DNA from: Candidatus Omnitrophota bacterium
GTDB lineage: Bacteria; Omnitrophota; Gorgyraeia; Duberdicusellales; 4484-171
DNA: 64,000 bases
Direction: 5' to 3'
NCBI GenBank assembly: GCA_043815445.1
Contig: JBDRIY010000058.1
Location: 16,403-80,402 of the forward strand
Part shown: positions 1 through 64,000 of the stretch, one piece after another
Position numbering within the stretch: the stretch's first letter is position 1
Layout of the letters: every line of letters begins with the position of its first letter
Made by a program: the position numbers and the translations under genes
Notes under the pieces: generated by a model
Told to the model about the DNA's origin: nothing
The model's database searches: none
What the model saw: the letters and a program-made list of their open reading frames with translations, nothing else

Positions 1-949
1 TTTTTATTTTTTCGCGGCTTATCATATTCAATACCCTTATCAAACCAGAACTGTCAGTAATCATAAGTATACCTGCGTTCTTCAAACGCGCGATAGAAGT
101 GTCATACATTTTATCGAAACGGGCAAGATAAGGGTTACAACCTGCTTTTACCGGGCTGGAAAAAGAATTGTAGTTAGTAATTTGCCTGCTCCGTTGGCGC
201 GAAGCGACTCTTCGGGGTTGTTGGTTGTTGGTTTGGGAAGCAGGGTTGGAAGAAAAATGTGCATATTTGAGGCGGAAGAATACCGGGGTGCCGGGCGGAG
301 GGGCCTGCTGGCGGCAGGATTCTATTTTGGCAAGCTGATAGCTGATACGGAAAAATTGTTCTAAACAAAAGATTACTTTTTGCGGCTCAAAGTTAACTTT
401 TATGATTTCTAACAGACTATAGCCTATTTTTACATAAAATAAGCCTGCTGAGTTTTTCTCGTCTACATCAAGAACTATACTATGAATATTCCTGCCGGAG
501 GAGAATTCAATTACTTTCTTAAATAATTGGGTACCGATATCCCTTTTCCAAAGGCATGGTTTAACCACTATATAGCTTATATAAATTGGGTATTTTCTAA
601 ACGGCCCAAATACTAAATATCCGGCAATTTCATTATTTATATATTTGATTACCGTATGGTTTCGTGGATTTTTTACCGCGCTAATAATATCCATACTATT
701 GCTTTCTACCGGAGCCTGGGGCAGGTTACCTACTGAATAGTTAAACAGTCCTATTGCCCTTTCTATGCTATCGGTAATACTATTTCCTTTAAAAATACAT
801 AGACCTTTATTATCAACTGCCGGGCTGGAAAAGATAAAATCTTTTGAATACGCTTTCAATCTAAAAATAGGAGTAGCGGCCATTTTATTTAAATCGCCCG
901 CGAAAACCTTAATGTTTACAGGCTTTTTAAAAAATAGAAGCGTCCCCAT
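1..949 (-). CDS. GNAT-family N-acetyltransferase domain protein. The 5' end (ATG) is at 949 and the frame runs off the window start. Residues after the GNAT core (window 1-380) form a GC-rich low-complexity segment containing RQQAPP.
   Basis: Reverse-complement translation gives MGTLLFFKKPVNIK...MDIISAVKN...YIVVKPCLWKRDIGTQLFKKVIEF...NIHSIVLDVDEKNSAGLFYVKIGYSLLEI. These are GNAT motif A (R/Q-x-x-G-x-G/A-like) and motif B. The plus strand here is T-rich, which is the minus-coding signature in this window. The 3' part of the frame is unverified. Confidence 0.4.
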   Translation of the reverse strand, partial: MGTLLFFKKPVNIKVFAGDLNKMAATPIFRLKAYSKDFIFSSPAVDNKGLCIFKGNSITDSIERAIGLFNYSVGNLPQAPVESNSMDIISAVKNPRNHTVIKYINNEIAGYLVFGPFRKYPIYISYIVVKPCLWKRDIGTQLFKKVIEFSSGRNIHSIVLDVDEKNSAGLFYVKIGYSLLEIIKVNFEPQKVIFCLEQFFRISYQLAKIESCRQQAPPPGTPVFFRLKYAHFSSNPASQTNNQQPRRVASRQRSRQITNYNSFSSPVKAGCNPYLARFDKMYDTSIARLKNAGILMITDSSGLIRVLNMISREKIK

Positions 950-1013
950 TTTTACGGCAATAGGAATAGTTTTATTGGCTTGACTAATCAAAGAAAATAA
1001 GGTATATATATTA

Positions 1014-1268
1014 GTGATGAAGACTAAAAGAATATCAAAGAAAAGGTTTAATGCTGATGCTTGGCTGGGCAAAAATCTTGAATATCTTGTTAAGAATTTT
1101 GCTGGAGGATACGTTATTATTGTAGATAACGTAGGCCTTGTATTTACAGATGCTGACGGAACACCGAGCGAAATTGTTAAAAAAGCAAAAGCTAAATATC
1201 CGGGGAGCATACCGCTATTTTTCCGTGTTCCCCGCCCGCAAGATTTTGTATGCGCTCTAATTCTATAA
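1014..1268 (+). CDS. Small hypothetical protein (84 aa), directly upstream of and overlapping the aspartic protease ORF.
   Basis: ORF in the track (MMKTKRISKKRFNADAWLGKNLEYLVKNFAGGYVIIVDNVGLVF...). The plus strand is purine-rich here. I recognise no family. Confidence 0.45.
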   Translation: MMKTKRISKKRFNADAWLGKNLEYLVKNFAGGYVIIVDNVGLVFTDADGTPSEIVKKAKAKYPGSIPLFFRVPRPQDFVCALIL

Positions 1269-1642
1269 AATTCCCTTATAAAATCCACAAAGGAATTGCC
1301 TGCCCTATTATTCCTATAGAAATAAAAGGCCTCATAATAGATACTTACGTAGATTCCGGAGCTTTTTATTCTATTTTTTCCACTAAAGAAGCTGAAGCCT
1401 TGGGGATAGAATACCAAAAAGGTAAACCTGCCCCAGCGATTGTAGGAGATGGCGCCCAAATACCTGTTTTTTATCACAAACTCGCTATTAAAATTGGTAA
1501 TACCTCCCTTATCGCAACTATAGGATTTTCTCCACGCCTGGGAGTCGGTTTCAACCTCTTGGGAAGAAAAGATATATTCAACCGTTTTAAAGTCCTTTTC
1601 GACGACAAGCGCCAAGCCATAACTTTTATTCCTTACAAATAA
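1250..1642 (+). CDS. Retropepsin-like (clan AA) aspartic protease.
   Basis: The translation contains the hallmark I-D-T-Y-V-D-S-G-A-F (D-S/T-G-A active-site motif) followed by a hydrophobic flap region. It overlaps the preceding ORF by 19 nt in a different frame. The true start may be internal. Confidence 0.55.
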   Translation: MRSNSIKFPYKIHKGIACPIIPIEIKGLIIDTYVDSGAFYSIFSTKEAEALGIEYQKGKPAPAIVGDGAQIPVFYHKLAIKIGNTSLIATIGFSPRLGVGFNLLGRKDIFNRFKVLFDDKRQAITFIPYK

Positions 1643-1676
1643 AAATACCGGCGAGCTGGAATATTCCTTTATTGTC

Positions 1677-4600
1677 TTAGCAATTTTTACCTCCCTAACC
1701 ATCCCTATATTATTCTTCAAAACATTCTCTTTTGCTCTTTCTAAGGCCTTTTCCCAGTCAACTTCATTTTCTAACTCAAGCCATTGAGCTATTCCATAAA
1801 CTTTTTTAACTTTTTGCTCATAAAACCATTCTCGCCAATTATTATTTATAGCTGTCATTAATTCTTCTAATCCGCGAACATGGTCGTTGTAACGAATTCC
1901 ATCATAACCATTTAAATACCTCTTGCCTTCTAACTCTTGCTCTTGAAAACCCATACTTCGTAACAAATTATACATAGGCATTATATGCTTTCTATAATGA
2001 ACCTTGTATATGCCCGCGGACATATATTCTAATTCTCTTTCTTCAATATCGCTTAAAGTATAATAGGCGTGGGCGTATCGCGCGCCTAAGTTTAACAACA
2101 AGCTTATTCGATATCCGCCAATAAAGGCCCGGGCAATTATCTCTTTTCCTAAGTTTTGCCTTTCAATCTTTAATTTAACCCTGCAGGTATGACAGCTAAC
2201 CGCTAATTCATCTAAATCTAATTTAACCGAACCTATAAAAACATTTCTTTCAGCAGTATAAAGTTTAAGTGAAATTACCCAGCTTCCTGTATCCGAGTTA
2301 AAACCAACCTTCCAAATTTCTTCAATAAAATAACTGCTCACACACTCAGGAAACAGCTTATGAAACTCCTGCTTCAAGGGACTGCTTATCTTATTAAGAG
2401 TTCCATTCTCTAATAAGTATTCTCCTGATTCGGCTATTTCGTAAATAAGGCCGCCTTCTTTTTTTAAGCGGTAGCCGCGCAAACGTTCTTGAGCAGATAT
2501 TTTAGGATCTGCCAGTTCATTTACAGTTAAGTTTTCAAACTCCCAGGATGTATCAGTATAGAATCTGCCTTTAACTAAGATGTTAACGTCTTTGGCCGCC
2601 TGAATTACCAATACTCCGTCTAAATCTAAATTATTAAATTCTACTTTACCTTCTCCTTCTACTACCAAAGTTGAGCGGTTAGTAACAGTGCCGCCGTTTT
2701 TAAAACTATCTATTACTGACTGAAGTGTGGGGTAGATTAAAGGGTCAAGATATATCTTTGCCCCTTTCTGATAGGTAACGCCGTGAGTCTGAGCAGGGGT
2801 GCCATAAACATTGATATCTATGCCGGCGGCTAACAAAGCGATGCGATTGTTACGGTAGAAGTCGCTTTCAGCTAAAGCCAATGTTTCTGAAGGTATGCCT
2901 GCGGCTACTGCGTCTCTTCCTAAAGATAAGCTATTTTTGGCAGCAGAAAATATCCAGGCGCCATCCTCAAACTGAATAACCGCTATTTCTCCTTTATCCC
3001 CTAAGATCTGAGCGATATCCTGCATATTATTCTCTGGCCGGCAGTCAGTTTTAAGCTTATGAGCTTTTATTTCTCCCGGCAAGGTGATTTTTATAAGCTT
3101 ATCCAGGCTGCGTTCTTTATCCTTAGGGTTAACTAACTCGGGCACCAGGCCTTGAGCTTCTTTTAAGGCCTCTTGATAAGGTTGAAATGCGATTACTAAT
3201 CCATTGAGATTACCGGGGAAAGGCGAAAGGCCAATATCATCAGCTTTATCTTTATCTCCTAAAAGCATATATTCTACGTTCATTACGGTCTCTTCTTTGG
3301 TTTGCTTATGGATTAATTTGGCTAAAGCGCCTACGTTTGAACCGGGATAACGCGGGGCGGCAAGAAAAACAAGGACGTATTTTTTTTCCTGAGCTAAAGC
3401 TAAGGCGGGAAGCAAAGAGCGAAAGACGGGTAAATTAGTGTCCTGATAAAAGACGATGAACTTAGCGTCTTTAGCCATGCCTCGCTCTATGACCTTATTC
3501 TGATAAAAAACCATATGAATATCTCCGTGGCCATGAGCTTTTTCAACCATTTTATAAGGATTCGCATTATCAACAACAAAGTGGCCTTCATAAGTAAAAA
3601 CAGAAAATACCAAAGGTTGAGGATACATTTCTATCTGGGAAGCTTTAGCGCCGAAATAGTAGTTTTCTTCGTAGAACGCTTGGATATCCCGATGATTATC
3701 CTCTGAGGTCATAATCGCGTTCATCAAGGTATAGTTTTCACCATTATGCTGGTTGGCAAGCCTTACCCAACCCATAATCTGACGGGCCTGAAAGCCGGCA
3801 AAACAGGAGTTATCACTGATCAAGGCTATGCGCAAGCCTGGCTTTATTCCGGTATAAGTCAAAGATTCATTTTTACTCAAGCGCTCTCCTCTTCCGCCGG
3901 CAGGCTCAGCCCAAATCACTTTATTAGCTATAGACAGGCCTTTTGCTTCTAATCCAAGGTAATATTGAAGAGCAGAATCTATAAGTTTACCCATAGAATC
4001 TACCAAAGAAGCGATAGTAGTTACCTCCGGGACATCTAATTTATAATCATCGAACCTGGCTTTGCCTGAATAGTAGTGTCTCAAAAGCCTCCTAACATTA
4101 TCAATTAAAGCTTCTATTCCTCCAGGGTATTGCTGACCACGGCTTAAGATTTGATTAAGCATTTTTAACTTATCCTGATCTTTTACTCCCGGGACATCCC
4201 AATGAGCAAAAATATGGGCCTGGCCCAAAGACAACATCTTTAAAATAAGCGCCAAGTGTTTAGGGAGGCTAATTACGCCTTGAGTAATATTGGCGGCTAA
4301 ACTCTCTAATCCTAACTCCTTGGCCTGCCGGGCGAGACTGTCCGAATTACTATCTTTATTAATAGGTGAGCTGGGGATATTGTTTGGAATAACAACCCCA
4401 ACCCAAGGTTTATTATGCCAATCTTTAACTTCTATTTCTTTTAGCGGCGCTAATAGCTTCAAGCCAGCGTATTGGAATATTGCCTTTAAATCATCTTCAC
4501 TAAATAAACGGATACATTTACCGTCATATCCTTCATACATTTCTTTTTCTATCGGCTTCTTATATCTAGTGTCTTTGGTAGAAAAAACCTTAAAAACTAA

Positions 4601-5876
4601 AGATCCTTTTGGGCTTAAGACTCTTCTTATCTCTCTAAAAACCGCTTTTGTTCTCCCCCATGAAAAATACTGCAAAGAAAGATGCGCGTAAACTATATCA
4701 AAATAGCCCCTTGGAAACATTTCTAATATTGAAAGCATATCGCCAATTATAAAAAGAGTTCTTCCTTTTTCTTCCTGATTCAACCTGCTTTTAAAACACT
4801 TTATAGCCTCTTTAGAAAAATCAATATGAATACCTGAAAATCCTTGCCGCGCTAACCAATAAGAACCTCCATCTCCATTCCCACAGCCTAAATTTAAAAG
4901 TTTCAGCTTTGAAATATCTTTACCTTCCACAGCTAATTTGACCAATTTTTGCATATTTTCAAAAACCTGAGGTTTAACCCATTTAGACCCGTTAGCGCTT
5001 CTTCCGGTGCTGTATTGCTTATTAAAAATATTTTTTAAAACTCTTAACCTAATGTTCTCCTTGCTTTCAATCGGCGAACTTACTAATTGTATTTTTAATG
5101 CCTCGAAGTTAACCGGACTGCTGGGGTTAGAAACACTCTTTGCTTCAAGAACTTGCCGAAGCTGATAAGCAGGCTGAGCGCCTTTTCTCCATTCTCCTGC
5201 CTTTGCAATTGCGATAGCTTCTTCTAACAGTTCGGGTTTCTGGGTTGCTAAAGCCTTAATTAAATCTGCCCAATAATTATCTATTTGAAAATTAAGCAGG
5301 TATGTTACGCTCCATTTTATTTCAGGATAGCTCATCCACCTAAGGAACCTGAAAGCTCGTTCCCATTGCTCAGCTTTTATTAAATTCTCTAAATGCTGTT
5401 TTGCCATTTGAGTTTTTAGGCTTACTCCATCACAGGTATAAAATAGCTGGCCTTTCTCGTCAATTTCTCCAAGGAAAAATACAATGTTACCTCCTGTTTT
5501 CCAATCTAAAGCTAACTCAGTTTGTTCAAAAAGAGACTTTAATAAAGGCTCAAGCCTTACGCGGTAACCTTTCCATAATTTCATCTCTCCCCACATCTCT
5601 TTAAATATTCGTAACCCTTCAGAGAAATCTTTCTTCGTACTCTTGGCTATCTTATTAAGAAGATCTTGAGCATCATCCCTTATCCGGTATATATCGCTTT
5701 GAAGCCTCTCATCCTCATATGTCTGTCTCGCGCAATTCCACATTGACTTAAATTCTCCAAACGCCCCAGGCCAATCCCCATCCTGAACCCTCTGTTGAAA
5801 CCTATCCCTATAAACTTTAAAATTCGAAATTGGGCTGGAATCTTTATTGACTTGCTCTTGGCTTCCTGCTATCATA
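1677..5876 (-). CDS. Large multidomain enzyme. It has an N-terminal helical region, a class I SAM-dependent methyltransferase, and a UDP-glucose pyrophosphorylase (UDPGP-family) like nucleotidyltransferase with a C-terminal extension.
   Basis: The ATG is at 5876 and the codon phase (plus-triplet starts = 0 mod 3) was checked. The in-frame stop TAA is at 1679-1677. The methyltransferase motif LNLGCGNGDGGSYWL is encoded around 4862-4900. The UDPGP motifs AEPAGGRGERL (~3886-3909) and KAHGHGDIH (~3512-3537) resemble the eukaryotic-type UGPase G-rich loop and P-G-H-G-D motifs. Confidence 0.6.
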
Positions 5877-5916
5877 TCCCTATGAATTTTAGCGGAAAGC
5901 TCAACTGATTGTATGT

Positions 5917-5922
5917 TATTAT
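5917..5922 (+). promoter_or_regulatory. Putative -10 (TATTAT) within the conserved promoter-like block upstream of antitoxin copy A1.
   Basis: The block ctcaactgattgtatgttattatt closely matches the block upstream of copy A2 at 14330-14352. GGAGG at 5933-5937 precedes the ATG at 5948. Confidence 0.35.
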
Positions 5923-5947
5923 TTTGGCGAAAAAGGAGGTAATTAAA

Positions 5948-6190
5948 ATGTCTAATAAAATTACTTTGGAACTTAAGCCTTCCACTGTTGAAGAACTGGT
6001 AGAAATGATGCCCATTGAAGCTAAGATCCGGCTGGTGCGTAAATTGGAAAAAGAGACGTGGGGTAAACGTATAGACACATTGCTCAAAAGAATAGACCAG
6101 CGCCGCAAAAAATACCCTATTTCTCAAAAAGAGATTTCTAAAGAAATAGCTGAAGTGCGAAGACAAATCTATGGTAAAAGCAACAATTGA
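5948..6190 (+). CDS. Antitoxin-like small protein, paralog family subtype A (copy A1). It is the partner of the downstream PIN fragment.
   Basis: MSNKITLELKPSTVEELVEMMPIEAKIRLVRKLEKETWGKRIDTLLKRIDQRRKKYPISQKEISKEIAEVRRQIY. It has an RBS GGAGG and a TGA stop. It is paralogous to 14378-14629, 11093-11338 and 30191-30439. The 20-nt overlap with the downstream PIN ORF is typical of TA operons. Confidence 0.7.
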   Translation: MSNKITLELKPSTVEELVEMMPIEAKIRLVRKLEKETWGKRIDTLLKRIDQRRKKYPISQKEISKEIAEVRRQIYGKSNN

Positions 6191-6380
6191 TACAAATATC
6201 ATTGTTTCCGGACTAATTACCAGAGGAAATCCCCGCAAAATATGGCAAGCGTTTAAGGCCGGAAAATTTAGGGTTGCTTTATCATCGTTAATGTTTGAAG
6301 AGCTAATGGGTGTCTTAGCCAGGTCGAAATTCCATCCCATCATTACCGCTAAAGAATTCATCACACAATTAGAAAAATAA
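6171..6380 (+). pseudogene. PIN-domain toxin, N-terminal fragment only (69 aa, against 137-140 aa in the paralogs).
   Basis: MVKATIDTNIIVSGLITRGNPRKIWQAFKAGKFRVALSSLMFEELMGVLARSKFHP. This matches the first half of the PIN family seen at 14604 and 30411 (first acidic residue IDTNI), but stops at TAA 6378-6380. Confidence 0.5.
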
Positions 6381-6479
6381 TACTCTTTTTCCTTAATAAC
6401 TGACACACTGGAAGCTTCTCTGTTGTCGTAGGAATCTTTTCTTCTATCTATCGGACTGGATATTTGCGGTTGGTTATTC

Positions 6480-6740
6480 GGCAAGAACATCGAAGCTTTT
6501 ACCCCCACTCGTCCCTCGTCCCTCGTCCTTCGTCCTTCGCACTCCATTCCCCCCTTCTCCCTTCTCCCTTCTCCCTCATTGCTAACTGTTAAATGATAAT
6601 TGATAATTGCTAATTGTTCCTTCCCCTCTTCTCCCTTCTCCTCACATCCCACATCCAACATCCCACGTCTTACATCTTCCCCCTTCTCCCCACTAGCACC
6701 CAGCACCCAATATCCAGTATCCAGAACAGAAGCGCCATCA
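6480..6740. repeat. C-rich low-complexity tract built of short tandem units (tcgtccc/t x4, cttctccc x3, gataattg-like x3, catccca-like x4, cacccag/cagtatccag).
   Basis: Direct reading of the sequence. The plus strand is almost T/A-stop free here. The minus strand would encode a Gly/Glu/Arg-rich tail. Confidence 0.8.
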
Positions 6741-6749
6741 TCAAAAGTA

Positions 6750-9700
6750 GAAGGAACACGAATACCCTTGTCAGTTTCTTCCGGCATTGACTCAAGCTGT
6801 TTAATAATTATATTGTGGATTTCCCACGAGTTCATATTCTTAAAGCCTGACCCTTCACCTTCTAAATTAGACTGCGCCTTATCTACTAAATCAGCATCTT
6901 GAAAACGCATATTAACTACCCTTAAAGCTTTTATTGCTTTTTCCTGGCCCATTTGAACCTCTACTTTCCAATCCTCTATAAAAGTTCTTAAAATATCTGT
7001 TGCTTTATAGCTCAAATGTTCAAATGTTTCATCTTTCTTCATTATGCTGCGCAGTTGAAATTCAATATTTAATAAGGCAATAATGTCTATCGGCCTACAC
7101 CCCTGAATGATTTCATCTTTCAAATCATTGATAACCTTTTCTATTACTGCAGGATTAATATTTACATCCAAGGCAAAAATCATATCCTCTATAATTATTA
7201 TCGCATTATTACCATCCGTATACACCTCTACCCCCGCCCCCGACGGCATATCTATTACTCCATCCTCCGCCCTAACATCTCCCGGCGTAGGCAAAATCCA
7301 AGCAACTGTACTTAGAATACCTTGTAATATTGACCCTTTATCTAACAAAGTAGTTTTCTCTTGCTTTTTACCCTGCTTTTCCAATTCTTCCTTATTAAGC
7401 CCGCCTTGCGTTTGCGCATCTACCTGTGAGATGTACATTAATCTATTATATTTATTATCACGATTATTTTTAAGATATTCAATTATCTCACCCCATAATA
7501 ATTCAAATTTTAACTTTACTATCGCAGTATCTGCTTCAGCAGTAATCCCAAAAACGCTAAATGCTCCCAAAAGTGAATTCCCGCGATACTTCTGTTGCGC
7601 GGCGATAACCGTTGGGTAACTCAGAGATTTAGGAAATCCCGCGTATTCCTTGTACCATGAGAATAAACCCTCTTTTTTGAAATCCTGCATAAACCGCGTG
7701 GCAAAGTTCAACTCATTTACCTTATCCTCCATAGTTACAGCACCATGATCTATTACCGGGAGATATTGACTTAATTCATGGGTTAAAACTAAAGCAATTT
7801 GCCCATCCGGCTTATCCTTATATTCAGAGTTCATCTTCACTACCAAAAGCCCTTCTTCTGCTTCTACTACCACAGGCAAACAACTGCCGTCTCCTGCCTC
7901 TGAATCTATCCAGCCGCCGGCCCTTAATATTCCACTGTATTTAGCTAAAGAAGTGTCGTGGTAACCAAGAATTACTGCTACATAATTTACCGCCCAAACT
8001 AATTTATGATTATTTTCATTCTCAGCAGATACCATGCTAACTTTATGATTTATCTCCAAATCATCCGACACCCCATTGCGATTAATATCGCGATAGCGTA
8101 ACTGCATAAGATCATTAGGCATATAAAGACGGTCTAAGGAAAGGGACTCCTCTGCTTTCCTTCCTATCTGCTGCCAGGTTGCTCTTTGACTTATACTTTC
8201 ATCAAGAATAGGCCAGAGATATTTCTGGGATTCAATTGATAATTGATTAGTTCCCAAAAGCTGCACATTAGGCCAAGCGCTTGTCAACAGCACTGCGTAA
8301 TGGTTTAAACTTGAACATGAACCTACGATATAGATTTTTGCAGGGTAGTTATCATTAGGTAAATTAGTAAAGGTTTGATACAGATTGATTCCTATACCTG
8401 AATGGCCATCATATAAAATTCTATGGATATTAGGATCTCTGGCGAATTGGGCTATTTCATTGCTATCGTCTTTTGAAAATAGAGAAATAAATACACTCTC
8501 ATCTACACCGCCAATAACACCTCTATAGATACCTTCTTCACTCTCTTTAAACCCGTATCTTTCTGAAATACCTGCCGTAAAAGAATCCAAAAATTCGCTA
8601 TCATAAAAATAGGCTTTAGTTCCCACTCTGTTTAATTGTCCTCCCTGAGCTTGTGCCCATTCTTCATAAGGAGGCGCTATAGGGAGAGAGGCTAACTGCC
8701 ACAAATCTTTATCTATAACTTCATCGAATCGATACATATCTGGGTCTTGAGACTGACGGGATATTGCCTTAAATACACTGGCTATATGATAAAAGGTTTT
8801 TATAGAATTTAGGGTAGCACCTTCAGCTATCGCTCTCTCTCTTGCCTCTATATATTGAGGAAACATCAAAGATAATCCTTTAGGCGTAACATTCAATAAC
8901 TCTATGCTCAAGGAGCTAATCTCATCTAAACAAAGCGGGCCGAGAATAGAACTTTCATCCACCCTGACCCATTCCCCTAAAAGCCTCTTATCTATTTGAC
9001 TCAGTTTGCCCCGCATCTCAAAATAGCTCTTCACAATACCGCTTAATCTCGTCAACCCCTCCGTCGCATTCAGCTCTTCTGAGTTTATATTAGGCTTACT
9101 ACTAACACAAATGGTTCTTCCTTCTACAGTAACCCAAGGAGATATTTCCCCCGCCCAAGCACAAGGAATTAAATTACTGAAGAAATTCTTTATGCGGGTA
9201 GAAAATATTTTGTCTTCTTTCGGCGGGTCCTTATTATTAAGTTGTATTTTTTCTTCTTTCAATGGCTGTCTCGGACTAAACAAACTAATATCGCCTTCAG
9301 GTTGAGGTAAAATTAAAGACGCAGGCTCTGACTTTCCAGCTTTAGACTGAGACTGTCTAGTACTTATCTCAGGAATCCGCGTAGATTTAGGTAATGGTTT
9401 CGAAGCATCTCCACCTGTATTCTTTAGCAAATTCTTCATTTCGCCAACGCTTAACGCCTGCTTCCAATTATTATTTTGATTACGCAGAATGGGCATACTT
9501 GGAGAATAAGGCACAAATGGCCTAGTTGGAGTATAACCGGAACTAGGAGCTGCTGAAGCATTGCCTCCTGAAAGCATAAAGAACAACCCAATTCCGAAAG
9601 TGAGGACAACAACTACAAAGACCGGGCCATACTTATATGTATAATAACCAAAACTTTTTTTAACCTCGGGTAAATATTTCCTTACAGCAGCAATTGTTTC

Positions 9701-10816
9701 TTTTTCTATCTCAACTTTCTCATTTTCAAACTTAAATTCCTTCCACACATTCTCGGTTATCTTTTCATAAAGACTGTTAATCAATTCCTTTAATTGTTTG
9801 TCAATAGATTCTTTAGATAAATTGTTGCTGTCGTGGAATATTGTGAGAAGTACTATATTTGTTAAGTTATCTTCTGTAAACTCGCTTTCTAAAGTATCTT
9901 CTATAACCTCGCGTGATAAGGACACCCCTATTTCTTTCTCAATTTCTTCCATCTTCTCCAAAGATAAGTATTGTGACGTCTGAGAAAGTTCTTTAATTCT
10001 TTCATTTACCCTTCCGGCAAACTCTTTTTTAATCTGATTATCTTCCAAGTTATAGTTAACGGATGTTGTAACAGCTTCTCTTATAATAGAATAAAGAAGT
10101 TCTATCTTCTCTGGCGCGGTTAATTCGTAATTTTTCCTATTGACTGCTCTTAAGTACTTATTTATTACAAAATCAAATAGATAATCCGCGTTGGATGGTA
10201 TATTGCATTTTCCTTTCGGATTTGTTTTAAATTCAAAGTTTTCCCTCCATACAGCAATTTTCTCCAATTGTTCCTTAAACTCTTTTACTGACTCTTCAAG
10301 GTAATTCAAGCTGCATTTCAAGCGCGAATCTTCACTGCGCTCACTTAGCTTCTTTTTTATCATTTCTAAGGCCGCGTTTAACAAGTCAAACGCGTCTCTT
10401 GTAGAGCTCGTATCTCCCAAAGCGCATATTTCTTTTATACGTTCATCTTCCAATTTATCTCTTATATCTTGTATGTCTCCCTCTTCTATTTCTATAACGC
10501 CAAGAATTTTCATTATTTGTTCATATGTCTTGCCAACATATTCAAAAGCATTGGTTACAGTTTTATTTTCTCCGATTCCATCATAAAACTTCTCCACAAC
10601 ATCTACAGCATGGCCAAAATTATCAATCCCCTTACTTCCTCTCCGTATAATAAACACTGTCGAAACAACCACTGCAATTGCTGCCGCGATAAGATAACCT
10701 GCAGCTACCGCTACCCACCACTGTGCTGAAGTCAAATATAAAAATGTGCTTGAAGCTAAAGTATCTCCTGCAAAAGCAAATCCAACTTTACTAAAGAAAA
10801 CAGCTGCCCCCGCCAT
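6750..10816 (-). CDS. Large membrane-anchored protein. It has N-terminal TM helices, a long helical region, a second TM segment, and a C-terminal alpha/beta region with a His...Cys pair (ILYDGHSG ... IYIVGSCSS), possibly a caspase/CHAT-like protease fold. The 3' end is approximate.
   Basis: ATG at 10816 (phase 2). The two other frames at the start hit stops within 30 codons. Phase 2 was verified open, and the other phases closed, at 6841-6900 and 7021-7080. There is no in-frame stop before the C-rich repeat tract, so the end is not fixed. Confidence 0.45.
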
Positions 10817-11039
10817 AACCGATAGCAAAGCAAACTTTGACTTTCTCAACAAATTCCGCCCCCAATTGCCACCCCATCTTAAAAATAGTGAAAATAGGGA
10901 CACATCCCCTTTTTCGTTTACCACCGCGCTACTTGTCTTCGCGAGAGCCACAGGAAAAACAGAGGAATTTTGAATAAAGTGACGAAGCTGTACGAGGATT
11001 CTTGATTCTCGTAAAATAGAAACATCCCTACACAAATCC

Positions 11040-11068
11040 TTGACATGATTTTTAAGAAATGGTATAGA
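11040..11068 (+). promoter_or_regulatory. Sigma-70-type promoter TTGACA-17 nt-TATAGA for the subtype-B antitoxin.
   Basis: TTGACA 11040-11045, 17-nt spacer, TATAGA 11063-11068, RBS GGGGAGG 11081-11087. A nearly identical block is at 30102-30130. Confidence 0.5.
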
Positions 11069-11092
11069 TAAGCCGTCATAGGGGAGGTGTTT

Positions 11093-11338
11093 ATGACTAA
11101 AATTACGATTGATCTTAAACCAGAGCAAATCAAAGAAGCTTTTCAAAAACTTACTATTCAAGAAAAACTTCGCCTTACCCGAGAAGTTGAAAGGCTTACC
11201 CGGCGTTTCCGCTGGGATAGTCTCATTACTAAAGTCAGAGCCCGCGCTAAAAAATATCCCCTTGCCCAAAAAGAAATAAATCAAATATGTAAAGAAACTC
11301 GTAAAGAACTTTATGAAAAAAGAGCTAACTGCCGCTAA
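11093..11338 (+). CDS. Antitoxin-like small protein, subtype B (copy B1). It is an orphan: no PIN gene follows.
   Basis: MTKITIDLKPEQIKEAFQKLTIQEKLRLTREVERLTRRFRWDSLITKVRARAKKYPLAQKEINQICKETRKELYEKRANCR. It is about 85 percent identical by eye to 30191-30439. The track called the GTG at 11087. The ATG at 11093 is better placed relative to the RBS. Confidence 0.7.
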   Translation: MTKITIDLKPEQIKEAFQKLTIQEKLRLTREVERLTRRFRWDSLITKVRARAKKYPLAQKEINQICKETRKELYEKRANCR

Positions 11339-11462
11339 CAACCCAACGAGCTCGAGGTGGAAAAAAGAACCAGAAAAATTAGAAAAGTGCTTAATAAAAA
11401 ACTTATTCTTGACAAGATAGAACATTTTGTAGATAATAATAAAGCAAAATAAGGAGGAAATT

Positions 11463-11864
11463 ATGGAAGAAAAGAAAATTGCAAAGTTATTAGAAAAAAT
11501 GAATGGTAATATTATCGAGTTGAATAATAAATTTACTGGATTAGATAACAAGGTTACTGGATTAGAAGAAGGACAAAAAGAACTTAAGGCAGGCCAATTA
11601 AGAATAGAAACTAGGCTGGGGAAAGTTGAAATCAGGCTGAAAAAGGTTGAAGATAAATTAGAAGCTACTTTTGTCCGGACAGGCAAAAATTTCGAAGAAA
11701 TTACCCAAATTAAAACCCAGTTAGAAAGCCTTGAAATAATTAAAAAAGACATACTAACTATTAAACATACCCTTAGAAAAAAGGCTGATTTAGAAGAACT
11801 ACAATCCTTAGAAAACCGCATGGCAATAGCAGAAAGACGATTAGCAAAATTCATCCACCATTGA
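11463..11864 (+). CDS. Coiled-coil protein (133 aa), function unknown.
   Basis: RBS AAGGAGG at 11452-11458. The sequence is heptad-rich (LEKMNGNIIELNNKFTGLDNKVTGLEEGQKELKAGQLRIETRLGKVEIRLKKVEDKLE...). Confidence 0.55.
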   Translation: MEEKKIAKLLEKMNGNIIELNNKFTGLDNKVTGLEEGQKELKAGQLRIETRLGKVEIRLKKVEDKLEATFVRTGKNFEEITQIKTQLESLEIIKKDILTIKHTLRKKADLEELQSLENRMAIAERRLAKFIHH

Positions 11865-12055
11865 CCTATCACGGGTTTTTCACCTTGAGGCGCATCTTGG
11901 AATTTTGCTCTATCTTCCTTCCAAATATGAAAAGAAAAATACCAATCCCCCTCTTCAAAGCCCAGCTTTTTAAAAACAACATTATTTAAGCGCCTTTTAA
12001 ATTCTCCTTGATTTCTCAATAAAGATATGTTATCTTTTGTATGAGGTGAATTATA

Positions 12056-12277
12056 ATGACTAAACTGGTTTCCGCTATTTACGAGCATGGGAATCTTAGG
12101 CTTATTAAACCGCTGAAACTGTCTGAACACCAGAAGGTGCTTATTGCTATTGCTGTTAGCAACGATGAGATACCTTCTATGCTCATCAGCAAACTCGCTG
12201 AGAAGTCGAAAAGTTTCCATTTCTTGACCAACCCTGAAGAAGATATTTATTCCCCCTCTGACGGAGAAAAAGTCTAA
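12056..12277 (+). CDS. DUF104-type (AbrB/SpoVT-like fold) antitoxin.
   Basis: MTKLVSAIYEHGNLRLIKPLKLSEHQKVLIAIAV. This matches the 'AIYENGVLKPLEPLxLxEG' signature of the DUF104 antitoxin family. A MazF gene follows 5 nt downstream. Confidence 0.6.
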   Translation: MTKLVSAIYEHGNLRLIKPLKLSEHQKVLIAIAVSNDEIPSMLISKLAEKSKSFHFLTNPEEDIYSPSDGEKV

Positions 12278-12281
12278 CTTT

Positions 12282-12629
12282 ATGAGCCTTAAACGCGGGG
12301 ATATCGTTCTTGTGCCTTTTCCTTTTACAGACTTAACCAGCACAAAGGTTCGTCCGGCAGTTATTATTTCAGCTGACCCCCAAAAAGAAGATATAGTTAT
12401 AGCCTTTATTTCCTCAGTAATTTCCAAGCCTGCCGGTAACACAGAATTTTTACTTACTTTAACCAATCCGGATTTTGCCTCTACCGGCCTTAAAAAAGAC
12501 TCTATATTTAAAATGGGTAAAGTTCTTACTCTTTCAACCGTCCTCATCCTAAGGCGCCTTGGACGCATATCTGCCAACATCCAAAAAGAATTAGACAATC
12601 TGCTCAAGAAAGCGCTGGAACTCACATAA
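12282..12629 (+). CDS. mazF: MazF/PemK-family endoribonuclease toxin.
   Basis: MSLKRGDIVLVPFPFTDLTSTKVRPAVIIS... This is the canonical RGDIVLVDFPFTDxSxxKxRPALVLS N-terminus of PemK/MazF. Confidence 0.8.
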   Translation: MSLKRGDIVLVPFPFTDLTSTKVRPAVIISADPQKEDIVIAFISSVISKPAGNTEFLLTLTNPDFASTGLKKDSIFKMGKVLTLSTVLILRRLGRISANIQKELDNLLKKALELT

Positions 12630-12649
12630 TTTACTATTCCCTGATTTTC

Positions 12650-13480
12650 CTTAGAAAAATAATACTCTTTTTTCACCGGCAAATTGATAGGATTTTCTTT
12701 CGTTTGAACAGAGGCCTGAGCAATAGCGGGGTTATCTTGGTTTGTGCCAATGGGTGAGCTGGGAATACTCGATCCTAGATACTCGATGCTCGATGCTCGT
12801 AAAATAAAAACATCCTTTTTTCCTTGCGGCGGTGAGGCTCCGCTATGTCTGTATCTATCTTCATCTTCAAAAGCAAACTTTTCAAAAACAACATTATTCA
12901 AAAATCTCTCTGCCTTTCCCTCAACTAAACTTTGTTTTGATACAAGTATGCCGGAGCTAGATTTTGTTTTAGAATTAACCTCCACCTTGTCATTCCCTCT
13001 ACCCGGCTCCTGCATTATAATAGCCAATTTTGCGTTGTTGAATTCAAAGCCATAGACGCTGTCTGGATATGATACAAGGAACTCTTCTTTTTCTACTTTA
13101 ATCTTTTGTATATCTTTACCATCCTTATCAGCTAAATAAGCTGTGAATGAACCTTGCCGGCAAAGAGAAATTTCCATTCTACCCTTTCCGTCTTTTATAT
13201 GCTTATGAGCGCTTTCTTTTCCCTTGGCTGTTTTTATACCTACTCCTATACCAGCGCTCCTTGGCGTAATCATTGCCATTTTTGAAGGCGAATACATACT
13301 GGATCTATGAATTACAGCCATTAAATTGCCTTTATCATCTCTATCATACTCAGGATAAGCCTCCAACCCCTCAAACCCCTGAGCTATCTTATCGTATATT
13401 TCAAGAAGAACCGGAGAGCTGGAATGACTGCGGCCGGTTTGAGTTGAATCTTTACTCTTTAGATAGGCTTTCTTGACAAA
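12650..13480 (-). CDS. Hypothetical protein. Minus-strand coding is supported by T-rich plus-strand composition and a protein-like translation. The boundaries are approximate.
   Basis: Reverse-complement translation ...MAVIHRSSMYSPSKMAMITPRSAGIGVGIKTAKGKESAHKHIKDGKGRMEISLCRQGSFTAYLADKDGKDIQKIKVEKEEFLVSYPDSVYGFEFNNAKLAIIMQEPGRGNDKVEVNSK... The two plus-strand track ORFs here (12744-13055, 13273-13476) look like shadows. The ORF ends with a PxxxKKEYYFS tail like the one at 6393-6410. Confidence 0.3.
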
Positions 13481-13558
13481 ATTACCTATACGTGGTAATG
13501 TTATTTTTATAATAACCTTTGAATTATTGTAAACAATAAAAATAATATAGAGGTATAA

Positions 13559-13828
13559 GTGCGGTTTCAAAGATACGAATAGGATGATGCAAATATAGAG
13601 CATATTAGCAGTCATAAAGTCATCCCACAGGAAATAGAAGAAGCTAATTTCAACGAACCTCTTGTAATGAGAGTAAGGGGTAATAGATATATTGTTTATG
13701 GACGTAGTGATAGTGGACGTTATATTTTTATTGTGACTATTCATAAAGGACAAGGGGTTGTGCGCGCTATTGCCGCCCGTGATATGACACAAGCTGAGCG
13801 CAGGCTTTATAATAAAAAGCGAGGTTAA
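13559..13828 (+). pseudogene. brnT: BrnT-family (DUF497) toxin interrupted by an in-frame amber codon (TAG 13580-13582).
   Basis: The translation (GTG start) is VRFQRYE*DDANIEHISSHKVIPQEIEEANFNEPLVMRVRGNRYIVYGRSDSGRYIFIVTIHKGQGVVRAIAARDMTQAERRLYNKKRG. This resembles BrnT (xRFEWDxxK...HGVSFEEA...). The stop falls about where the conserved Trp is, consistent with TGG to TAG. BrnA follows 3 nt downstream. Confidence 0.55.
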
Positions 13829-13831
13829 TCT

Positions 13832-14110
13832 ATGCCCAAAAAGATCCCCAAATTCAGGAGTGAATCCGAGGAAGCTAACTTTTGGGCCACCCATGATAGT
13901 ACTCCATTCTTGAAAGATATGAAGGAAGTCTCCAATATCCGGTTTCCTAAACCAAAGCATAAATCGCTTATCCTTGACCTTGAACAACCATATATAGAAG
14001 CCATCAAAAAGATTGCTAAAAAGAAACATATCCCCTATCACAATCTTATAGAAAGATGGATTAAAGAAAAAGCCCTCCCTAAAATGGCCGCTTCTACTAA
14101 TCTCGAATAA
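13832..14110 (+). CDS. brnA: BrnA-family antitoxin (ribbon-helix-helix).
   Basis: MPKKIPKFRSESEEANFWATHDSTPFLKDMKEVSNIRFPKPKHKSLILDLEQPYIEAIKKIAKKKHIPYHNLIERWIKEKA matches the BrnA signature (IPxFxSExEExEFWxTHDSTDY...). Confidence 0.75.
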   Translation: MPKKIPKFRSESEEANFWATHDSTPFLKDMKEVSNIRFPKPKHKSLILDLEQPYIEAIKKIAKKKHIPYHNLIERWIKEKALPKMAASTNLE

Positions 14111-14323
14111 CTTTTTCGAAACCAATTTTACGGCAGACAAATATTGCGTATAATCAAACAAATAAAAATCATTGTTATTTTTAATACAACTACGAAATCC
14201 TTCAAAACTCATATTATTAATGGATGAACTGTTCTCGTGAGAAAAGGTGTCTGTCCCCTTTTTTAAATAATTATCTTGATTTTCATTAGATGTATCTCTT
14301 TTTTTACGTCCCCTAATCTCTCC

Positions 14324-14352
14324 TTGACTCAATAACACTTGTATGTTATAGT
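14324..14352 (+). promoter_or_regulatory. Sigma-70-type promoter TTGACT-17 nt-TATAGT for antitoxin copy A2.
   Basis: TTGACT 14324-14329, 17-nt spacer, TATAGT 14347-14352, RBS AAGGAG at 14366-14371. The ATG is at 14378. Confidence 0.5.
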
Positions 14353-14377
14353 TTTTTTGTATAAGAAAGGAGAAAGA

Positions 14378-14629
14378 ATGTCTAATAAAATCACTTTGGA
14401 ATTGAATCCTAATCAAGTAAAATCTTTGGTAGAAAAACTTTCTATTCAAGAAAAAATACGCCTTTTGAAAAAACTCGAACAAGAAACTTGGGCAAAAAGA
14501 ATAGATAACGTAACCACAAAAATAAAAAAGAAATTTAAACAATACCCTCTGCCCAATAAAGAAATTACCCGTATTTGTAAAGAAACCCGCCAAAAAATCT
14601 ATAATGAAAGAACTAAAAGTCGTCATTGA
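14378..14629 (+). CDS. Antitoxin-like small protein, subtype A (copy A2).
   Basis: MSNKITLELNPNQVKSLVEKLSIQEKIRLLKKLEQETWAKRIDNVTTKIKKKFKQYPLPNKEITRICKETRQKIYNERTKSRH. It overlaps the PIN start by 26 nt. Confidence 0.75.
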   Translation: MSNKITLELNPNQVKSLVEKLSIQEKIRLLKKLEQETWAKRIDNVTTKIKKKFKQYPLPNKEITRICKETRQKIYNERTKSRH

Positions 14630-15017
14630 TTCTAACATTTTAGTAAGCATACTAAAGGGAAGCGTTTCTCTGTCAATAATATATACCGCTTTTAAAGAAA
14701 ACTCATTTAAACTAATCATAAGCGCTGAAATTCTAAAAGAATTAGCGTCTGTTTTATACCGTCCCCACTTAAAAATTAATCCTTCTGATATAAAAGAACT
14801 CTTCAGATTAATAAAAAATAAATCTATTCGCGTAAAATTGCCCACGCCATTCATCAACGCTTGCCGTGACCCTAAAGATAATTTTATATTAGAACTAGCT
14901 ATAACCGCCCAAGCGAGATTTATTATAACCGGCGATAAAGATTTACTTACTCTTTCTCCATTTAAAGGAATCTCTATCCTATCCGCTAAAGAATTTATCG
15001 CTTTCTTAAAAAAATAA
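14604..15017 (+). CDS. PIN-domain ribonuclease toxin (137 aa).
   Basis: MKELKVVIDSNILVSILKG...ITGDKDLL. This has the PIN-family conserved acidic residues and is full length. It is a paralog of 30411-30833. Confidence 0.8.
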   Translation: MKELKVVIDSNILVSILKGSVSLSIIYTAFKENSFKLIISAEILKELASVLYRPHLKINPSDIKELFRLIKNKSIRVKLPTPFINACRDPKDNFILELAITAQARFIITGDKDLLTLSPFKGISILSAKEFIAFLKK

Positions 15018-15020
15018 CCC

Positions 15021-18000
15021 TCCGGAGAACTTCTCACATCTCCAATCTCCAAGAACAAAACACTTAATTGTTGGCTTTTTACCTGAATTTTTTCAATTAG
15101 GTGTTCTGTCCCCTTAATTATCCCCTTAATTATCCCCTTAATTACAGAAAACAGAAGCTTCCCCTTTTCTACTCCGCCTGCTTCTACGGCAGATGAATAG
15201 ATAGCATTAGAATGCCTATTTTTCTGCGCCAAAAAATACTTTCCTCCGTTCTCACTAACAACATTTATATATGGACAAGTTAATGGTTTACTTAAATCTA
15301 TCAAATAAAAATCCTTTTTTGTTGAACTGCTAGGCTTTACAAGTTCTCCACTAACCGCAGAACTCTGCGCCAATAAAGATGTCAATGAAAACATGAAACC
15401 ATCTATATCCTTAATTACACACCTCTTGTCTAAATAATCTCTTATAGCGTAGTAAAAAAACGAAGATAAATTTCCTCCTTCAACAGCGGGCTTGCCGGTA
15501 ATGCTCTTTATAAACCGGCAAAGATAATTAAACTCTTGTTTTTGAACTTGGCCAAATCTTGAAACGAGATCGACAAAATTAAAAGTTCCAGAAAGTTTAA
15601 GCACATCTACAGGATTATCATTTATGTACCTATCCAAAGATTGCCCTTTCTCTTCTAATGATTTCATAATACTAATTCCAGGAAATAAAAATACTGAATG
15701 GATAGGAACCAAATCAGGAATAGAAACTCTTGCTTGATTTTTTAAATCATCTTTTCCCCACCACAAAACTTTAGATTTTTCTAAACGTTTCACTTTGCTA
15801 AAATACGGCCGAGCCACCTTACCATCCGGAAACGGCATATCTTTACATAAAATATCTTCCATTATCAAAAATTGCGTTTCCGCAGTAAGAGAAACTATTC
15901 CCTTTTGAACACCTGAAGCAATGAAACCATACAAATCTTTATGAATCCTCAAAATCAATTCCCTATCTTGAACAGTTGCCTTTAAAACTAAATAATGACT
16001 ACTTTGCTCAAACCTAATAATTGCTGAAGACCCTGCCCCACCCGACACCTGAACTTTTATCGGTTTTGCTTCTCCAACACAAGAAGGAAACTGCTGATTA
16101 CCTTTCTTAATCAAATCTTGTTTATCTTCCAATATTTTCTTTAAAATTGGCTCAATCTTTAATACAACAAGATTGACAAGACGTTCTTCATAATCTCTTG
16201 TAAGAGAAATATCTCTGCTGGATATGAGGAATATGCAGTTCATACTAATATCTGGGAAATTATTAAAATCTATCGGGCTGGATTTTAGGAAAGATATTAG
16301 CGCTCTCGTCATATTGACAGTATGTTCATTGAAAATGCGAGTGGTTAAGGAAAAATGTATAATTATCCACTGATATTTCTTTTGCTTCGCCCATGATTTA
16401 TAGATTCCATAAGATAACGTGCTTAATTCACTAAACAAACCAAGGCCGATCATAGCCTGGTACGGATTTACTAAAGGCGTAAATTTTCCTGCCGCGGCAA
16501 ATTTAGCGTAATTACGGCCGGTTGGTTTTATCTCTTTGTCCGTAAACTTATCTATTAAATCCGCAATACTCCAATTATTATTTCGCAAAATCCGCACGAT
16601 ACTCCCCTCTTCTATCTTTACAATGCTTCGAAAACATCCCATAAAAAGAACATCATCGTCTAAAACAATATTCAAACGCCGCGTTAAATCCTTAATCTGT
16701 TCAAAAGCGAAAGCCGCTTTACTTCTTTTAAAATAACTGATTGCTGTCTGGTTGAGATCACATCCAAATAAATAGTATCTTTTTCTAACATCTTCAATGA
16801 ATTCATCTACTGCCTTAAAAGCTATAATAACATCCGTATAACTCGCGTTAAAAGAAAGATACTTTGCCAATTTCTTATGCCATTTAATAATATTCAGCTG
16901 GCCGGAATATAACTCTCTTAAAAATAACTCCCTGTATTGTTCAAAAACATTAGCTTTGCCGTTTACTTGTTTAATTACTTTAAGTCTACGGCCTCCCCCT
17001 AACCATGCCCCTGCCTCTTGCTGCAAAACATACTCACATCTAGCAAAATATTCTTTTAATATACGGCGTACGCGCTGTCTTGAAAGGTTCCATTTTTTAG
17101 CAAGATCCTCCGGCGCTTTTCCTTTAATAAACCAGGCAAAAAATATTTTTTTATTCCTGATTATTTTCTCACCGCTATGACTAATTGTTTTAGATAAATG
17201 ACTGTTTAAAATCATTTTTATTCTTTTCTTTTCTTTAATAGTATATTCTTTCTCTATAAAGGCTGGCGCGGATTTTTCATAAAGATTACCTCCACTATTC
17301 TTTATGCAATTAGCATATATAAATTCTATGTTCTCTTCTTCATGCAAATTTTCCGGCGAATATTTTTCGATCCTCTTAACATACCGAATACAGGAGTTTC
17401 TAATCGCTTGTAAAAAATAATTTCTCACTTTAGCATTATATTGTCTATTTTTCTCTTCATCAAATAACTCGATGGCTCTAACTAACCCTCCTCTTCCGAT
17501 ATTATTACCATAAGTTCCTATTTGTATTAAATCATTTAGCTGAAGATTTAACCGGCGATTTTTACGAAGAATCCGCCGGGCCGTATTTTTTACTAAATAC
17601 GCGTTCATTATAAGCAATGTTTCTCTTGCTTCTAAACTGCCTTTTTGAACTAATCTAAGCAACTCTAAATTCTCTTCTTCTGTGAGCGCCCTTGGTAGCG
17701 ATATAACAGTTCGATCTATTACTTTAATATCCGGCAAAATTTCTTTTATTCCATTCCACCCCATATATTTTCCTACCCATGGCCCTTTACCTTTTTTAAA
17801 TGAAGCAATACCGGCTTTCTTAATAATCCTGCTCCACGGCCTTGATGCCCGGGCCCTTACCACCCAAGGATATCCTTCTCGTATCCACTGTGTTGAATTC
17901 CCCGGGTCAGTAATTCCGGGCGGTGGTTTTCTTAGTAAGGCAATAATTTGTTTTTGGGAATATTTTGCTCGTGAAGTACTCTGGGAAATTACCGGACTGC

Positions 18001-19456
18001 TTGAGGGTGGGGCCTGCTGGCGGCGGGATTCTGTGGATTGCTCTACTGTCCGGTATCCTGCATTTTGAGACTTTGCCATAAGCATTATTCTTTTTACTAT
18101 TGCTCTATTAGAAATATTTAAACTACGGGCTGTTGCTCTAAGATTATTTTTTTTCTGTTGATATATATCAAGAACATCTTGCCACAAATCAAATATGCTG
18201 ACTATTTTTTCACAGCTAAGCTTTATCTTAAACCAAACATAACATTTACTCTGTAAACCTTTTAACCCTTCGCTTTCCAGGATTTTCCCTACTTCTTCCC
18301 TGTTTATTTTCTTGTGTGGCGGTATTGTATAAATATTTACGGATTCCCCTTCGGTTTTAAGCTTTTCTTCGTTAATTTCGGGAAACACGCCTATAATACT
18401 CTCGATTATTTTTAAAGGTTTATCTTTATTAGACATATTCAATTTCAATATTTTTGCTATCTCACGAAGTATATCCGCCCGTTGATACTCAAATAAAGCG
18501 TAAAATCTATACCCCTCGCAAATAACCGTAACAATCTTCTCCTTAATAAGAAAAGCGGCTTCCCTATAATGTATTCCATGGAATCTTTTTACTAACCCTG
18601 GAAGCCCTTTTATCCCATATATATTTATAAGTTCCTTTTTTATTTCTTCTGAAAAATTATTATCCCCCGGCGACAATGAGATATTAAGTTCTGTCCGCAA
18701 AGAATCAAAAACAGCGGATATGGGGGCCGCCAAATCACTTCTTAAAAAATTAAAGTAATGCAAAATTACTTGTTTATATTCTTTATTACCGAAAATTAAT
18801 TTATATATTCCGTCAAACATTTTTCCAAATTTATCCGGAAAACCAAGCCCGTTTATAGCCTGATACGGTTTTACCAAAGATGTTAGTTTACCCTTTGTTA
18901 TAAACTGCGTGTAATTTTTTCCATTAGCCTTTATTGTTCTCGTAGTGTTTTCCTCTATCAACAATGAGATATTCCAGCTATTTTTTTGTAAAAACTGCAA
19001 TATATCCTCTTTTGTTTTTCCTACAACATCCAAAAGACATCCTTCAAAATAACTATTATCATCTAAGCCAATATTTAACTGTTTAATCAATCTTTTTACG
19101 CGGTCATAGGTTGTTCTTCTGTTATCAGTTCTAAAATAACTAACCCCTATATATACTAACCTGCCTCCAAGCATATAATAACGCTTTCTAAAATCATTGC
19201 TAAATTCATCTTCCATCCTAAAAGCTCTAACCATATCCGCGTCCGTTGCCCTTGCCGGCCAATACTGGGCTAATTTTTTTCGCCATTGGCCAATATCCAA
19301 TTTCCCTGTACGCGTTTCCTTTAAAATCCGCTCTCTGTAGTATACAAAAACACTGCATTGAAAGAGCTCAGCCGATACCTCTCTATCATTATTAAGGCTT
19401 ATACAACGCCAAACTTTTTTGTCCATACTCTCAATACAACCAATTATTACTTGCAT
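15021..19456 (-). CDS. Giant protein (~1470 aa) with two copies of a ~260-aa domain flanking an embedded sigma-70-like module (region 2 and region 4 HTH).
   Basis: ATG at 19456 (phase 2). I verified by reverse complement that 17461-17640 encodes SLEARETLLIMNAYLVKNTARRILRKNRRLNLQLNDLIQIGTYGNNIGRGGLVRAIELFDEEKNRQYNAKVRNYFLQAIRNS. This is the sigma-70 region 2.1-2.4 pattern DLIQEGxxGLxxAxxKFDxxxGxxFSTYAxxWIRQAI. About 17040-17160 encodes IFFAWFIKGKAPEDLAKKWNLSRQRVRRILKEYFARCE, a region 4-like HTH. The duplicated flanking domains are W(R/H)KKLAxY...KRYY(M/L)(L/F)G...NNWSI(A/S)...GK(L/F)T(S/P)LV(K/N)PYQA(I/M)(N/I)GLG. The phase was checked at 15022 and 19454. The 3' end is approximate. Confidence 0.5.
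15111..15146. repeat. Perfect 3 x 12-nt tandem repeat (ccccttaattat).
   Basis: Direct reading. On the minus strand it encodes IKGIIKGIIKG inside the 3' end of the giant ORF. Confidence 0.7.
17040..17640 (-). other. Sigma-70-like segment (region 2 at ~17461-17640, region 4 at ~17040-17160) embedded in the giant ORF.
   Basis: See the parent feature. The motifs were verified codon by codon on the reverse complement. Confidence 0.6.
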
Positions 19457-19685
19457 TTCATTAAAGAAGCTGTTGTTAGAATCTGAAGGCGGCAAAGCCG
19501 GGCCGCTGCCGGAGATGTGGATTATAAAAATATATGGGGAGTTATTAAGATCTATCAGGCTGGATTTTGGGAAAACTAGAAACGTCTCCTTTTTTACCTC
19601 TCTTGCTTTTTTCAAGCTGAAATCAAGTTTATTGACACCTTCGCGGGAAAATGTTATATTTAAATTGTCCAAATAAGGAGGCTGT

Positions 19686-19913
19686 ATGTTAAGACATTTT
19701 AAAATAGTTATTGAAGAGGAGCCTTTAGGAGGCTTTTCCGTACATGTTCCATCGCTTTCTGGTTGTGCTACCCAAGGTGAAACACTAAAAGAAGCAATAT
19801 CTAACGCCGAAGAAGCTATCAAGCTGTATCTTTGGTCATTACAAGATGATGGTATTTCTATACCCAAATCTGATATGCGGGTAGTATTGAAAGATATCGA
19901 AGTATCTGTATGA
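19686..19913 (+). CDS. hicB: HicB-family antitoxin (UPF0150).
   Basis: MLRHFKIVIEEEPLGGFSVHVPSLSGCATQGETLKEAISNAEEAIKLYL is the typical HicB N-terminal RNase H-like fold signature. It overlaps the HicA start by 4 nt. Confidence 0.75.
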   Translation: MLRHFKIVIEEEPLGGFSVHVPSLSGCATQGETLKEAISNAEEAIKLYLWSLQDDGISIPKSDMRVVLKDIEVSV

Positions 19914-20143
19914 CGAAACTGCCCCAAACTTCCGGAAAAGAAGCTATCCGTGCTCTCCAAAAAGCTGATTTCTTCATCAAGCGTCAAAGCGGTTCCCATG
20001 TAATAATGAGGCATTCCACCGACCTCACCCGGCGCTGTATTGTCCCTGTCCACGGTTCTAGAACTATAAAACCCGGCACCCTCCACTCTATCCTCAAAGG
20101 CGCCGCCATCTCCATAGAAGAATTCATCAGCCTGCTTAAATAA
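19910..20143 (+). CDS. hicA: HicA-family mRNA interferase toxin.
   Basis: SGKEAIRALQKADFFIKRQSGSHVIMRH...IVPVHGSRTIKPGTLHSILKGAAISIEEF is the canonical HicA/YcfA motif. Confidence 0.8.
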   Translation: MTKLPQTSGKEAIRALQKADFFIKRQSGSHVIMRHSTDLTRRCIVPVHGSRTIKPGTLHSILKGAAISIEEFISLLK

Positions 20144-20191
20144 AAGAATTTCATAAACTTCGGGCGTCTTTTCCTTCAACAAATTCGCAAT

Positions 20192-23100
20192 ACTAACAAG
20201 ATGTTCTTCATAACCTCTCTCATTCTCTAAAAAGAAAACCACAGGCGAACTTCTTAATCCCTTTATGCGAGATAAGAGTTTATTATAAGGTTCTATAGGA
20301 TCATGCGGTACACATGAATCTGGAGAAAGGCCTTGCCTTAATGTTTCATCAGTTAAGGCATCCCGTATAATATTAAACACTTCTTCTAATAGTACCTTTA
20401 GGAGATCACTCTCAATAACGGCCTTAATCTTACTATCTCTAACCAACATAGCAACTTGAAATGAATTTTGAATATAGCTATATACCTCCCATGTAAATTC
20501 ATCGATTTGATTAGAATACTTAGTCAGTTCGCATGACTTATCGCCTTTCTGCATTGTAACCGTAACGCCATATTCTCTATTAAACATTGTAACTAAATCA
20601 TACAATACTCCTAAGGGCCTCATATGAAGGTCATATGCTAAGTCAACTTCCCCTGTATATAAATTATTATTAGTATTTTTCTTAGGTAAGAACTCAATAT
20701 CTTCTTTCTTCACCGCACTACTACCCCCCTCAAACCCCTCTATTTCCCCGTCTAAGATCTTAACTCCCTTTTTGGTGATTAAGATGGTTCTTTCCTCCCG
20801 GACGCCGGCTATTAGCAGTTCTATGGTTATTACCATTCCTGGCTTGATTTCTTCTACTTTCTCTAAAGAATACTGATGGCCGGCAAGGCCGGTGCCGTGG
20901 CCCCAGGCTAAGAAGGAGATGTAATATTTAAGGTAAGGGCTGTATTTGGGGCTTGTTTCTAACATTCGCAGGGCTTTTTCTTTAGCGAGGTTAACTTGGC
21001 TATAGGTAACTGTTCCTTGTTTTCTTATTCCTTCCTCTATCGCCTCATAGCAGACACTAAAAAGAAATACTGACATCTCCCGCATAGTTTTATATTTTTG
21101 ATAAAGAGGGTATTTTTTATCAGTAGGCAGAGGTATTTTTCCTACCCACCACGATTCACTGCGGTCATCATTAAATCCGTTCTTTTTAGCGCCCCAGTCT
21201 GTAACAACAATATCTCCGCTTAAGTCTATTTCTGTATCATCCGGCTCACTTTCTGTAATACTTCTTATTTCCTGGCCTATTCTTTCTACTTTCCTATAAT
21301 CCGCGGCAGACAATTCTACTGCTTTGCCTATTCGATTATAAGAGCCTGTAATTTTCTCTTTTTCATCAACCAAACTCATAATCCGCTCAATGTCAGCGCC
21401 GTTTAAGATAGTAACAGGAGACTCTCCGTCTTCAAAGCTTACGCATCCAGCGCCTTTAGCCGCGGCTAATTCCAAAGAAATATCTTTTATCTGACGTTTA
21501 GTTATTTTACTCCCGGGCTTTTTAGCCATATCTTCAACTATTTGCTGAGTCTTTTCTCCGGCTAATTTTCTTATATTCCCAACCTCTTCTATGCCTTTAA
21601 TTGTTTCTTGAGAGTTAACAACATCTTCTTCTTGCTTTTCAACAGATTCAGCTTTGTGCCTACCCCCAAACTCCTCCTGATACAAACGCTTAGCTTGATT
21701 TTGGAGGCTTCCTCCGGAAATTACTGTGTAACGCTGATAAATACGCCGGGTCATTGTTTTAATTGACATTCGACTCAAGCCGCGCCAACCCCACCAGCCC
21801 CTAAAAGGAGTAATTGCTGTTCCCATCATTGGAGATAACAGCCGCTCATAAAGGTTCTTGGACTGCCTTATGTTTTTATCTTTCTTAGCCAAACGCTTAA
21901 CCCAGGCTATACCAAAAACCTGAGCTGCTACTTCATTAAAATCATGGCCAGCCCCAATAGATAAGCTATTAACTCCTAATCTTTTAGCCAAGCAATCCAA
22001 AATAATATGGAAGTTCTCGTGAGGAGTATCAAACTGAACTAAAGTCTCGTCATCTATGCGATAAAACTTCTCGCCTTGATAATCCTCATTAACCCTGCGG
22101 CCGTCTTTATCTAAAGCTAAATGGTCGCGATAGCCGATATTAGCCGCGGAAATATAAATAATATATTTCCCCTCTTTCTCGCTGTATTCTACCTGCTCGC
22201 GGCCGTTATCCCATATTTCCGGCATAAGCCCGGGTAGAACAATTTCTACCCGGAATTTCATTTCATCTAATAAATCCTCTAATTTAACATTTTGGCTGCG
22301 GGCTTTTTGAGCAAGCTGGCCTAACATCCGCGGAACTAACAAATAATGTTTATTATCTTTATCAGCTATTTTCTTATCAGTGTATTGTTCACTTTCTTGC
22401 ATTACCTCCCCTAAAAACTCATAAACATCTTCCTTGCTTTTTAAGCTACTCTTAATACCCTCTAATTGCTTAAAAATATATCCCTCTAACTTTTGCTTTA
22501 TTTCCTTATTAAGCCAAGCTTGAGGATTTATAGACATAAGCAAAGACCCTATAGTTTGCTGAGCCCGGGCCGCAATCATCCGCGGCCTGTCTTTTAACTT
22601 TTTCCAAGAAGGATCATCTTTATTAACTGTCTGGCGCATAGAAATACTCTTAACGGTTTGGTCAAAAAGAGGCAGAATTTTATTTTTAAGTTTATCTACC
22701 ACAGCCTCAATTTCTTCTATTTTTACCTCACACTGTTGAGGTGTTGCCCAATCCTGCCAAACATCATCTGTTTTCAAAGCTTCAGCTTTATCAATCATTT
22801 CTTCTATTAAATAGCGGTAGGCGTCCATTTTAATCATAAAATCATCGCCATAAACAGCCTCAATATCAAACATCCTCTGCTTTAAACAAGCTAAAAGCGA
22901 AGAAATCTTATACTCAGGAACAAGGTGTTCCTGTTCTAAAGGAGTAACCTCATAAGAAATTTCTCCCTTATCAAGTTGTTTAATCCGCGCCTCCATTCGT
23001 AAACCTATTGGCTCAGCCTCGTTGTTATCCCCAGAACTATAAGCATTCTCAAAAAAGTCCGTATGCGCGACTTTTTTAGAAGCATACCTTTTCTTAGCCT

Positions 23101-26100
23101 CTTTAAATAATTTCTTCTTCTCTTTTTTGCTTAACATTTTAGCCTGAGGCTGGCTTATAGGCTTTTCCCGGCCAAAATTAATTCGCGGGTATTTTAAAAG
23201 ATATCCTTTAGTATATATATAAGGTAAGGAAGTTAAATTCATCTTCTTAGCTTTTTTGCCGTTACGCCGCTCATATTCAACGCTGACAATATAGTCAAAA
23301 ATGCCAAAACGCCGCTTCTTCCTAAAAGTAAGCTTGCGGTCGTCACAAGGCAAAGGAACTTCAAAAGTATTGCCTTGTTTAAAATCTATTTTTATCTGCT
23401 TACCTTCCGGAGTCATCATCCAGAGATTATGCTCTTTATCATAATAAATATCAGCCAGCCGGCTTTGTTCTTTTTTCTCATTTTTCTGCTTTTCAGTATC
23501 AGCTACCATCCAATATTTTATCGGGCTGATCTTTTGAACTGCTTGCGCCGACTGCATAGCGATATTAATAGAAACCCTTTTTCCGGAAACTACTTCAGGA
23601 AAATCCTCAGGAGAAAGCCTTTCTAAATGAGCAATAAACCATTCCGGATCTAAACAATCATCAAATCCGCCCTGTTTCTCTGACCTATTTCCCAAAAATT
23701 CAAATTCTTTCATTGCGCTTACCTGGCGTTTTAAATTTAAAACTGTCTGGCGCCAATGCTCAATACTTTGATTTCCCGTGCCTAAATTCAATAAATTAAT
23801 ACCTTTACGCTGACTGGCTATCTGACTAACAGCATTATCCTGATCAAAAATATACTCTAACTGCCTCAGCATATTTTCAATTAAAGTAACTAAAACCTTA
23901 GCCGGCCTTTCTTTACCGCAGGCAGTAAAAATAGCCGACATCACCTCATTTTGTTTTTCTAAAGCCTGTTTAATTTCCTGAATTTTATCTAAATCTTTTC
24001 CCTTGAGCTCCCATTGCCTGATGATTGCGTTTAAAATATTAACCGGCCGGTTCCATACTGAAAAATTCAACTCGCTCCAGTTATTATTCTGACTCAACCG
24101 CTTTTGGCGATATTGAGCGTTGTTAATTATCTCATCTATGGTAGTAGGAATTATTTTTTCCTCGCCAAAACCTTCACCAGTAAGAATCAGCTTGCTAATT
24201 CTCCTTAAATTACGAAGGCGGTGAAGTGCCTGTTTTAAATCTCTGGTAGGAGTATATTTGTTGAATAAAAACACTGCTTCAATTCCCTCCTGGCCTAACA
24301 TTGTCTGGTCTGTTCCGCTATTTGCTCCCCGAGAGTCATAAGCTAAAACCCGCTGGCCTTGGCTTAAGCGCTTAAGAATCTGTTCCTGGGCTTCTGTTTC
24401 CGGAGACCTGGCTTTCTTAAAGAACCAACCGCTATAAGGCTTGATTAATTTTGGACTGCCAACTAATTCTTCTCTTTCTACCTTCTGACAAGTAACAACT
24501 CCTTGGGGCTCAAAAGTATAAAGCCAGCCATCATCAATAATCTTGGCTAAAACTTTCTTAGTATATAAAACATCATCTTGTTTTTTCCTTCCTGGCCGGC
24601 CGTCAATAATTACTTTAGCTTCTCCCAGTTCATAGCTTAAATACTCCAAACTGTCTAAAGCTGTGATTGGCTTGCCTGCTAACATTTCTCTTAAATCCTG
24701 ATTTTCACCCTGAAGTTCAATGTTAAACTGTTTTTTCCGGAATTCTAATTCTTCCTCTACTACATTAAGAGAAAGTAAAATCAGCTTGCGGGCCTGCTGG
24801 CTGTAATACTGAAGAACCTGGGTAGAAGCAACACTATCAGTGCTTTTCAAACTAGAAGGAATCTTAGCGATAATAGCGTAACCTAAAGAATAAACTACGC
24901 TGACAAAGCCCCTTCTAAACCTGCTCCAATCCTTACAAGAATAATTCAGAGCTCTCATAGATGTAATTAACTCTGAAGATAAAGCATGCTTATAACTTTT
25001 AGATACTACGTTATTTCCGGTTCCGTCATTAAGCCTTAACTCAAAATCTCTTTTCTTATTGTCTAAGGTATATCCTTGATAATGGCTGTTTTGATAAACA
25101 TAAACTTTCAGGGCAATAAGAAAATCAGCTAATTTTTTCTGCTGTTTTTCGTCAAAAATACTTAGTAACTGCTGGCTGAAAATATTTTTTTCTCTGGCCG
25201 CGGCTGTCTCCAGCTCATCAGCCCGAGAATGAGGCTGAGCTCCAAACCGGCTGGAATGAATCTTGAAAAAATCCCAGGCAAAATCAATAATTACTCCTCG
25301 GGGAATTTCTAAATTAGAGACATTTCCCTCAGCTTTATCTAAAGCGTCTTCAATCCATTTTTTATCCATTTGAGAATGAATATACCAGAGCATTTTATAC
25401 ATCTTATACCCTTCAATAGACGAAGAGCCTTTTACTTTAGCTTTCCACCAAAGGTTATACCAAGGAGTCTTGCGCCCGGTAGCTAAAGGAGGCGCGGATA
25501 TAGCGTCGGTTCCTTCATCCCAAATAAGCAAAGCTGGAAGCGTATCAATATTTCCGCAAACAGCATCAAAACACTGGCGCAGTTCATCCTGGTCAAGAAT
25601 CTTCAAACCGCTTATCTGAGGAAAAGCGGTTATAAGCCGGATAAACTTCTGTTTAGCCACATTATCCTTAACCACAACCCCCATATCTGAAGGAGCCAAT
25701 CCTGCCCGAGCGCTAATCCAATCCGCCATTAACACCGAAGTTGTAGATTTTCCAATCCCTCCTTCAGCAATAAGCGTCTGGATATTGGCCCTGCCGCTAT
25801 CTATAGCCGCGAATAAATTCTCATAAAATTCCTCTTGTTTTTTAGTATTATCGGCCTTACGCCGGGAAATCAACCCCATCTGCGCGGCCCGGCTCACTCG
25901 TCTGCTTGCTTCTTCACCAAATTCTTCCTTGCTAAAATCAGGAGGGATATTGTGAGAGGCCTTGAAGTTATTGAGAAAAGATTGCGAAGAACTGTTAAAA
26001 CTATAACTATTTAAAAAGCCGCGGCAAATAACTAAAATAACTATTATAAAAACAGTAAGCCAAAATATCTGGTCAAATAACCCTAACCCCCCTGGCGGCC

Positions 26101-29100
26101 CCTGCTTCAGGTTTGCCCCAATCCCAGCTCTGAGAAGCCTTTGTAGGGAAAAAAGGATATTGCTATTAGCGGCGGTAATTCCCCAGGGGATAAGTAAGGC
26201 TCCGTGAAGTTTGCTTTTTTGAAAATTCTTAGGACAAATTGGTTCTATCCTCTTAAGTTCTACCTCCGCCTTAACAGCATATAATATTGAGTCAGGTATG
26301 TTATGCCTTTTCGTTATGCGATCAGCTTCCGCCATAACTGCCTCTAATAACTTTCCTTTATTACCATCAGAATCTTGTGAGGCTATGGCAGTATTGCATT
26401 GAGCCTCTATCCTCACTAAGTCTTCCTTTATTGCGTCTATTTGCTCCAATAAGCGTTGAATTTGCTTATATTCATTCTTACATAAAGTATTATTTAAAAT
26501 ATCAAGGGCTTTACTCCATAGCCCATTTTTTAAATACTGCTCGGCTAACTTTATCCTTAAAATAACAATACTGCCTTTGCCCTGTTTTAAATCTCTTTCA
26601 ACCCTTGTTCTTTTTCTTGTTTTAGGCTGGCTAGCGCTGGGATTAACACTTCCTGTTTTCTTCATTAGCCCATCAAGAATCTCCTTAGCTTTATCTAAAC
26701 TTTCATTACTTTGTTTTTTTAAATATTGCTCAACTTGTTCTATTGTTTTTTCTAAATGCTGGATTTTTTCAATAAAAGAGCCTTCACCTCCGCAAGTTCT
26801 AACAAACTCCTTATCCCAGTTTTTTAATAAACATTTTAACTTTTCTGCTTGTTGTGATAAAATTTTAAACTGCGGGTCAATTTCTTGTTTTTCTTTATTT
26901 TGGTTTAGATATTGTAGAATAATATTATTAGCTTTCTCTACATTACCTTTATACAAATAATCTTTAACTCTCTTGGCATCACCTGCCCTAATACGTAATT
27001 TATTAAATTCCGGATTATCCATATCGCCTAATAGCTCAAGAACTTGAGTATAATTACCTTTTAAATATTCTATTTTTGCTTTTTTATAGTTTGTGATATC
27101 GTTTTGAATATGCCGCATTTCTCGAGGTATTTTTCCTTGAAATTTATTATTTAATATAGTAAGAACTGAATCAATCTTACCTCGAGTATAGTCTTCTAAC
27201 ATTTGCTTAATACTTTTATCCAAACTGTTTGCTTCCTTAATTATTTCATTAACTATAGCTCTTAATTTCGTAAATTCATACAAACAAGGAGATAATTTAT
27301 CTAAGAAATTTTCTGCTAATTGCTTTGCTTCCTTATAATTGCCTTTTGTCAAATTATCTTCCGCGCTCACAAGACTTACCCATAAACTCTCTGTTTCTAT
27401 ATTGCCGGCTTTAGCTAACTCTCTTAGGAATAAGATCTCATCATCCCTATCCATGTGAACCACTAGCTCCAATAAAGCATACCCCATTTCACTAATCTGT
27501 CCCGCCTGCCTAAAACCGCTTATATCCTCATCACCACAGAAAATTAGCTTAACCTTGTTTTTAACCCTGTTGTATATCACATCATCACCCCAATATCTTA
27601 AAATCTTCATAGCTGTCTTTTGCGCCTTTTCCAAAACAACAGCATTTACCTTCTTATCTTCCCCAAAAATACCCTCCCTTAAGACAATATCAACCATAAA
27701 AAAAGCCATTTCCTTTTTGAATTTCGTGTTATTATACCGGGACGCGTCAATGAATCCCTTTACCAAATCTAAAACATAAACTTCCTCCTCAGCCAAAGCT
27801 AAAAAAGCTAAGAAAGAGATTCTCTCTTTATCTTTTATTCTTTGAGAACCTATTATTTTAAGAATCCAAACAAAATAATCCATTCGGTAAAAATCAACTG
27901 TTTCCCCATCAAATTCTTGCTCCAACCGCGAAGCTTTCTCAAAATATTTCACGCTTTCCCTGCCCTTGCCTGTTGAAAACAGGTAAAGAGCTTGAAGGCA
28001 GTTATATTCTATTAAGAACATCTTTTTATGATAACTATCCTCATCACTATTCCCCGAAGTATAATCTTTCTTTGACTTAGAAAACGGAATACGGAGAAAG
28101 CTTTGTTTTTGCGGTATTTGGATATTACAACTTGCTTCCTTATGTAAAGTTTCTAACTCATCAATGGTAGTTTGAATATCCGCGTTATTACTTTCCCCAT
28201 CAAATATCCGCGTAAAGGTAAACTGCAGCCTCACTATAGCAATTATGTACTTATTACTTTTTACTTCCGGCCGCCCAATTGATTCTTGGTAACACCTATG
28301 AGCACCACTATGCTTACCAAGAAACCCATACAAATACATTTTTTTTATCCAAAGAAAACTTCCATCCCAAAACTTTAAAGTGTAATCGCAAACCTTGATT
28401 ATTTCGTTTACCATTTCTGAATTAATTTGAATTATATACATGTAGGCATCAACCAGCTTATTACTAATCATATAAATAGTTTTCTTATGCTGATTAAGCT
28501 CTTTCTCAATATACCCCTCTTCTTCTGATTTTAAACTTTCTATGAATTTACAGGATAGAGCTTCTATCAATTTTTTCTCATCTTGTTCAAGGCGGCCTCT
28601 TAACTGTATATCTATATCCTCTACTTTCGCGCGCTGTTTTAGCTGATAAGACAATGACAGCAAAAAAGAAATTCTAAAATCATAGGCTTTTTCAAAAAAT
28701 GCTATGGATTTAGAAAAATCAAGTATTTGAAAATAATAATCACCCATAAATAAATTCATGGAAACAATCCCATTAAATATTTTTAAAAATAAATCATAAT
28801 CCCCCTGCCAAATACTCTTTTGTTTCCTATCCATCAGGCTCAATATTCTCTCGCGAGCCTCCTCTAACATATACGGAAAATCTTCAGCTAACCATGCCTG
28901 CGCCCGCAAAGAAAGTTTGTCAAACCTATCTAAATTTAAAAGAAGCTCATCGATTACCACAATAAACTCTTCAATAGCTTGTTCTCTTTTCCTTATAATA
29001 TCTTTATTCTTTAAAACTACCCCTTTTGCAAAATCAAAACGCTTAACATTCTTATAAAACTTCTCTTTATACGCCTCCGCTTCCTCATTAGCCAACGCCT

Positions 29101-30100
29101 TCTCCTCAGCGTAACCGCTCCCACTATTTATTATAGCCAACATAGCCAAAAACGCCGCGCCCAGCAAAACCATCCCCCACAACCCCTCTAGCCCTCCCTT
29201 TTCCAACGTCTGCAGCAAATCCTTTAATCCTCGCGCCGAAGCAGGAAACGCAAAAAACAACACTCCCAATCCAACAAAGACCAACACCACCCCCGCGAAT
29301 TTCAACCAATGGTTTTCAGTTTTTAGGCTGTGGGCTTTCCACACTGTCCAGACCAACCATGTTGCTAAGATAAAAACTAACATTATTAAGAAAGGCTGAG
29401 CGATTTCGAGAAAAACAGAAAATCCTGTGGGAATAACTGCGATTGAAGATTTTTCTTTTAAGCAATTATCTTTAATAAGTTGCGGATTCTTTAATTTTCC
29501 TATGCGGGAAAGTAAATTATTGTAATGTTTTGTAATACTTTTAACAGATTCTCCCCAAGGATCAACCCCATTTTTTAATACTATATCTGTTAAAGCATCA
29601 TGAAAAATATTAAAGGCCTCTTTTAACTTCCATTGCGAAACATTACCTTCAAGAACAACTTCAACCTCAGTTTTACTATGAAGAATTATCGCAACCAGGT
29701 TCTGCTGAATCTCAAACACTTGTGTATGCCAAGATAAACATTCGCCCAAAATACATGACCTGCCATCTTTCTCTATCTTAACCGTAACCCCACACTCTTC
29801 TTTAAGCTTCTTAGCTAAATTGAACAATACTCCTGAAGGCCTTTCATGTAACCGATAACCCAACTTTACCTTTTCTCTATAAACATTCTCTTTCTTCAAG
29901 CCGCCATTTGTTATAGTCGATACAGCCAAAACCAAACCCATAAATAAAATAATCCCTAACAGCCCTTCTAAGCTTTTTCCTTCCGGCGCCAGCAGTAGAC
30001 ACTTTAACCCCCACGCCGAGACAGAAGACACAGAGAGCAAGATTCCTAAGCAGATAAAGGATAATATTATGCCAGCGGGTTTTAGGTAAAACTTCCTATC
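20192..30100 (-). CDS. Giant protein (~3300 aa). It has N-terminal TM helices, a TPR-like helical repeat region, a P-loop NTPase (Walker A GGIGKST, Walker B LLIWDEGTD) and a C-terminal M24-peptidase-like (creatinase/prolidase fold) domain. The N-terminal ~230 aa resemble its own C-terminal ~100 aa, which I treat as a module-boundary domain.
   Basis: The phase-2 stop (TAG) is at 20194-20192. Phase 2 was verified open at 21601-21660, 23041-23100, 25741-25800 and 27001-27060. The Walker A is encoded at ~25755-25785. GHGTGLAGHQ...PGMVITIE (M24 metal-ligand motifs) is at ~20830-20900. An internal ATG is at 29383. The frame continues upstream without an ATG to ~30100, so the start is approximate. 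Confidence 0.5.
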
Positions 30101-30101
30101 C

Positions 30102-30130
30102 TTGACACGCTTTTTAAGAAATGGTATAGT
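30102..30130 (+). promoter_or_regulatory. Sigma-70-type promoter TTGACA-17 nt-TATAGT for antitoxin copy B2. It is near-identical to 11040-11068.
   Basis: TTGACA 30102-30107, TATAGT 30125-30130, RBS AAAGGAGG 30173-30180. Confidence 0.5.
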
Positions 30131-30190
30131 TGAGTTGATGAATCTTGTTAGAAATATAATTTTTAACAGGGCAAAAAGGAGGCGTTTAAT

Positions 30191-30439
30191 ATGGCTAAAA
30201 TTACTATTGACCTTAAACCAAAACAGATAGAAGAAGCTTTTCAAAAACTTTCTATTCAAGAAAAACTTCGCCTTACTAGGGAGTTTGAAAGACTTACCCG
30301 GCGTTTCCGATGGGATAGTCTTATTACTAAAGTCAGAACCCGCGCTAAAAAATACCCCCTTCCCCAAAAAGAAATAAACCGAATATGCAAAGAAACTCGT
30401 AAAGAACTTTATGAAAGAAGAACTAATCGCAGTAATTGA
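30191..30439 (+). CDS. Antitoxin-like small protein, subtype B (copy B2).
   Basis: MAKITIDLKPKQIEEAFQKLSIQEKLRLTREFERLTRRFRWDSLITKVRTRAKKYPLPQKEINRICKETRKELYERRTNRSN. It overlaps the PIN start by 29 nt. Confidence 0.75.
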   Translation: MAKITIDLKPKQIEEAFQKLSIQEKLRLTREFERLTRRFRWDSLITKVRTRAKKYPLPQKEINRICKETRKELYERRTNRSN

Positions 30440-30833
30440 TACTAATATATTTACCAGCATATTAATTGCTAAAAGTAGTACCTTTTCTAAAATATTTGAA
30501 GCTTTTGTCGACGGCGTATTCACTCCTGTTTTATCTCTGCCTTTATATTCTGAAATTATAGAAGTTATCCAACGTGAGAAATTTAAAAAATACTTTGAAA
30601 AAGAAAATATTACTAAATTAAAAGAATTGCTTAAAAATGACGCGATTTTTGTTACTCCTTCTTTAAAAATTGACCTCTGCCGAGACCCCGCAGACAACAT
30701 AATCTTAGAAACCGCCATAACCGCTAAAGCTAATATTATCGTAACCGGCGATAAAGACCTGCTAACTATAAAAACCATCCACAAAATCCCTATTATCACC
30801 CCAAAAGAATTTTTAAAATACCTAAAGAAATAA
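30411..30833 (+). CDS. PIN-domain ribonuclease toxin (140 aa).
   Basis: MKEELIAVIDTNIFTSILIAKSS...LCRDPADNIILETAITAKANIIVTGDKDLL is full length. It is a paralog of 14604-15017. Confidence 0.8.
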   Translation: MKEELIAVIDTNIFTSILIAKSSTFSKIFEAFVDGVFTPVLSLPLYSEIIEVIQREKFKKYFEKENITKLKELLKNDAIFVTPSLKIDLCRDPADNIILETAITAKANIIVTGDKDLLTIKTIHKIPIITPKEFLKYLKK

Positions 30834-30859
30834 TTCTCTTTTTTAATAAGTTCAAGTTT

Positions 30860-33800
30860 ACGCGAGATAGAAGAGTTTTTATGGCGGGTGTAAAAGAAGA
30901 GAAAAAGGGTTAAACTAACAACTAATAACACTAACGGCGGACCGCAATGCCGCGCGGATGAAAAACCTCCCCGCAAAAACCTTTGAAAAAAAAGAAAAAT
31001 ATCAGAATTAAAAATAAATACCCCTGTGGACAAATTAAAGCCGTTATTTTTATTACAACGCCGCTGTCTGTCTCCATTTTTGTCAGTTTTCTTTTCTTCC
31101 TCATTTAAAACCTTCTCAATATAAATGGCTTGTTTCTCAACAGGATAACTTCTCTTTAACTGGCAGTTTTTAAACACTTCCAAAAGATGAAAAGCGTCAA
31201 AAGAATATTGCCTACCTCCAGAATCAGAGACTATTACCTTCCAACGCCATATACCAGGACTCACTTCCACTTCAGCTAACTTATAACCATCGTTTAAATG
31301 AATCTTATCGTATAATGCCTGCCTTAAAACACCGGGATCAAACTTCCAGATTTTTCTATCCAGGATTTTTCTCCACACACAACTTTCCCTAAAATGCTTG
31401 AAATAATTCATACGGATATTTTCTGCACTCGCTAGTCCTTCATAATCACTACCGTCTGAAGATGTAATCTTATTACATCCCAACTCCTGTGCGCTTCGTT
31501 TTAAATGTTCAATTGCCTCAGTCCACTTAAGGAAAATAGGATAGTTTTGTCTAAAACTACTGCCTTGAGAGACATAGGTTAAACACCGGTTATGCTGACT
31601 AAAAATAATATGCAATTCCTGTAATCCTTCTACATCGTATCCTTTATAATTAAAACCTATATAACCTAAGCTTCCCGGGTTCGGACATGAGCTACGATAA
31701 CTATTTGACAAAGGACCTCTGCTTATCGTTCGATTACAAGGAAAAACTTCAATAGTTATCCTATCAATACTATAGTGACGCAGACTAAAAAAACATTCTT
31801 CTTTCAAACCGTCTTTTTCTAAAACCATCTGATAGTGAACTCCTGTTAAACTATCTACTAAATAATTTTTATATCTCTCGGTAAATATTTTCTCCAACGC
31901 TAAAATTATACTTCGCTTACTATAAAAATCCTCCCTTCGCAGACGGACAGAATCAAGCCAAAAGAATTTCGGCTTCATCAGTGCCGGAAGAACCTTACTC
32001 AAATTAAACTCGATCTCTCTATTATCTTTCGACAAGAAATACAAAAACCAACTTTCTCTCTTATGCACAAACTTAAAAGGAATTTCATCAAATCCCAAAA
32101 ATCGCATCTCTTTAGGCCTCAAACTCTCAAAAAAAGAGAAGAAAACAGCTTTCACTTGTTTCTCCTTCATATTTCTCAAGTCCAACTTATGCCTTTTCAA
32201 AAAACGAACCGATACTATAGCTTTAGCTGAAATAATAACATCTTTCTTATCAAAAAATCTACAAATTTTACTAAAACTATCGCGAGGCGCCCAAGGAAGA
32301 ATACTAAATGGAGAATAAGTATTCCCTTCTTCAGCATACCAACGATTCTTGCGGTCATATCTAATAAAAATAGATCTGTAGACAAACTCATCGCAGCTAT
32401 AAAATAATTCTATGCTGTTCACGTAAGAATCATTTGCCGGCAAAACCGCCCAAGAATAAAGAAAAGGCTTACCGCTAATCCGCTTTTCCCACCAAAAATT
32501 GTAAATTACAGCTAAAGCTATTTTTAAATTCAATTCCCCTTGCAACAAACCTGCCTTACAAAAAACACCTGCTACTTCTTCATAAGGAAGAATAACAGAT
32601 AATGCCCGCACCAAAGAATTATCTCCTAAACCCGTTGATTGCCAAAAGAAAAAAGGCGAAGAGATTGTGTCCCTGAATTTCCTTTTTTTCTCCTTAAAAT
32701 TTTCTATTAATTGTTTAAAAAAAGGCCGGTTTTTAAAAAACAGGATTAAAAAAACAATCCCTGCAAGAAAAATTAAGATAATCTTTCCATATGAAACACC
32801 CCCCGGCGGAATGAGTAAACCCCCGCAAAGTTTAATTTTTTGATAATTCTTAAGATGCGTTGATTCTATCTTCTTACTTTTCCTCTTTTTATCATCATTC
32901 TGATCCTTTACCTGGAATGAGAGAATACTCCTTAAGAAACTTTTCTCAAACATAGATAATTTAACGAAAATGATAACTGCCTCATCAGTTATTTCAAAAG
33001 TTACATTATGCCTGTCGATTCTACTCAGTAATTTTCTTACATCTTCATTAGAAGGCCTTTCTCTATTTTTACAAATCTCTTGTTGTGGATCAGAACAAGT
33101 CTCCCAACAATTTTTTTCTGAATCAACCCAATGGGCATTATAATCAGGAATACCCCAAAGAATACATCGCGCGCAGGAAGAACGTCTTACTAAAGGTATA
33201 GTTAAACTTAATTCTTTATATGCTCTAATAATTCTTTCTTTAAGCACTTCGGGTAAATACTTTTTATAATCATCCGTTTCATAGGTAGGTATTTTTATGT
33301 TGTGTCTTTGTAGATGAAGCCTTTCTTCATCAGAAAGACTAATCCCTCCTACAAGTATAGAATCAACCTCTGTTTCTTTAGCTATACGAAGAACCTCCCG
33401 GATGCTCTCTTCTGAATCATTCTGTCCTAAAATTATGGGCCTAAAAAACAATATTGACTTGACTCCAAGTTTTTTTAAAAGCTTAATTGACTCCCTAGTT
33501 TTAGAAGAATCTGACAATGGCTCTACTTTAGTAGGCATATTAGAAAAAGTACAACCAATATGTAATCTCACATTTTTGAATTGCGCTAATCTTTCAACAT
33601 CCTTTTGCTTTAAGGACGTCTTGGTTATCACACTTACCAGATTTTTAAGCCCCAATCCATCAAGTATCTCTAAGATAGCAAATGTACACTCTTTAGTTCG
33701 CGTCAAAAGCGGGTCTGTTTTTGAAATCTGTAATCCGAGAGGGGTATAATCGGGAATGAAAAGTGGATGGTTAAATAGCTCTATAATTGTTTCTAAATCA

Positions 33801-36800
33801 TCCTTGGTTCTTACAGGCTTTTCTACATCTTTTTCATATCGAAAACAATAGGCGCAATCGACTGAACAACCAACAAACGGGTCTATTGACAAACAAGCTT
33901 TTTGCTGAGATATATATTCAATAACCCCCCTTTCAGAATCTTCTTTTATTATTTCTAACCAGTCGCTTTTTGGCCTTATCTGATGATCTATACCAGGAAA
34001 TTTATAGTTACCTACGCCTAAGCTAATCGCAAATAATAATATCTGTGAGTCTTGATTATTCAGTTTAAATTTATCATTACATGTTTTAGCTAATTTTAAC
34101 AATGCGGAATTCGAAACAATATTTCCTTCATGCGGCTTATACCCTCCCGCAATGAATCTAATCGCTGAATGTAAAGATTTATGATTTTCCTGATCGAATA
34201 GGTGTGCACATAATCTTAAAGCGTTGATAGGGTCTCCGTAATTCTTTAAATAACAACTATAAATCAAAGCTATCTGAGAAAATGATTGTTCTATACCTAA
34301 CTGAGAATTTCGCTTAAGCCAATTTTCGTAAGCAATAATCGCTCTTTTAAAATGCTCCTGAAGTAACGATAAAGATATTCTGCTTTTTCTCTCATTTTTA
34401 GATTTTAAAGATTCAAAACTTGCTGTTTTTAATTTGCTTAAAAATTGTAACCTTACTATATATTTAAAAACTACGAAAGTACTTTTAAAATATTCCTTAA
34501 AGAAGGGACTGTTGCAGTAAGCAAAGAAGATTATAAGATACACCGCGTAAAATAATATTAACACCTCTGGTGGTCCCTGAGACAAATTTGAAAAAATCCC
34601 TGCCCTTATTAATCTCTGAAAAGAAAACAACATATTACTATCACCAATGAGGGTAAATAAAGCTACGTTTTTGTTTACAGAAGAACTGGATATTTTATCG
34701 CTCATCTTTTGAGGTAAATATCCTGTTATCTCTAAAAACTCTTTCTGCTGAGCGCTATTTAGATTTTTTAAATATGAAACTATCAACTCATTTGACCAGC
34801 GCCCCTTATAAAGCGCTATGCATAATTTAAGTAAATTTCCTTCCGGGGGATAACCAGGAAAAACCTTCTTGTCTGGGGATGTCTTTACACGCAAGTCCTG
34901 AACATCTTGGTCAGGGACTGAACTGCCATACGTAAACCACATACGCCCAAACGCATACTCTATGACTTCCCCAGCTCCCTTCAGCCGCTCAAATATTGTC
35001 ACATAGCCGGCAACATCTGAATTTACAGGACTTTCTTTCTGGATATATTTCTCATGGTTAAATACTCTAGATAAGCAAGCCAGCACCTCCGTGTCTATAC
35101 CTTCGTGATTACAATCAATGTAGCCTTTATTTGTGTATATATCACCAATCACTATAGAATCACTCATATCGTCAAAAACAATATATCCCACATATAAAAC
35201 ATCATCGCCATAATAAATATTATAGCAATTATAATACCCTTTTTTTATCCATATTCTCTTCCCATATCCATGATTCAATGTACCGTCAGAATTGTATTTT
35301 TTGTGGTTTATAATGACTACTTTACCCCCCTGCTTCTTAGGCAAATCAGGTGTAAATAAAACGCTTTTCCAAAGCTCCGCTTTAATCACAGATTCTATCT
35401 CTTTAGCATAAGCATTTGTACATTTATGCCTTAATTCACACAGTGTTTCTATCAAACCAGAAATATCTTTCTTTACACACTGCCCAGAAAACTCCACATC
35501 CTGCCCATTATTGATAACAGTTATATTAGAAAGGCTAACATCAATAGGTATATAACCATCGTTAGATTGCCAAATATCAATCAGCTTCTCAGCAGTCATT
35601 CTTACCAGCCTTTTTTTCTCTATATTAATCTGTTCTTTAGCCTGGCCGGTCGGCCATATATGAAGCTGTTTTTCCAAGGATAGTCCTATTAACGCCTTTA
35701 ATTCCGCCTCTCTTACGTCCACTCCGCTGCTATTTAAAACAGCAAAACTCAAACACCCCCCCACCAATGGATTATTTTTCAAATAAAGCTCTAAAGCATC
35801 TCTTAATTTGGTATAGGCCTCATCACCTGAAATCTCATCAATCGTATCCCTAAAAATCCGTAACGCTTCTTCTCTGCCTAATTCTTCAACTGTCGCGTCA
35901 AAGATAACTTCGTAGGGGATGGAAACATAATCAACTTTATAGGGTGTTAGGCGCGGATCCCGCAAACTGTCCTCAGTATTAACACCCCTGAAAAAGAATT
36001 CCCAGAAACTGATGTTTTGCATCTTATTGGCACCCAAATCCACATACTTCTCCCTTGCCTCGCAGGCTTCTGCCAAGGCTGCGACAGCTCCGGAGCTTAA
36101 TATATTCGCGGCATCGTTAACAATATCTCTTGTAAGAGAGCTCTGATAAACCGCGTCAAAGGCTATATGCTCTGCCGCATGACAGAATGCAGCCTGCTGT
36201 TCATCTACGCTTAAGTCTTTGGATATCAAAATAAGTGAACCTATCTTTAATTCTTTGGCGCGTTTCGGGTCGCCAATCTTATATCCAACAGGTATTGTAT
36301 CTCCTGCCTGATATGTACCATGTGTGTCAATGCCTAAAACCCGCTGAATCCTCTCTATGACCTTCTGTGAAACAATATTAACCCCCGCGTTAAACTCATC
36401 ACCTAAATCAGTAAGAGAATTACCACTCTCTGCCAGATTCTTTAATTCAGCAATAGCAGGCACAGCCACATCATCATTCCCTGCAAGCTCTATACACACT
36501 CCCAACACCCCAGCACCCAACACCCATAGTAACCTGATTCCCAAATCTCTCCCTTCCGGCAACGGCAATAAGCACTTTAACCCCCGCGCTGAAACAAGAG
36601 ATACAGAGAATAAGATTCCTAAACAGATAAAGACCAACACTATGCCGGCGAATCTTAGCTGGCGGGGTTTGACTTTTAAGCTTGAGGATTTGTATGTTGT
36701 CCAAATTAGGTATATTGTTAACAAGACAAAAGCTAATATTATCAAAAAGGGCTGAATGTTTTTGAAAAAACTAGGAAAAACAACAAGATTGAAGTTTTTA

Positions 36801-39800
36801 ATTCCGGAAGGACTGATAGCAATATCACCTTTACTTAAGCGGCTTTGTTCAATCTGATTAATAATGCATTGCGGCACTCTATGCTTATTTATAAAATCAA
36901 TATTGCGCCGGGCGTCCTCCTCTATTAGCCACTGCTGCAGTTTCAATGTCATTCTATAGTTAGCTTCTTTAATGTCCATACCGTCAAGTTGTATTAAATT
37001 TCCTAAATTAGTCTGTTCCACTACAAATACTAATGGTTTTGAGAGAAAGCTATCATCGAATAATCTTATATCTTTGAAACTGCTATCATATTTTCTGCAC
37101 CTTTCAGACAATAATGCAAAAAGATAACGATCCTCAAGATAAGAAAAATATGTCTTGTAAAAATCTGCGAGTAAAAGTATCGGAAAATCTTTTGAGAGTT
37201 TAATATTAGAATCATTACATAATAACGTTACTAAATTAATTTCATTATTAAGGTTGCTAAAAAATCCATAATTAATTGAATATGTACCATTCAAACATAG
37301 ATGGGTATCTTTCCATATACTGCAGAGACAGGTTTGAGAAAATAATGCCTCTAGAATACGGCGTGTAAGGCGCTTTCCTAAAATAGTATCTGCTTCATCA
37401 TATAAAAAGTCAGGAGGAATGTCTTGAAAAGTTCCTTTGAAATAACGCTTCTCAAAAAATCGTTTCTCAAGGGTTGTGATCATCTGCTTGATATCAGCCG
37501 GCGTATTCTCTTCTTTTTGAAGCTGAGAAACTCCCCGCCTAATAAATTCACCCCAGCCAAATAACCCATTCAACCTCCCAACAGTTCTCCCGAAATCACC
37601 TAGAAAAGCATAATAACGTTCTTTTAACAATCCTGAATCTTCTATCTGCTTACATAATTTAGAAATCATTTTATTAGCATCCTTACCATAGGCAGCAATA
37701 AAATCTTCCTGAGTAAACATAAACGGTTTCTCTAACAACCAAATTGGATATTTAGGCGCATTCTGAAGTTTAAGCAATGCAACTTTTTCTTCCAGAGTTA
37801 AGAAATCTTCATTATCAGAAGCAATCCCATACTCATCATAATCCTGCGGAGAATTAGATTGTCTAAACAATTTACGATTCTGCGGCTTTGCCTGAGCAAT
37901 AGCTATGCGCCGAAAAATCATAAGAAACATTTCTTCTATACTATTGGGTAACGAGTACCCATTATTTTCCTGATATTCGCAAAAACGCTTAAAATAGTGC
38001 TTAAGGCCAGGGTCTAAATCTAAAATTTGCGGCATTTTATCCAATCGATACGGCGAGATAAGATCAAAAATTATAACTGGCTGAATAGTCTGCTTAAGAT
38101 CTTGAGCGTCAAGCATACCTTTAGTACTCACTCTCTTACCTTTTTCATTAATATAAACATAAAGTTCACGATATGCCACATAACCAGCATGTTCTTCAGT
38201 ATCGTTCCCAAGCTTTGCTTGTGCAAACAATGTTCTATTAACTTCTTTTTTTGAGGCTATACCAACATTTCGTTTACCGTCCTTATCCAGCCAATACGGC
38301 GACATATCTTCAAACCGATGCTGGCCTTCACCTTTAGCGCTTAACCAAAGAGAGCCAACTTTCCATGATGTCCGCCTGCTATTAACAACTTGGAAATTAA
38401 ATGTTTTATCGGATTTTCGGTCAGTAAATCCAATAATAATTTCTTCATCAGGATGGCCGGCTAATTCATTAGCACGAACAGCATTCAAGATTAAAAAACA
38501 ACCATATTTCTCTAAAATATTCCTTCCTTCTCGTAATTGATTCGTAGAGTTATCTACAATATCACCCTTCCCTTGAGTAATTAATGCTTCCCTGCCGAGT
38601 TTTCTCAACTTGAACTCATTAGGCTTATTAATAGGGCCTATTTCTCCCTTTTCTTCTCTTAACCGGAGCATAAATACTGCTTTTAAATAAGGATTTTCAT
38701 CCAAAAAGCTAACAATTTCATAAGTAAACAGCTTACGCAAGTTAGCGAATAGAAGAAGGTCATGCTCTTTAAAGCAACGCCATTTCTTTCTTTTAAGGTC
38801 TTTTGATATTGGATTGTCACCTCCCGCCACACACACCCCCAACAAAACCGCCCCCAATGCCCCTACCACCAACCTAATCCATAACCCTCTCCCTTCCGGC
38901 AGCAACCCCGTCCGCCCCCAAGCTAAAGGAGAAAAACCAAAAGCCCCAATAATAATCCCCAACAAGGCGAATTTTCCGGTAAGTTTAAGCGGACGCGAAA
39001 TAGAGAAGTTTTTATGGCGGGTATAAAAGAAAAGAAGAGAAACTAAGCCTAAAACAGCCCATAACACCGGCGGGGCTAAATTGCCTAACAGGCTCATTTT
39101 ACCGCTAAGCAAAAGCTTATGGAACCCGGCTAATTTATACAATGCCGCCGTAAGAATTGTAAAAGCTAAAACTACAGGTATAAGTATAACCCTGCTAAAA
39201 CCATTACATAGCTGAGGAGATAACCTATGGAAATCATTGGCAGTAAATCCATCCAAAATTTGTTTAAAGAAAGACGTAAAACTATTTTCTTGTCTACTGG
39301 TTTTCTCCTCATATTCTCTTATCCTCTGTAAAATCCTATTTTTTATAAATAACAACTGTTCTTGTGACGCTGTTATTTCTTTCAAGGCTTGATTAATTGC
39401 TTGTTCTGCCTCAAGAACAGTAACAGATCTTTGGTCAACATATTCCAGGCCTTTTTGCGTTGTGACATTAAAATTCTTCAACAGCGTCTCCCATACCCCA
39501 TGATTTTGGCCAAACTTAGTAGATGCTTCCCGCGTTCTAACTAAACTATAATTAATTAACTCTTTCTGCTTATTAAAAATCGCGATATTCACTCCAAACT
39601 TTTGACTCATAATATCCGAAATATTAAAAAATAACTGTTCTGATAGGTCAGAGGTCATCCGTCCTTCAAGCGCAAAAGGATAACCAGGATCATCAGCCAT
39701 TTGTGATATTTGAGTTTCACCAACTCTCCCTAAAACTTCATGGGAAGAATCTTTAGGTATTTCCATACCAAAGACTAAGCGAAAATTCAAATGGTTTATC

Positions 39801-42800
39801 ACCGCGCCCGCGCCTTTTGAGCTAAAACCAATAATCCCATTAGTCTTTTTAGCTAATCTATTCATTGTTTTGATGTCTTCTAAACAAATGTTATTCTGTC
39901 CACGGTGTTTTTTAGATAAAACCACAAAAGTATCTGCCTGCCATCCATAAACATCGGGTATAATAATAAAATGCCTATTCCAGCTAATGCCTTTTATTAT
40001 CCAATGCCTATTACATAAAATACATTCAGGATCGTAACGATAAAAATGCTTGATTATACCCGTTTTAAATTTATAGACTAAAAACCAAACTGATAAATAT
40101 AAAGCTATTAATAAAGTGTATCCTCTGAATATATTCCTTAAGTTTTTTGGGGCGTTAACCGCTATAGTAAAACCTTTCTGTTTAACTTTATGATCTTTGC
40201 TGGGGTTATAAATAACATTATAATGGGGCAAACTTTGAATTTCATTCTTTAAGAATTTATTCACATCAATTATACCTAAATATCTATACTGAGCGCTTAA
40301 TGACCTTAATACAGACTCCATATCCCAGATTCTAAAAAAGGATATAAATTTAAGCAATAATCCAAACAAATAAAAATCTAAACAACCGACAATTATTTTT
40401 ATCATACTCAACGATTTTAACGCTTGCTTATTGCCTTCTAATCTTGCTTTAAACCATTCTAAGGCCATCAAATCTAATTCATAACAGTCGACGAGTAAAT
40501 TTAAGACATAATTGAAATGGTAATCAGTAGGAGAACAATCAAAGCAGGAAATACTTGGGTCCAGTAACATTGTTTGCTGCCGTCTTTTACTGCTCCAAAT
40601 TTGCCTAAAGGTGTTACCTTTGCCTAAAACTCCAAACTTACCACCTGAAACATTGCGATGTTGACAACAGCCAAAAAATTCTCTTTTGGGATTAACAACT
40701 GCCTGCCACCTTCTTACAAAACAACGCTTTACTTTAGGTTTTATTGCTTGATTAACTTTCTGCCAAGCTTCCTCTAAACTATACATTTTTTCAATATTCA
40801 GTTTATCCCCCCATTTATCTATTGAAAAATCTATTAATCTATAAGCCTCAGCTAACTTTTGATAAGAAAACTTAACTGACTCTTTAGAATAATGTTCCAT
40901 TTTAAAAATAATCTGGTTAATGCCGGCGATACAAGATAACTTTTCACATATCCGAGCTACCCCTAAATAATTGTAAGGATGCATTAAGTAACTTACATCT
41001 ATTTTGAGTTTACTATTTAATCTATCCCTGGTTCTTATTACCCCGGGGATATATTCATTGATTATTTTGGGAAAACAATCCCTGGGCTGGCCGGGTTTAA
41101 CCTTCTGATTTGATTCCTCATCGTAGGCGTCTAAAGAAATATTTAAAATATCAACATATTCCGCTAAAGTTTTCCAGGTTCTCTCATCCATGTATCTGGC
41201 GCTGGTATAAACAAAAAGTAAAGATTTTATCTCCGCGATTTTCTTAATAATATCCAGCAAATCTCTATGATTAAAAGGCTCGCCAATATCAGAAGCAATC
41301 CGCACTATAGGGGTATAACCGTATTGCTTAATATCATCTATAAGCTCAAACAAATTATCTTTATCCATAAATTCTTCTTTAGCTAATTCACTACGGCTGC
41401 CTCCTTCACACCAAATACATAAATTACCGCAGACACTGGTGATCTCTAACTGTAAAAACAACAATCTGCCCCCTACGCTTCCGGAAATCACTTCTTTTAT
41501 ATCTGACCAATAAGGCAGCCACTGATTCTTAAACCGCTCAGGATAAATACCCCCTTGGTCAACCCATTCACCAATTCTTTTTCTATATTGATAAATCTTC
41601 CCCAGCGTAAAAAATAAATGCCCCCTAGTTTTTTGTTTTTGAACACTTACCTTTAAATGTTTATACAAAAAGAAAAGAACTAAGCCTAAAGCAACCCACA
41701 ACATCGGTGGGGCAAAGGTCTGATACCAGCTTAAAATAGGGTATTTTGGCAAGAATTGAAGGTTTGGAAATGAAGTAAAGAATCCTATGGGGGTAAATAG
41801 GGTGAGGTTTTTGTTTGCAGAAGAGTTGACTGTTTTATTGTTAATCTTTTGAGGTGAATACCCTGTTGCCTCTAAAAACTTTTTCTGCTCATTACTGTTT
41901 AGATTTTTTGTCCATGAGGCTATAAATTCCTTTGACCAGCAACCACCTTTATAAAGCGCTATGCATAATTTAAGTAAATTTTCTTCTGGTGGATAATCAG
42001 GAAAAATCTTCTTGCCTGTAGATATCTCTACCCAAAGATCACAAGCTTTATTATCGGGAACCAAATTGTCATATTCTGTCCATTTAGTGCTCCCCACAAC
42101 TCTATATTTTATACTCCCCTCATTTCCTTTTAACCTCTCCAATATTGTCACACAACCTTGCCTATATGAATCTTTGACTCCGGCTATTATGGTATCTTTT
42201 TCATAGTTGTACGCCCTAGATAACCATGCTAACACCTCTGTACCTATGCCGTTACGGCTATAATTGGTGCGGCTTTTATCAGTGTATATACGTTCAATAA
42301 CTATATTATTACCCTCAACGTAAAAAGTAATGTATCCTACATATAAAGTATCTTTGACATAAAAAATACTAAACAATTCACCACACTTCTTTACTACCCA
42401 TATTCTCTTCCCGTATCCTGGATTCAGCACTCCGCCTGAATTACGTTTCTTATGGTTTATAAGAACTGCCTTATCCGAACGTTTTTTAGGCAAATCAGGG
42501 GTAAATAAAACACTTTTCCACAGCTCCGCTTCAATCGCAGATTCTATTTCTGAAGTGTAATCTATGCCGAAATGGAGTATTTTAGGGTTAAGTTTAGAGG
42601 CGTAGACCTTATTCTTGGAAAGCTTAACACGTAAAGAACCTATTTTGCCCTTAGTATCCAAATCCTCCCGGCTAATATATGGCTGCCAGTCCCATTTTCC
42701 ATTGACCTCTTGAATAGCATATTCTATTTTATCCCCCACTCTCTCAAAAATCTTAAGCCATCCGCCTATGCTACCTAATAGAGGACCATCACCTTCTAAA

Positions 42801-43669
42801 TATTCATAACCCAATCCTGAAAACCACATAGCTATAGCTGTACCTATTCCTCTTTCAGTGAAATCATCTTTATTCTTGTCTTTGTCCGCACGAAAATTCA
42901 TCCATATTTTTATCGAACCAGGACTGGACCGCCAAAGATAAATTATTCCTGCAAATTCACCGGTTTCTCCGTAATAAACGCTATACGTACCCTGAGAAGC
43001 ATCAGCACATATTATCTTTATCTTTTTGCCGGATTGGTCAGATTTCTGATTAATCAGAACAACTTCTTCCCCTTCTGCCGGCAGGCCACGGGGGGATGTG
43101 TCATTTACTTGTCTTCGCAATCTTCCAAGCGCTTCTATCAAACCAGAGATATCTTTCTTTACATACTCCCCAGTAAATACTATATCCTGCCTGTCACTTG
43201 TAACAGTTATATTAGAAAGCCTAACATCAACTGGTACACAACCCTTGGATTGCCAAATATCAATTAGTTCCTTAGCAGCCATTTTTACCAGCCTTTTTCT
43301 TTCAGCCTTAATTTGGTTTGGAGTTAAACCAGCCGGCCAAGCATGAAGCTGTTCTTTTAAGGATAATCCTGCTAATGCCTTCAATTCCACCTCTCTTACC
43401 TCCCCTCCCCTGATATTTAAACCAGCAAAACCCAAACACGCCCCTCCCAACAAAACCAACCCCAACAACCCCCCTAACCCTGCCTTTTCCGGCGGCAGCA
43501 GTAGATACCTTGACATCTGCACCGAGACAAGAGAGACAGAAAACAATACTCCTAAGCAGATAAAAGACAATACTATGCCGGCGAATTTCATCTGGCGGGG
43601 TTTGGCTTTTAGGCTTGGGGATTTTCTTGCTGTCCAAATTAGCCATGTTAATAAGACAAGAGCTAACAT
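30860..43669 (-). CDS. Giant modular ORF (~4270 aa) built of at least three tandem paralogous modules, with junctions at ~39100 and ~36700. Each module begins with a TM hairpin (KPRQ(M/L)(K/R)FAGIVLxFICLGxLFSVSLVS), then a conserved ~600-aa region and a further TM anchor. Two modules carry a radical-SAM CxxxCxxC motif.
   Basis: ATG at 43669 (MLALVLLTWLIWTARKSPSLKAKPRQMKFAGIVL...). Both module junctions (39130-38820 and 36840-36640) were reverse-complemented explicitly. They contain no in-frame stop and stay in phase 2. Phase 2 was open, while phases 0 and 1 hit stops, at 33000, 35041-35100 and 40021-40080. The radical-SAM-like motifs are VGCSVDCAYCF (33843-33872) and VCGNLCIWCE (41406-41432). 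I could not fix the 3' end because phase 2 stays open through the antisense of the PIN gene. The end of homology with other modules is ~30860. Confidence 0.5.
33843..33872 (-). other. Radical-SAM CxxxCxxC cluster motif (GCSVDCAYCF) in module 3 of the giant ORF.
   Basis: Direct reverse-complement translation of 33843-33872. Confidence 0.5.
41406..41432 (-). other. Radical-SAM CxxxCxxC cluster motif (CGNLCIWCE) in module 1 of the giant ORF.
   Basis: Direct reverse-complement translation of 41406-41432. Confidence 0.5.
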
Positions 43670-43795
43670 TTGAAAAACAACATTGATATTGACATTATAA
43701 TTGAAAAATGGTATGTTTATGATAGCTAAGGAGGCAGACGCAGGAAATTGAGAGATGCTTTCTTTAGATGAATACGTATTGGAAGGAGATAACGA

Positions 43796-44029
43796 ATGGA
43801 TAATAAAATAATAGAAAAAATTGAAGACATTGAAGATAGAATTGAAAGTATTAAATGGCTGATTAACGCGCGTTCTTTTGCCGATAAATCTCATATTTCT
43901 GCCACCATTAACATAATAAGAGAAAGCGGAGGAATTTTGAATAAAAATTGCCTCAAAGGAACTACTTTCGAAAATAGAATCCGCCGAGCATGGAAAACTA
44001 ACTTCTCCAAAAGGACAAAATACTCCTGA
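43796..44029 (+). CDS. Putative VapB-like antitoxin (77 aa), upstream partner of the PIN toxin.
   Basis: ORF with its stop 3 nt before the vapC start. MDNKIIEKIEDIEDRIESIKWLINARSFADKSH... I recognise no specific family. The assignment is by position. Confidence 0.45.
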   Translation: MDNKIIEKIEDIEDRIESIKWLINARSFADKSHISATINIIRESGGILNKNCLKGTTFENRIRRAWKTNFSKRTKYS

Positions 44030-44032
44030 TTT

Positions 44033-44407
44033 ATGCGTTATCTTATAGATACGAATATTATTATCGACCACTTGCGTGGAGATAAAAGTGTTACTTCCTT
44101 TTTGGAAAAGATAGAGAATAAAAAATCTCAAGCGAGTATATCTGTTATCACTGAATACGAACTTCTTATTTATCCTCCGCTTACTTCCCAGCAAGAAAAA
44201 GAAATTATTTCTTTTATAAATATTTTTGCTGTCCTTAATATTACCTCTTCCATTGTTAGAATCGCTGTTCGTTTTAGAAAAAAGTATAATACTGATATAA
44301 TAGATTCCCTTATCGCCGCTACAGCTCATAAAAATAAATCCATCCTTATCACCCGCAATATTAAACATTTTAAGAATATCAAAGAAATCCAAATTGAAAC
44401 CATTTAG
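44033..44407 (+). CDS. vapC: VapC-type PIN-domain toxin.
   Basis: MRYLIDTNIIIDHLRGDKS...IIDSLIAATAHKNKSILITRNIKHF has the classic VapC PIN acidic residues (D6, E, D, D). It ends with TAG at 44405-44407. Confidence 0.75.
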   Translation: MRYLIDTNIIIDHLRGDKSVTSFLEKIENKKSQASISVITEYELLIYPPLTSQQEKEIISFINIFAVLNITSSIVRIAVRFRKKYNTDIIDSLIAATAHKNKSILITRNIKHFKNIKEIQIETI

Positions 44408-44439
44408 TAAAATTCCGAATAATTGAGAGATGCTCTCTT

Positions 44440-47400
44440 GAGTTGACTCTTTACCAAATTCTTCCTTACTAAAATTAGACGAGGTATTATGATCTATCTT
44501 GAGGTTATTTAGAAAAGATTGAGGGGGGATGTCAAAACCATAATTATTATAAAAATTAAAACAAATAACTAAAACAATTATCCCGAAAGCAGCCAGCCAA
44601 GCTACCCGGCCAAACGATAATGCTGACACTCCCGGCTCCGCCAACCCCGTCTCCCCCCAAGCTAAACCAGAAAACCCAAAAACGCCGATAATACTTGCTA
44701 ACAAGGTGAGTTTTACAATAAGTTTAAGTTTATGCAGAATAGAAGAGTTTTTATGATGGGTATAAAAGAAAAGGAAAAGAACTAAACTTAAAACAACCAG
44801 CGGCGGGGCAAGGATTTGATATGAGCTTACAATGGGAAATTTTGGCAAAAATTGAAAATTTGGTAATGAAGTAACTAATCCTATAGGGGTAATTAAAGCA
44901 AGGTTTTTGTTTACAGAAGAGCTGGATATTTTGTTATTAATCTTTTGAGATGAAAGCTCTGTTAACTTGTAAAGCTCTTCCTGCTGGACGCTATTTAGAT
45001 TCTCTGAATATAAAGCTATCAACTTATTCGACCAGCGACCTTTATAAAGCGCTATGCATAATTTAAGTAAATTTCCTTCCGGGGGATAGTTAGGAAAAAT
45101 CTTTTTGCCTGGAAATGTTTTTACCCGAAGATATTTAATGTCTTTCAAAGGAACTAAACTGCTATAATTATACCAATCGCGGCCTTGGTCGTATTTTGAA
45201 TATTCTATAACCTCTCCTTCCCTTTTTAACCTCTTAAATATTACCAGATAGCCAGGTATAGCTAATCTAATAGGTTTATTTATTTGAATTACTTTCTTAT
45301 GGTCAAATACTCTCGTGTAATAAGCTAAGATCGCTGTGCCTATGCCCTTTCGACTGCAATCAATATCACCTTCATTTAGATGCATTCTAGTAATTTCTAT
45401 AGAAGAACCCACAATTCCAGAAGTAACATACCCCACATATAAAGGATGTACACCATAAAAAATCTTATGACGATTATAGTTCTTGTTTTGTATCGTAATT
45501 TTATTGCCATATTCCATATTAAGCGTGCCGTTTGAATGATATTCTTCACGATTTATAATGTGTGCCTTATCCCAAGGGTTTTTAGGCAAAGCAGGGGTAA
45601 ATAAAACACTCTTCCATAGTTTCTCCTTAATAGCCGCTTCTATCTCAAATGCATAATCTATATCCGGACAACTCTTAACAGCCTTTAAAGTACTTAGGCA
45701 TTCATCTCTTAATTTTCCTAAAGTTTCTATCAAACCGGAAATATCTTTCTTTACACACTGCCCGATAAACATCACATCCCGCCCATCATTAGTGACAGTT
45801 ATTTTAGAAAGGCTAACATCGACAGGTATATAACCGTCATTGGACTGCCAAGTATTAATTAGTTCCTCAGCAGTCATCCTCACCAGTCTTTTCCTTTCTG
45901 CCTTAATTTGTTCTGGAGTCTGGCTGGCTGGCCAAGTATGAAACTGTTCTTCTAGGGTCAGTCCCGTTAACGCCTGTGGTTGCCTCTCTGTTACTCCCCC
46001 TCTACTAATATTTAAAACAGAAAAAACCAATTTTCCGCATAAAATATCTAATATCTTCTTTTTTATTTTGTTATTAGTCGCAGTATCTTCATTTAAGCTA
46101 TGCGCATATTCTTCCTCTATTACGTCTAAAAAATTACTGTAGTATTTCCCAAAAGCCCAAAGCCCTCCAACAACACCGCTAAGTTTGAAGCGGGAAGAAA
46201 AACTGGAAGGATTGGTAGAAAGGTGTTTAACGAAGAAAAATACGAAAAACAAAAACAATATAAACCCTATAACAAGAGGCGGAGCAAGGGTTTGATACCA
46301 ACTCACAACAGGAAATTTTGGTAAAAATTGAAGGGTTGGGAATAAGAAAGATAATTCTCTATAATTATCACCAATCAAAGCTTTCGAGTCCACTTTAGCG
46401 GCAGTTTCTTTAATTCGAGTTTTCATTTCTAAAAGCACGGAACGGGTAAGATTAAAAAAGAGGCTTTGAGCTAAATGTTGAACAGAGACAGCAGAATTTA
46501 TTATTAAAGAATATGCTTGAACATATTCGGTATTTATCTCGGCAGGAACGCGATAATTAGAATCGGCCAGCGAAGACTGGACAAAATCATAAACCTCTTT
46601 CAGGTAATCAGGCGAAACTTTGAATAGTTGACCCAGATTATAAATATCAAGTTTAGGAATATAACTACCATCAGCCTGTTTATTTACATAATCCTGATAC
46701 TGTACTGCCGCAATCAACCCATTTATCTCATAACCAAGAGCAAGGTACATTAAAAAATCAGCATAAAATTTTGCTTGTTGCTTTATTCCTCTTACCAACG
46801 TGCTATCCGCGCTTATTAATACGGATGCTTGTTCAAGGCTTAAAGCTCGCTGCTTTAATCCTTTTATTATCGCGATATCCACAGCCCTTGCCTCGGCTTC
46901 GCTGAATCCCATTGCATGTCTAAACTCATGCGCCGCGTACATAATAATATCTGCTGCTGTCGCGATGTTTGCCGCGTATAAAGTGTTTCCTTCAAATCTA
47001 AACGCCGGGGAAAGAGCAGCATTTCCTCTAAGCATCAAACTAACATAAGGAACTACCTCAATATTTATATCCCTACCCACAGCTTTACTAAATACCCCTT
47101 TTATAAAGCCTAAAGTACTACCCTTGCCTCTAGCTACTTCGCCTAATGTTCTCTGAAACGAAAATCCAATATTATCTATACGTAAACTCAAGCTGTTATA
47201 AAATTCTCTGGCGCTAGGTGAATCAAGGCCCATACTAACCAGCTCGTTATTTAAAAAATCGCGGAAAATACTATCTGCTTGTTCTAATTGCTCTTGAGGA
47301 ACTCGGCCTTTAACGATAATCTTTATACTTATGCCTGACGGTAATTCTCCATCCCTGAAAAAACCTAATGACCTAATAGAACTTACCCACCTCAACCAAA

Positions 47401-50400
47401 TATTATCTGTAGTCAAGTTAAATTCTTCATCCGCTATCTTTAAAGCAACAAAAATTTCAGCTCCATACTTGAGCTGATTACCTAAAAAAATCATCTTTTC
47501 TAACGGCCTTTTATGAACTATGTAGCGTGTTGTAACTGTTTCTTCATAAACGTTTTCCTTTTCCACTATCCTTTTTTTATCAACCCACTCATTATGCGCT
47601 TCTGCCAATGCCTGAAGCTGACAGCGGAATTCTTCGGAAATTCTCTGCTCTGCTTTGATCTCAAAAAGATTTATCTTTTTCACTTCCCTTGTTGATAATA
47701 AATCACGCATAATAATATTACTTTCTGGGTGGAAAAAATAACCAAAAGGACTAGAAGAATGTTTAAGCAACAGGAGGAATTTGATAAGGAAAATGATTGA
47801 AACAAATATAACAAACAGCACAACCAAGCCAGTCCCTGCGCGGATAGGATTGGCAAAAAAGATAAACTGTAAAAACCGGTTATGCTTATTCCCTTCATCT
47901 TCTTTAACAAACATATATTTATCTTCTACCCGCCAGGATTTATAAGCTATTTTATTCTTACGGATAAGGCTAAGAAAAACATCAACGATCTCCCCATCAA
48001 ACTGTTTTCCGCTTTTATCTTCTAAAACAGAAATTGCTTTCCTCTCCGACAATCCTTGTTTATAAACCCTTTCTGAAGTAAGCGCGTCAAATACATCCGC
48101 GACAGCTAAAATCCGCGCGACTAACGGAATATTCTCGCCTTTTAACCCTGAAGAATACCCTTCGCCGTCATATGATTCATGATGGTACTCAGCGCCATTA
48201 TACAATATCTTTAAAAATTCATCTTTACCCTCAATATCCCCTCCGTTAATAACCGAAAAAATAACTTCAAGGCTTTTCCTGTCCATTTCTAATAATTCTA
48301 CCCCATACTCCGTATGTCTTTTCATGATAATAAATTCTACCTCAATTAAACAACCCAATTTCATAATAATCTTCTTGGTAATACGAAGCTTTCCAATATC
48401 ATGCAGCCATCCCGCCATCTCGATTGCTTTTATCTGCCCATAGGGCAAGCCCGAAGCAACAGCAATATTTCGGCTATAATAGGCAACTCGTTCGGAATGC
48501 CGCTTAGTATAAATATCCATACTTTTCAAATATCCCGACAATACCTCCAGCGCCTCTTGATACCTTTCTTTTAAATCTCCTTCCAGAAAGCTTAGATGGT
48601 TAAAAAAACACTCTTTCATCCCATAAATTTTAATTTCCTCACTAAGACTTTTCACTTTACACTTCAACTCCCTTAGATTTTTCAACTGATAACCCGTATC
48701 AATAAACACTGGCGTTGACCTTACCGGCGCGGCCTTAAGAAACACAAAATGATGTTCTTTAGGCAAAAGCATTCTTTTACGGATTTTTTCATCGGCGTAA
48801 ATACAAATAGAGTTATCATTCTTCTTTTTATCAGCCAAATATAATTTTATCCGTTCACTAAACGGCACAAAACCAAATTCCATAAGCATTTTTATAAATA
48901 CGGGGTGGTAAACTACAGCTGTATCTCTAAACTTAAACTGCCTCAAAAACCGGGAATCTTTTATAGTCAATAAAAACGCGGCGAATAAATATTCAGACAA
49001 CCCCTTTCCCTGATAATCATCAAATACTTCAAATGTATTAAGCTTTAATTCTTTGCCGGACAAACAAATTTCAACTTCTAACGCCATCTGCCTGTTTTTC
49101 ATATCCATAAATTCCAATAAATATAACTCACAATAAGGCAATGAAAAGACCGGTCTTAATGAAAACTTAAATTTATAACCTAAAAATTCAACTTTTCCCC
49201 GTAAAGACAAAATGCCTTTATGATTAGTTTTGAAAATACTGGCTAACCGAAAGGCTATTTTATGCCGTAAGCAGTTTAACCAGGAATAACTATTTTTCAG
49301 CAGACAAGAAGAAAAACTGGAAAGATTGGAAGAATGTTTACGAGAAAGAAGGAATTTGATAAGGAGAACGATTAAAATAAATAACACAAACGCCCCCGTC
49401 CCCGCGCGGATAGGATGGCCGACGAAGCCGAAATAGAGAATTTTTTGCAGAGAAAAGTTGGTGTTAGATAAGCTGGGGAAGAATAGAATAGCAGTTAAGC
49501 TATTCTTAGAATTCACTATATTATCCCGCAATCCTGAAGTTTTATCTATCTTACGAAATAATACGCCATCAATACGAAGTCTACACTGTACGTCTTGTTT
49601 AGTTTCTACCCCCGCGCAAATGTTAACGATATCCGGGATTAAGTTCCAGATTGAAATAATATCCTCACTATGTTCTCTTTCTTTATCCGCAAGTTCCTCT
49701 CTCAAAACAGCAATATTTCCTTTCTTTTTATTGAAAATATCTAATATTTCATTCTTATCTTTGTCTAAAATGCTTAAAAGACAGCCTCGACAAAGTTCAG
49801 AATTTTCAAAATCAATGGGAAATCTACTAAGAATGTGATCTTTAAGGTAAGATTTGCTAATCCCCATGCTGATCGCGACTTGTTCACGATTATCTTTAAG
49901 CAAGTAATAGCGTTTTATGATCTCAATAATAATTCTCTCCTTGATATCAAAATAAATAATTATATCTACTATATTTTTTCTTTTTGCGTAGGGCAAATAG
50001 GCCTTAAGCAGCTTCTTTAAATTACCTAAGTTAAACCCCTGATATGAATGTTCCCAGATATCCAATGCCTTGAATTTAACGACTTTCTGAAAATAATCTT
50101 CTGTGAGCGCGCCGAATTTCTTTTTCTCATCAGCTTTATTTTCTATTTCCTTAATAACAATACCTAAATCCTCAGAAATCCCAAGTATCCTTTCTGACCG
50201 CTCAATACAGAACCATTTACAAACAGCTTCAAGCTCTCTATTATAAAACTGAAGTACTTCGTGAAATATCTGGTTAAACTGCTTTGCGAAACCTAACGCT
50301 TTTATTTTTCCTCCGTCTGAAAAGTTTTCAAGCGCCGGGATTTCTTTTGTATAAAACTCTAATAAACCAGGTAAATCCAATGTTGCATCTATTGCCAAAA

Positions 50401-53400
50401 CAACCTTTCCATCTTTATAAAACTTCTCCATTATCAAAGAAATCTCAGCAAGCAGCCCTTTAAGCCATTCTCCTCTGCGCACTGTAAGATGCCATCTTAC
50501 AATAGGCCTTTTTTTCACTTTATTATCTAATCCGTTTAAAATTAAAAACGCGTTATTAAAATCATGCTGTTTCATAAACTCTTGTGCTTCTATCATTGCT
50601 TCACATATCGCAATCTCTTTTTTTATAGCAAGATCGAGTTCTTCCTGATGAAATTCGTCTAAAATATCTTTTGCCTTATAAAACGCGCCTATTCTAATAT
50701 ATTCTTCCGCGTTCGCTTGTTTTTCTTCTCTTTTTTCTACTTCTTTATCATCTCCATACCACTCTCCCCAGGGATATAAAACCAACATCAAACCCGCCGG
50801 AATCAACAAAACCTTGGTAATCGAAATTTCTCCCCCTACTCCCAAACAAAACAAAACCAACCCCAACACCGCGACAGCCCCTGCTTCTTCTTTATACCTC
50901 CCTACCTTGCTCAATTTATCTTTATCTAAATATCTCATAACAAAAAATATAATTACCCCTAATAGCACCATACCCGAAACTGCGATAAAAAAACCTATGC
51001 CATTAATAATTTTCTTATCAGGATATGGCTGAATATTATTGTTGGGCATTTTGCCTAAATAACCAAGCTTAGCAACGCATATATTATGTATGAAATATAT
51101 CTCATCCTGTACCTGACTGCCGCCAATCTCAATAAGCCTATTTTTTACTATAGTAATATCTTTACTACACTTTAAATAGTCCTTATTTAAACCTTGTTTT
51201 TTCGCTCTCACTAACCTCTCACTGCGAACAAGAAAAGCCAGGGTAAAATAAAATACTCTATATTCTTTAGCCCTATCTTCTTCCCGCGTTTTTTCTTGCG
51301 GGCTAAAAAGAATATTTTGAATAATTTCAATCATTTTTCTCTTATAAAAATCCTCCTTGATTTGTCTTTGCTTAATATCTAAACTGCTGAGAAAGCTTAA
51401 AAGAAACTGAGTATTTTTTTCATTTAAAAATATTGCTGATACTTTTTCCAAAGGCTGGTTACGCAAATTATCTATAAGATTAATCTTCTTTAAGCGTAAA
51501 ATATAGTTAATCTGTTCCGGCTCTAATAAGACGGCGCCGCCATCTTTAAACTCTAAAAAAGCATTACGCGGGTAAAGCCCAAGATAAAATCCGCTTAAGC
51601 TGCAATATTGAGCCAAACACTTTGATAAACCACACAGAAGCTGAATTCGGATAATTCTGCTTACTATAAGATTTTTACTGGTTTTCCCTAAAGTATTCTC
51701 ATTCTTCTGACATATTACCGGCTGTAATACTTCAGGCCCAAAAACTTTATCCATATCCCTATTTTGCCGCCTAAACATAAAACACATCGCCATAAACATA
51801 ACCGCGAAAATTAGTATAGAAATAACCAGAGGCGTTCTCAATAATACAGCTATATTAACAGAGTTGAGCTGAACTTCTTTGGAGCTCTTTTTTCCCGATT
51901 CCGCGCCGAGAATCAAGCCTTTTCTCACTGGAATATTAACCGTCCAATTATCTAAGCTTAAGCCTTTTAGAAAAGAAGTATCCAATTGATTTTTTATAGC
52001 ATAAATATATAATTTCAGACATATTCTTTGAAATTCGTAAGTTTCTACAGGGGCTTTTAATATTTCACATAATGGCTTAAGGCCTCGTGAAATTAAATTC
52101 TCAATGCTGTGTTGGATGAAATCCTCATCAACCACCTTAATTCTTTCTTGGGGCAAGATCTCCTGGGCAACTAACAGTGTGAACTCGGCAATCTTTTCCA
52201 TTACCTCCAAAGCTCTCGAATTTTGCTCCGAGGCCCCTTTCTTCACAACCAGAAACTCCTCAGAAATATGCTCCAGAAAATCTTGAAGAATCACAAAAAG
52301 ACACTTCCAATAATAGGATTCTAAATTAAAAAACCTTTTATGAAGTTTTATACGCATTGACTCTGCAGAAATTGAGATTGATTTTTCTGCAGAAACAAGA
52401 AACGTAAAATCACGAGCATAGTTAACCGTCTTACTATTTCTTTCCTCAATAATCTTATTTATCCGAAACAGCAAAATCTTCTTCAAATCTCTTTGAATAG
52501 GGTAAACAGAATTAACCGCTCCCATAATCTTGATAATTTTCCTTATATCAAACACCTCTTTTTCTTCTTTGGTTAGACAATCCTCGGTGAACTGAATCAG
52601 TTCTTTTTTAAACTTTTCATAATCATCTAACTCCCCGTTTTTAAGGCGTTTAGGGAGAATTTCATTAAAATAACCTTCTAAACTACTCTTCCGAGATCGC
52701 TGTCTTATCGCCATCTCAATAACTAAACGATTATAATATTCAGAAGCACAGCTAAAACCTTTTTCTCGTAACTCTCCAATATACACGCTGACCTTGATTT
52801 CTTCCTCAGCTAAAATATCTAAGAAGCTATATCTCACATCCTTTTGAGTATGCGCAGAGCTTTCCCTATCATCACCGCTTAGAATATGGCAAACATCATG
52901 AACCAGCCCTACTTGAGCGAATATCCGGCAAGCTACGGAATTGTCAAAATAATTTCTTAAAATAAATATTACGTTGTGTTCGCGGGAAGGAATTTGGATG
53001 GCGTAAGGGGAAGACTCAGGAATTGTATCTACCCCAATAACTCTAATTTCTCTTTGTTCTTTTATTTTAAACCGCGACTGAGCCTCAGCCAACAAAGCTC
53101 CATAATCACTATCAGATAAAAAGCTTAAACTCTCATCCACGGATAAGCTCACTTCCCCCTGCTTTATTTCCTTAAATTTAATACTCTCATCATTAATTAT
53201 TGCCTGCGCCCCTTGCTTCTCACCCCGCTGAAAATCCTCACCAATCTTTGTATGCCCCTGCCGCAACTCAGAAGCTTCAAAAGGAACACTAATTTGTTGA
53301 GCCTCAGCCAGCATAAACCCTCCAGTCTCAGGATTAATTTCAATCATAGGATTCTCAAAAGCCTTTATTATTTCTATAAATCTATCAAGCCATTCTACCA

Positions 53401-56400
53401 ATTGTTTAATTACCTCCAGAGAACCGCTGATATCCTCGCCTCTATCTATTTCTAACAGCATTGATTCAATATAAATAACCAAAGGATTAGTGAATTTGTC
53501 ACTAATATCAAATTTTTCTAATTTAGTAAAAGCATTTGACGATTTACTTGTGAAAGTATGCGCTTTTCTTTGAATAACTCCCAAAGTGTATTTTTTACAT
53601 ATCTTACCGCTCTCCAATAATTCAATAACTTTCAGATTTTCACAAATCGATTTCTTAACTTCTGAAGCTTGAGCTATGAAGATGTCACGCTCTTCCCTTA
53701 CTCGTTCATCCCCCTTAATATTTTCTACTATCAGATTTATGGTATCGCTATTTAAACATTGACCGTCTATTGTCTGAATAGCCCTCAACTCGGCTTTTAA
53801 ATTTATAAGGCCCTCGTCATCAAATTTTGGCTGTTCTCTTATAACTTTTAATACCATTTCCGCGGCAGAAGGCCAGGCCTGAGAATCAATAACCCTAACC
53901 ATATCTAAAGCTGGTTCAATACGCAAATTGCAGATTTTATTACACGGTGTGCTGTCCGCTAAAGGCTTCCAACTATAAGGCCCGCGATTAGCGCTAAACT
54001 CAATTCCTGACGAACAATGACTCAATGTTTTTTTCCATATTATCCTTACTCTTTTAGTCCTAAGATCATCAATGATAATATATTTTATCCCCATCTTTAA
54101 AGCTATCCGGCATAAATATTTTATAATTTCCGCTCCTATGCCTTGATTAGTATCCCCATCGCTACGATTATTTAAAAATAACCTTTTAACGATAAGGCTA
54201 TCGTCCTTGATTAAAATAGTTAACGGCAAAATTCTCGATTCTTTAGAATTTAATGCACGCTCTTCGTAATATACGTTATAAGAAATCTTATTTTCTTCTC
54301 TGGCATTTCTATATCCATACCCCAATCTTATTATCTTGCCATAACTCGCTTTTTTCCTACCATTCGAATCCTTTTGAGTGCCAACAAGCAACACAGATTC
54401 ACCCAGCTTCTTAGGTAACGGCAGAGTCATATTCTGAGGCTGATTCATATCCTGAGGAATTAAAGCCTTAATTTTCTCCAACGTTTCATCTGACAATCCA
54501 TAGCAATCTTCGCCTCTGACCATACTCTTATCAAGTTTGCTCACCTCACTCTCATTCATTATTATTAATATCAACAGTAAGATAACTAAAAAGAGGCTGA
54601 GCCTAAAAAGCAGTAACCCGCATAACATATTTTCTGTATTAGTTTCTTGCTCATCGCCGGCCCTCTCAATCAAAAGATTTTCGCCTTCTCTCCAATGGAA
54701 AGTGTTTTCTTGGTAATTGCAGATGGTGTATTCGCTAACTCCTTTAGCTCTTAATACTGCTTCCCATACTCCTGAACCTTTGGATGTTTGTTTTAGCCGG
54801 CGCATACAAATTTTTACCCAATTGCCGGCAGAATCTGTTATTCCCGCTAAAACAAAACCCGGCTGTTCTTGCTGTATAAGCACCGGACAATTTCTATCAA
54901 TTTTTTTGCCGGACTGCCAAGACACAGGTTTACCAGCCAGATACTCAATACCCATAACCTGACGAATTTTATCTTCTAAAGCCTTTTTAAGCTTCCGGCG
55001 CTGTTTAGCTATCTTTTCTTTATTATTTTCCATAACCTCAGCATAATAATTTAAATATCGCGCGGTTGCCCAAGGGCCGATTAACAGCGTAAAAATAAAA
55101 GGGTTTTTTAAAAAATTGGGCGGATTAATTAACAGTGTTTGCTTACGCGCTTTTCTAATCTCTTCCGGTAATCTCTTTATTCCCACATTAATTACTACCC
55201 CTAAAGGCTGCTGCAATGCACAATCATCTTTTTCCGCCCGGTTAAAATCAGCAATAAATATAAAATTCTCCAAAGGCAAGCCAAGCCATTCAGCCAGCAT
55301 TTTCATAGCCTCGCCTTTATTCTTAGCCTGAATAGGCAGTTTCCAATAATCATTATCGAGCTTAACCCACAGCTCATTGCCAATAGCCACAATAAGAAAA
55401 AAGGGAGAAAAACTATCCTCTAACTGGAATATCCTCTGACAGCAAAGGTCTAAATTAGCTCCAGTATTAATACCGCTGATTGCTCCAGCCTTTTCAATCC
55501 TGGCCAGGATTTCTTTAATTTCCTTAGGTATCGCATCATCAAAAACAAGCGTATTATGAATATCAACAAATAATATTAAAGGCTTATTCCCTTTATCACT
55601 AATTTTATTAAGCTTATGCTGAAATTCATTCTTGAATTGCTCTAAAACAATATCTTTAAAATATATATGGATATCCCTGCCTATCCACCCCCCGCCTTCA
55701 CCAAAAAAGCAAATGGTAGCTATCTCAGTTTCAGCAACATCAATAATAACCTCCCATTCTCCCTCTTTAACCTTTTTAAACAATTTCATCCACATAAAGT
55801 TAAGGTTCCAGCCGCCTTCGCCATTCTTAAATGAGGCCATTATAAAACCCGGTTTAGAGAATTTTAGGCGAAGCGGAGTTGTGCCTTCTACTCCAATAAA
55901 AACATCTTCCTGTTTCGATGTATTTTGGATTATTTCCTCCTCAAATATCCAGGCTTTTGGCTTACCCTTAAGGTAATTTACCTTGCCGCAGCTATGGTGT
56001 TCTATCTTTTCAATAAGCTTTTTCTGCAAGTTAGTAAACATACTATTTGATTTTAATTTTATCTCATCAGCATAAAGAGTTACCGCCTCCAGCAATATAG
56101 TTAGGTATTTTTCAATAATTTCTTCATCAGTTAACTGAGAGTTTTGCCGGTGCAGTTTAATAATTAAGGTTTCCGGAAACATAAAATCTTCTAATTCTGT
56201 CTCTAATAATTCAGCCAAAACTTTGATGCTATTGCCTTTATCACCCGCTCCTTCCGGAGATTGCCAGTAAGTATTACCTAATTTCACCCATATTTCCCTT
56301 CCTGAACTAACATTAAGAAATGAAATAGGAAACTCATTATTTATTCCGGCTAATACCTTTTGTCCGCAAGCGCCAATATCTTCAGAGCTGGTTACAGCAA

Positions 56401-59400
56401 TAAGCACGCCTGCTTTGCTTAATTCCTTAAGTAGTGCTTGAATGGTTGGCGATACTGTTTCCGGAATATCAAGACAAACTACAGGAACCCTTCCTTTATC
56501 CGCGATTTCCTTTATTTTCGGCCTAAGCTTATCCCGATAAACATAAAAATGACTGCCTAACTTATCCCAATGCCCACCGCTTCGCCACCAGCCTCGGTAA
56601 TAACACAAATACAAATTAAACACATTAATCTCCGGGTCCAATAATTCCGCTTCCCATACTCCGGGCTTAACTTCTTTAAAAGGAACAAGATAAATCCTAT
56701 TCTTATCCCACTCCCCATTCTCATCCTCAACCCCAGCATAAGCAAATATCGGATACCTGCCGGGATATTTTGCTTCTAAAGCCTTTTGGGTAACCTGAAT
56801 ACACAGGCACTGCCCTATCTTAGCTGTAAAAAATTCACTATCTCTATGCTCAACGTAGCACCAATCAAACAATTCTCCTTTTACCGGAGCCGAAACTTCT
56901 TCACGCTTGCATCTTAACTTTTGAATCGTTTTCCGCTGAGACTTTCCATTATGGCTAAGAATAATTTCTAAGGTTTTCTTTAAAAACTCTTCCCCTTTCC
57001 ACGGCCTAAAACAAGGATAGTCAGATAACAAAATAACAAGTTCAGCTGTATCCTCCGAGCTAAGCCCTAAGAAACCAGCTAACTCTTCATCCATCTCATC
57101 CTGGCTATTTGACTTTAAAAGTATTTCTTGATACCCCTGTATTTTTTCATCCCATATCCACAAGGCCCTTCCATTATTCGTAATAAAAAATAAAATATGG
57201 ATCTCATTGTTAGTAAATTGAGAAATAAAATTCGCTGATTCTTCAAGATTTTCACAATTTATTTTTATTCCGAATAATGGTAAATTGGATTTATCGATTT
57301 TCTTAGATAAACCTCCTATAAAATTATCGTAATTAATTTTATTAAAATACTCCTTTTCAATCACTAATATAGGAACGCGCCCTTGTTTTAAAAACTTTTT
57401 AAATTCTGACTTATATTTTCCCAAATTTTTTTGCTGTTCTTCTAAATACTCCTGTTCTCCTTGGATAATAAAAACACGGGCATCGTAAGGATCCAGTTCA
57501 ACATAAATTCCTTTTTCTTTAATATCACACCCCTTCCATTCATAATTTCCATTATAAAAAATATCTTTTAAATGATATGTTTGATTGGGGTCTAATTGCC
57601 CGTTAGGATAAATTCTTCCCGACTGTGTTTTCTCGGACATATTGATTATTATTAAGGCTCGGCCTTCTTTGCCATATCTTGTAAATGCTAAAAGACTGGG
57701 GTTTTCCGGGTTAAGAACGAATAATCTTCCTAATCGCAGCGCCGGGTATGAAGCTATCTTCATTATTTTCAAATACAAATCTTCTTTTTCAACGTCCGCT
57801 GTTTCACCTTCAGCAAATACTTGCTGAATAGCAATCTTATTCTTATACCCTTTTGCCTGAAGGTCATATATAAAAGGTATCCCCGCGATTGTTGCTATAA
57901 GCACAGCCGCGGCTTTCTCAAAATCTCCCAACCAGCAAGCGGGATTTTCATCGTGGTTCTGAAGATAATGAATAAGTTTATTTAATACTTCCGGGGGGGT
58001 TCCAATGAGATAATTTTTAATTGCCGCCGCATCTTCTTCTCCCTTTTTAAACTTAGCTAAAAGGTCGAGAAGGCGTTTCTGATAAACAAATACACGGGGA
58101 TGCAATAAAGGAAGATAATGTTCTACGCTATCGCCATAGGCCTCCTTTAATAAAATCATATCCGGGTACTCCCTTAAAACATCGGAAACCACATCACTCC
58201 AAAAATCCTCTTCTACCGGCCATAGCTTATCAAATTCTTCCCAGGGCATCTGAGGATACCAGTTTTTCTTAAACTCCATCCGGGTTACCAAGTTTGACAT
58301 ATCACATCTTAAATTAATATTTCTTTGAGCCCAAAATCTTATGGTTTGTTTCATATAATATCGGGTATATTCTTTCGTATAATTTAACTGAACCGTGTCT
58401 GTCCACCCGTCAAAATAAGGGTCTCGGCCATGAGCCATTAAAATTCTGCTCTTTTTATCACCTGGAGTTCTATAGAATACAAAATAATGGTGTAAAGGGT
58501 ATCTTCCGCCCTTTTCTTTATTCTCATACCAAGGGTTATATTTATCTAAAAGTTCTTTATCGCTAAGATTCAAATCTTCAGAATTAAGAAATTTATGTAT
58601 AATACAATCCCAGTGTTGGATAATCCAAGGGTCATCAATCCCCATATGGTTAGAAGTAAAATCTATAAAAAATCTCACACCTTGACTCTTATATTTTTTT
58701 GCAAGATTCTCTAACTCCTTGTTTTTCCCCCAGTCAAGATTAATCCCCCTTAAATAGCAAGGAGCGAACGGACTGCCCTGATAATCCTTTTCTCCTTTCC
58801 ATTCCTGACGGATAAACATCCGTTTTTCACCGGTTTTTTCATCCCTTACTGTATAAAAAGGCGTATTTTCATCTTCTTTACTTCGCTGGCCCCGGCTCAT
58901 TATATAAGCAGTATTTCCAATAGGCAGAAGCCCTGTTAAATAGATATTTTTAGAATACTTTCTAATAATGCCGGGTAATTCTTTTTTAAGATATGAAATG
59001 CCGCCTAATTTGAATTTACCGTTGATTTTTTGCGTGCCCAACACCCGGGCGTTAATCTGAAAAATAGGGCTTCTGATAAATTCATTTCTCACTTCCTTGG
59101 AGAGTTTTGTGGGAAGGAATAGTTCTAAAACATATCTTTCTACCATATTCTTAACATATAAAACCTTTGATTCTTTATATATTTTATGACGAAGGTTTAT
59201 CCAGCGCTTATCTCCGTTATTTATCCAATTATAATATAAATTCGATATCACCTTCAAAGCGTTATATAATCCTATCTGATTGTTGCCTTCAATAAAAAAT
59301 CCGTTACCAAAACCTGTTTCCGGATTATACTGGCGCAAATATTCTAAAGGCCCGCCGTCTTTTGAAGCCACAATCACATTTGCATTCTCAAAAGCCCGCA

Positions 59401-62400
59401 TTCCGCTGGTTCCACAAGCCTCCTCGGGAGGCCGCGGCATCTCCAGCCAGCTATCAGCTCCCGCGGCAACTTTTTTCATCAACTCTACGTCATTACCGGA
59501 TATAAATACAAACCTTCCTTTAAAAGCGGGATTCCGCATCCAACTAATAAATTCCTTTATCCAAAAGCATAATTCCTCATTAAAAGGATCTGTAGTTATT
59601 CCTCCGATAACAATAGTCATTTCTAATCCTTCTATTTCTACATCTTTACCATCAACCTTTACCCAATTCTTAACACCCTTATCCTGACATAATGCCCAAA
59701 CAATATCTTTTAACATAGGATATTGCTGTTTATAATTAGCTATTCTTCTAACAGCGACAGCTATATGCCTATTTATACCTAAATCAAGGTGAAGATCATT
59801 ATCAGGATCCAAGCCTGTATCTTCCTTGATCCTTCTTTTAATTAACTCAATCATTTCCTGTTTGTCGTTCTGATGAACATCCCAAAGTTTTTCCGGAGTT
59901 ATCTTCCCTTTCCTTCTTTCCAAAGCAACCAAAATATCGCTTTTCCAGAATTCACCGCTTCCATTCATTATTCCGTGAATCTTTCCGGCAAATTCAGGAA
60001 ACATCCTCTTAAGAACCTGAGCGTGTTTTTTGCTTACGCCGTTAACAATATCCGCCAAAGCCATAGCTGCCCGGGAAAAATCCAAATCTTCTCCTCTTAC
60101 AAAAATATCTTTATATTTTTCTAACAGCCCCAGGCGCCCAAACCAGTGGCCTTTACCATGGTATATTTGAAGGCCGGCAGTAACAGGAGTATGATTAGTA
60201 AAAGAATAAGTAACGCCTTTAAAATAAGAGTCATCTCTCATTGTGGGCATAGCTATGACTGTATGGGCCTCATTCAAGCGTAAAATTGATGGTTTAATGC
60301 CGAACTTTTTCAATATTTCAGGCACAGCTTTACCAATTAAAACCTGCTGGGTTAATCTTTGGGCTTGGTCATCAGTATAAAGAATATCGTTTATCTCCTG
60401 ACAGGCTAACAAAAATGCCGGCGTTCCTCCCCGGCTGGTTACATATACAGCAATATGAAAATCTCTAAATTGCCCTTTACTTTGATCAAAAAGGCTTACT
60501 GTAATTTTAATTTCCTTTCCATTTTCATCAGTTACAACTTTTATAGGAAACCGCTTATTGATTTCCAATTCCGGATATTTTAATTTCTTATTATTAATTA
60601 AAGTATGATAATCAACTTTATTTTCAAAATCAATAAGCTCTCTATATTCTACAAACACCCTCTTAAGCCATTGCGATTTTTCTCCTATATTAGTTTTAGG
60701 CTCAAGCCGTTTCTCATACATCGGCATAATAATAAAAGCTTTAACCCCTGCTTTAGCGTAGCCCTCACCAGTATCACCTTCTAAAATACCTAACCCGCCT
60801 TTAGCGCTTTGATTAGCATATTTCAATAATTCTACTAACAGCGCCTCCATAGAAACATCTATTATCGGCCCGCCTAACTTCTCTAACTTCCTCAACCAAG
60901 CCTTCTTGCTGATTTTCGGCGTCAGATACCCTGGCTGTTTATCTTCTACTTCTGTTTCCGTAAAAAAGGAAAATAGGACATAGAAGATGAGTATTAACAA
61001 TGCTATATTTAAAGAACCTGGTATCACCACGCATAAAAGAGAATCTTGAACTCCTGTTGAAAGGCCATTACCTTTAACTATCTTATACCCTGATCCAATA
61101 CCGGAAGCCTGCCAAAGATAAGTATGTTCTAAGGACTCAATAATATTCATCTCAATAGAATCTTCCTTCTTGTCCATGTTCTGGCTAACATAACTAAACC
61201 CGTTAAAGTTAAGAACTTGATACTTCTGTTCTACCTTTGATTTAAAGCAAATAGCCCTGCTGTTCGGAGTCCGGCGCGTAAAATTACTTTTAGAATTCGC
61301 GGTAAACTGAAGGATTAATTTATTCTCATCAGCGGATGATAAGTGCTGGTCAAAATCAGCATGAAAAATGCCCGGGACAGCGGCATCTTGCCGAGCGAAA
61401 ATCACGTCACTAAAATCATTGTTCTTAAACCCTTCCCGAACCCTTTTATTGATTTCTTCAACAATTTTATACAAGAAATTAGTGTCTATGTTTTTAAGCT
61501 CTAACTCATCAAATGAAATATTAGCCAAATTCTCTAAAATAAAAGGCAGTATCCCTCCATTCACAACAATTCTATCGCCTAATACACAAGCAGCAACCAG
61601 CCGTCTTTCAAGAACATCATCTTTTATCCCCATGGCTAAATTTAAATATCGCGAATAATTCTCTGGTTCAACCACTGACCTATACAATTCAAGCTTATGA
61701 TCTCCCAAAAGCGTAATAACCTTTCCTCCTGCTTCCTCTACTGCTATCCGCAAAGTTTTTAGGTAAAAATATAATTCTTCCTCCTCTATACATTCACCCA
61801 TAAAAATAAGTTCCCCGTCTTCCCCTGTCCAAACATCGCTCTGCCAAGTATCACCCTTATCTATATACTTCAGCTCCGTCAAAACGCGCCTAACCTCTTT
61901 TAAGTTAAGAGCGTCGGCGCCAAAAACTGTAACCTTTCTTATATCTATAGGGTGGCAATAATGTTCAATTACCTGCTGAACAGTATTATGATTTTTTGCT
62001 AACTCAGTTTTTTCTAACGCTTTATTAACCTGATTGATTCTCTTATTTGTATACTCACTGGTGCTGCGTTTTTTCTTTATATAACAATCCTGTTCTGAAT
62101 CTATCTCTACATTAAAACAAAACGTCGCTAAGCCATCTAAACAAACTTTCCCCAAATCAAAAAGATGAGCACTGCCCTGGTAATTCCTTTCAAACCCTCT
62201 AATGCCGTCAGAAACTCCGTAAATAGGCGCGTTTTTATAAACACACTGCTTATTTAATTTAAATGTTACTTTAGTGTGAGAAACAGCATCCTCAATAACA
62301 ATGCTATCTATCTCTCCAACAGTTAAAGAATCCAAATCTTGAGGCATAGAATAAACCCTGCCATTAATACGTACCTTTATAAAATCGCCAATATGAGTAA

Positions 62401-64000
62401 GCATAAGAATGTTCGCCAAAACACAATTAAAATCTAACTGGCCGTTAGTAAGATTAGTAAAAGAAAACTTACACTTCATTTTCCCATTTTCTAAAAATCT
62501 TAACTGCTTACAAACCATTAATCTATCTTCCATAGTAGAATAACGCGCTTCATATCCACCATTTTTAGAAAAGGCTAATTCTCCGCGTAATTCCAATTCC
62601 TCCATATCAAAATTACCCTTTATAAAATCTGGCCCGGTAATATTTTTACGCGAAATAATTGGCTGGCATAAAAACGGCAGGCCGAATATCTGCCCTAAAC
62701 TTCTACCCTGCGGGGGTATATACTTTAATATATCCCGCGGATTTTTACTACCTATGGTATCAAGGTTAATCCTGGGTGAGGCCGCCGGCCGGCCGCCGGG
62801 CGCGGCTGTGCCAGATGTTTGAGGAGAAAAATCTTTCTCCTCCATATACCTAACGGCTTGCTCTACATCACTATATTTGGCATCATTATGAGGATAAAGA
62901 AACCATTCATCTATAGGAAGAAAAGATTTAGACACAGGGTTTTGACGCCCCCTATCTCCCTTAGGCTGCCAAAAAATAATGTTTCCTTGACTATTAATAA
63001 TCACCCACTGATTATTGTAAGAATCCGTAACAAACCTGCCGCTAAATCTATAGGGGCCGGAAATTTCTTCTCTATTACTAATTTCAATTCCAGCTTCTTC
63101 CATAAGATGCAAGACAGTGCTGAAGGAACTAAATACATAATCGCGAAAATGAGGAAACATCAGCCCCCCGAATTTACCGTGGAAAAGATGGCAGGAGCAT
63201 AACCCGCTAATCAACGTAACCTCGGCAATCCGCGCTAATTCACTATCAGATTCCTTTAATCTTTCAGTTACAAACCGCGAAAAACCAAGCACAAAATCAA
63301 GAAAAACATACTTCTTAACCTGGCCAACATATCCTCTTTCTACCAGATTTAGATATAAAAATCTTTCATCCTTAGTAAGACTTTTCCACCCTTTAGCCTC
63401 TATTTTTCGGGTCAAAATCTCAAACTGTTCCCTTTCTTCAGGAGTAAGCGACCACCAGGAAAATTCAGCGTAAGACCCGCCGGAAACAGTACGTAACCGG
63501 ATTGGTTTAATATCTTTGAGAAATCCGCTGATTAATTCAGTTTGGATAACGGCGGCTTTGTTCTTAGGGTCAACCGCCTTGGCAAAATTATCCATCCATC
63601 CGCCAGGCTTATAACAATAATCATAGTTATCCCCCCAATCTTTACTACCGGCTTTACTGTAGTCATCAGCATAAACAATAACCGGTATCTGTGGATTAAG
63701 GCGCGATATTATTTTATTAAATCTCTTGACTAAATTTTTGCTTCCTAAACCTTTATCCTTAGCAGACATTTTAGAAAGGATTTCCTCTGCCCTTTTTAAA
63801 TCCTTTTTATGCTTACTTTTAAACTTTTCAATTTTATCTTTAGCAAAATCCTCTAATGCCTTAACTTCAGAAAAGGGTATTATCTGCCTCAAGAAATAAG
63901 ATCCTCTTACTACCTTAAATTCCGGGCAAGCCCGCGTAGTAAACACAACATCTTCATCACGAATATCAATACCCAATTTCCAGGCTGTCCAGTCAAAAAT
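44440..64000 (-). CDS. Minus-strand coding continues to the window end as one giant phase-2 ORF or several. The recognisable domains, from 3' to 5', are a conserved module like those of 30860-43669, an HExxH metalloprotease motif, an HD-GYP phosphodiesterase domain, a GNAT acetyltransferase, a TM-linked helical region, a second GNAT plus HD-like segment, a GH13-like alpha-amylase catalytic segment, two HAD-like phosphatase segments, a GT35 alpha-glucan phosphorylase, and an N-terminal region of unknown fold. It is partial at the 5' end (off-window).
   Basis: The phase-2 codons were checked at HEFRHAMGF (46919-46945) and LHKLKL (44721-44738). Recurrent TM linkers HPIRAGTG(A/L)(F/V)VLF are at ~49400 and ~47820. 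I translated by eye and did not verify continuity across the whole span, so several same-strand genes are possible. Confidence 0.35.
46919..46945 (-). other. Zinc-metalloprotease HExxH motif (HEFRHAMGF).
   Basis: Reverse-complement translation, phase 2. Confidence 0.45.
47980..48520 (-). other. HD-GYP phosphodiesterase-like domain (HDIGK ... HHESYDGEGYSSGLKGENIPL).
   Basis: The HD motif is encoded at ~48391-48410 and the HHExxDGxGY(P) motif at ~48150-48190. This matches the c-di-GMP HD-GYP family signature. Confidence 0.5.
58630..58680 (-). other. GH13-like alpha-amylase catalytic-region motif (VRFFIDFTSNHMGIDDPW).
   Basis: Reverse-complement translation. It resembles GH13 conserved region I (xxVILDxVxNH). 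Confidence 0.35.
59300..60900 (-). other. GT35 alpha-glucan (glycogen/maltodextrin) phosphorylase-like domain with Lys replaced by Arg at the PLP site.
   Basis: GGLGILEGDTGE (~60770-60797), FTNHTPV and LNEAH motifs, and WLEMPRPPEEACGTSGMRAFENANV (59391-59450), were all verified by explicit reverse complement. Canonical GT35 has E-A-S-G-T-x-x-M-K. Confidence 0.55.

What the first reader, a model, noticed from the sequence alone, without database searches (positions are those of the whole stretch)
44440..64000. Signalling, protease and glycan-metabolism domains apparently strung on one TM-linked minus-strand frame
Translating the minus strand from the window end down to ~44440 gives, in order, a GT35 phosphorylase, HAD-like and GH13-like segments, GNAT plus HD-like segments, another GNAT followed by an HD-GYP, an HExxH protease motif, and a module homologous to those of the 30.9-43.7 kb ORF. 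Identical TM linker peptides (HPIRAGTG..VLF) separate these blocks at 49400 and 47820. If it is one ORF of more than 19 kb, it is a polyprotein-like giant gene. If not, it is a tight operon of membrane-tethered enzymes that share recombining linker sequences.
Basis: inference. Interest (0 to 1): 0.65.

Follow-up and report, generated by a model that had tools for sequence, protein, structure and literature searches.

The report
Giant gene with nested toxin-antitoxin operons
The flagged 19.5 kb is a small part of one uninterrupted reading frame covering the whole 64-kb window, a giant membrane-anchored multi-enzyme gene of the kind known from Omnitrophota bacteria, and this frame stays open even where ten small toxin-antitoxin-type cassettes are encoded on the opposite strand inside it.

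Summary
The single-frame claim is confirmed and understated. Minus-strand frame 0 has no stop codon in all 64,000 nt (21,333 codons, open at both ends). The other five frames have 878-2,438 stops each. Real domains lie along it: GH57-like, GT35/GT5-like, GH13, HD-GYP, two radical SAM, M24, SAM-methyltransferase and GNAT, with about 41 hydrophobic helices. Repertoire and closest homologues (56-57% identity, Candidatus Omnitrophota MAGs) place it with the published Omnitrophota giant multi-enzyme proteins, a known kind.

Complete + strand toxin-antitoxin operons sit there, antisense inside the giant frame. The window holds 18 such nested genes in ten cassettes (PIN_3, VapC, MazF, HicAB, BrnA and others), most with their own Shine-Dalgarno sites and several with near-consensus promoters.

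Their codon usage is shaped to keep the giant frame open. TTA/CTA/TCA occur 0 times in 911 codons of codon-aligned genes and 62 times in 760 codons of offset genes. Resampling expects about 41 antisense stops; none are seen. The arrangement recurs in four other loci: three Omnitrophota MAG contigs and one Planctomycetales contig. I found no description of it in the papers searched.

Several reader details fail: the linkers are not identical, and the upstream GNAT, HD-like and protease calls have no family support.

The parts
2..64000 (-). Single stop-free reading frame of 21,333 codons, open at both window ends (giant ORF). Amino acid i corresponds to window coordinate 64000-3(i-1).
   Evidence: Zero stops against 878-2,438 in each of the other frames. 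Uniform codon usage. Pfam domains in this frame from 419 to 63271. About 41 hydrophobic TM-like segments.
62162..63271 (-). GH57-like alpha-amylase/4-alpha-glucanotransferase middle and C-terminal domains (aa 244-613).
   Evidence: PF09095 E = 1.8e-9 (above the gathering score); PF09094 E = 2.6e-4 (below it).
59117..60577 (-). GT35/GT5-like alpha-glucan phosphorylase-family domain (aa 1142-1628). The PLP-binding Lys is replaced by Arg (EACGTSGMR).
   Evidence: TIGR02094 E = 2.4e-36, profile 65-598 of 600, below the curated cutoff. PF08323 and PF00343. PDB 9l6i. K->R also in 16 of 19 relatives. Relatives at 50-57% identity.
57812..58747 (-). GH13 alpha-amylase catalytic domain (aa 1752-2063), followed by a weak Malt_amylase_C match.
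   Evidence: PF00128 E = 4.5e-14. PF16657 E = 0.004. Relatives at 38-53% identity.
54707..56752 (-). Two tandem units of about 300-380 aa (aa 2417-2716 and 2717-3098), 29-30% identical to each other, with a weak HAD sugar-phosphatase-like signal.
   Evidence: Self-BLAST E = 7e-26. S6PP E = 0.14 and TIGR02471 E = 0.01. The AlphaFold model is unusable, pLDDT 41.
49309..49420 (-). TM 'linker' 1: ...HPIRAGTGAFVLFILIVLLIKFLLSRKHSS...
   Evidence: 77% nucleotide identity to linker 2 over 83 nt (repeat family D15).
47734..47845 (-). TM 'linker' 2: ...NPIRAGTGLVVLFVIFVSIIFLIKFLLLLKHSS...
   Evidence: Similar to linker 1 but not identical.
47987..48532 (-). HD-GYP-type phosphodiesterase domain (aa 5157-5338). 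HDIGK and HHE..DG.GY are intact; GYP reads GYS.
   Evidence: PF13487 E = 7e-26. PDB 4mcw E = 4e-27. Motifs read from the sequence.
46916..46930 (-). HEFRH, the only HExxH in the flagged region (aa 5691-5695).
   Evidence: No protease family support (best is Peptidase_M8, E = 0.21).
44690..46024 (-). Repeat module copy A (aa 5993-6437). Contains a GNAT-like R-x-x-G-x-G motif and ends in an 'APPLV..LFFY' TM helix.
   Evidence: 50-54% identical to copies B and C. No Pfam hit. AlphaFold model pLDDT 42.
41621..43450 (-). Repeat module copy B (aa 6851-7460), with an insertion of about 160 aa.
34430..35767 (-). Repeat module copy C (aa 9412-9857).
41078..41446 (-). Radical SAM domain 1 (aa 7519-7641), CxxxCxxC intact.
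   Evidence: PF04055 E = 4e-10. Motif at aa 7524.
33398..33880 (-). Radical SAM domain 2 (aa 10041-10201), CxxxCxxC intact.
   Evidence: PF04055 E = 2e-7. Motif at aa 10045.
20771..21244 (-). Peptidase_M24-like domain (aa 14253-14410).
   Evidence: PF00557 E = 1.4e-7.
4592..4897 (-). SAM-dependent methyltransferase domain (aa 19702-19803).
   Evidence: PF08241 E = 4e-14.
419..676 (-). GNAT acetyltransferase domain (aa 21109-21194).
   Evidence: PF00583 E = 6.5e-9.
43796..44407 (+). Nested antisense VapB-like (43796-44029) / VapC PIN (44033-44407) operon.
   Evidence: PF01850 E = 5e-17. SD GGAGA before the ATG; 0 antisense stops in the giant phase against 1-21 in the other phases. Promoter-like site at 43689-43717.
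30191..30833 (+). Nested antitoxin-like (30191-30439) / PIN_3 toxin (30411-30833) operon.
   Evidence: PF13470 E = 4.5e-19. SD AAGGAGG. Promoter TTGACA-17-TATAGT with TG at 30102-30130.
19686..20143 (+). Nested HicB (19686-19913) / HicA (19910-20143) operon.
   Evidence: PF15919 E = 1e-11 and PF07927 E = 5.5e-18. SD AAGGAGG. Promoter at 19632-19660.
14378..15017 (+). Nested antitoxin-like (14378-14629) / PIN_3 (14604-15017) operon.
   Evidence: PF13470 E = 2e-21, full-length profile match. SD and promoter at 14324-14352.
13667..14110 (+). Nested BrnT-like fragment (13667-13828) plus CopG/BrnA antitoxin (13832-14110).
   Evidence: PF12441 E = 1e-18, profile 1-79 of 79. The BrnT-like call rests on inspection of the sequence only. 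Promoter at 13784-13813.
12056..12629 (+). Nested AF2212-like antitoxin (12056-12277) / PemK-MazF toxin (12282-12629) operon.
   Evidence: PF01954 E = 1e-7 and PF02452 E = 1.6e-12, profile 1-108 of 109.
11087..11864 (+). Nested orphan antitoxin-like gene (11087-11338; 89% nucleotide identity to 30190-30426) and a 133-aa coiled-coil ORF (11463-11864).
   Evidence: SD AAGGAGG and promoter at 11409-11437 for the coiled-coil ORF.
5948..6380 (+). Nested antitoxin-like gene (5948-6190) plus a PIN_3 remnant with an in-frame internal deletion (6171-6380).
   Evidence: PF13470 E = 1e-8 for the N-terminal part. Alignment A2 shows about 70 codons deleted in frame.
1014..1642 (+). Nested DUF5678 (1014-1268) / retropepsin-like aspartyl protease (1250-1642) gene pair.
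   Evidence: PF18929 E = 2e-5 and PF13650 E = 1.6e-5, both above the gathering score.

Best explanation
Window 44440-64000 is an internal stretch of one giant protein-coding gene on the minus strand. The gene is at least 64 kb (at least 21,333 codons), and neither its start nor its stop lies in the window. It belongs to the class of giant, multi-pass membrane-anchored 'multi-enzyme' proteins described in Omnitrophota.

SHOWN. The frame is stop-free. It carries bona fide but divergent enzyme domains separated by hydrophobic helices (about 1 per 520 aa) and by diverged internal duplications. The flagged part encodes an alpha-glucan toolkit (GH57-like, GT35-like with the PLP-lysine replaced by Arg, GH13), orphan segments, an HD-GYP phosphodiesterase, and the first of three copies of a 450-600-aa module.

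INFERRED. The gene is transcribed and translated as one unit and inserted co-translationally, so that a fixed series of cofactor-dependent enzymes is tethered at the membrane. These enzymes need SAM, a 4Fe-4S cluster, acetyl-CoA or cyclic dinucleotides, which means most of the mass must face a cytoplasm.

THE 'GENE BOUNDARIES'.
- Shown: they have their own Shine-Dalgarno sites, start and stop codons and near-consensus promoters.
- Shown: their synonymous codon usage is constrained so that the antisense giant frame never meets a stop.
- Shown: for the antitoxin family that could be tested, the TA protein sequence is the one conserved there, while the giant frame is only kept open and yields F/S/L-rich spacer peptide.
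- Shown: the same arrangement, in the same two codon phases, recurs in four other loci (three Omnitrophota MAG contigs, one Planctomycetales contig).
- Inferred: any stop in the giant frame is strongly selected against, through loss of the downstream protein or transcriptional polarity, so only frame-preserving TA cassettes survive there.
- Speculative: the cassettes act as selfish residents, or as addiction modules that penalise deletions within the repeat-rich giant gene.
For: Single frame: 0 stops in 21,333 codons against 878-2,438 in the other frames. Uniform codon usage.

Real coding: Pfam, NCBIfam and PDB hits in this frame from 419 to 63271. Catalytic motifs are intact in the HD-GYP domain and both radical SAM domains.

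Kinship: an exhaustive HMMER search gives 2,520 hits. The best are at 50-57% identity, including MFH1645265.1 from a Candidatus Omnitrophota bacterium, and many lie inside 4-8 kaa proteins of Omnitrophota and Endomicrobiales MAGs. The Pfam repertoire (PF08323, PF08241, PF00583, PF04055, HD, glycoside hydrolases, peptidase) and the TM density match the published catalogues.

Nested genes: 11 of the 18 have Pfam matches above the gathering score, often over the full profile. SD motifs are present. The best promoter-like sites fall on the + strand just upstream of the cassettes.

Selection on the frame:
- Antisense stops in the giant phase are 0 in all 17 genes tested, against 1-21 per gene in the other two phases.
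- TTA/CTA/TCA codons: 0 of 911 in codon-aligned genes against 62 of 760 in offset genes. Leu TTA+CTA is 0 of 74 against 54 of 90.
- Synonymous resampling expects about 41 stops (minimum 24 in 2,000 draws), and the product of the per-gene P(0) values is about 1e-22.

Replication: L001, L002, L003 and L007 are all stop-free on the strand opposite the cassette. Antitoxins there have 0 of 320 such codons and PIN_3 genes 32 of 555. The phase relation is identical.

Which strand is conserved: changed codons are mostly synonymous on the TA strand and non-synonymous on the giant strand, e.g. 24 of 56 against 3 of 56.
Against: There is no expression, proteomic or read-level evidence for this sequence. 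Neither the source contig nor any identical protein was found in any collection.

Hallmarks reported for complete Omnitrophota giants are absent from the window, which lacks both gene ends: the SecA_DEAD-like domain, the N-terminal C39 peptidase and HEAT repeats.

Large parts have no detectable homologue; a 4,701-aa stretch returned no hit. Both AlphaFold models were of low confidence.

The hydropathy-based TM calls give an inconsistent sidedness for cofactor-dependent domains, so the topology is unresolved.

Nested cassettes are patchy. None was found in about 163 kb of nine other large ORFs.

A function for the nested TA cassettes is not shown.
Confidence: 0.82

Rival explanations
1. It is a tight operon of several ordinary genes for membrane-tethered enzymes, or several large genes separated by opposite-strand TA operons.
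For: In one related contig (L007) the annotation pipeline starts the giant gene just after a nested TA pair.
Against: There is no stop codon in the frame anywhere in 64 kb, including through all ten cassettes. The chance of this within the TA genes alone is about 1e-22. In L007 the frame is in fact open to the contig end, beneath the called TA pair.
Confidence: 0.02
2. It is an assembly artefact: a chimeric join or collapse at the repeated linkers and modules created an artificial long frame.
For: Repeated modules and linkers exist. No reads are available to check the joins.
Against: The repeats are diverged (65-89% nucleotide identity, the longest about 300 nt), which is too dissimilar to collapse. 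Random joins would preserve the frame only one time in three and would not remove stops. Codon usage is uniform. The same nested architecture is seen in independent assemblies from other projects.
Confidence: 0.03
3. The frame is kept open, but the product is not one working protein. Either it is a precursor cut into many enzymes (a true polyprotein), or uninterrupted translation is needed mainly to prevent Rho-type polarity on a very long transcript and much of the peptide is dispensable spacer.
For: Across the antitoxin copies the giant frame's amino-acid sequence is not conserved, only its openness. The peptides encoded there are F/S/L-rich and unlike the rest of the protein. Long orphan stretches exist. 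The literature notes C39 and S8 peptidase domains in complete giants that might process them.
Against: No protease family or recognisable cleavage sites were detected in the window. Many domains keep their catalytic motifs, so at least the domains are under protein-level selection. Published proteomics on V. archaeovorus reports peptides from its giant ORF but does not resolve processing.
Confidence: 0.13
4. The nested small ORFs are decaying relics of TA genes overrun by an expanding giant ORF and are no longer functional, so there is no real two-strand coding.
For: Some copies are visibly degraded: a PIN_3 with an in-frame internal deletion (6171-6380), an orphan antitoxin (11087-11338) and a BrnT-like fragment.
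Against: Most are full-length against their Pfam profiles, with intact start, stop and SD, and several have near-consensus promoters. Substitutions between antitoxin copies are biased towards synonymous changes on the TA strand. The antitoxin/PIN_3 pair is intact in four genomes.
Confidence: 0.1

Closest known systems
Omnitrophota giant multi-enzyme proteins: 'Archaeovorins' (West-Roberts et al. 2023, bioRxiv 10.1101/2023.11.21.568195) and the 'multi-enzyme metabolic cluster' class (Nielsen & Lui 2026, bioRxiv 10.64898/2026.06.07.730766). Type example: the 39,678-aa ORF of Velamenicoccus archaeovorus LiM.
   Same: A single ORF of tens of kilobases. Many TM helices at about 2% of residues. Divergent enzyme domains tiled along the chain (GT5/starch-synthase-like, glycoside hydrolases, SAM methyltransferases, GNAT, radical SAM, HD, peptidase). 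Diverged internal duplications. Most of the sequence is orphan. The closest homologues come from Omnitrophota MAGs.
   Different: Both gene ends lie outside the window, so total length, signal peptide, the C39 peptidase and the SecA_DEAD-like domain cannot be assessed, and none was found in the 21,333 aa present. No HEAT or TPR repeats were detected. Ten opposite-strand TA-type cassettes are nested inside the ORF, a feature mentioned by neither these papers nor Seymour et al. 2023.
Type II toxin-antitoxin operons (VapBC/PIN, MazEF/PemK, HicAB, BrnTA), and TA cassettes that stabilise chromosomal arrays such as superintegrons (the latter from general knowledge, not tested here).
   Same: Two small co-oriented, translationally coupled genes with their own SD and promoter. 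The toxins match PIN, PIN_3, PemK and HicA over the full profile. They occur at high density in a repeat-rich, deletion-prone stretch of DNA.
   Different: They are not intergenic. Each lies wholly inside, and antisense to, a much larger ORF. Their synonymous codon choice is subordinated to keeping that ORF open (0 of 911 against 62 of 760 for TTA/CTA/TCA). One antitoxin family has no Pfam model, and in GTDB representatives it was found only in this nested context.
Embedded antisense overlapping genes proposed in E. coli and other bacteria (e.g. bioRxiv 10.1101/2020.11.18.388249).
   Same: A protein-coding ORF fully embedded antisense within another protein-coding ORF.
   Different: In those cases the embedded ORFs are mostly novel, short and of debated function. 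Here the embedded genes belong to well-known families (whole two-gene operons, about 250-780 nt per cassette), the host is a giant ORF, and the signature of selection (phase-specific codon avoidance, replicated across genomes) is explicit.
Alpha-glucan family phosphorylases (GT35; TIGR02094; PDB 9l6i).
   Same: A near full-length profile match (positions 65-598 of 600) and a conserved EA[SC]GTSG signature.
   Different: The score is below the curated family cutoff (125.7 against 191.7 bits). The PLP-binding Lys is Arg here and in 16 of 19 relatives. The domain is embedded in a giant chain and is not a free-standing enzyme.

Membership tests
Omnitrophota giant multi-enzyme membrane proteins (Archaeovorin / multi-enzyme metabolic cluster class) | A single ORF of at least 10,000 aa ('large') or at least 30,000 aa ('giant'). 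| tested here: met
   At least 21,333 codons without a stop, open at both ends. This meets the 10-kaa criterion. The 30-kaa criterion cannot be decided because the window truncates the gene.
Omnitrophota giant multi-enzyme membrane proteins (Archaeovorin / multi-enzyme metabolic cluster class) | Numerous transmembrane helices along the chain (about 2% of residues). | tested here: met
   41 segments with Kyte-Doolittle hydropathy of at least 1.8 over 19 aa, about 1 per 520 aa or roughly 3.7% of residues. This is a hydropathy scan only, not DeepTMHMM, and a few segments lie in antisense-TA peptide.
Omnitrophota giant multi-enzyme membrane proteins (Archaeovorin / multi-enzyme metabolic cluster class) | Domain repertoire: GT5/starch-synthase-like, glycoside hydrolases, SAM methyltransferases, GNAT, radical SAM, HD, peptidases. 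| tested here: met
   PF08323, PF00128, PF09095, PF08241, PF00583, PF04055 (twice), PF13487 and PF00557, against the lists.
Omnitrophota giant multi-enzyme membrane proteins (Archaeovorin / multi-enzyme metabolic cluster class) | A divergent SecA_DEAD-like domain, an N-terminal C39 or S8 peptidase, and HEAT repeats. | tested here: inconclusive
   None was detected in the 21,333 aa present. Both ends of the gene lie outside the window, and these features are not universal.
Omnitrophota giant multi-enzyme membrane proteins (Archaeovorin / multi-enzyme metabolic cluster class) | Encoded in an Omnitrophota genome. | tested here: inconclusive
   The window contains no marker gene, rRNA or tRNA. The best homologues (56-57% identity) and two of the three relatives of the nested antitoxin family are from Candidatus Omnitrophota MAGs. 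More distant relatives are in Endomicrobiales and Planctomycetales.
Type II toxin-antitoxin systems (the nested + strand cassettes) | Two adjacent small co-oriented genes, one matching a known toxin family. | tested here: met
   PIN_3 (two full-length copies plus one fragment), PIN/VapC, PemK/MazF and HicA toxins with upstream or adjacent partners (HicB, AF2212-like, CopG/BrnA, and a novel antitoxin family). Gene overlaps or gaps range from about -32 to +5 nt.
Type II toxin-antitoxin systems (the nested + strand cassettes) | The toxin is toxic and is neutralised by the cognate antitoxin. | not testable with these tools
   This needs cloning and expression.
   There is one HExxH motif in the flagged region and two in the whole frame, with no protease family match there. 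The M24 domain at aa 14253 is an aminopeptidase fold, not a processing protease. No recurrent cleavage motif was identified.
GT35 alpha-glucan phosphorylase | The PLP-binding lysine in the EASGTSxMK signature. | tested here: not met
   The window reads EACGTSGMR, while solved 9l6i reads EASGTSGEK at the aligned position. 16 of 19 relatives also have R.
HD-GYP phosphodiesterase | The HD...HHE...D metal ligands and the GYP motif. | tested here: met
   HDIGK and HHESYDGEGY are present. The last motif reads GYS instead of GYP. HD_5 E = 7e-26 and PDB 4mcw E = 4e-27.
Radical SAM superfamily | The CxxxCxxC cluster-binding motif. | tested here: met
   CGNLCIWC at aa 7524 and CSVDCAYC at aa 10045, both within the PF04055 matches.

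The most novel reading that the evidence does not exclude
Complete toxin-antitoxin operons are adapted residents of giant genes. They function as addiction modules, or antisense regulators, that police the integrity or expression of a huge, repeat-rich and deletion-prone gene. At least one antitoxin/PIN_3 lineage would then be specialised for this niche across PVC-group phyla, and standard gene callers would hide the phenomenon systematically by suppressing ORFs nested in longer ones.
Probability: 0.3. Interest if true: 0.85.

Novelty: new variant of a known kind. Interest (0 to 1): 0.7.

Why it matters
The giant gene itself adds one more divergent member to a class already catalogued in Omnitrophota.

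The unexpected part is that a 64-kb reading frame is kept open straight through at least ten opposite-strand cassettes from unrelated families, by phase-specific codon avoidance in those genes. This gives sequence-level evidence, with no need for proteomics, that uninterrupted translation of these giant frames is under strong selection. That bears on the open question of whether such ORFs are really read end to end.

It also provides an unusually clear, replicated case of long antisense overlap between genes of known families in bacteria. It suggests that TA systems may stabilise or exploit giant genes.

Finally, it shows that annotation pipelines either hide the nested genes or truncate the giant ORF at them, as in L007. 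Both errors would bias published length and content statistics.

Tried and rejected
- Table-11 ORF listing showed almost no long ORFs, which at first suggested a recoded genetic code. That was rejected once the stop map showed a frame running off both window ends.
- Full-length self-BLAST gave no off-diagonal hits; chunked BLAST was needed.
- Searches for the source genome or for relatives of repeat module A1 found nothing in GTDB representatives, IMG/VR or JGI metagenomes.
- The second metagenome scan, with the antitoxin alignment, found nothing.
- Word-indexed protein searches were uninformative: only HD-GYP hits for aa 4801-6520, and nothing for aa 12700-17400 or aa 1-4900, even though exhaustive HMMER finds relatives at 56% identity.
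- Exact look-ups of the nested MazF and VapC proteins were not on record.
- Both AlphaFold jobs (module A1 and the HAD-like unit) gave pLDDT of about 41-42, so no fold searches were run.
- Rfam and tRNA scans found nothing.
- The GC-rich repeat D18 has no RNA-structure signal, z about -1.
- The six-frame codon-model profile was only partly informative, because stops dominate the score.
- I considered that the unused third phase is much harder to solve with synonymous codons. A by-hand check of forbidden dipeptides did not clearly support this, so it is not claimed.
- Composition screening and phmmer of antisense ORFs in about 187 kb of other large ORFs found only the L007 pair.

Full report
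1. THE OBSERVATION

A stop-codon map of all six frames shows that the minus-strand frame beginning at base 64000 contains no TAA, TAG or TGA anywhere in the window. That is 21,333 codons, open at both ends. The other five frames contain 878 to 2,438 stops each. The tool's ORF list had looked nearly empty only because ORFs running off the window are not listed.

Codon usage is homogeneous along the frame. The correlation between 8-kb blocks is 0.88-0.97, against 0.43-0.59 for the +1 frame. The amino-acid composition is protein-like.

2. WHAT THE FLAGGED PART ENCODES

Amino acid i corresponds to window coordinate 64000-3(i-1). From the window end downwards:

- A GH57-like alpha-amylase/4-alpha-glucanotransferase region at aa 244-613.
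- One hydrophobic helix at aa 988-1006.
- A GT35/GT5-like alpha-glucan-phosphorylase-family domain at aa 1142-1628. Support: TIGR02094 E = 2e-36 over profile positions 65-598 of 600, though below the curated cutoff, plus Pfam Glyco_transf_5 and Phosphorylase and PDB 9l6i.
- A GH13 catalytic domain at aa 1752-2063.
- Two tandem units of about 300-380 aa at aa 2417-3098, with only a weak HAD sugar-phosphatase signal.
- About 1,700 aa of orphan sequence broken by five helices.
- An HD-GYP domain at aa 5157-5338 (HD_5 E = 7e-26; PDB 4mcw E = 4e-27).
- A lone HEFRH motif at aa 5691.
- A module at aa 5993-6437 that recurs at aa 6851-7460 and aa 9412-9857 with 50-54% identity.

The HAD call is weak. 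The upstream GNAT, HD-like and protease calls have no family support.

The 'identical' linkers are only about half identical. They share PIRAGTG...LIKFLL..KHSS, and HPIRAGTG occurs once. At the nucleotide level they are 77% identical over 83 nt.

Two details of the domains are worth recording. In the GT35-like domain the PLP-binding lysine is arginine (EACGTSGMR, against GTSGEK in 9l6i). The same is true in 16 of 19 relatives, so this is a conserved non-canonical clade. In the HD-GYP domain the metal ligands are intact, but GYP reads GYS.

3. THE REST OF THE FRAME

Downstream in the same frame lie two radical SAM domains with intact CxxxCxxC motifs, an M24 peptidase fold, a SAM methyltransferase and a GNAT. 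A hydropathy scan finds 41 TM-like segments, about one per 520 aa.

All internal repeats are diverged: 30-60% amino-acid and 65-89% nucleotide identity, with the longest about 300 nt. This argues against recent recombination between 'linkers' and against assembly collapse.

4. WHAT KIND OF THING IT IS

Word-indexed searches and contig scans did not find the source sequence or close relatives. An exhaustive HMMER search with aa 1000-2199 found 2,520 relatives. The best are at 50-57% identity, including a protein annotated 'glycogen/starch synthase, partial [Candidatus Omnitrophota bacterium]'. Many lie inside 4-8 kaa proteins of Omnitrophota and Endomicrobiales MAGs. Homology is confined to single domains that sit at different positions in each protein, so these proteins are mosaics and not collinear orthologues.

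Published descriptions match. West-Roberts et al. describe Omnitrophota ORFs of up to 85,804 aa with many TM helices and GT5, methyltransferase, glycoside hydrolase, peptidase and GNAT domains. Nielsen & Lui list PF08323, PF08241, PF00583, PF04055, HAD and HD as the most recurrent families. They define a 'multi-enzyme metabolic cluster' class and find diverged repeats and about 2% TM residues.

The giant gene is therefore a new, very divergent member of a known kind. The SecA_DEAD-like, C39 and HEAT features reported for many complete giants are not in the window, but both gene ends are missing.

5. THE UNEXPECTED FEATURE

Direct-repeat families on the + strand read like ribosome-binding sites followed by ATG, and like a PIN-toxin motif. 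Listing + strand ORFs and scanning them shows 18 small genes in ten cassettes, all antisense inside the giant frame:

- DUF5678 / retropepsin-like protease (1014-1642).
- Antitoxin-like gene / PIN_3 remnant (5948-6380).
- An orphan antitoxin-like gene (11087-11338).
- A coiled-coil ORF (11463-11864).
- AF2212-like / MazF (12056-12629).
- BrnT-like fragment / BrnA (13667-14110).
- Antitoxin-like gene / PIN_3 (14378-15017).
- HicB / HicA (19686-20143).
- Antitoxin-like gene / PIN_3 (30191-30833).
- VapB-like / VapC (43796-44407).

Eleven of the 18 have Pfam matches above the gathering score, often over the full profile (for example PemK 1-108 of 109 and PIN_3 1-115 of 115). Most first genes have AAGGAGG-type SD motifs. 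The best sigma-70-like matches in the scanned stretches lie on the + strand just upstream of the cassettes, for example TTGACA-17-TATATT at 19632-19660 before hicB and TTGACA-17-TATAGT at 30102-30130.

No nested gene lies inside 44440-64000.

6. EVIDENCE THAT THE GIANT FRAME IS KEPT OPEN BY SELECTION

In every one of the 17 nested genes tested, the giant phase has 0 antisense stops, while the other two antisense phases have 1-21.

A built-in control is available. For genes whose codons are aligned with the giant codons, antisense stops correspond to the sense codons TTA, CTA and TCA. These occur 0 times in 911 codons of the ten aligned genes. They occur 62 times in 760 codons (8.2%) of the seven genes offset by one base. 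For leucine, TTA+CTA is 0 of 74 against 54 of 90. For serine, TCA is 0 of 61 against 8 of 47.

Resampling synonymous codons from the pooled usage is conservative, because that pool is already depleted. It still expects about 41 stops (minimum 24 in 2,000 draws), and the product of the per-gene probabilities of zero is about 1e-22.

Between copies of the codon-aligned antitoxin, changed codons are mostly synonymous on the TA strand and non-synonymous on the giant strand, for example 24 of 56 against 3 of 56. So in that family the TA protein is the conserved product, and the giant frame is only kept stop-free. The giant-frame peptide across all ten cassettes is F/S/L/I-rich, with F at 11-24% (7% across HicBA) against 6% overall.

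Decay of nested genes also respects the frame. The PIN_3 remnant at 6171-6380 has lost about 70 codons in frame.

7. REPLICATION ELSEWHERE

The antitoxin family has no Pfam model. Among 185,579 GTDB species representatives it has three relatives, two in Candidatus Omnitrophota MAGs and one in a Planctomycetales MAG.

In all three, the antitoxin/PIN_3 operon lies opposite a frame that is stop-free over the entire held locus: 3,562, 4,081 and 14,769 nt. Those frames carry PPDK_N, HATPase_c plus TPR, and M48 plus TPR domains.

The phase relation is the same as in the four window cassettes. The antitoxin is codon-aligned, with 0 of 320 TTA/CTA/TCA codons. PIN_3 is offset so that the third codon positions of both strands coincide, with 32 of 555 such codons and no antisense stop in the host phase.

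In a further Omnitrophota MAG contig (L007), a DUF433/DUF5615 pair is called on the opposite strand 'upstream' of a 7,695-aa gene. The giant frame in fact runs through it to the contig end, with 0 stops in that phase against 7-9 in the others, and uses the same two phases. There the annotation has truncated the giant ORF at a nested cassette.

Nested cassettes are not universal. None was convincing in about 163 kb of nine other large ORFs.

8. MECHANISM, WITH SHOWN AND INFERRED STEPS SEPARATED

Shown:
- One uninterrupted frame with real domains and hydrophobic helices.
- Complete opposite-strand operons with their own signals.
- Phase-specific codon avoidance, replicated in other genomes.

Inferred:
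- The gene is translated end to end, because only translation or its termination can 'see' stops in one phase.
- A stop would be costly, either through loss of everything downstream or through polarity on a very long transcript. Only cassettes that leave the frame open, on arrival or after a few synonymous changes, persist.
- Antisense orientation is permissive, because the nested genes' own stop codons read as Leu or Ser on the host strand.
- Most catalytic domains need cytoplasmic cofactors (SAM, Fe-S cluster and reductant, acetyl-CoA, cyclic dinucleotides). The bulk therefore probably faces a cytoplasm, consistent with the 'TM-only' architecture predicted for 46% of long Omnitrophota proteins. 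My hydropathy-based helix count does not give a self-consistent topology, so this remains open.

Speculative: the cassettes are selfish residents of a large, insertion-tolerant target, or they serve as addiction modules that penalise deletions in a repeat-rich gene. Antisense transcription from their promoters could also modulate giant-gene expression.

9. RIVALS

- Separate genes or an operon are excluded by the absence of stops.
- Assembly chimerism is unlikely, given diverged repeats, uniform codon usage and recurrence in independent assemblies, but it cannot be formally excluded without reads.
- Proteolytic processing (a true polyprotein), or a frame maintained mainly to sustain translation, remains possible and is compatible with the data on the antisense-TA segments.
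- The idea that the nested genes are dead relics is contradicted for most copies by intact signals, full-length profile matches and TA-strand purifying selection, although a few copies are visibly decaying.

10. NOVELTY AND SCORE

The giant ORF is a new member of a known kind. I found no mention of nested or antisense genes inside giant ORFs in the two giant-gene preprints, in Seymour et al. 2023, or in four full-text searches. That covers only the held library.

I therefore rate the whole as a new variant of a known kind, with interest 0.7. The evidence for selection on the frame is strong and replicated, but it is entirely computational, and the function of the nested cassettes is unknown.

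Noticed in passing
window 1014-44407 (+ strand), ten cassettes: Eighteen small + strand genes, mostly type II toxin-antitoxin pairs (PIN_3, VapC, MazF, HicAB, BrnA and others), lie antisense inside the stop-free giant frame. They avoid the codons that would read as stops on the other strand.
   Followed up: yes
L001 (WFRI01000001.1), L002 (DOMD01000112.1), L003 (CAYING010000002.1), L007 (JAMWDE010000001.1): The same nested antisense architecture occurs in three Omnitrophota MAG contigs and one Planctomycetales MAG contig. In L007 the annotated giant gene starts at 591, just after a called DUF433/DUF5615 pair, although the frame is open to the contig end. Gene callers therefore either hide nested genes or truncate giant ORFs at them.
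   Followed up: yes
window nested genes; L001-L003, L007: All nested genes examined (about 28 genes in about 14 cassettes) use only two of the three possible phases relative to the host frame: codon-aligned, or offset so that both third positions coincide. The third phase is never used. I could not show that it is intrinsically harder to solve with synonymous codons.
   Followed up: partly
window 6171-6380, 11087-11338, 13667-13828: Decaying cassette members are present: a PIN_3 gene with an in-frame deletion of about 70 codons, an orphan antitoxin whose toxin is gone, and a BrnT-like fragment. The PIN_3 deletion is a multiple of three and so preserves the giant frame.
   Followed up: partly
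window about 59396-59422 (aa 1527-1535): In the GT35 signature the PLP-binding Lys is replaced by Arg (EACGTSGMR). The substitution is shared by 16 of 19 relatives, which points to a conserved clade that is probably not a canonical phosphorylase.
   Followed up: partly
window 47987-48532: The HD-GYP domain has intact HD and HHE..D ligands, but the GYP motif reads GYS.
   Followed up: no
window 11801-25903 (aa 12700-17400): A 4,701-aa stretch of the frame has no detectable homologue in the word-indexed search of 5.8 billion proteins. Part of it is peptide encoded antisense to TA genes, and the rest is orphan sequence with internal paralogues (aa 14881-15082 and 15682-15883, 40% identity).
   Followed up: partly
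window 274-323 and 17983-18032: A GC-rich 50-mer is repeated 17.7 kb apart in an AT-rich gene. It shows no RNA-structure signal (z about -1). In the giant frame it encodes a conserved RILPPAGP-type peptide motif.
   Followed up: partly
window 30839-30922, 38972-39055, 44711-44794; 25906-26017 and 44443-44554: Conserved stretches encoding TM helices ('APPLV..LFFY' and 'VAWLAAF..') lie next to the PIN_3 and VapBC cassettes. They also occur at sites without a cassette (about 39.0 and 26.0 kb). These may be empty or former insertion sites at module junctions.
   Followed up: no
L005 (JAQUUP010000018.1) 9801-10009: Two very long open frames (over 10 kb and over 23.7 kb) overlap by about 200 nt in different phases. 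This could be a frameshift, by sequencing error or genuine, that splits one giant ORF into proteins of 4,759 and 7,858 aa.
   Followed up: no
whole window: GC skew is negative on the + strand in every 2-kb bin, so the coding strand is G-rich throughout. GC content is about 37%.
   Followed up: no

What the first reader, a model, noticed from the sequence alone, without database searches (positions are those of the whole stretch)
59391..59450. GT35 glucan phosphorylase-like domain with the PLP-binding lysine replaced by arginine
The motif EEACGTSGMRAFEN aligns with the universally conserved E-A-S-G-T-x-x-M-K of glycogen and maltodextrin phosphorylases. There the Lys forms the Schiff base with pyridoxal phosphate. 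Arginine cannot do this. The domain would therefore be a catalytically dead phosphorylase-like glucan-binding module, or it would use a different mechanism.
Basis: partly seen in the sequence, partly recalled or inferred. Interest (0 to 1): 0.55.

Follow-up and report, generated by a model that had tools for sequence, protein, structure and literature searches.

The report
Phosphorylase-like domain lacking its cofactor lysine
Inside a giant bacterial gene sits a glycogen-phosphorylase-like enzyme domain with arginine where all studied relatives have the lysine that holds vitamin B6; this is the rule in a large unstudied family that keeps its other catalytic residues, so the domain probably still works, without a covalently bound cofactor.

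Summary
On the minus strand, EEACGTSGMRAFEN (window 59384-59425) lies in a 627-residue GT-B domain. Its Arg (codon CGG, 59396-59398) aligns with the proven PLP lysine of Segatella copri GP (K609), E. coli MalP (K646), E. coli GlgP, and the yeast and rabbit enzymes.

It is not an error. All 11 close homologues have Arg, as do 110 of 152 aligned representatives from a 1.84-billion-protein library. The glucose and phosphate ligands (equivalents of rabbit H377, N484, R569, Y573, K574, E672, G675, T676) are nearly invariant, so "dead domain" is unlikely. A second position, aromatic in 25/25 Lys-type relatives, is aromatic in only 17/110 Arg-type (Asn here). No relocated conserved lysine exists.

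The family is closer to TIGR02094 "alpha-glucan family phosphorylases" than to GT5 synthases, yet fails the curated GT35 cut-offs. Databases and the Omnitrophota giant-protein papers label it "starch synthase/GT5".

In related giant proteins it sits beside phosphoglucomutase, phosphoglucose isomerase, phosphofructokinase and true GT5 synthase domains; here it sits beside GH13 and GH57-type domains.

Best reading: an active alpha-glucan/glucose-1-phosphate enzyme without Schiff-base PLP. The co-substrate is unproven.

The parts
2..64000 (-). Single uninterrupted reading frame of 21,333 codons that runs off both ends of the window; part of a giant multi-domain, multi-TM protein
   Evidence: only one stop-free segment of this size; about 40 TM-like hydrophobic segments; Pfam domains
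60962..61042 (-). Hydrophobic TM-like segment (aa 987-1013) directly in front of the domain. It occupies the place of the N-terminal signal-like peptide of stand-alone homologues
   Evidence: The A2 profile alignment begins right after it, at aa 1016. Stand-alone homologues have an N-terminal hydrophobic segment
59075..60955 (-). GT35-like GT-B domain (aa 1016-1642), Arg-type
   Evidence: hmmsearch with family profile A2, 995.8 bits, one copy in the window. TIGR02094 E 5.6e-37. AF2 model pLDDT 85.6, pTM 0.87. Best Foldseek hits 20yr/9l6i, S. copri GP
60773..60802 (-). KGGLGILEGD: the conserved GGLG loop of GT35/GT5, preceded here by a basic residue
   Evidence: GGLG is invariant in 76/76 aligned sequences. 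The residue before it is K/R in 48 of 68 Arg-type sequences
60182..60202 (-). FTNHTPV: His equivalent to rabbit H377 / S. copri H316 (glucosyl binding)
   Evidence: Aligned to H316. His in 144/144 aligned sequences. H316 role from PMC12912991
59945..59971 (-). IMNGSGEFW: Asn and Trp equivalent to rabbit N484 and W491
   Evidence: Asn in 145/146. Trp nearly invariant in A2. Rabbit numbering derived from the alignment
59729..59749 (-). RRIANYK: phosphate-binding Arg-Arg...Tyr-Lys (S. copri R507/R508/K513; rabbit K568/R569/Y573/K574)
   Evidence: Profile alignment to 9l6i. R 148, R 146, Y 141, K 147 of about 148 aligned. Residue roles from PMC12912991 and PMC11046441
59477..59503 (-). ISGNDVELM: Asn at the column that is Tyr in PLP-type enzymes (rabbit Y648, S. 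copri Y577, MalP/GlgP Tyr), and Met where they have Ala
   Evidence: Column is aromatic in 25/25 Lys-type against 17/110 Arg-type. E. coli alignments are
59384..59425 (-). EEACGTSGMRAFEN: the E-A-x-G-T-S-x-x-(K) motif, with Arg in place of the PLP lysine
59396..59398 (-). CGG codon for Arg1535, the residue in place of the Schiff-base lysine
   Evidence: column R in 110/152
57812..58747 (-). GH13 alpha-amylase-family domain (aa 1752-2063) with regions I, II and IV intact, on the same side of the membrane as the GT35-like domain
   Evidence: PF00128 E 4.6e-14. Motifs located. GH13 co-occurs in 9 of 29 multidomain Arg-type proteins
62162..63271 (-). GH57-type 4-alpha-glucanotransferase accessory domains (AmyA middle and C-terminal), upstream in the protein
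   Evidence: PF09095 E 1.4e-8; PF09094 E 1.1e-3, below its cut-off

Best explanation
The domain (aa 1016-1642 of the window's frame) is an intact member of a large, uncharacterised Arg-type sister group of the TIGR02094 alpha-glucan family phosphorylases. It has the GT-B fold and the complete set of residues that in phosphorylases hold the glucosyl unit and the phosphate. It lacks the lysine that forms the PLP Schiff base, and also a nearby aromatic residue that is constant in PLP-type relatives. It therefore cannot carry covalent PLP.

Most likely it still acts on alpha-1,4-glucan with phosphate/glucose-1-phosphate chemistry, by phosphorolysis or the reverse transfer. This would be a front-side retaining mechanism in which the substrate phosphate serves as proton shuttle, possibly helped by the Arg and by a second anion in the former cofactor-phosphate site. 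In this protein it would work together with the neighbouring GH13 and GH57-type glucan-active domains.

Shown: the substitution, its family-wide fixation, conservation of the other active-site residues, the fold, and the domain neighbourhood. Inferred: that it is catalytically active, that no PLP is used, and that Pi/G1P is the co-substrate.
For: The Arg aligns with proven PLP lysines.

The Arg is fixed in 11/11 close homologues and in 110/152 representatives.

In the Arg-type group the equivalents of H377 (99/99), R569 (104/105), Y573 (103/105), K574 (105/105), E672 (110/110), G675 (106/110) and T676 (107/110) are conserved. N484 is Asn in 145/146 of all aligned sequences.

The Tyr column is aromatic in 25/25 Lys-type but 17/110 Arg-type. 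Ala changes to Leu/Met five residues later, and DGW changes to GG. No Arg-type-specific conserved Lys exists.

The family profile matches S. copri GP at E 1.7e-35, and GT5 GlgA only at 1.5e-6. The AF2 model's best structural match is S. copri GP.

Context: within 2000 aa in related giant ORFs there is PGM in 5/11, PGI in 3/11, PFK in 1/11, and separate genuine GT5 synthase domains. GH13 occurs in 9/29 multidomain members and in this window. Canonical Lys-type phosphorylases are also found fused to PGM.

Precedent: GT4 trehalose phosphorylases are retaining GT-B phosphorylases, and the SNi-like mechanism has phosphate itself as proton donor (PMC8950772). From my own knowledge, those GT4 enzymes need no cofactor.
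Against: There is no biochemical or structural data for any member.

In classical phosphorylase the PLP 5'-phosphate is regarded as essential (PMC11046441; PMC6411801), so loss of PLP might abolish phosphorolysis.

The family scores below the curated GT35 thresholds and above the Pfam GT5 N-domain threshold.

Most members have a basic residue next to GGLG, reminiscent of GT5 K15.

UDP-glucose pyrophosphorylase domains occur in 2/11 and 1/29 relatives.

The window itself contains no PGM, PGI or PFK domain.

Confidence: 0.5

Rival explanations
1. It is a nucleotide-sugar-dependent alpha-glucan synthase-like transferase. The nucleoside diphosphate occupies the space that PLP plus phosphate occupy in phosphorylases, and the Arg contacts ribose or the alpha-phosphate. 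This would be a surviving or re-evolved 'proto-GT35' state.
For: Pfam's GT5 N-domain model PF08323 hits above threshold, while PF00343 is sub-threshold.

K/R sits directly before GGLG in 48/68 Arg-type sequences, near the position of the GT5 K-x-GGL lysine.

The Lys column corresponds to GlgA Y385, the +8 position after the catalytic Glu. From my own knowledge this is the second Glu of the EX7E motif that binds ribose in other GT-B enzymes.

GT5-like bridging sequences P0119/P0138 attach between the Lys-type and Arg-type groups.

UDPGP domains occur in some relatives.

The proto-GT35 hypothesis is stated in PMC11046441.
Against: The profile is about 30 orders of magnitude closer to phosphorylases than to GT5.

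The aromatic residue that stacks on adenine in GlgA (the same column as Y648) is lost in most Arg-type members, and is Asn here.

Genuine GT5/GT1 synthase domains coexist in the same polypeptides, which would make a second synthase redundant.

No GlgC-type domain was found with the E. coli GlgC query.

PGM, PGI and PFK neighbours fit G1P production better.
Confidence: 0.2
2. It is a non-catalytic pseudoenzyme: a glucan-binding or scaffolding module that positions alpha-glucan for the neighbouring GH13 and GH57-type domains.
For: The one residue considered indispensable for holding the cofactor in all characterised GT35 enzymes is lost.

A minority of relatives carry M, I, G, D, V, A, C or L in that column (17 of the 152 aligned sequences), so the position is not always constrained.

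The domain is embedded in a giant scaffold-like protein.
Against: Seven or more catalytic, phosphate-binding and glucose-binding positions remain 95-100% conserved across at least 110 clusters below 50% identity. That is not expected under relaxed selection on catalysis.

Arg itself is fixed rather than drifting.

Stand-alone versions of about 520-820 aa exist as single-domain proteins in several phyla.
Confidence: 0.12
3. It is a normal phosphorylase that still uses PLP, or a related phosphorylated cofactor, bound non-covalently, with the Arg stabilising it instead of a Schiff base.
For: The ligands of the cofactor phosphate (R507/R508/K513 equivalents and the helix N-terminus G-T-S) and the W491 equivalent are retained.

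From my own knowledge, the imine bond is not itself catalytic in phosphorylase, since the NaBH4-reduced enzyme is active. Pyridoxal-reconstituted enzyme is activated by free phosphate analogues (Parrish et al. 1977, cited in PMC6411801).
Against: The aromatic column that is constant in PLP-type enzymes is small and polar in most Arg-type members. An adjacent Ala becomes Leu/Met, suggesting a remodelled or filled pocket.

About half of the Arg-type proteins have export-type N-terminal hydrophobic segments, against 2/24 Lys-type.
Confidence: 0.15
4. It is a sequencing or assembly error, or a decaying pseudogene copy.
For: None found, beyond the general caution for metagenome assemblies.
Against: The reading frame is open for 21,333 codons. 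Arg is present in all homologues from independent assemblies. CGG is two substitutions from AAG.
Confidence: 0.01

Closest known systems
TIGR02094 'alpha-glucan family phosphorylases' (GT35 clade 2), e.g. Segatella copri GP, PDB 9l6i/20yr
   Same: This is the best sequence match (profile E 1.7e-35) and the best structural match (Foldseek E 1e-26 to 1e-28, TMq 0.72). It shares the GGLG loop, NHT His (H316), RR...YK (R507/R508/K513) and the E-A-x-G-T-S motif. It shares the compact architecture without the tower helix of classical GPs..
   Different: K609 becomes Arg and Y577 becomes Asn. There is no DUF3417 N-terminal domain. DGWW becomes DGGP. The domain scores below the TIGR02094 trusted cut-off (127.8 against 191.7). 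It is embedded after a TM segment in a giant protein. Stand-alone relatives carry signal-like N-termini.
Classical GT35 glycogen/maltodextrin phosphorylases (rabbit GP, E. coli GlgP/MalP; PF00343)
   Same: It has the same GT-B fold and the same active-site residues apart from the cofactor lysine.
   Different: It is only distantly similar (E about 1e-10 to 1e-17 with the profile; PF00343 20.1 bits, below GA 27). It is about 200 residues shorter, with no regulatory insertions. K680/K646 becomes Arg.
GT5 glycogen/starch synthases (E. coli GlgA, archaeal GlgA, plant SSIV; PF08323 + PF00534)
   Same: It shares the GT-B fold (SSIV TMt 0.76). The N-terminal half hits PF08323 above threshold. It shares the GGL loop with a nearby basic residue, and the catalytic Glu (E377). 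This is how NCBI and the Omnitrophota giant-protein papers label it.
   Different: glgA TIGR02095 scores 44 bits against a cut-off of 328. No PF00534 C-domain is detected. The motif is GTSGMR rather than GLTQLY. The adenine-stacking Tyr column is Asn. Real GT5 domains occur separately in the same proteins of relatives.
GT4 retaining trehalose phosphorylases (fungal)
   Same: They are a functional analogy only: a GT-B retaining phosphorylase using Pi/alpha-G1P, which from my own knowledge needs no PLP, with an SNi-like mechanism in which phosphate is the proton donor (PMC8950772).
   Different: They belong to a different CAZy family, act on a different substrate (trehalose), and showed no detectable specific sequence relationship here.
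Very long multi-domain proteins of Omnitrophota ('Archaeovorins' and related)
   Same: The ORF exceeds 21,333 codons and has many TM segments. It combines PF08323-type, radical SAM, methyltransferase and HD domains. The closest homologues come from Omnitrophota MAGs.
   Different: Those papers record the module only as 'GT5/starch synthase'. The terms phosphorylase, PLP and GT35 do not appear for it. The organism of this window is not known directly.

Membership tests
GT35 alpha-glucan phosphorylase (PF00343 / TIGR02094 / TIGR02093) | Scores above the curated family thresholds | tested here: not met
   TIGR02094 scores 127.8 bits against cut-off 191.7, although E is 5.6e-37 over profile positions 65-598 of 600. 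PF00343 scores 20.1 against GA 27. TIGR02093 scores 11.3 against 552.9
GT35 alpha-glucan phosphorylase (PF00343 / TIGR02094 / TIGR02093) | Lysine forming the Schiff base with pyridoxal 5'-phosphate (rabbit K680, MalP K646, ScGP K609) | tested here: not met
   Arg1535 occupies the column. No alternative family-specific conserved Lys exists
GT35 alpha-glucan phosphorylase (PF00343 / TIGR02094 / TIGR02093) | Phosphate-binding basic residues (rabbit K568/R569/K574; ScGP R507/R508/K513) | tested here: met
   RRIANYK aligns to R507/R508/K513. The column is invariant in the family
GT35 alpha-glucan phosphorylase (PF00343 / TIGR02094 / TIGR02093) | Glucosyl-binding residues (H377, N484, E672, G675, T676 equivalents) and the GGLG loop | tested here: met
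   All are present in the window and 95-100% conserved in the family
GT35 alpha-glucan phosphorylase (PF00343 / TIGR02094 / TIGR02093) | GT-B two-Rossmann fold closest to phosphorylases | tested here: met
   AF2 model pLDDT 85.6, pTM 0.87. Top Foldseek hits are 20yr/9l6i, then classical GPs
GT35 alpha-glucan phosphorylase (PF00343 / TIGR02094 / TIGR02093) | Pi-dependent phosphorolysis of alpha-1,4-glucan yielding alpha-G1P | not testable with these tools
   Only contextual support is available: PGM, PGI and PFK domains beside the module in relatives
GT5 glycogen/starch synthase | N-terminal PF08323 domain plus C-terminal PF00534 domain; TIGR02095 above cut-off | tested here: not met
   PF08323 scores 43.2 bits, above its cut-off of 22.7. 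No PF00534 is detected. TIGR02095 scores 44.3 against 328
GT5 glycogen/starch synthase | K-x-G-G-L lysine and the aromatic residue stacking on adenine (E. coli K15, Y355) | tested here: inconclusive
   A Lys directly precedes GGLG, shifted by one residue relative to K-T-GGL. The Y355 column is Asn
GT5 glycogen/starch synthase | Use of ADP-glucose or UDP-glucose as donor | not testable with these tools
No GlgC-type domain was found nearby, and UDPGP occurs in a minority of relatives
Very long proteins of Omnitrophota | Reading frame of tens of thousands of codons with many TM segments and mixed enzymatic modules | tested here: met
   21,333 codons with no stop, open at both ends. About 40 TM-like segments. 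Pfam content matches the published 'sugar metabolism' and 'regulatory' modules
Very long proteins of Omnitrophota | Encoded in an Omnitrophota genome | tested here: inconclusive
   The closest homologues are mostly from Omnitrophota MAGs (P0001 at 56% identity; the genome locus L006 is also Omnitrophota, while L005 and L007 are labelled 'uncultured bacterium' and 'uncultured Planctomycetia'). The window's own source is unknown

The most novel reading that the evidence does not exclude
The Arg-type proteins are not degenerate phosphorylases. They are a separate, ancient lineage lying between GT5 nucleotide-sugar synthases and PLP-dependent GT35 phosphorylases. They would be living representatives of the cofactor-free or nucleotide-using 'proto-GT35' state postulated in the literature, performing glucan phosphorolysis or synthesis without vitamin B6. 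This lineage would be enriched in reduced-genome and uncultured phyla (Omnitrophota, CPR, Elusimicrobia) and built into giant membrane-anchored glycogen-to-glycolysis assembly lines.
Probability: 0.2. Interest if true: 0.85.

Novelty: new variant of a known kind. Interest (0 to 1): 0.64.

Why it matters
According to the review read here (PMC8950772), every characterised GT35 enzyme is an alpha-1,4-glucan phosphorylase. Textbook accounts treat covalently bound PLP as indispensable to them.

Here a large natural clade has replaced the PLP lysine and a co-varying pocket residue, yet holds every other active-site residue under strong constraint. It comprises at least 110 clusters at 50% identity from several uncultured phyla.

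If active, these proteins would show how the phosphorylase active site works without vitamin B6. They would also give a direct experimental handle on the long-standing question of how PLP dependence arose from nucleotide-sugar GT-B enzymes.

Practically, the finding corrects an annotation. The domain reported as the commonest 'GT5/starch synthase' module of the Omnitrophota giant proteins is phosphorylase-like. With the PGM, PGI and PFK modules next to it in relatives, that suggests these giant proteins contain glycogen-to-glycolysis assembly lines.

Tried and rejected
Sequencing error or pseudogene: rejected because Arg is family-wide, the frame is open, and CGG is two changes from AAG.

Relocated PLP lysine: I searched for columns with a residue at least 85% conserved in the Arg-type and below 30% in the Lys-type. 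No lysine was among them.

Gene neighbourhood of stand-alone homologues P0004 and P0009: no glycogen genes nearby, so uninformative.

Further copies of the domain in the window: none.

Link between loss of Lys and export: an N-terminal hydrophobic segment occurs in 44/90 Arg-type against 2/24 Lys-type. However, many short Arg-type proteins lack it, and the PGM/PGI/PFK neighbours are cytoplasmic enzymes, so I did not adopt this as a general explanation.

Rooting the family with GT5 outgroups by bootstrapped neighbour-joining: the crown Lys-type clade has 98% support and the Arg-type sequences lie outside it. Arg-type monophyly has only 41% support and the basal order is unresolved, so the direction of change (ancestral or derived) stays open. 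Classical GPs were not included.

Literature searches for a PLP-independent GT35, or for the role of Tyr648, found nothing usable in the held library.

Inspection of the cofactor pocket in the AF2 model was not possible, because coordinates are not exposed by the tools.

Full report
1. What is at the coordinates

The plus-strand ORF lists show nothing long near 59.4 kb. A six-frame scan shows that the entire window, 2..64000 on the minus strand, is one stop-free frame of 21,333 codons that runs off both ends. In that frame EEACGTSGMRAFEN is aa 1526-1539 (window 59384-59425). The Arg is aa 1535, codon CGG at 59396-59398. The strand is minus.

2. Is it the PLP-lysine position?

phmmer against PDB sequences gives 'alpha-glucan family phosphorylase' 9l6i (Segatella copri GP) as the best hit. 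In an ungapped stretch, the query's ...EEACGTSGMR aligns with ...LEASGTSGEK609. The paper on that structure states that Lys609 carries PLP, and that H316, R507, R508 and K513 contact substrate or product (PMC12912991).

The same alignments put the Arg on the Lys of yeast EASGTSNMK and rabbit EASGTGNMK. With the family profile, the Arg falls on E. coli MalP K646 and GlgP K662. K646 is named as the PLP lysine in PMC11046441. In E. coli GlgA (GT5) the same column is Y385, eight residues after the catalytic E377.

3. Not an error: a family trait

A search of 5.8 billion proteins with the domain returned 11 homologues at 32-56% identity, mostly from Omnitrophota MAGs, and one canonical phosphorylase. 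All 11 have Arg in the column. Only the canonical protein, which has DUF3417 plus PF00343, has Lys.

A profile of the Arg-type sequences was searched against 1.84 billion cluster representatives. It found 4,436 proteins at E<=1e-3 and 400 at E<=1e-30. Among the best 150 plus earlier hits, aligned to the profile, the column is:
- R in 110
- K in 25
- M in 5
- D, G, V, I and A in 2 each
- C and L in 1 each

Members come from Omnitrophota, Elusimicrobia, Sumerlaeota, Planctomycetota-labelled MAGs and CPR phyla (Falkowbacteria, Paceibacterota), all uncultured. They are annotated inconsistently as 'glycogen/starch synthase', 'glucan/starch phosphorylase' or hypothetical.

4. What is kept and what is lost

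Kept in the window and nearly invariant in the Arg-type group:
- the GGLG loop
- the NHT histidine (H377/H316 equivalent, 99/99)
- the NG asparagine (N484 equivalent; Asn in 145/146 of all aligned sequences)
- the following Trp (W491 equivalent)
- RR...YK (R569 104/105, Y573 103/105, K574 105/105)
- E-A-x-G-T-S (E672 110/110, G675 106/110, T676 107/110)

Lost together with the lysine:
- The column that is Tyr in rabbit (Y648), E. coli MalP/GlgP and S. copri (Y577) is aromatic in 25/25 Lys-type sequences. It is aromatic in only 17/110 Arg-type sequences (S 45, T 19, N 12, G 7). It is Asn in the window.
- An Ala five residues later becomes Leu/Met in 98% of Arg-type sequences.
- DGW becomes GG.

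That the Tyr lines the cofactor pocket is my recollection of GP structures. I could not verify it in the held literature.

No lysine is conserved specifically in the Arg-type group, so the cofactor lysine has not simply moved.

5. Which family?

NCBIfam:
- TIGR02094 (alpha-glucan family phosphorylase): E 5.6e-37 over nearly the whole model, but 127.8 bits against a cut-off of 191.7
- glgA TIGR02095: 44 bits against 328

Pfam:
- the N-terminal half matches PF08323 (GT5 starch synthase catalytic domain) above threshold
- PF00343 is sub-threshold at 20.1 against 27

Lys-type neighbours score 1e-22 to 1e-39 on PF00343.

The family profile hits S. copri GP at 1.7e-35, GlgP/MalP at 1e-15 to 1e-17, and GT5 GlgA only at 1.5e-6.

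An AlphaFold2 model (pLDDT 85.6, pTM 0.87) is most similar to S. copri GP (E 4.5e-28, TMq 0.72), followed by classical phosphorylases and GT5 synthases.

So the domain is phosphorylase-like, from a divergent sister group of TIGR02094. It sits close enough to the GT5/GT35 boundary that automated annotation calls it a starch synthase. The two preprints on Omnitrophota giant proteins record exactly this module as 'GT family 5 / starch synthase (PF08323)', one of their most frequent domains. They do not mention phosphorylase or PLP.

6. Evolutionary placement (tentative)

I built neighbour-joining trees on an L-INS-i alignment of 83 sequences with GT5 outgroups.
- The crown Lys-type clade has 98% bootstrap support, and the Arg-type sequences lie outside it.
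- Sequences such as P0119/P0138 (EPCGTGYMM) match both GlgA and the Arg-type profile, and attach near the root.
- Arg-type monophyly (41%) and the basal order are unresolved.
- One Omnitrophota protein, P0030, nested among Arg-type sequences has Lys plus Phe.

The data do not decide whether Arg is a secondary loss or whether the lineage never had the lysine. The latter would fit the published idea that PLP replaced a nucleoside monophosphate in a proto-GT35 enzyme (PMC11046441).

7. Context

In the window the domain follows a TM-like segment (aa 987-1013). That segment occupies the place of the signal-like N-terminus of stand-alone homologues. The domain lies in the same inter-TM stretch as a GH13 domain with intact regions I, II and IV (aa 1752-2063). 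GH57-type 4-alpha-glucanotransferase accessory domains lie upstream.

GH13 is also the commonest partner in 29 multidomain Arg-type proteins (9/29); GDE_C occurs in 2.

In GTDB genomes the module is usually inside ORFs that span the whole fetched locus. Within about 2,000 residues of it, 11 such ORFs contain:
- phosphoglucomutase in 5
- full-length phosphoglucose isomerase in 3 (E 1e-210 to 1e-225 against E. coli Pgi for the two full-length copies, L018 and L035; the third, in L022, is cut off by the end of the locus, E 2e-86)
- phosphofructokinase in 1
- UDP-glucose pyrophosphorylase in 2
- separate genuine GT5/GT1 synthase domains in several

Canonical Lys-type phosphorylases fused to PGM also exist (P0125, P0147). 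The chain from glucan through G1P, G6P and F6P to FBP is what a phosphorylase feeds. A separate true synthase in the same polypeptide argues that the Arg-type module is not itself the synthase. This is inference from co-occurrence. The window itself has no PGM, PGI or PFK.

8. Mechanism

Shown:
- no Schiff-base lysine
- a co-varying change in a second pocket column
- full conservation of glucosyl and phosphate ligands
- GT-B phosphorylase-like fold
- glucan-related and G1P-related neighbours

Inferred: the domain is an active alpha-1,4-glucan enzyme using Pi/G1P without covalent PLP.

Chemical plausibility rests on three points:
- Retaining GT-B phosphorylases of family GT4 exist.
- The SNi-like mechanism has phosphate itself as the proton donor (PMC8950772).
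- Classic experiments showed that a free anion can replace the cofactor phosphate in pyridoxal-reconstituted phosphorylase (Parrish et al. 1977, cited in PMC6411801; the details are from my own knowledge).

The Arg and the extra basic residue next to GGLG would suit binding an additional anionic group. That group could be a second phosphate, or the alpha-phosphate of a nucleotide sugar, which is why the synthase rival cannot be excluded.

9. Verdict

The 'dead module' interpretation is unlikely, and the 'different mechanism' interpretation is favoured. The finding is a new variant of a known kind. It has real interest for the enzymology and evolution of GT35, and for reading the Omnitrophota giant proteins, but it lacks any biochemical test so far.

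Noticed in passing
window 2-64000, minus strand: The whole 64 kb window is one stop-free reading frame of 21,333 codons, open at both ends, at 37% GC. It has about 40 TM-like hydrophobic segments separating enzymatic modules: a giant gene of the kind described for Omnitrophota.
   Followed up: partly
window about 30890-46285 (aa 5905, 6397, 8308, 11019): There are repeated transmembrane modules with the near-identical context '...LAPP(L/V)V...LFLFFYT(R/H)H'. LAPP occurs 3 times against 0.12 expected. Stand-alone Arg-type homologues show a conserved L-R-P / L-A-P motif right after their N-terminal hydrophobic segment. This may be a sorting or processing signal.
   Followed up: no
L018 aa 605-1170, L035 aa 638-1203, L022 aa 3014-3242 (translated locus ORFs): Phosphoglucose isomerase is embedded inside giant ORFs next to the Arg-type module: full-length in L018 and L035 (E 1e-210 to 1e-225 against E. 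coli Pgi), and cut off by the end of the locus in L022 (E 2e-86). PGM is present in L020, L023 and L029, and PFK in L018. These look like glycolytic entry enzymes fused into one polypeptide.
   Followed up: partly
P0030 (Omnitrophota, 916 aa): This member is nested within the Arg-type clade but has Lys at the cofactor column and Phe at the aromatic column (EACGTSNMK). It is either a reversion or a retained ancestral state.
   Followed up: no
P0119, P0138 (about 400-510 aa): These sequences, with motif EPCGTGYMM, match E. coli GlgA over nearly its full length (E about 1e-20) and also the Arg-type profile (E about 1e-45 to 1e-53). They bridge GT5 and the GT35-like family and attach near the root of the tree.
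   Followed up: partly
window 57812-58747 (aa 1752-2063): The GH13 domain has conserved regions I (DFTSNH), II (RCD) and IV (NHD), so it is probably active. Weak NCBIfam similarity to MalA, cyclomaltodextrinase and TreS types leaves its specificity unknown.
   Followed up: partly
window 62162-63271 (aa 244-613): These are middle and C-terminal domains of the GH57-type alpha-amylase/4-alpha-glucanotransferase. The catalytic GH57 domain, if present, would lie beyond the window's end.
   Followed up: no
window 47987-48532; 41078-41446; 33398-33880; 20771-21244; 4451-4966: The same reading frame contains further Pfam domains: HD phosphohydrolase, two radical SAM domains, an M24 metallopeptidase and a SAM methyltransferase. 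Most of the 21,333 residues have no Pfam match.
   Followed up: no
P0125, P0147: These are canonical Lys-type phosphorylases fused to an N-terminal phosphomannomutase/phosphoglucomutase. They show that PGM-phosphorylase fusion also occurs in the PLP-type lineage.
   Followed up: no
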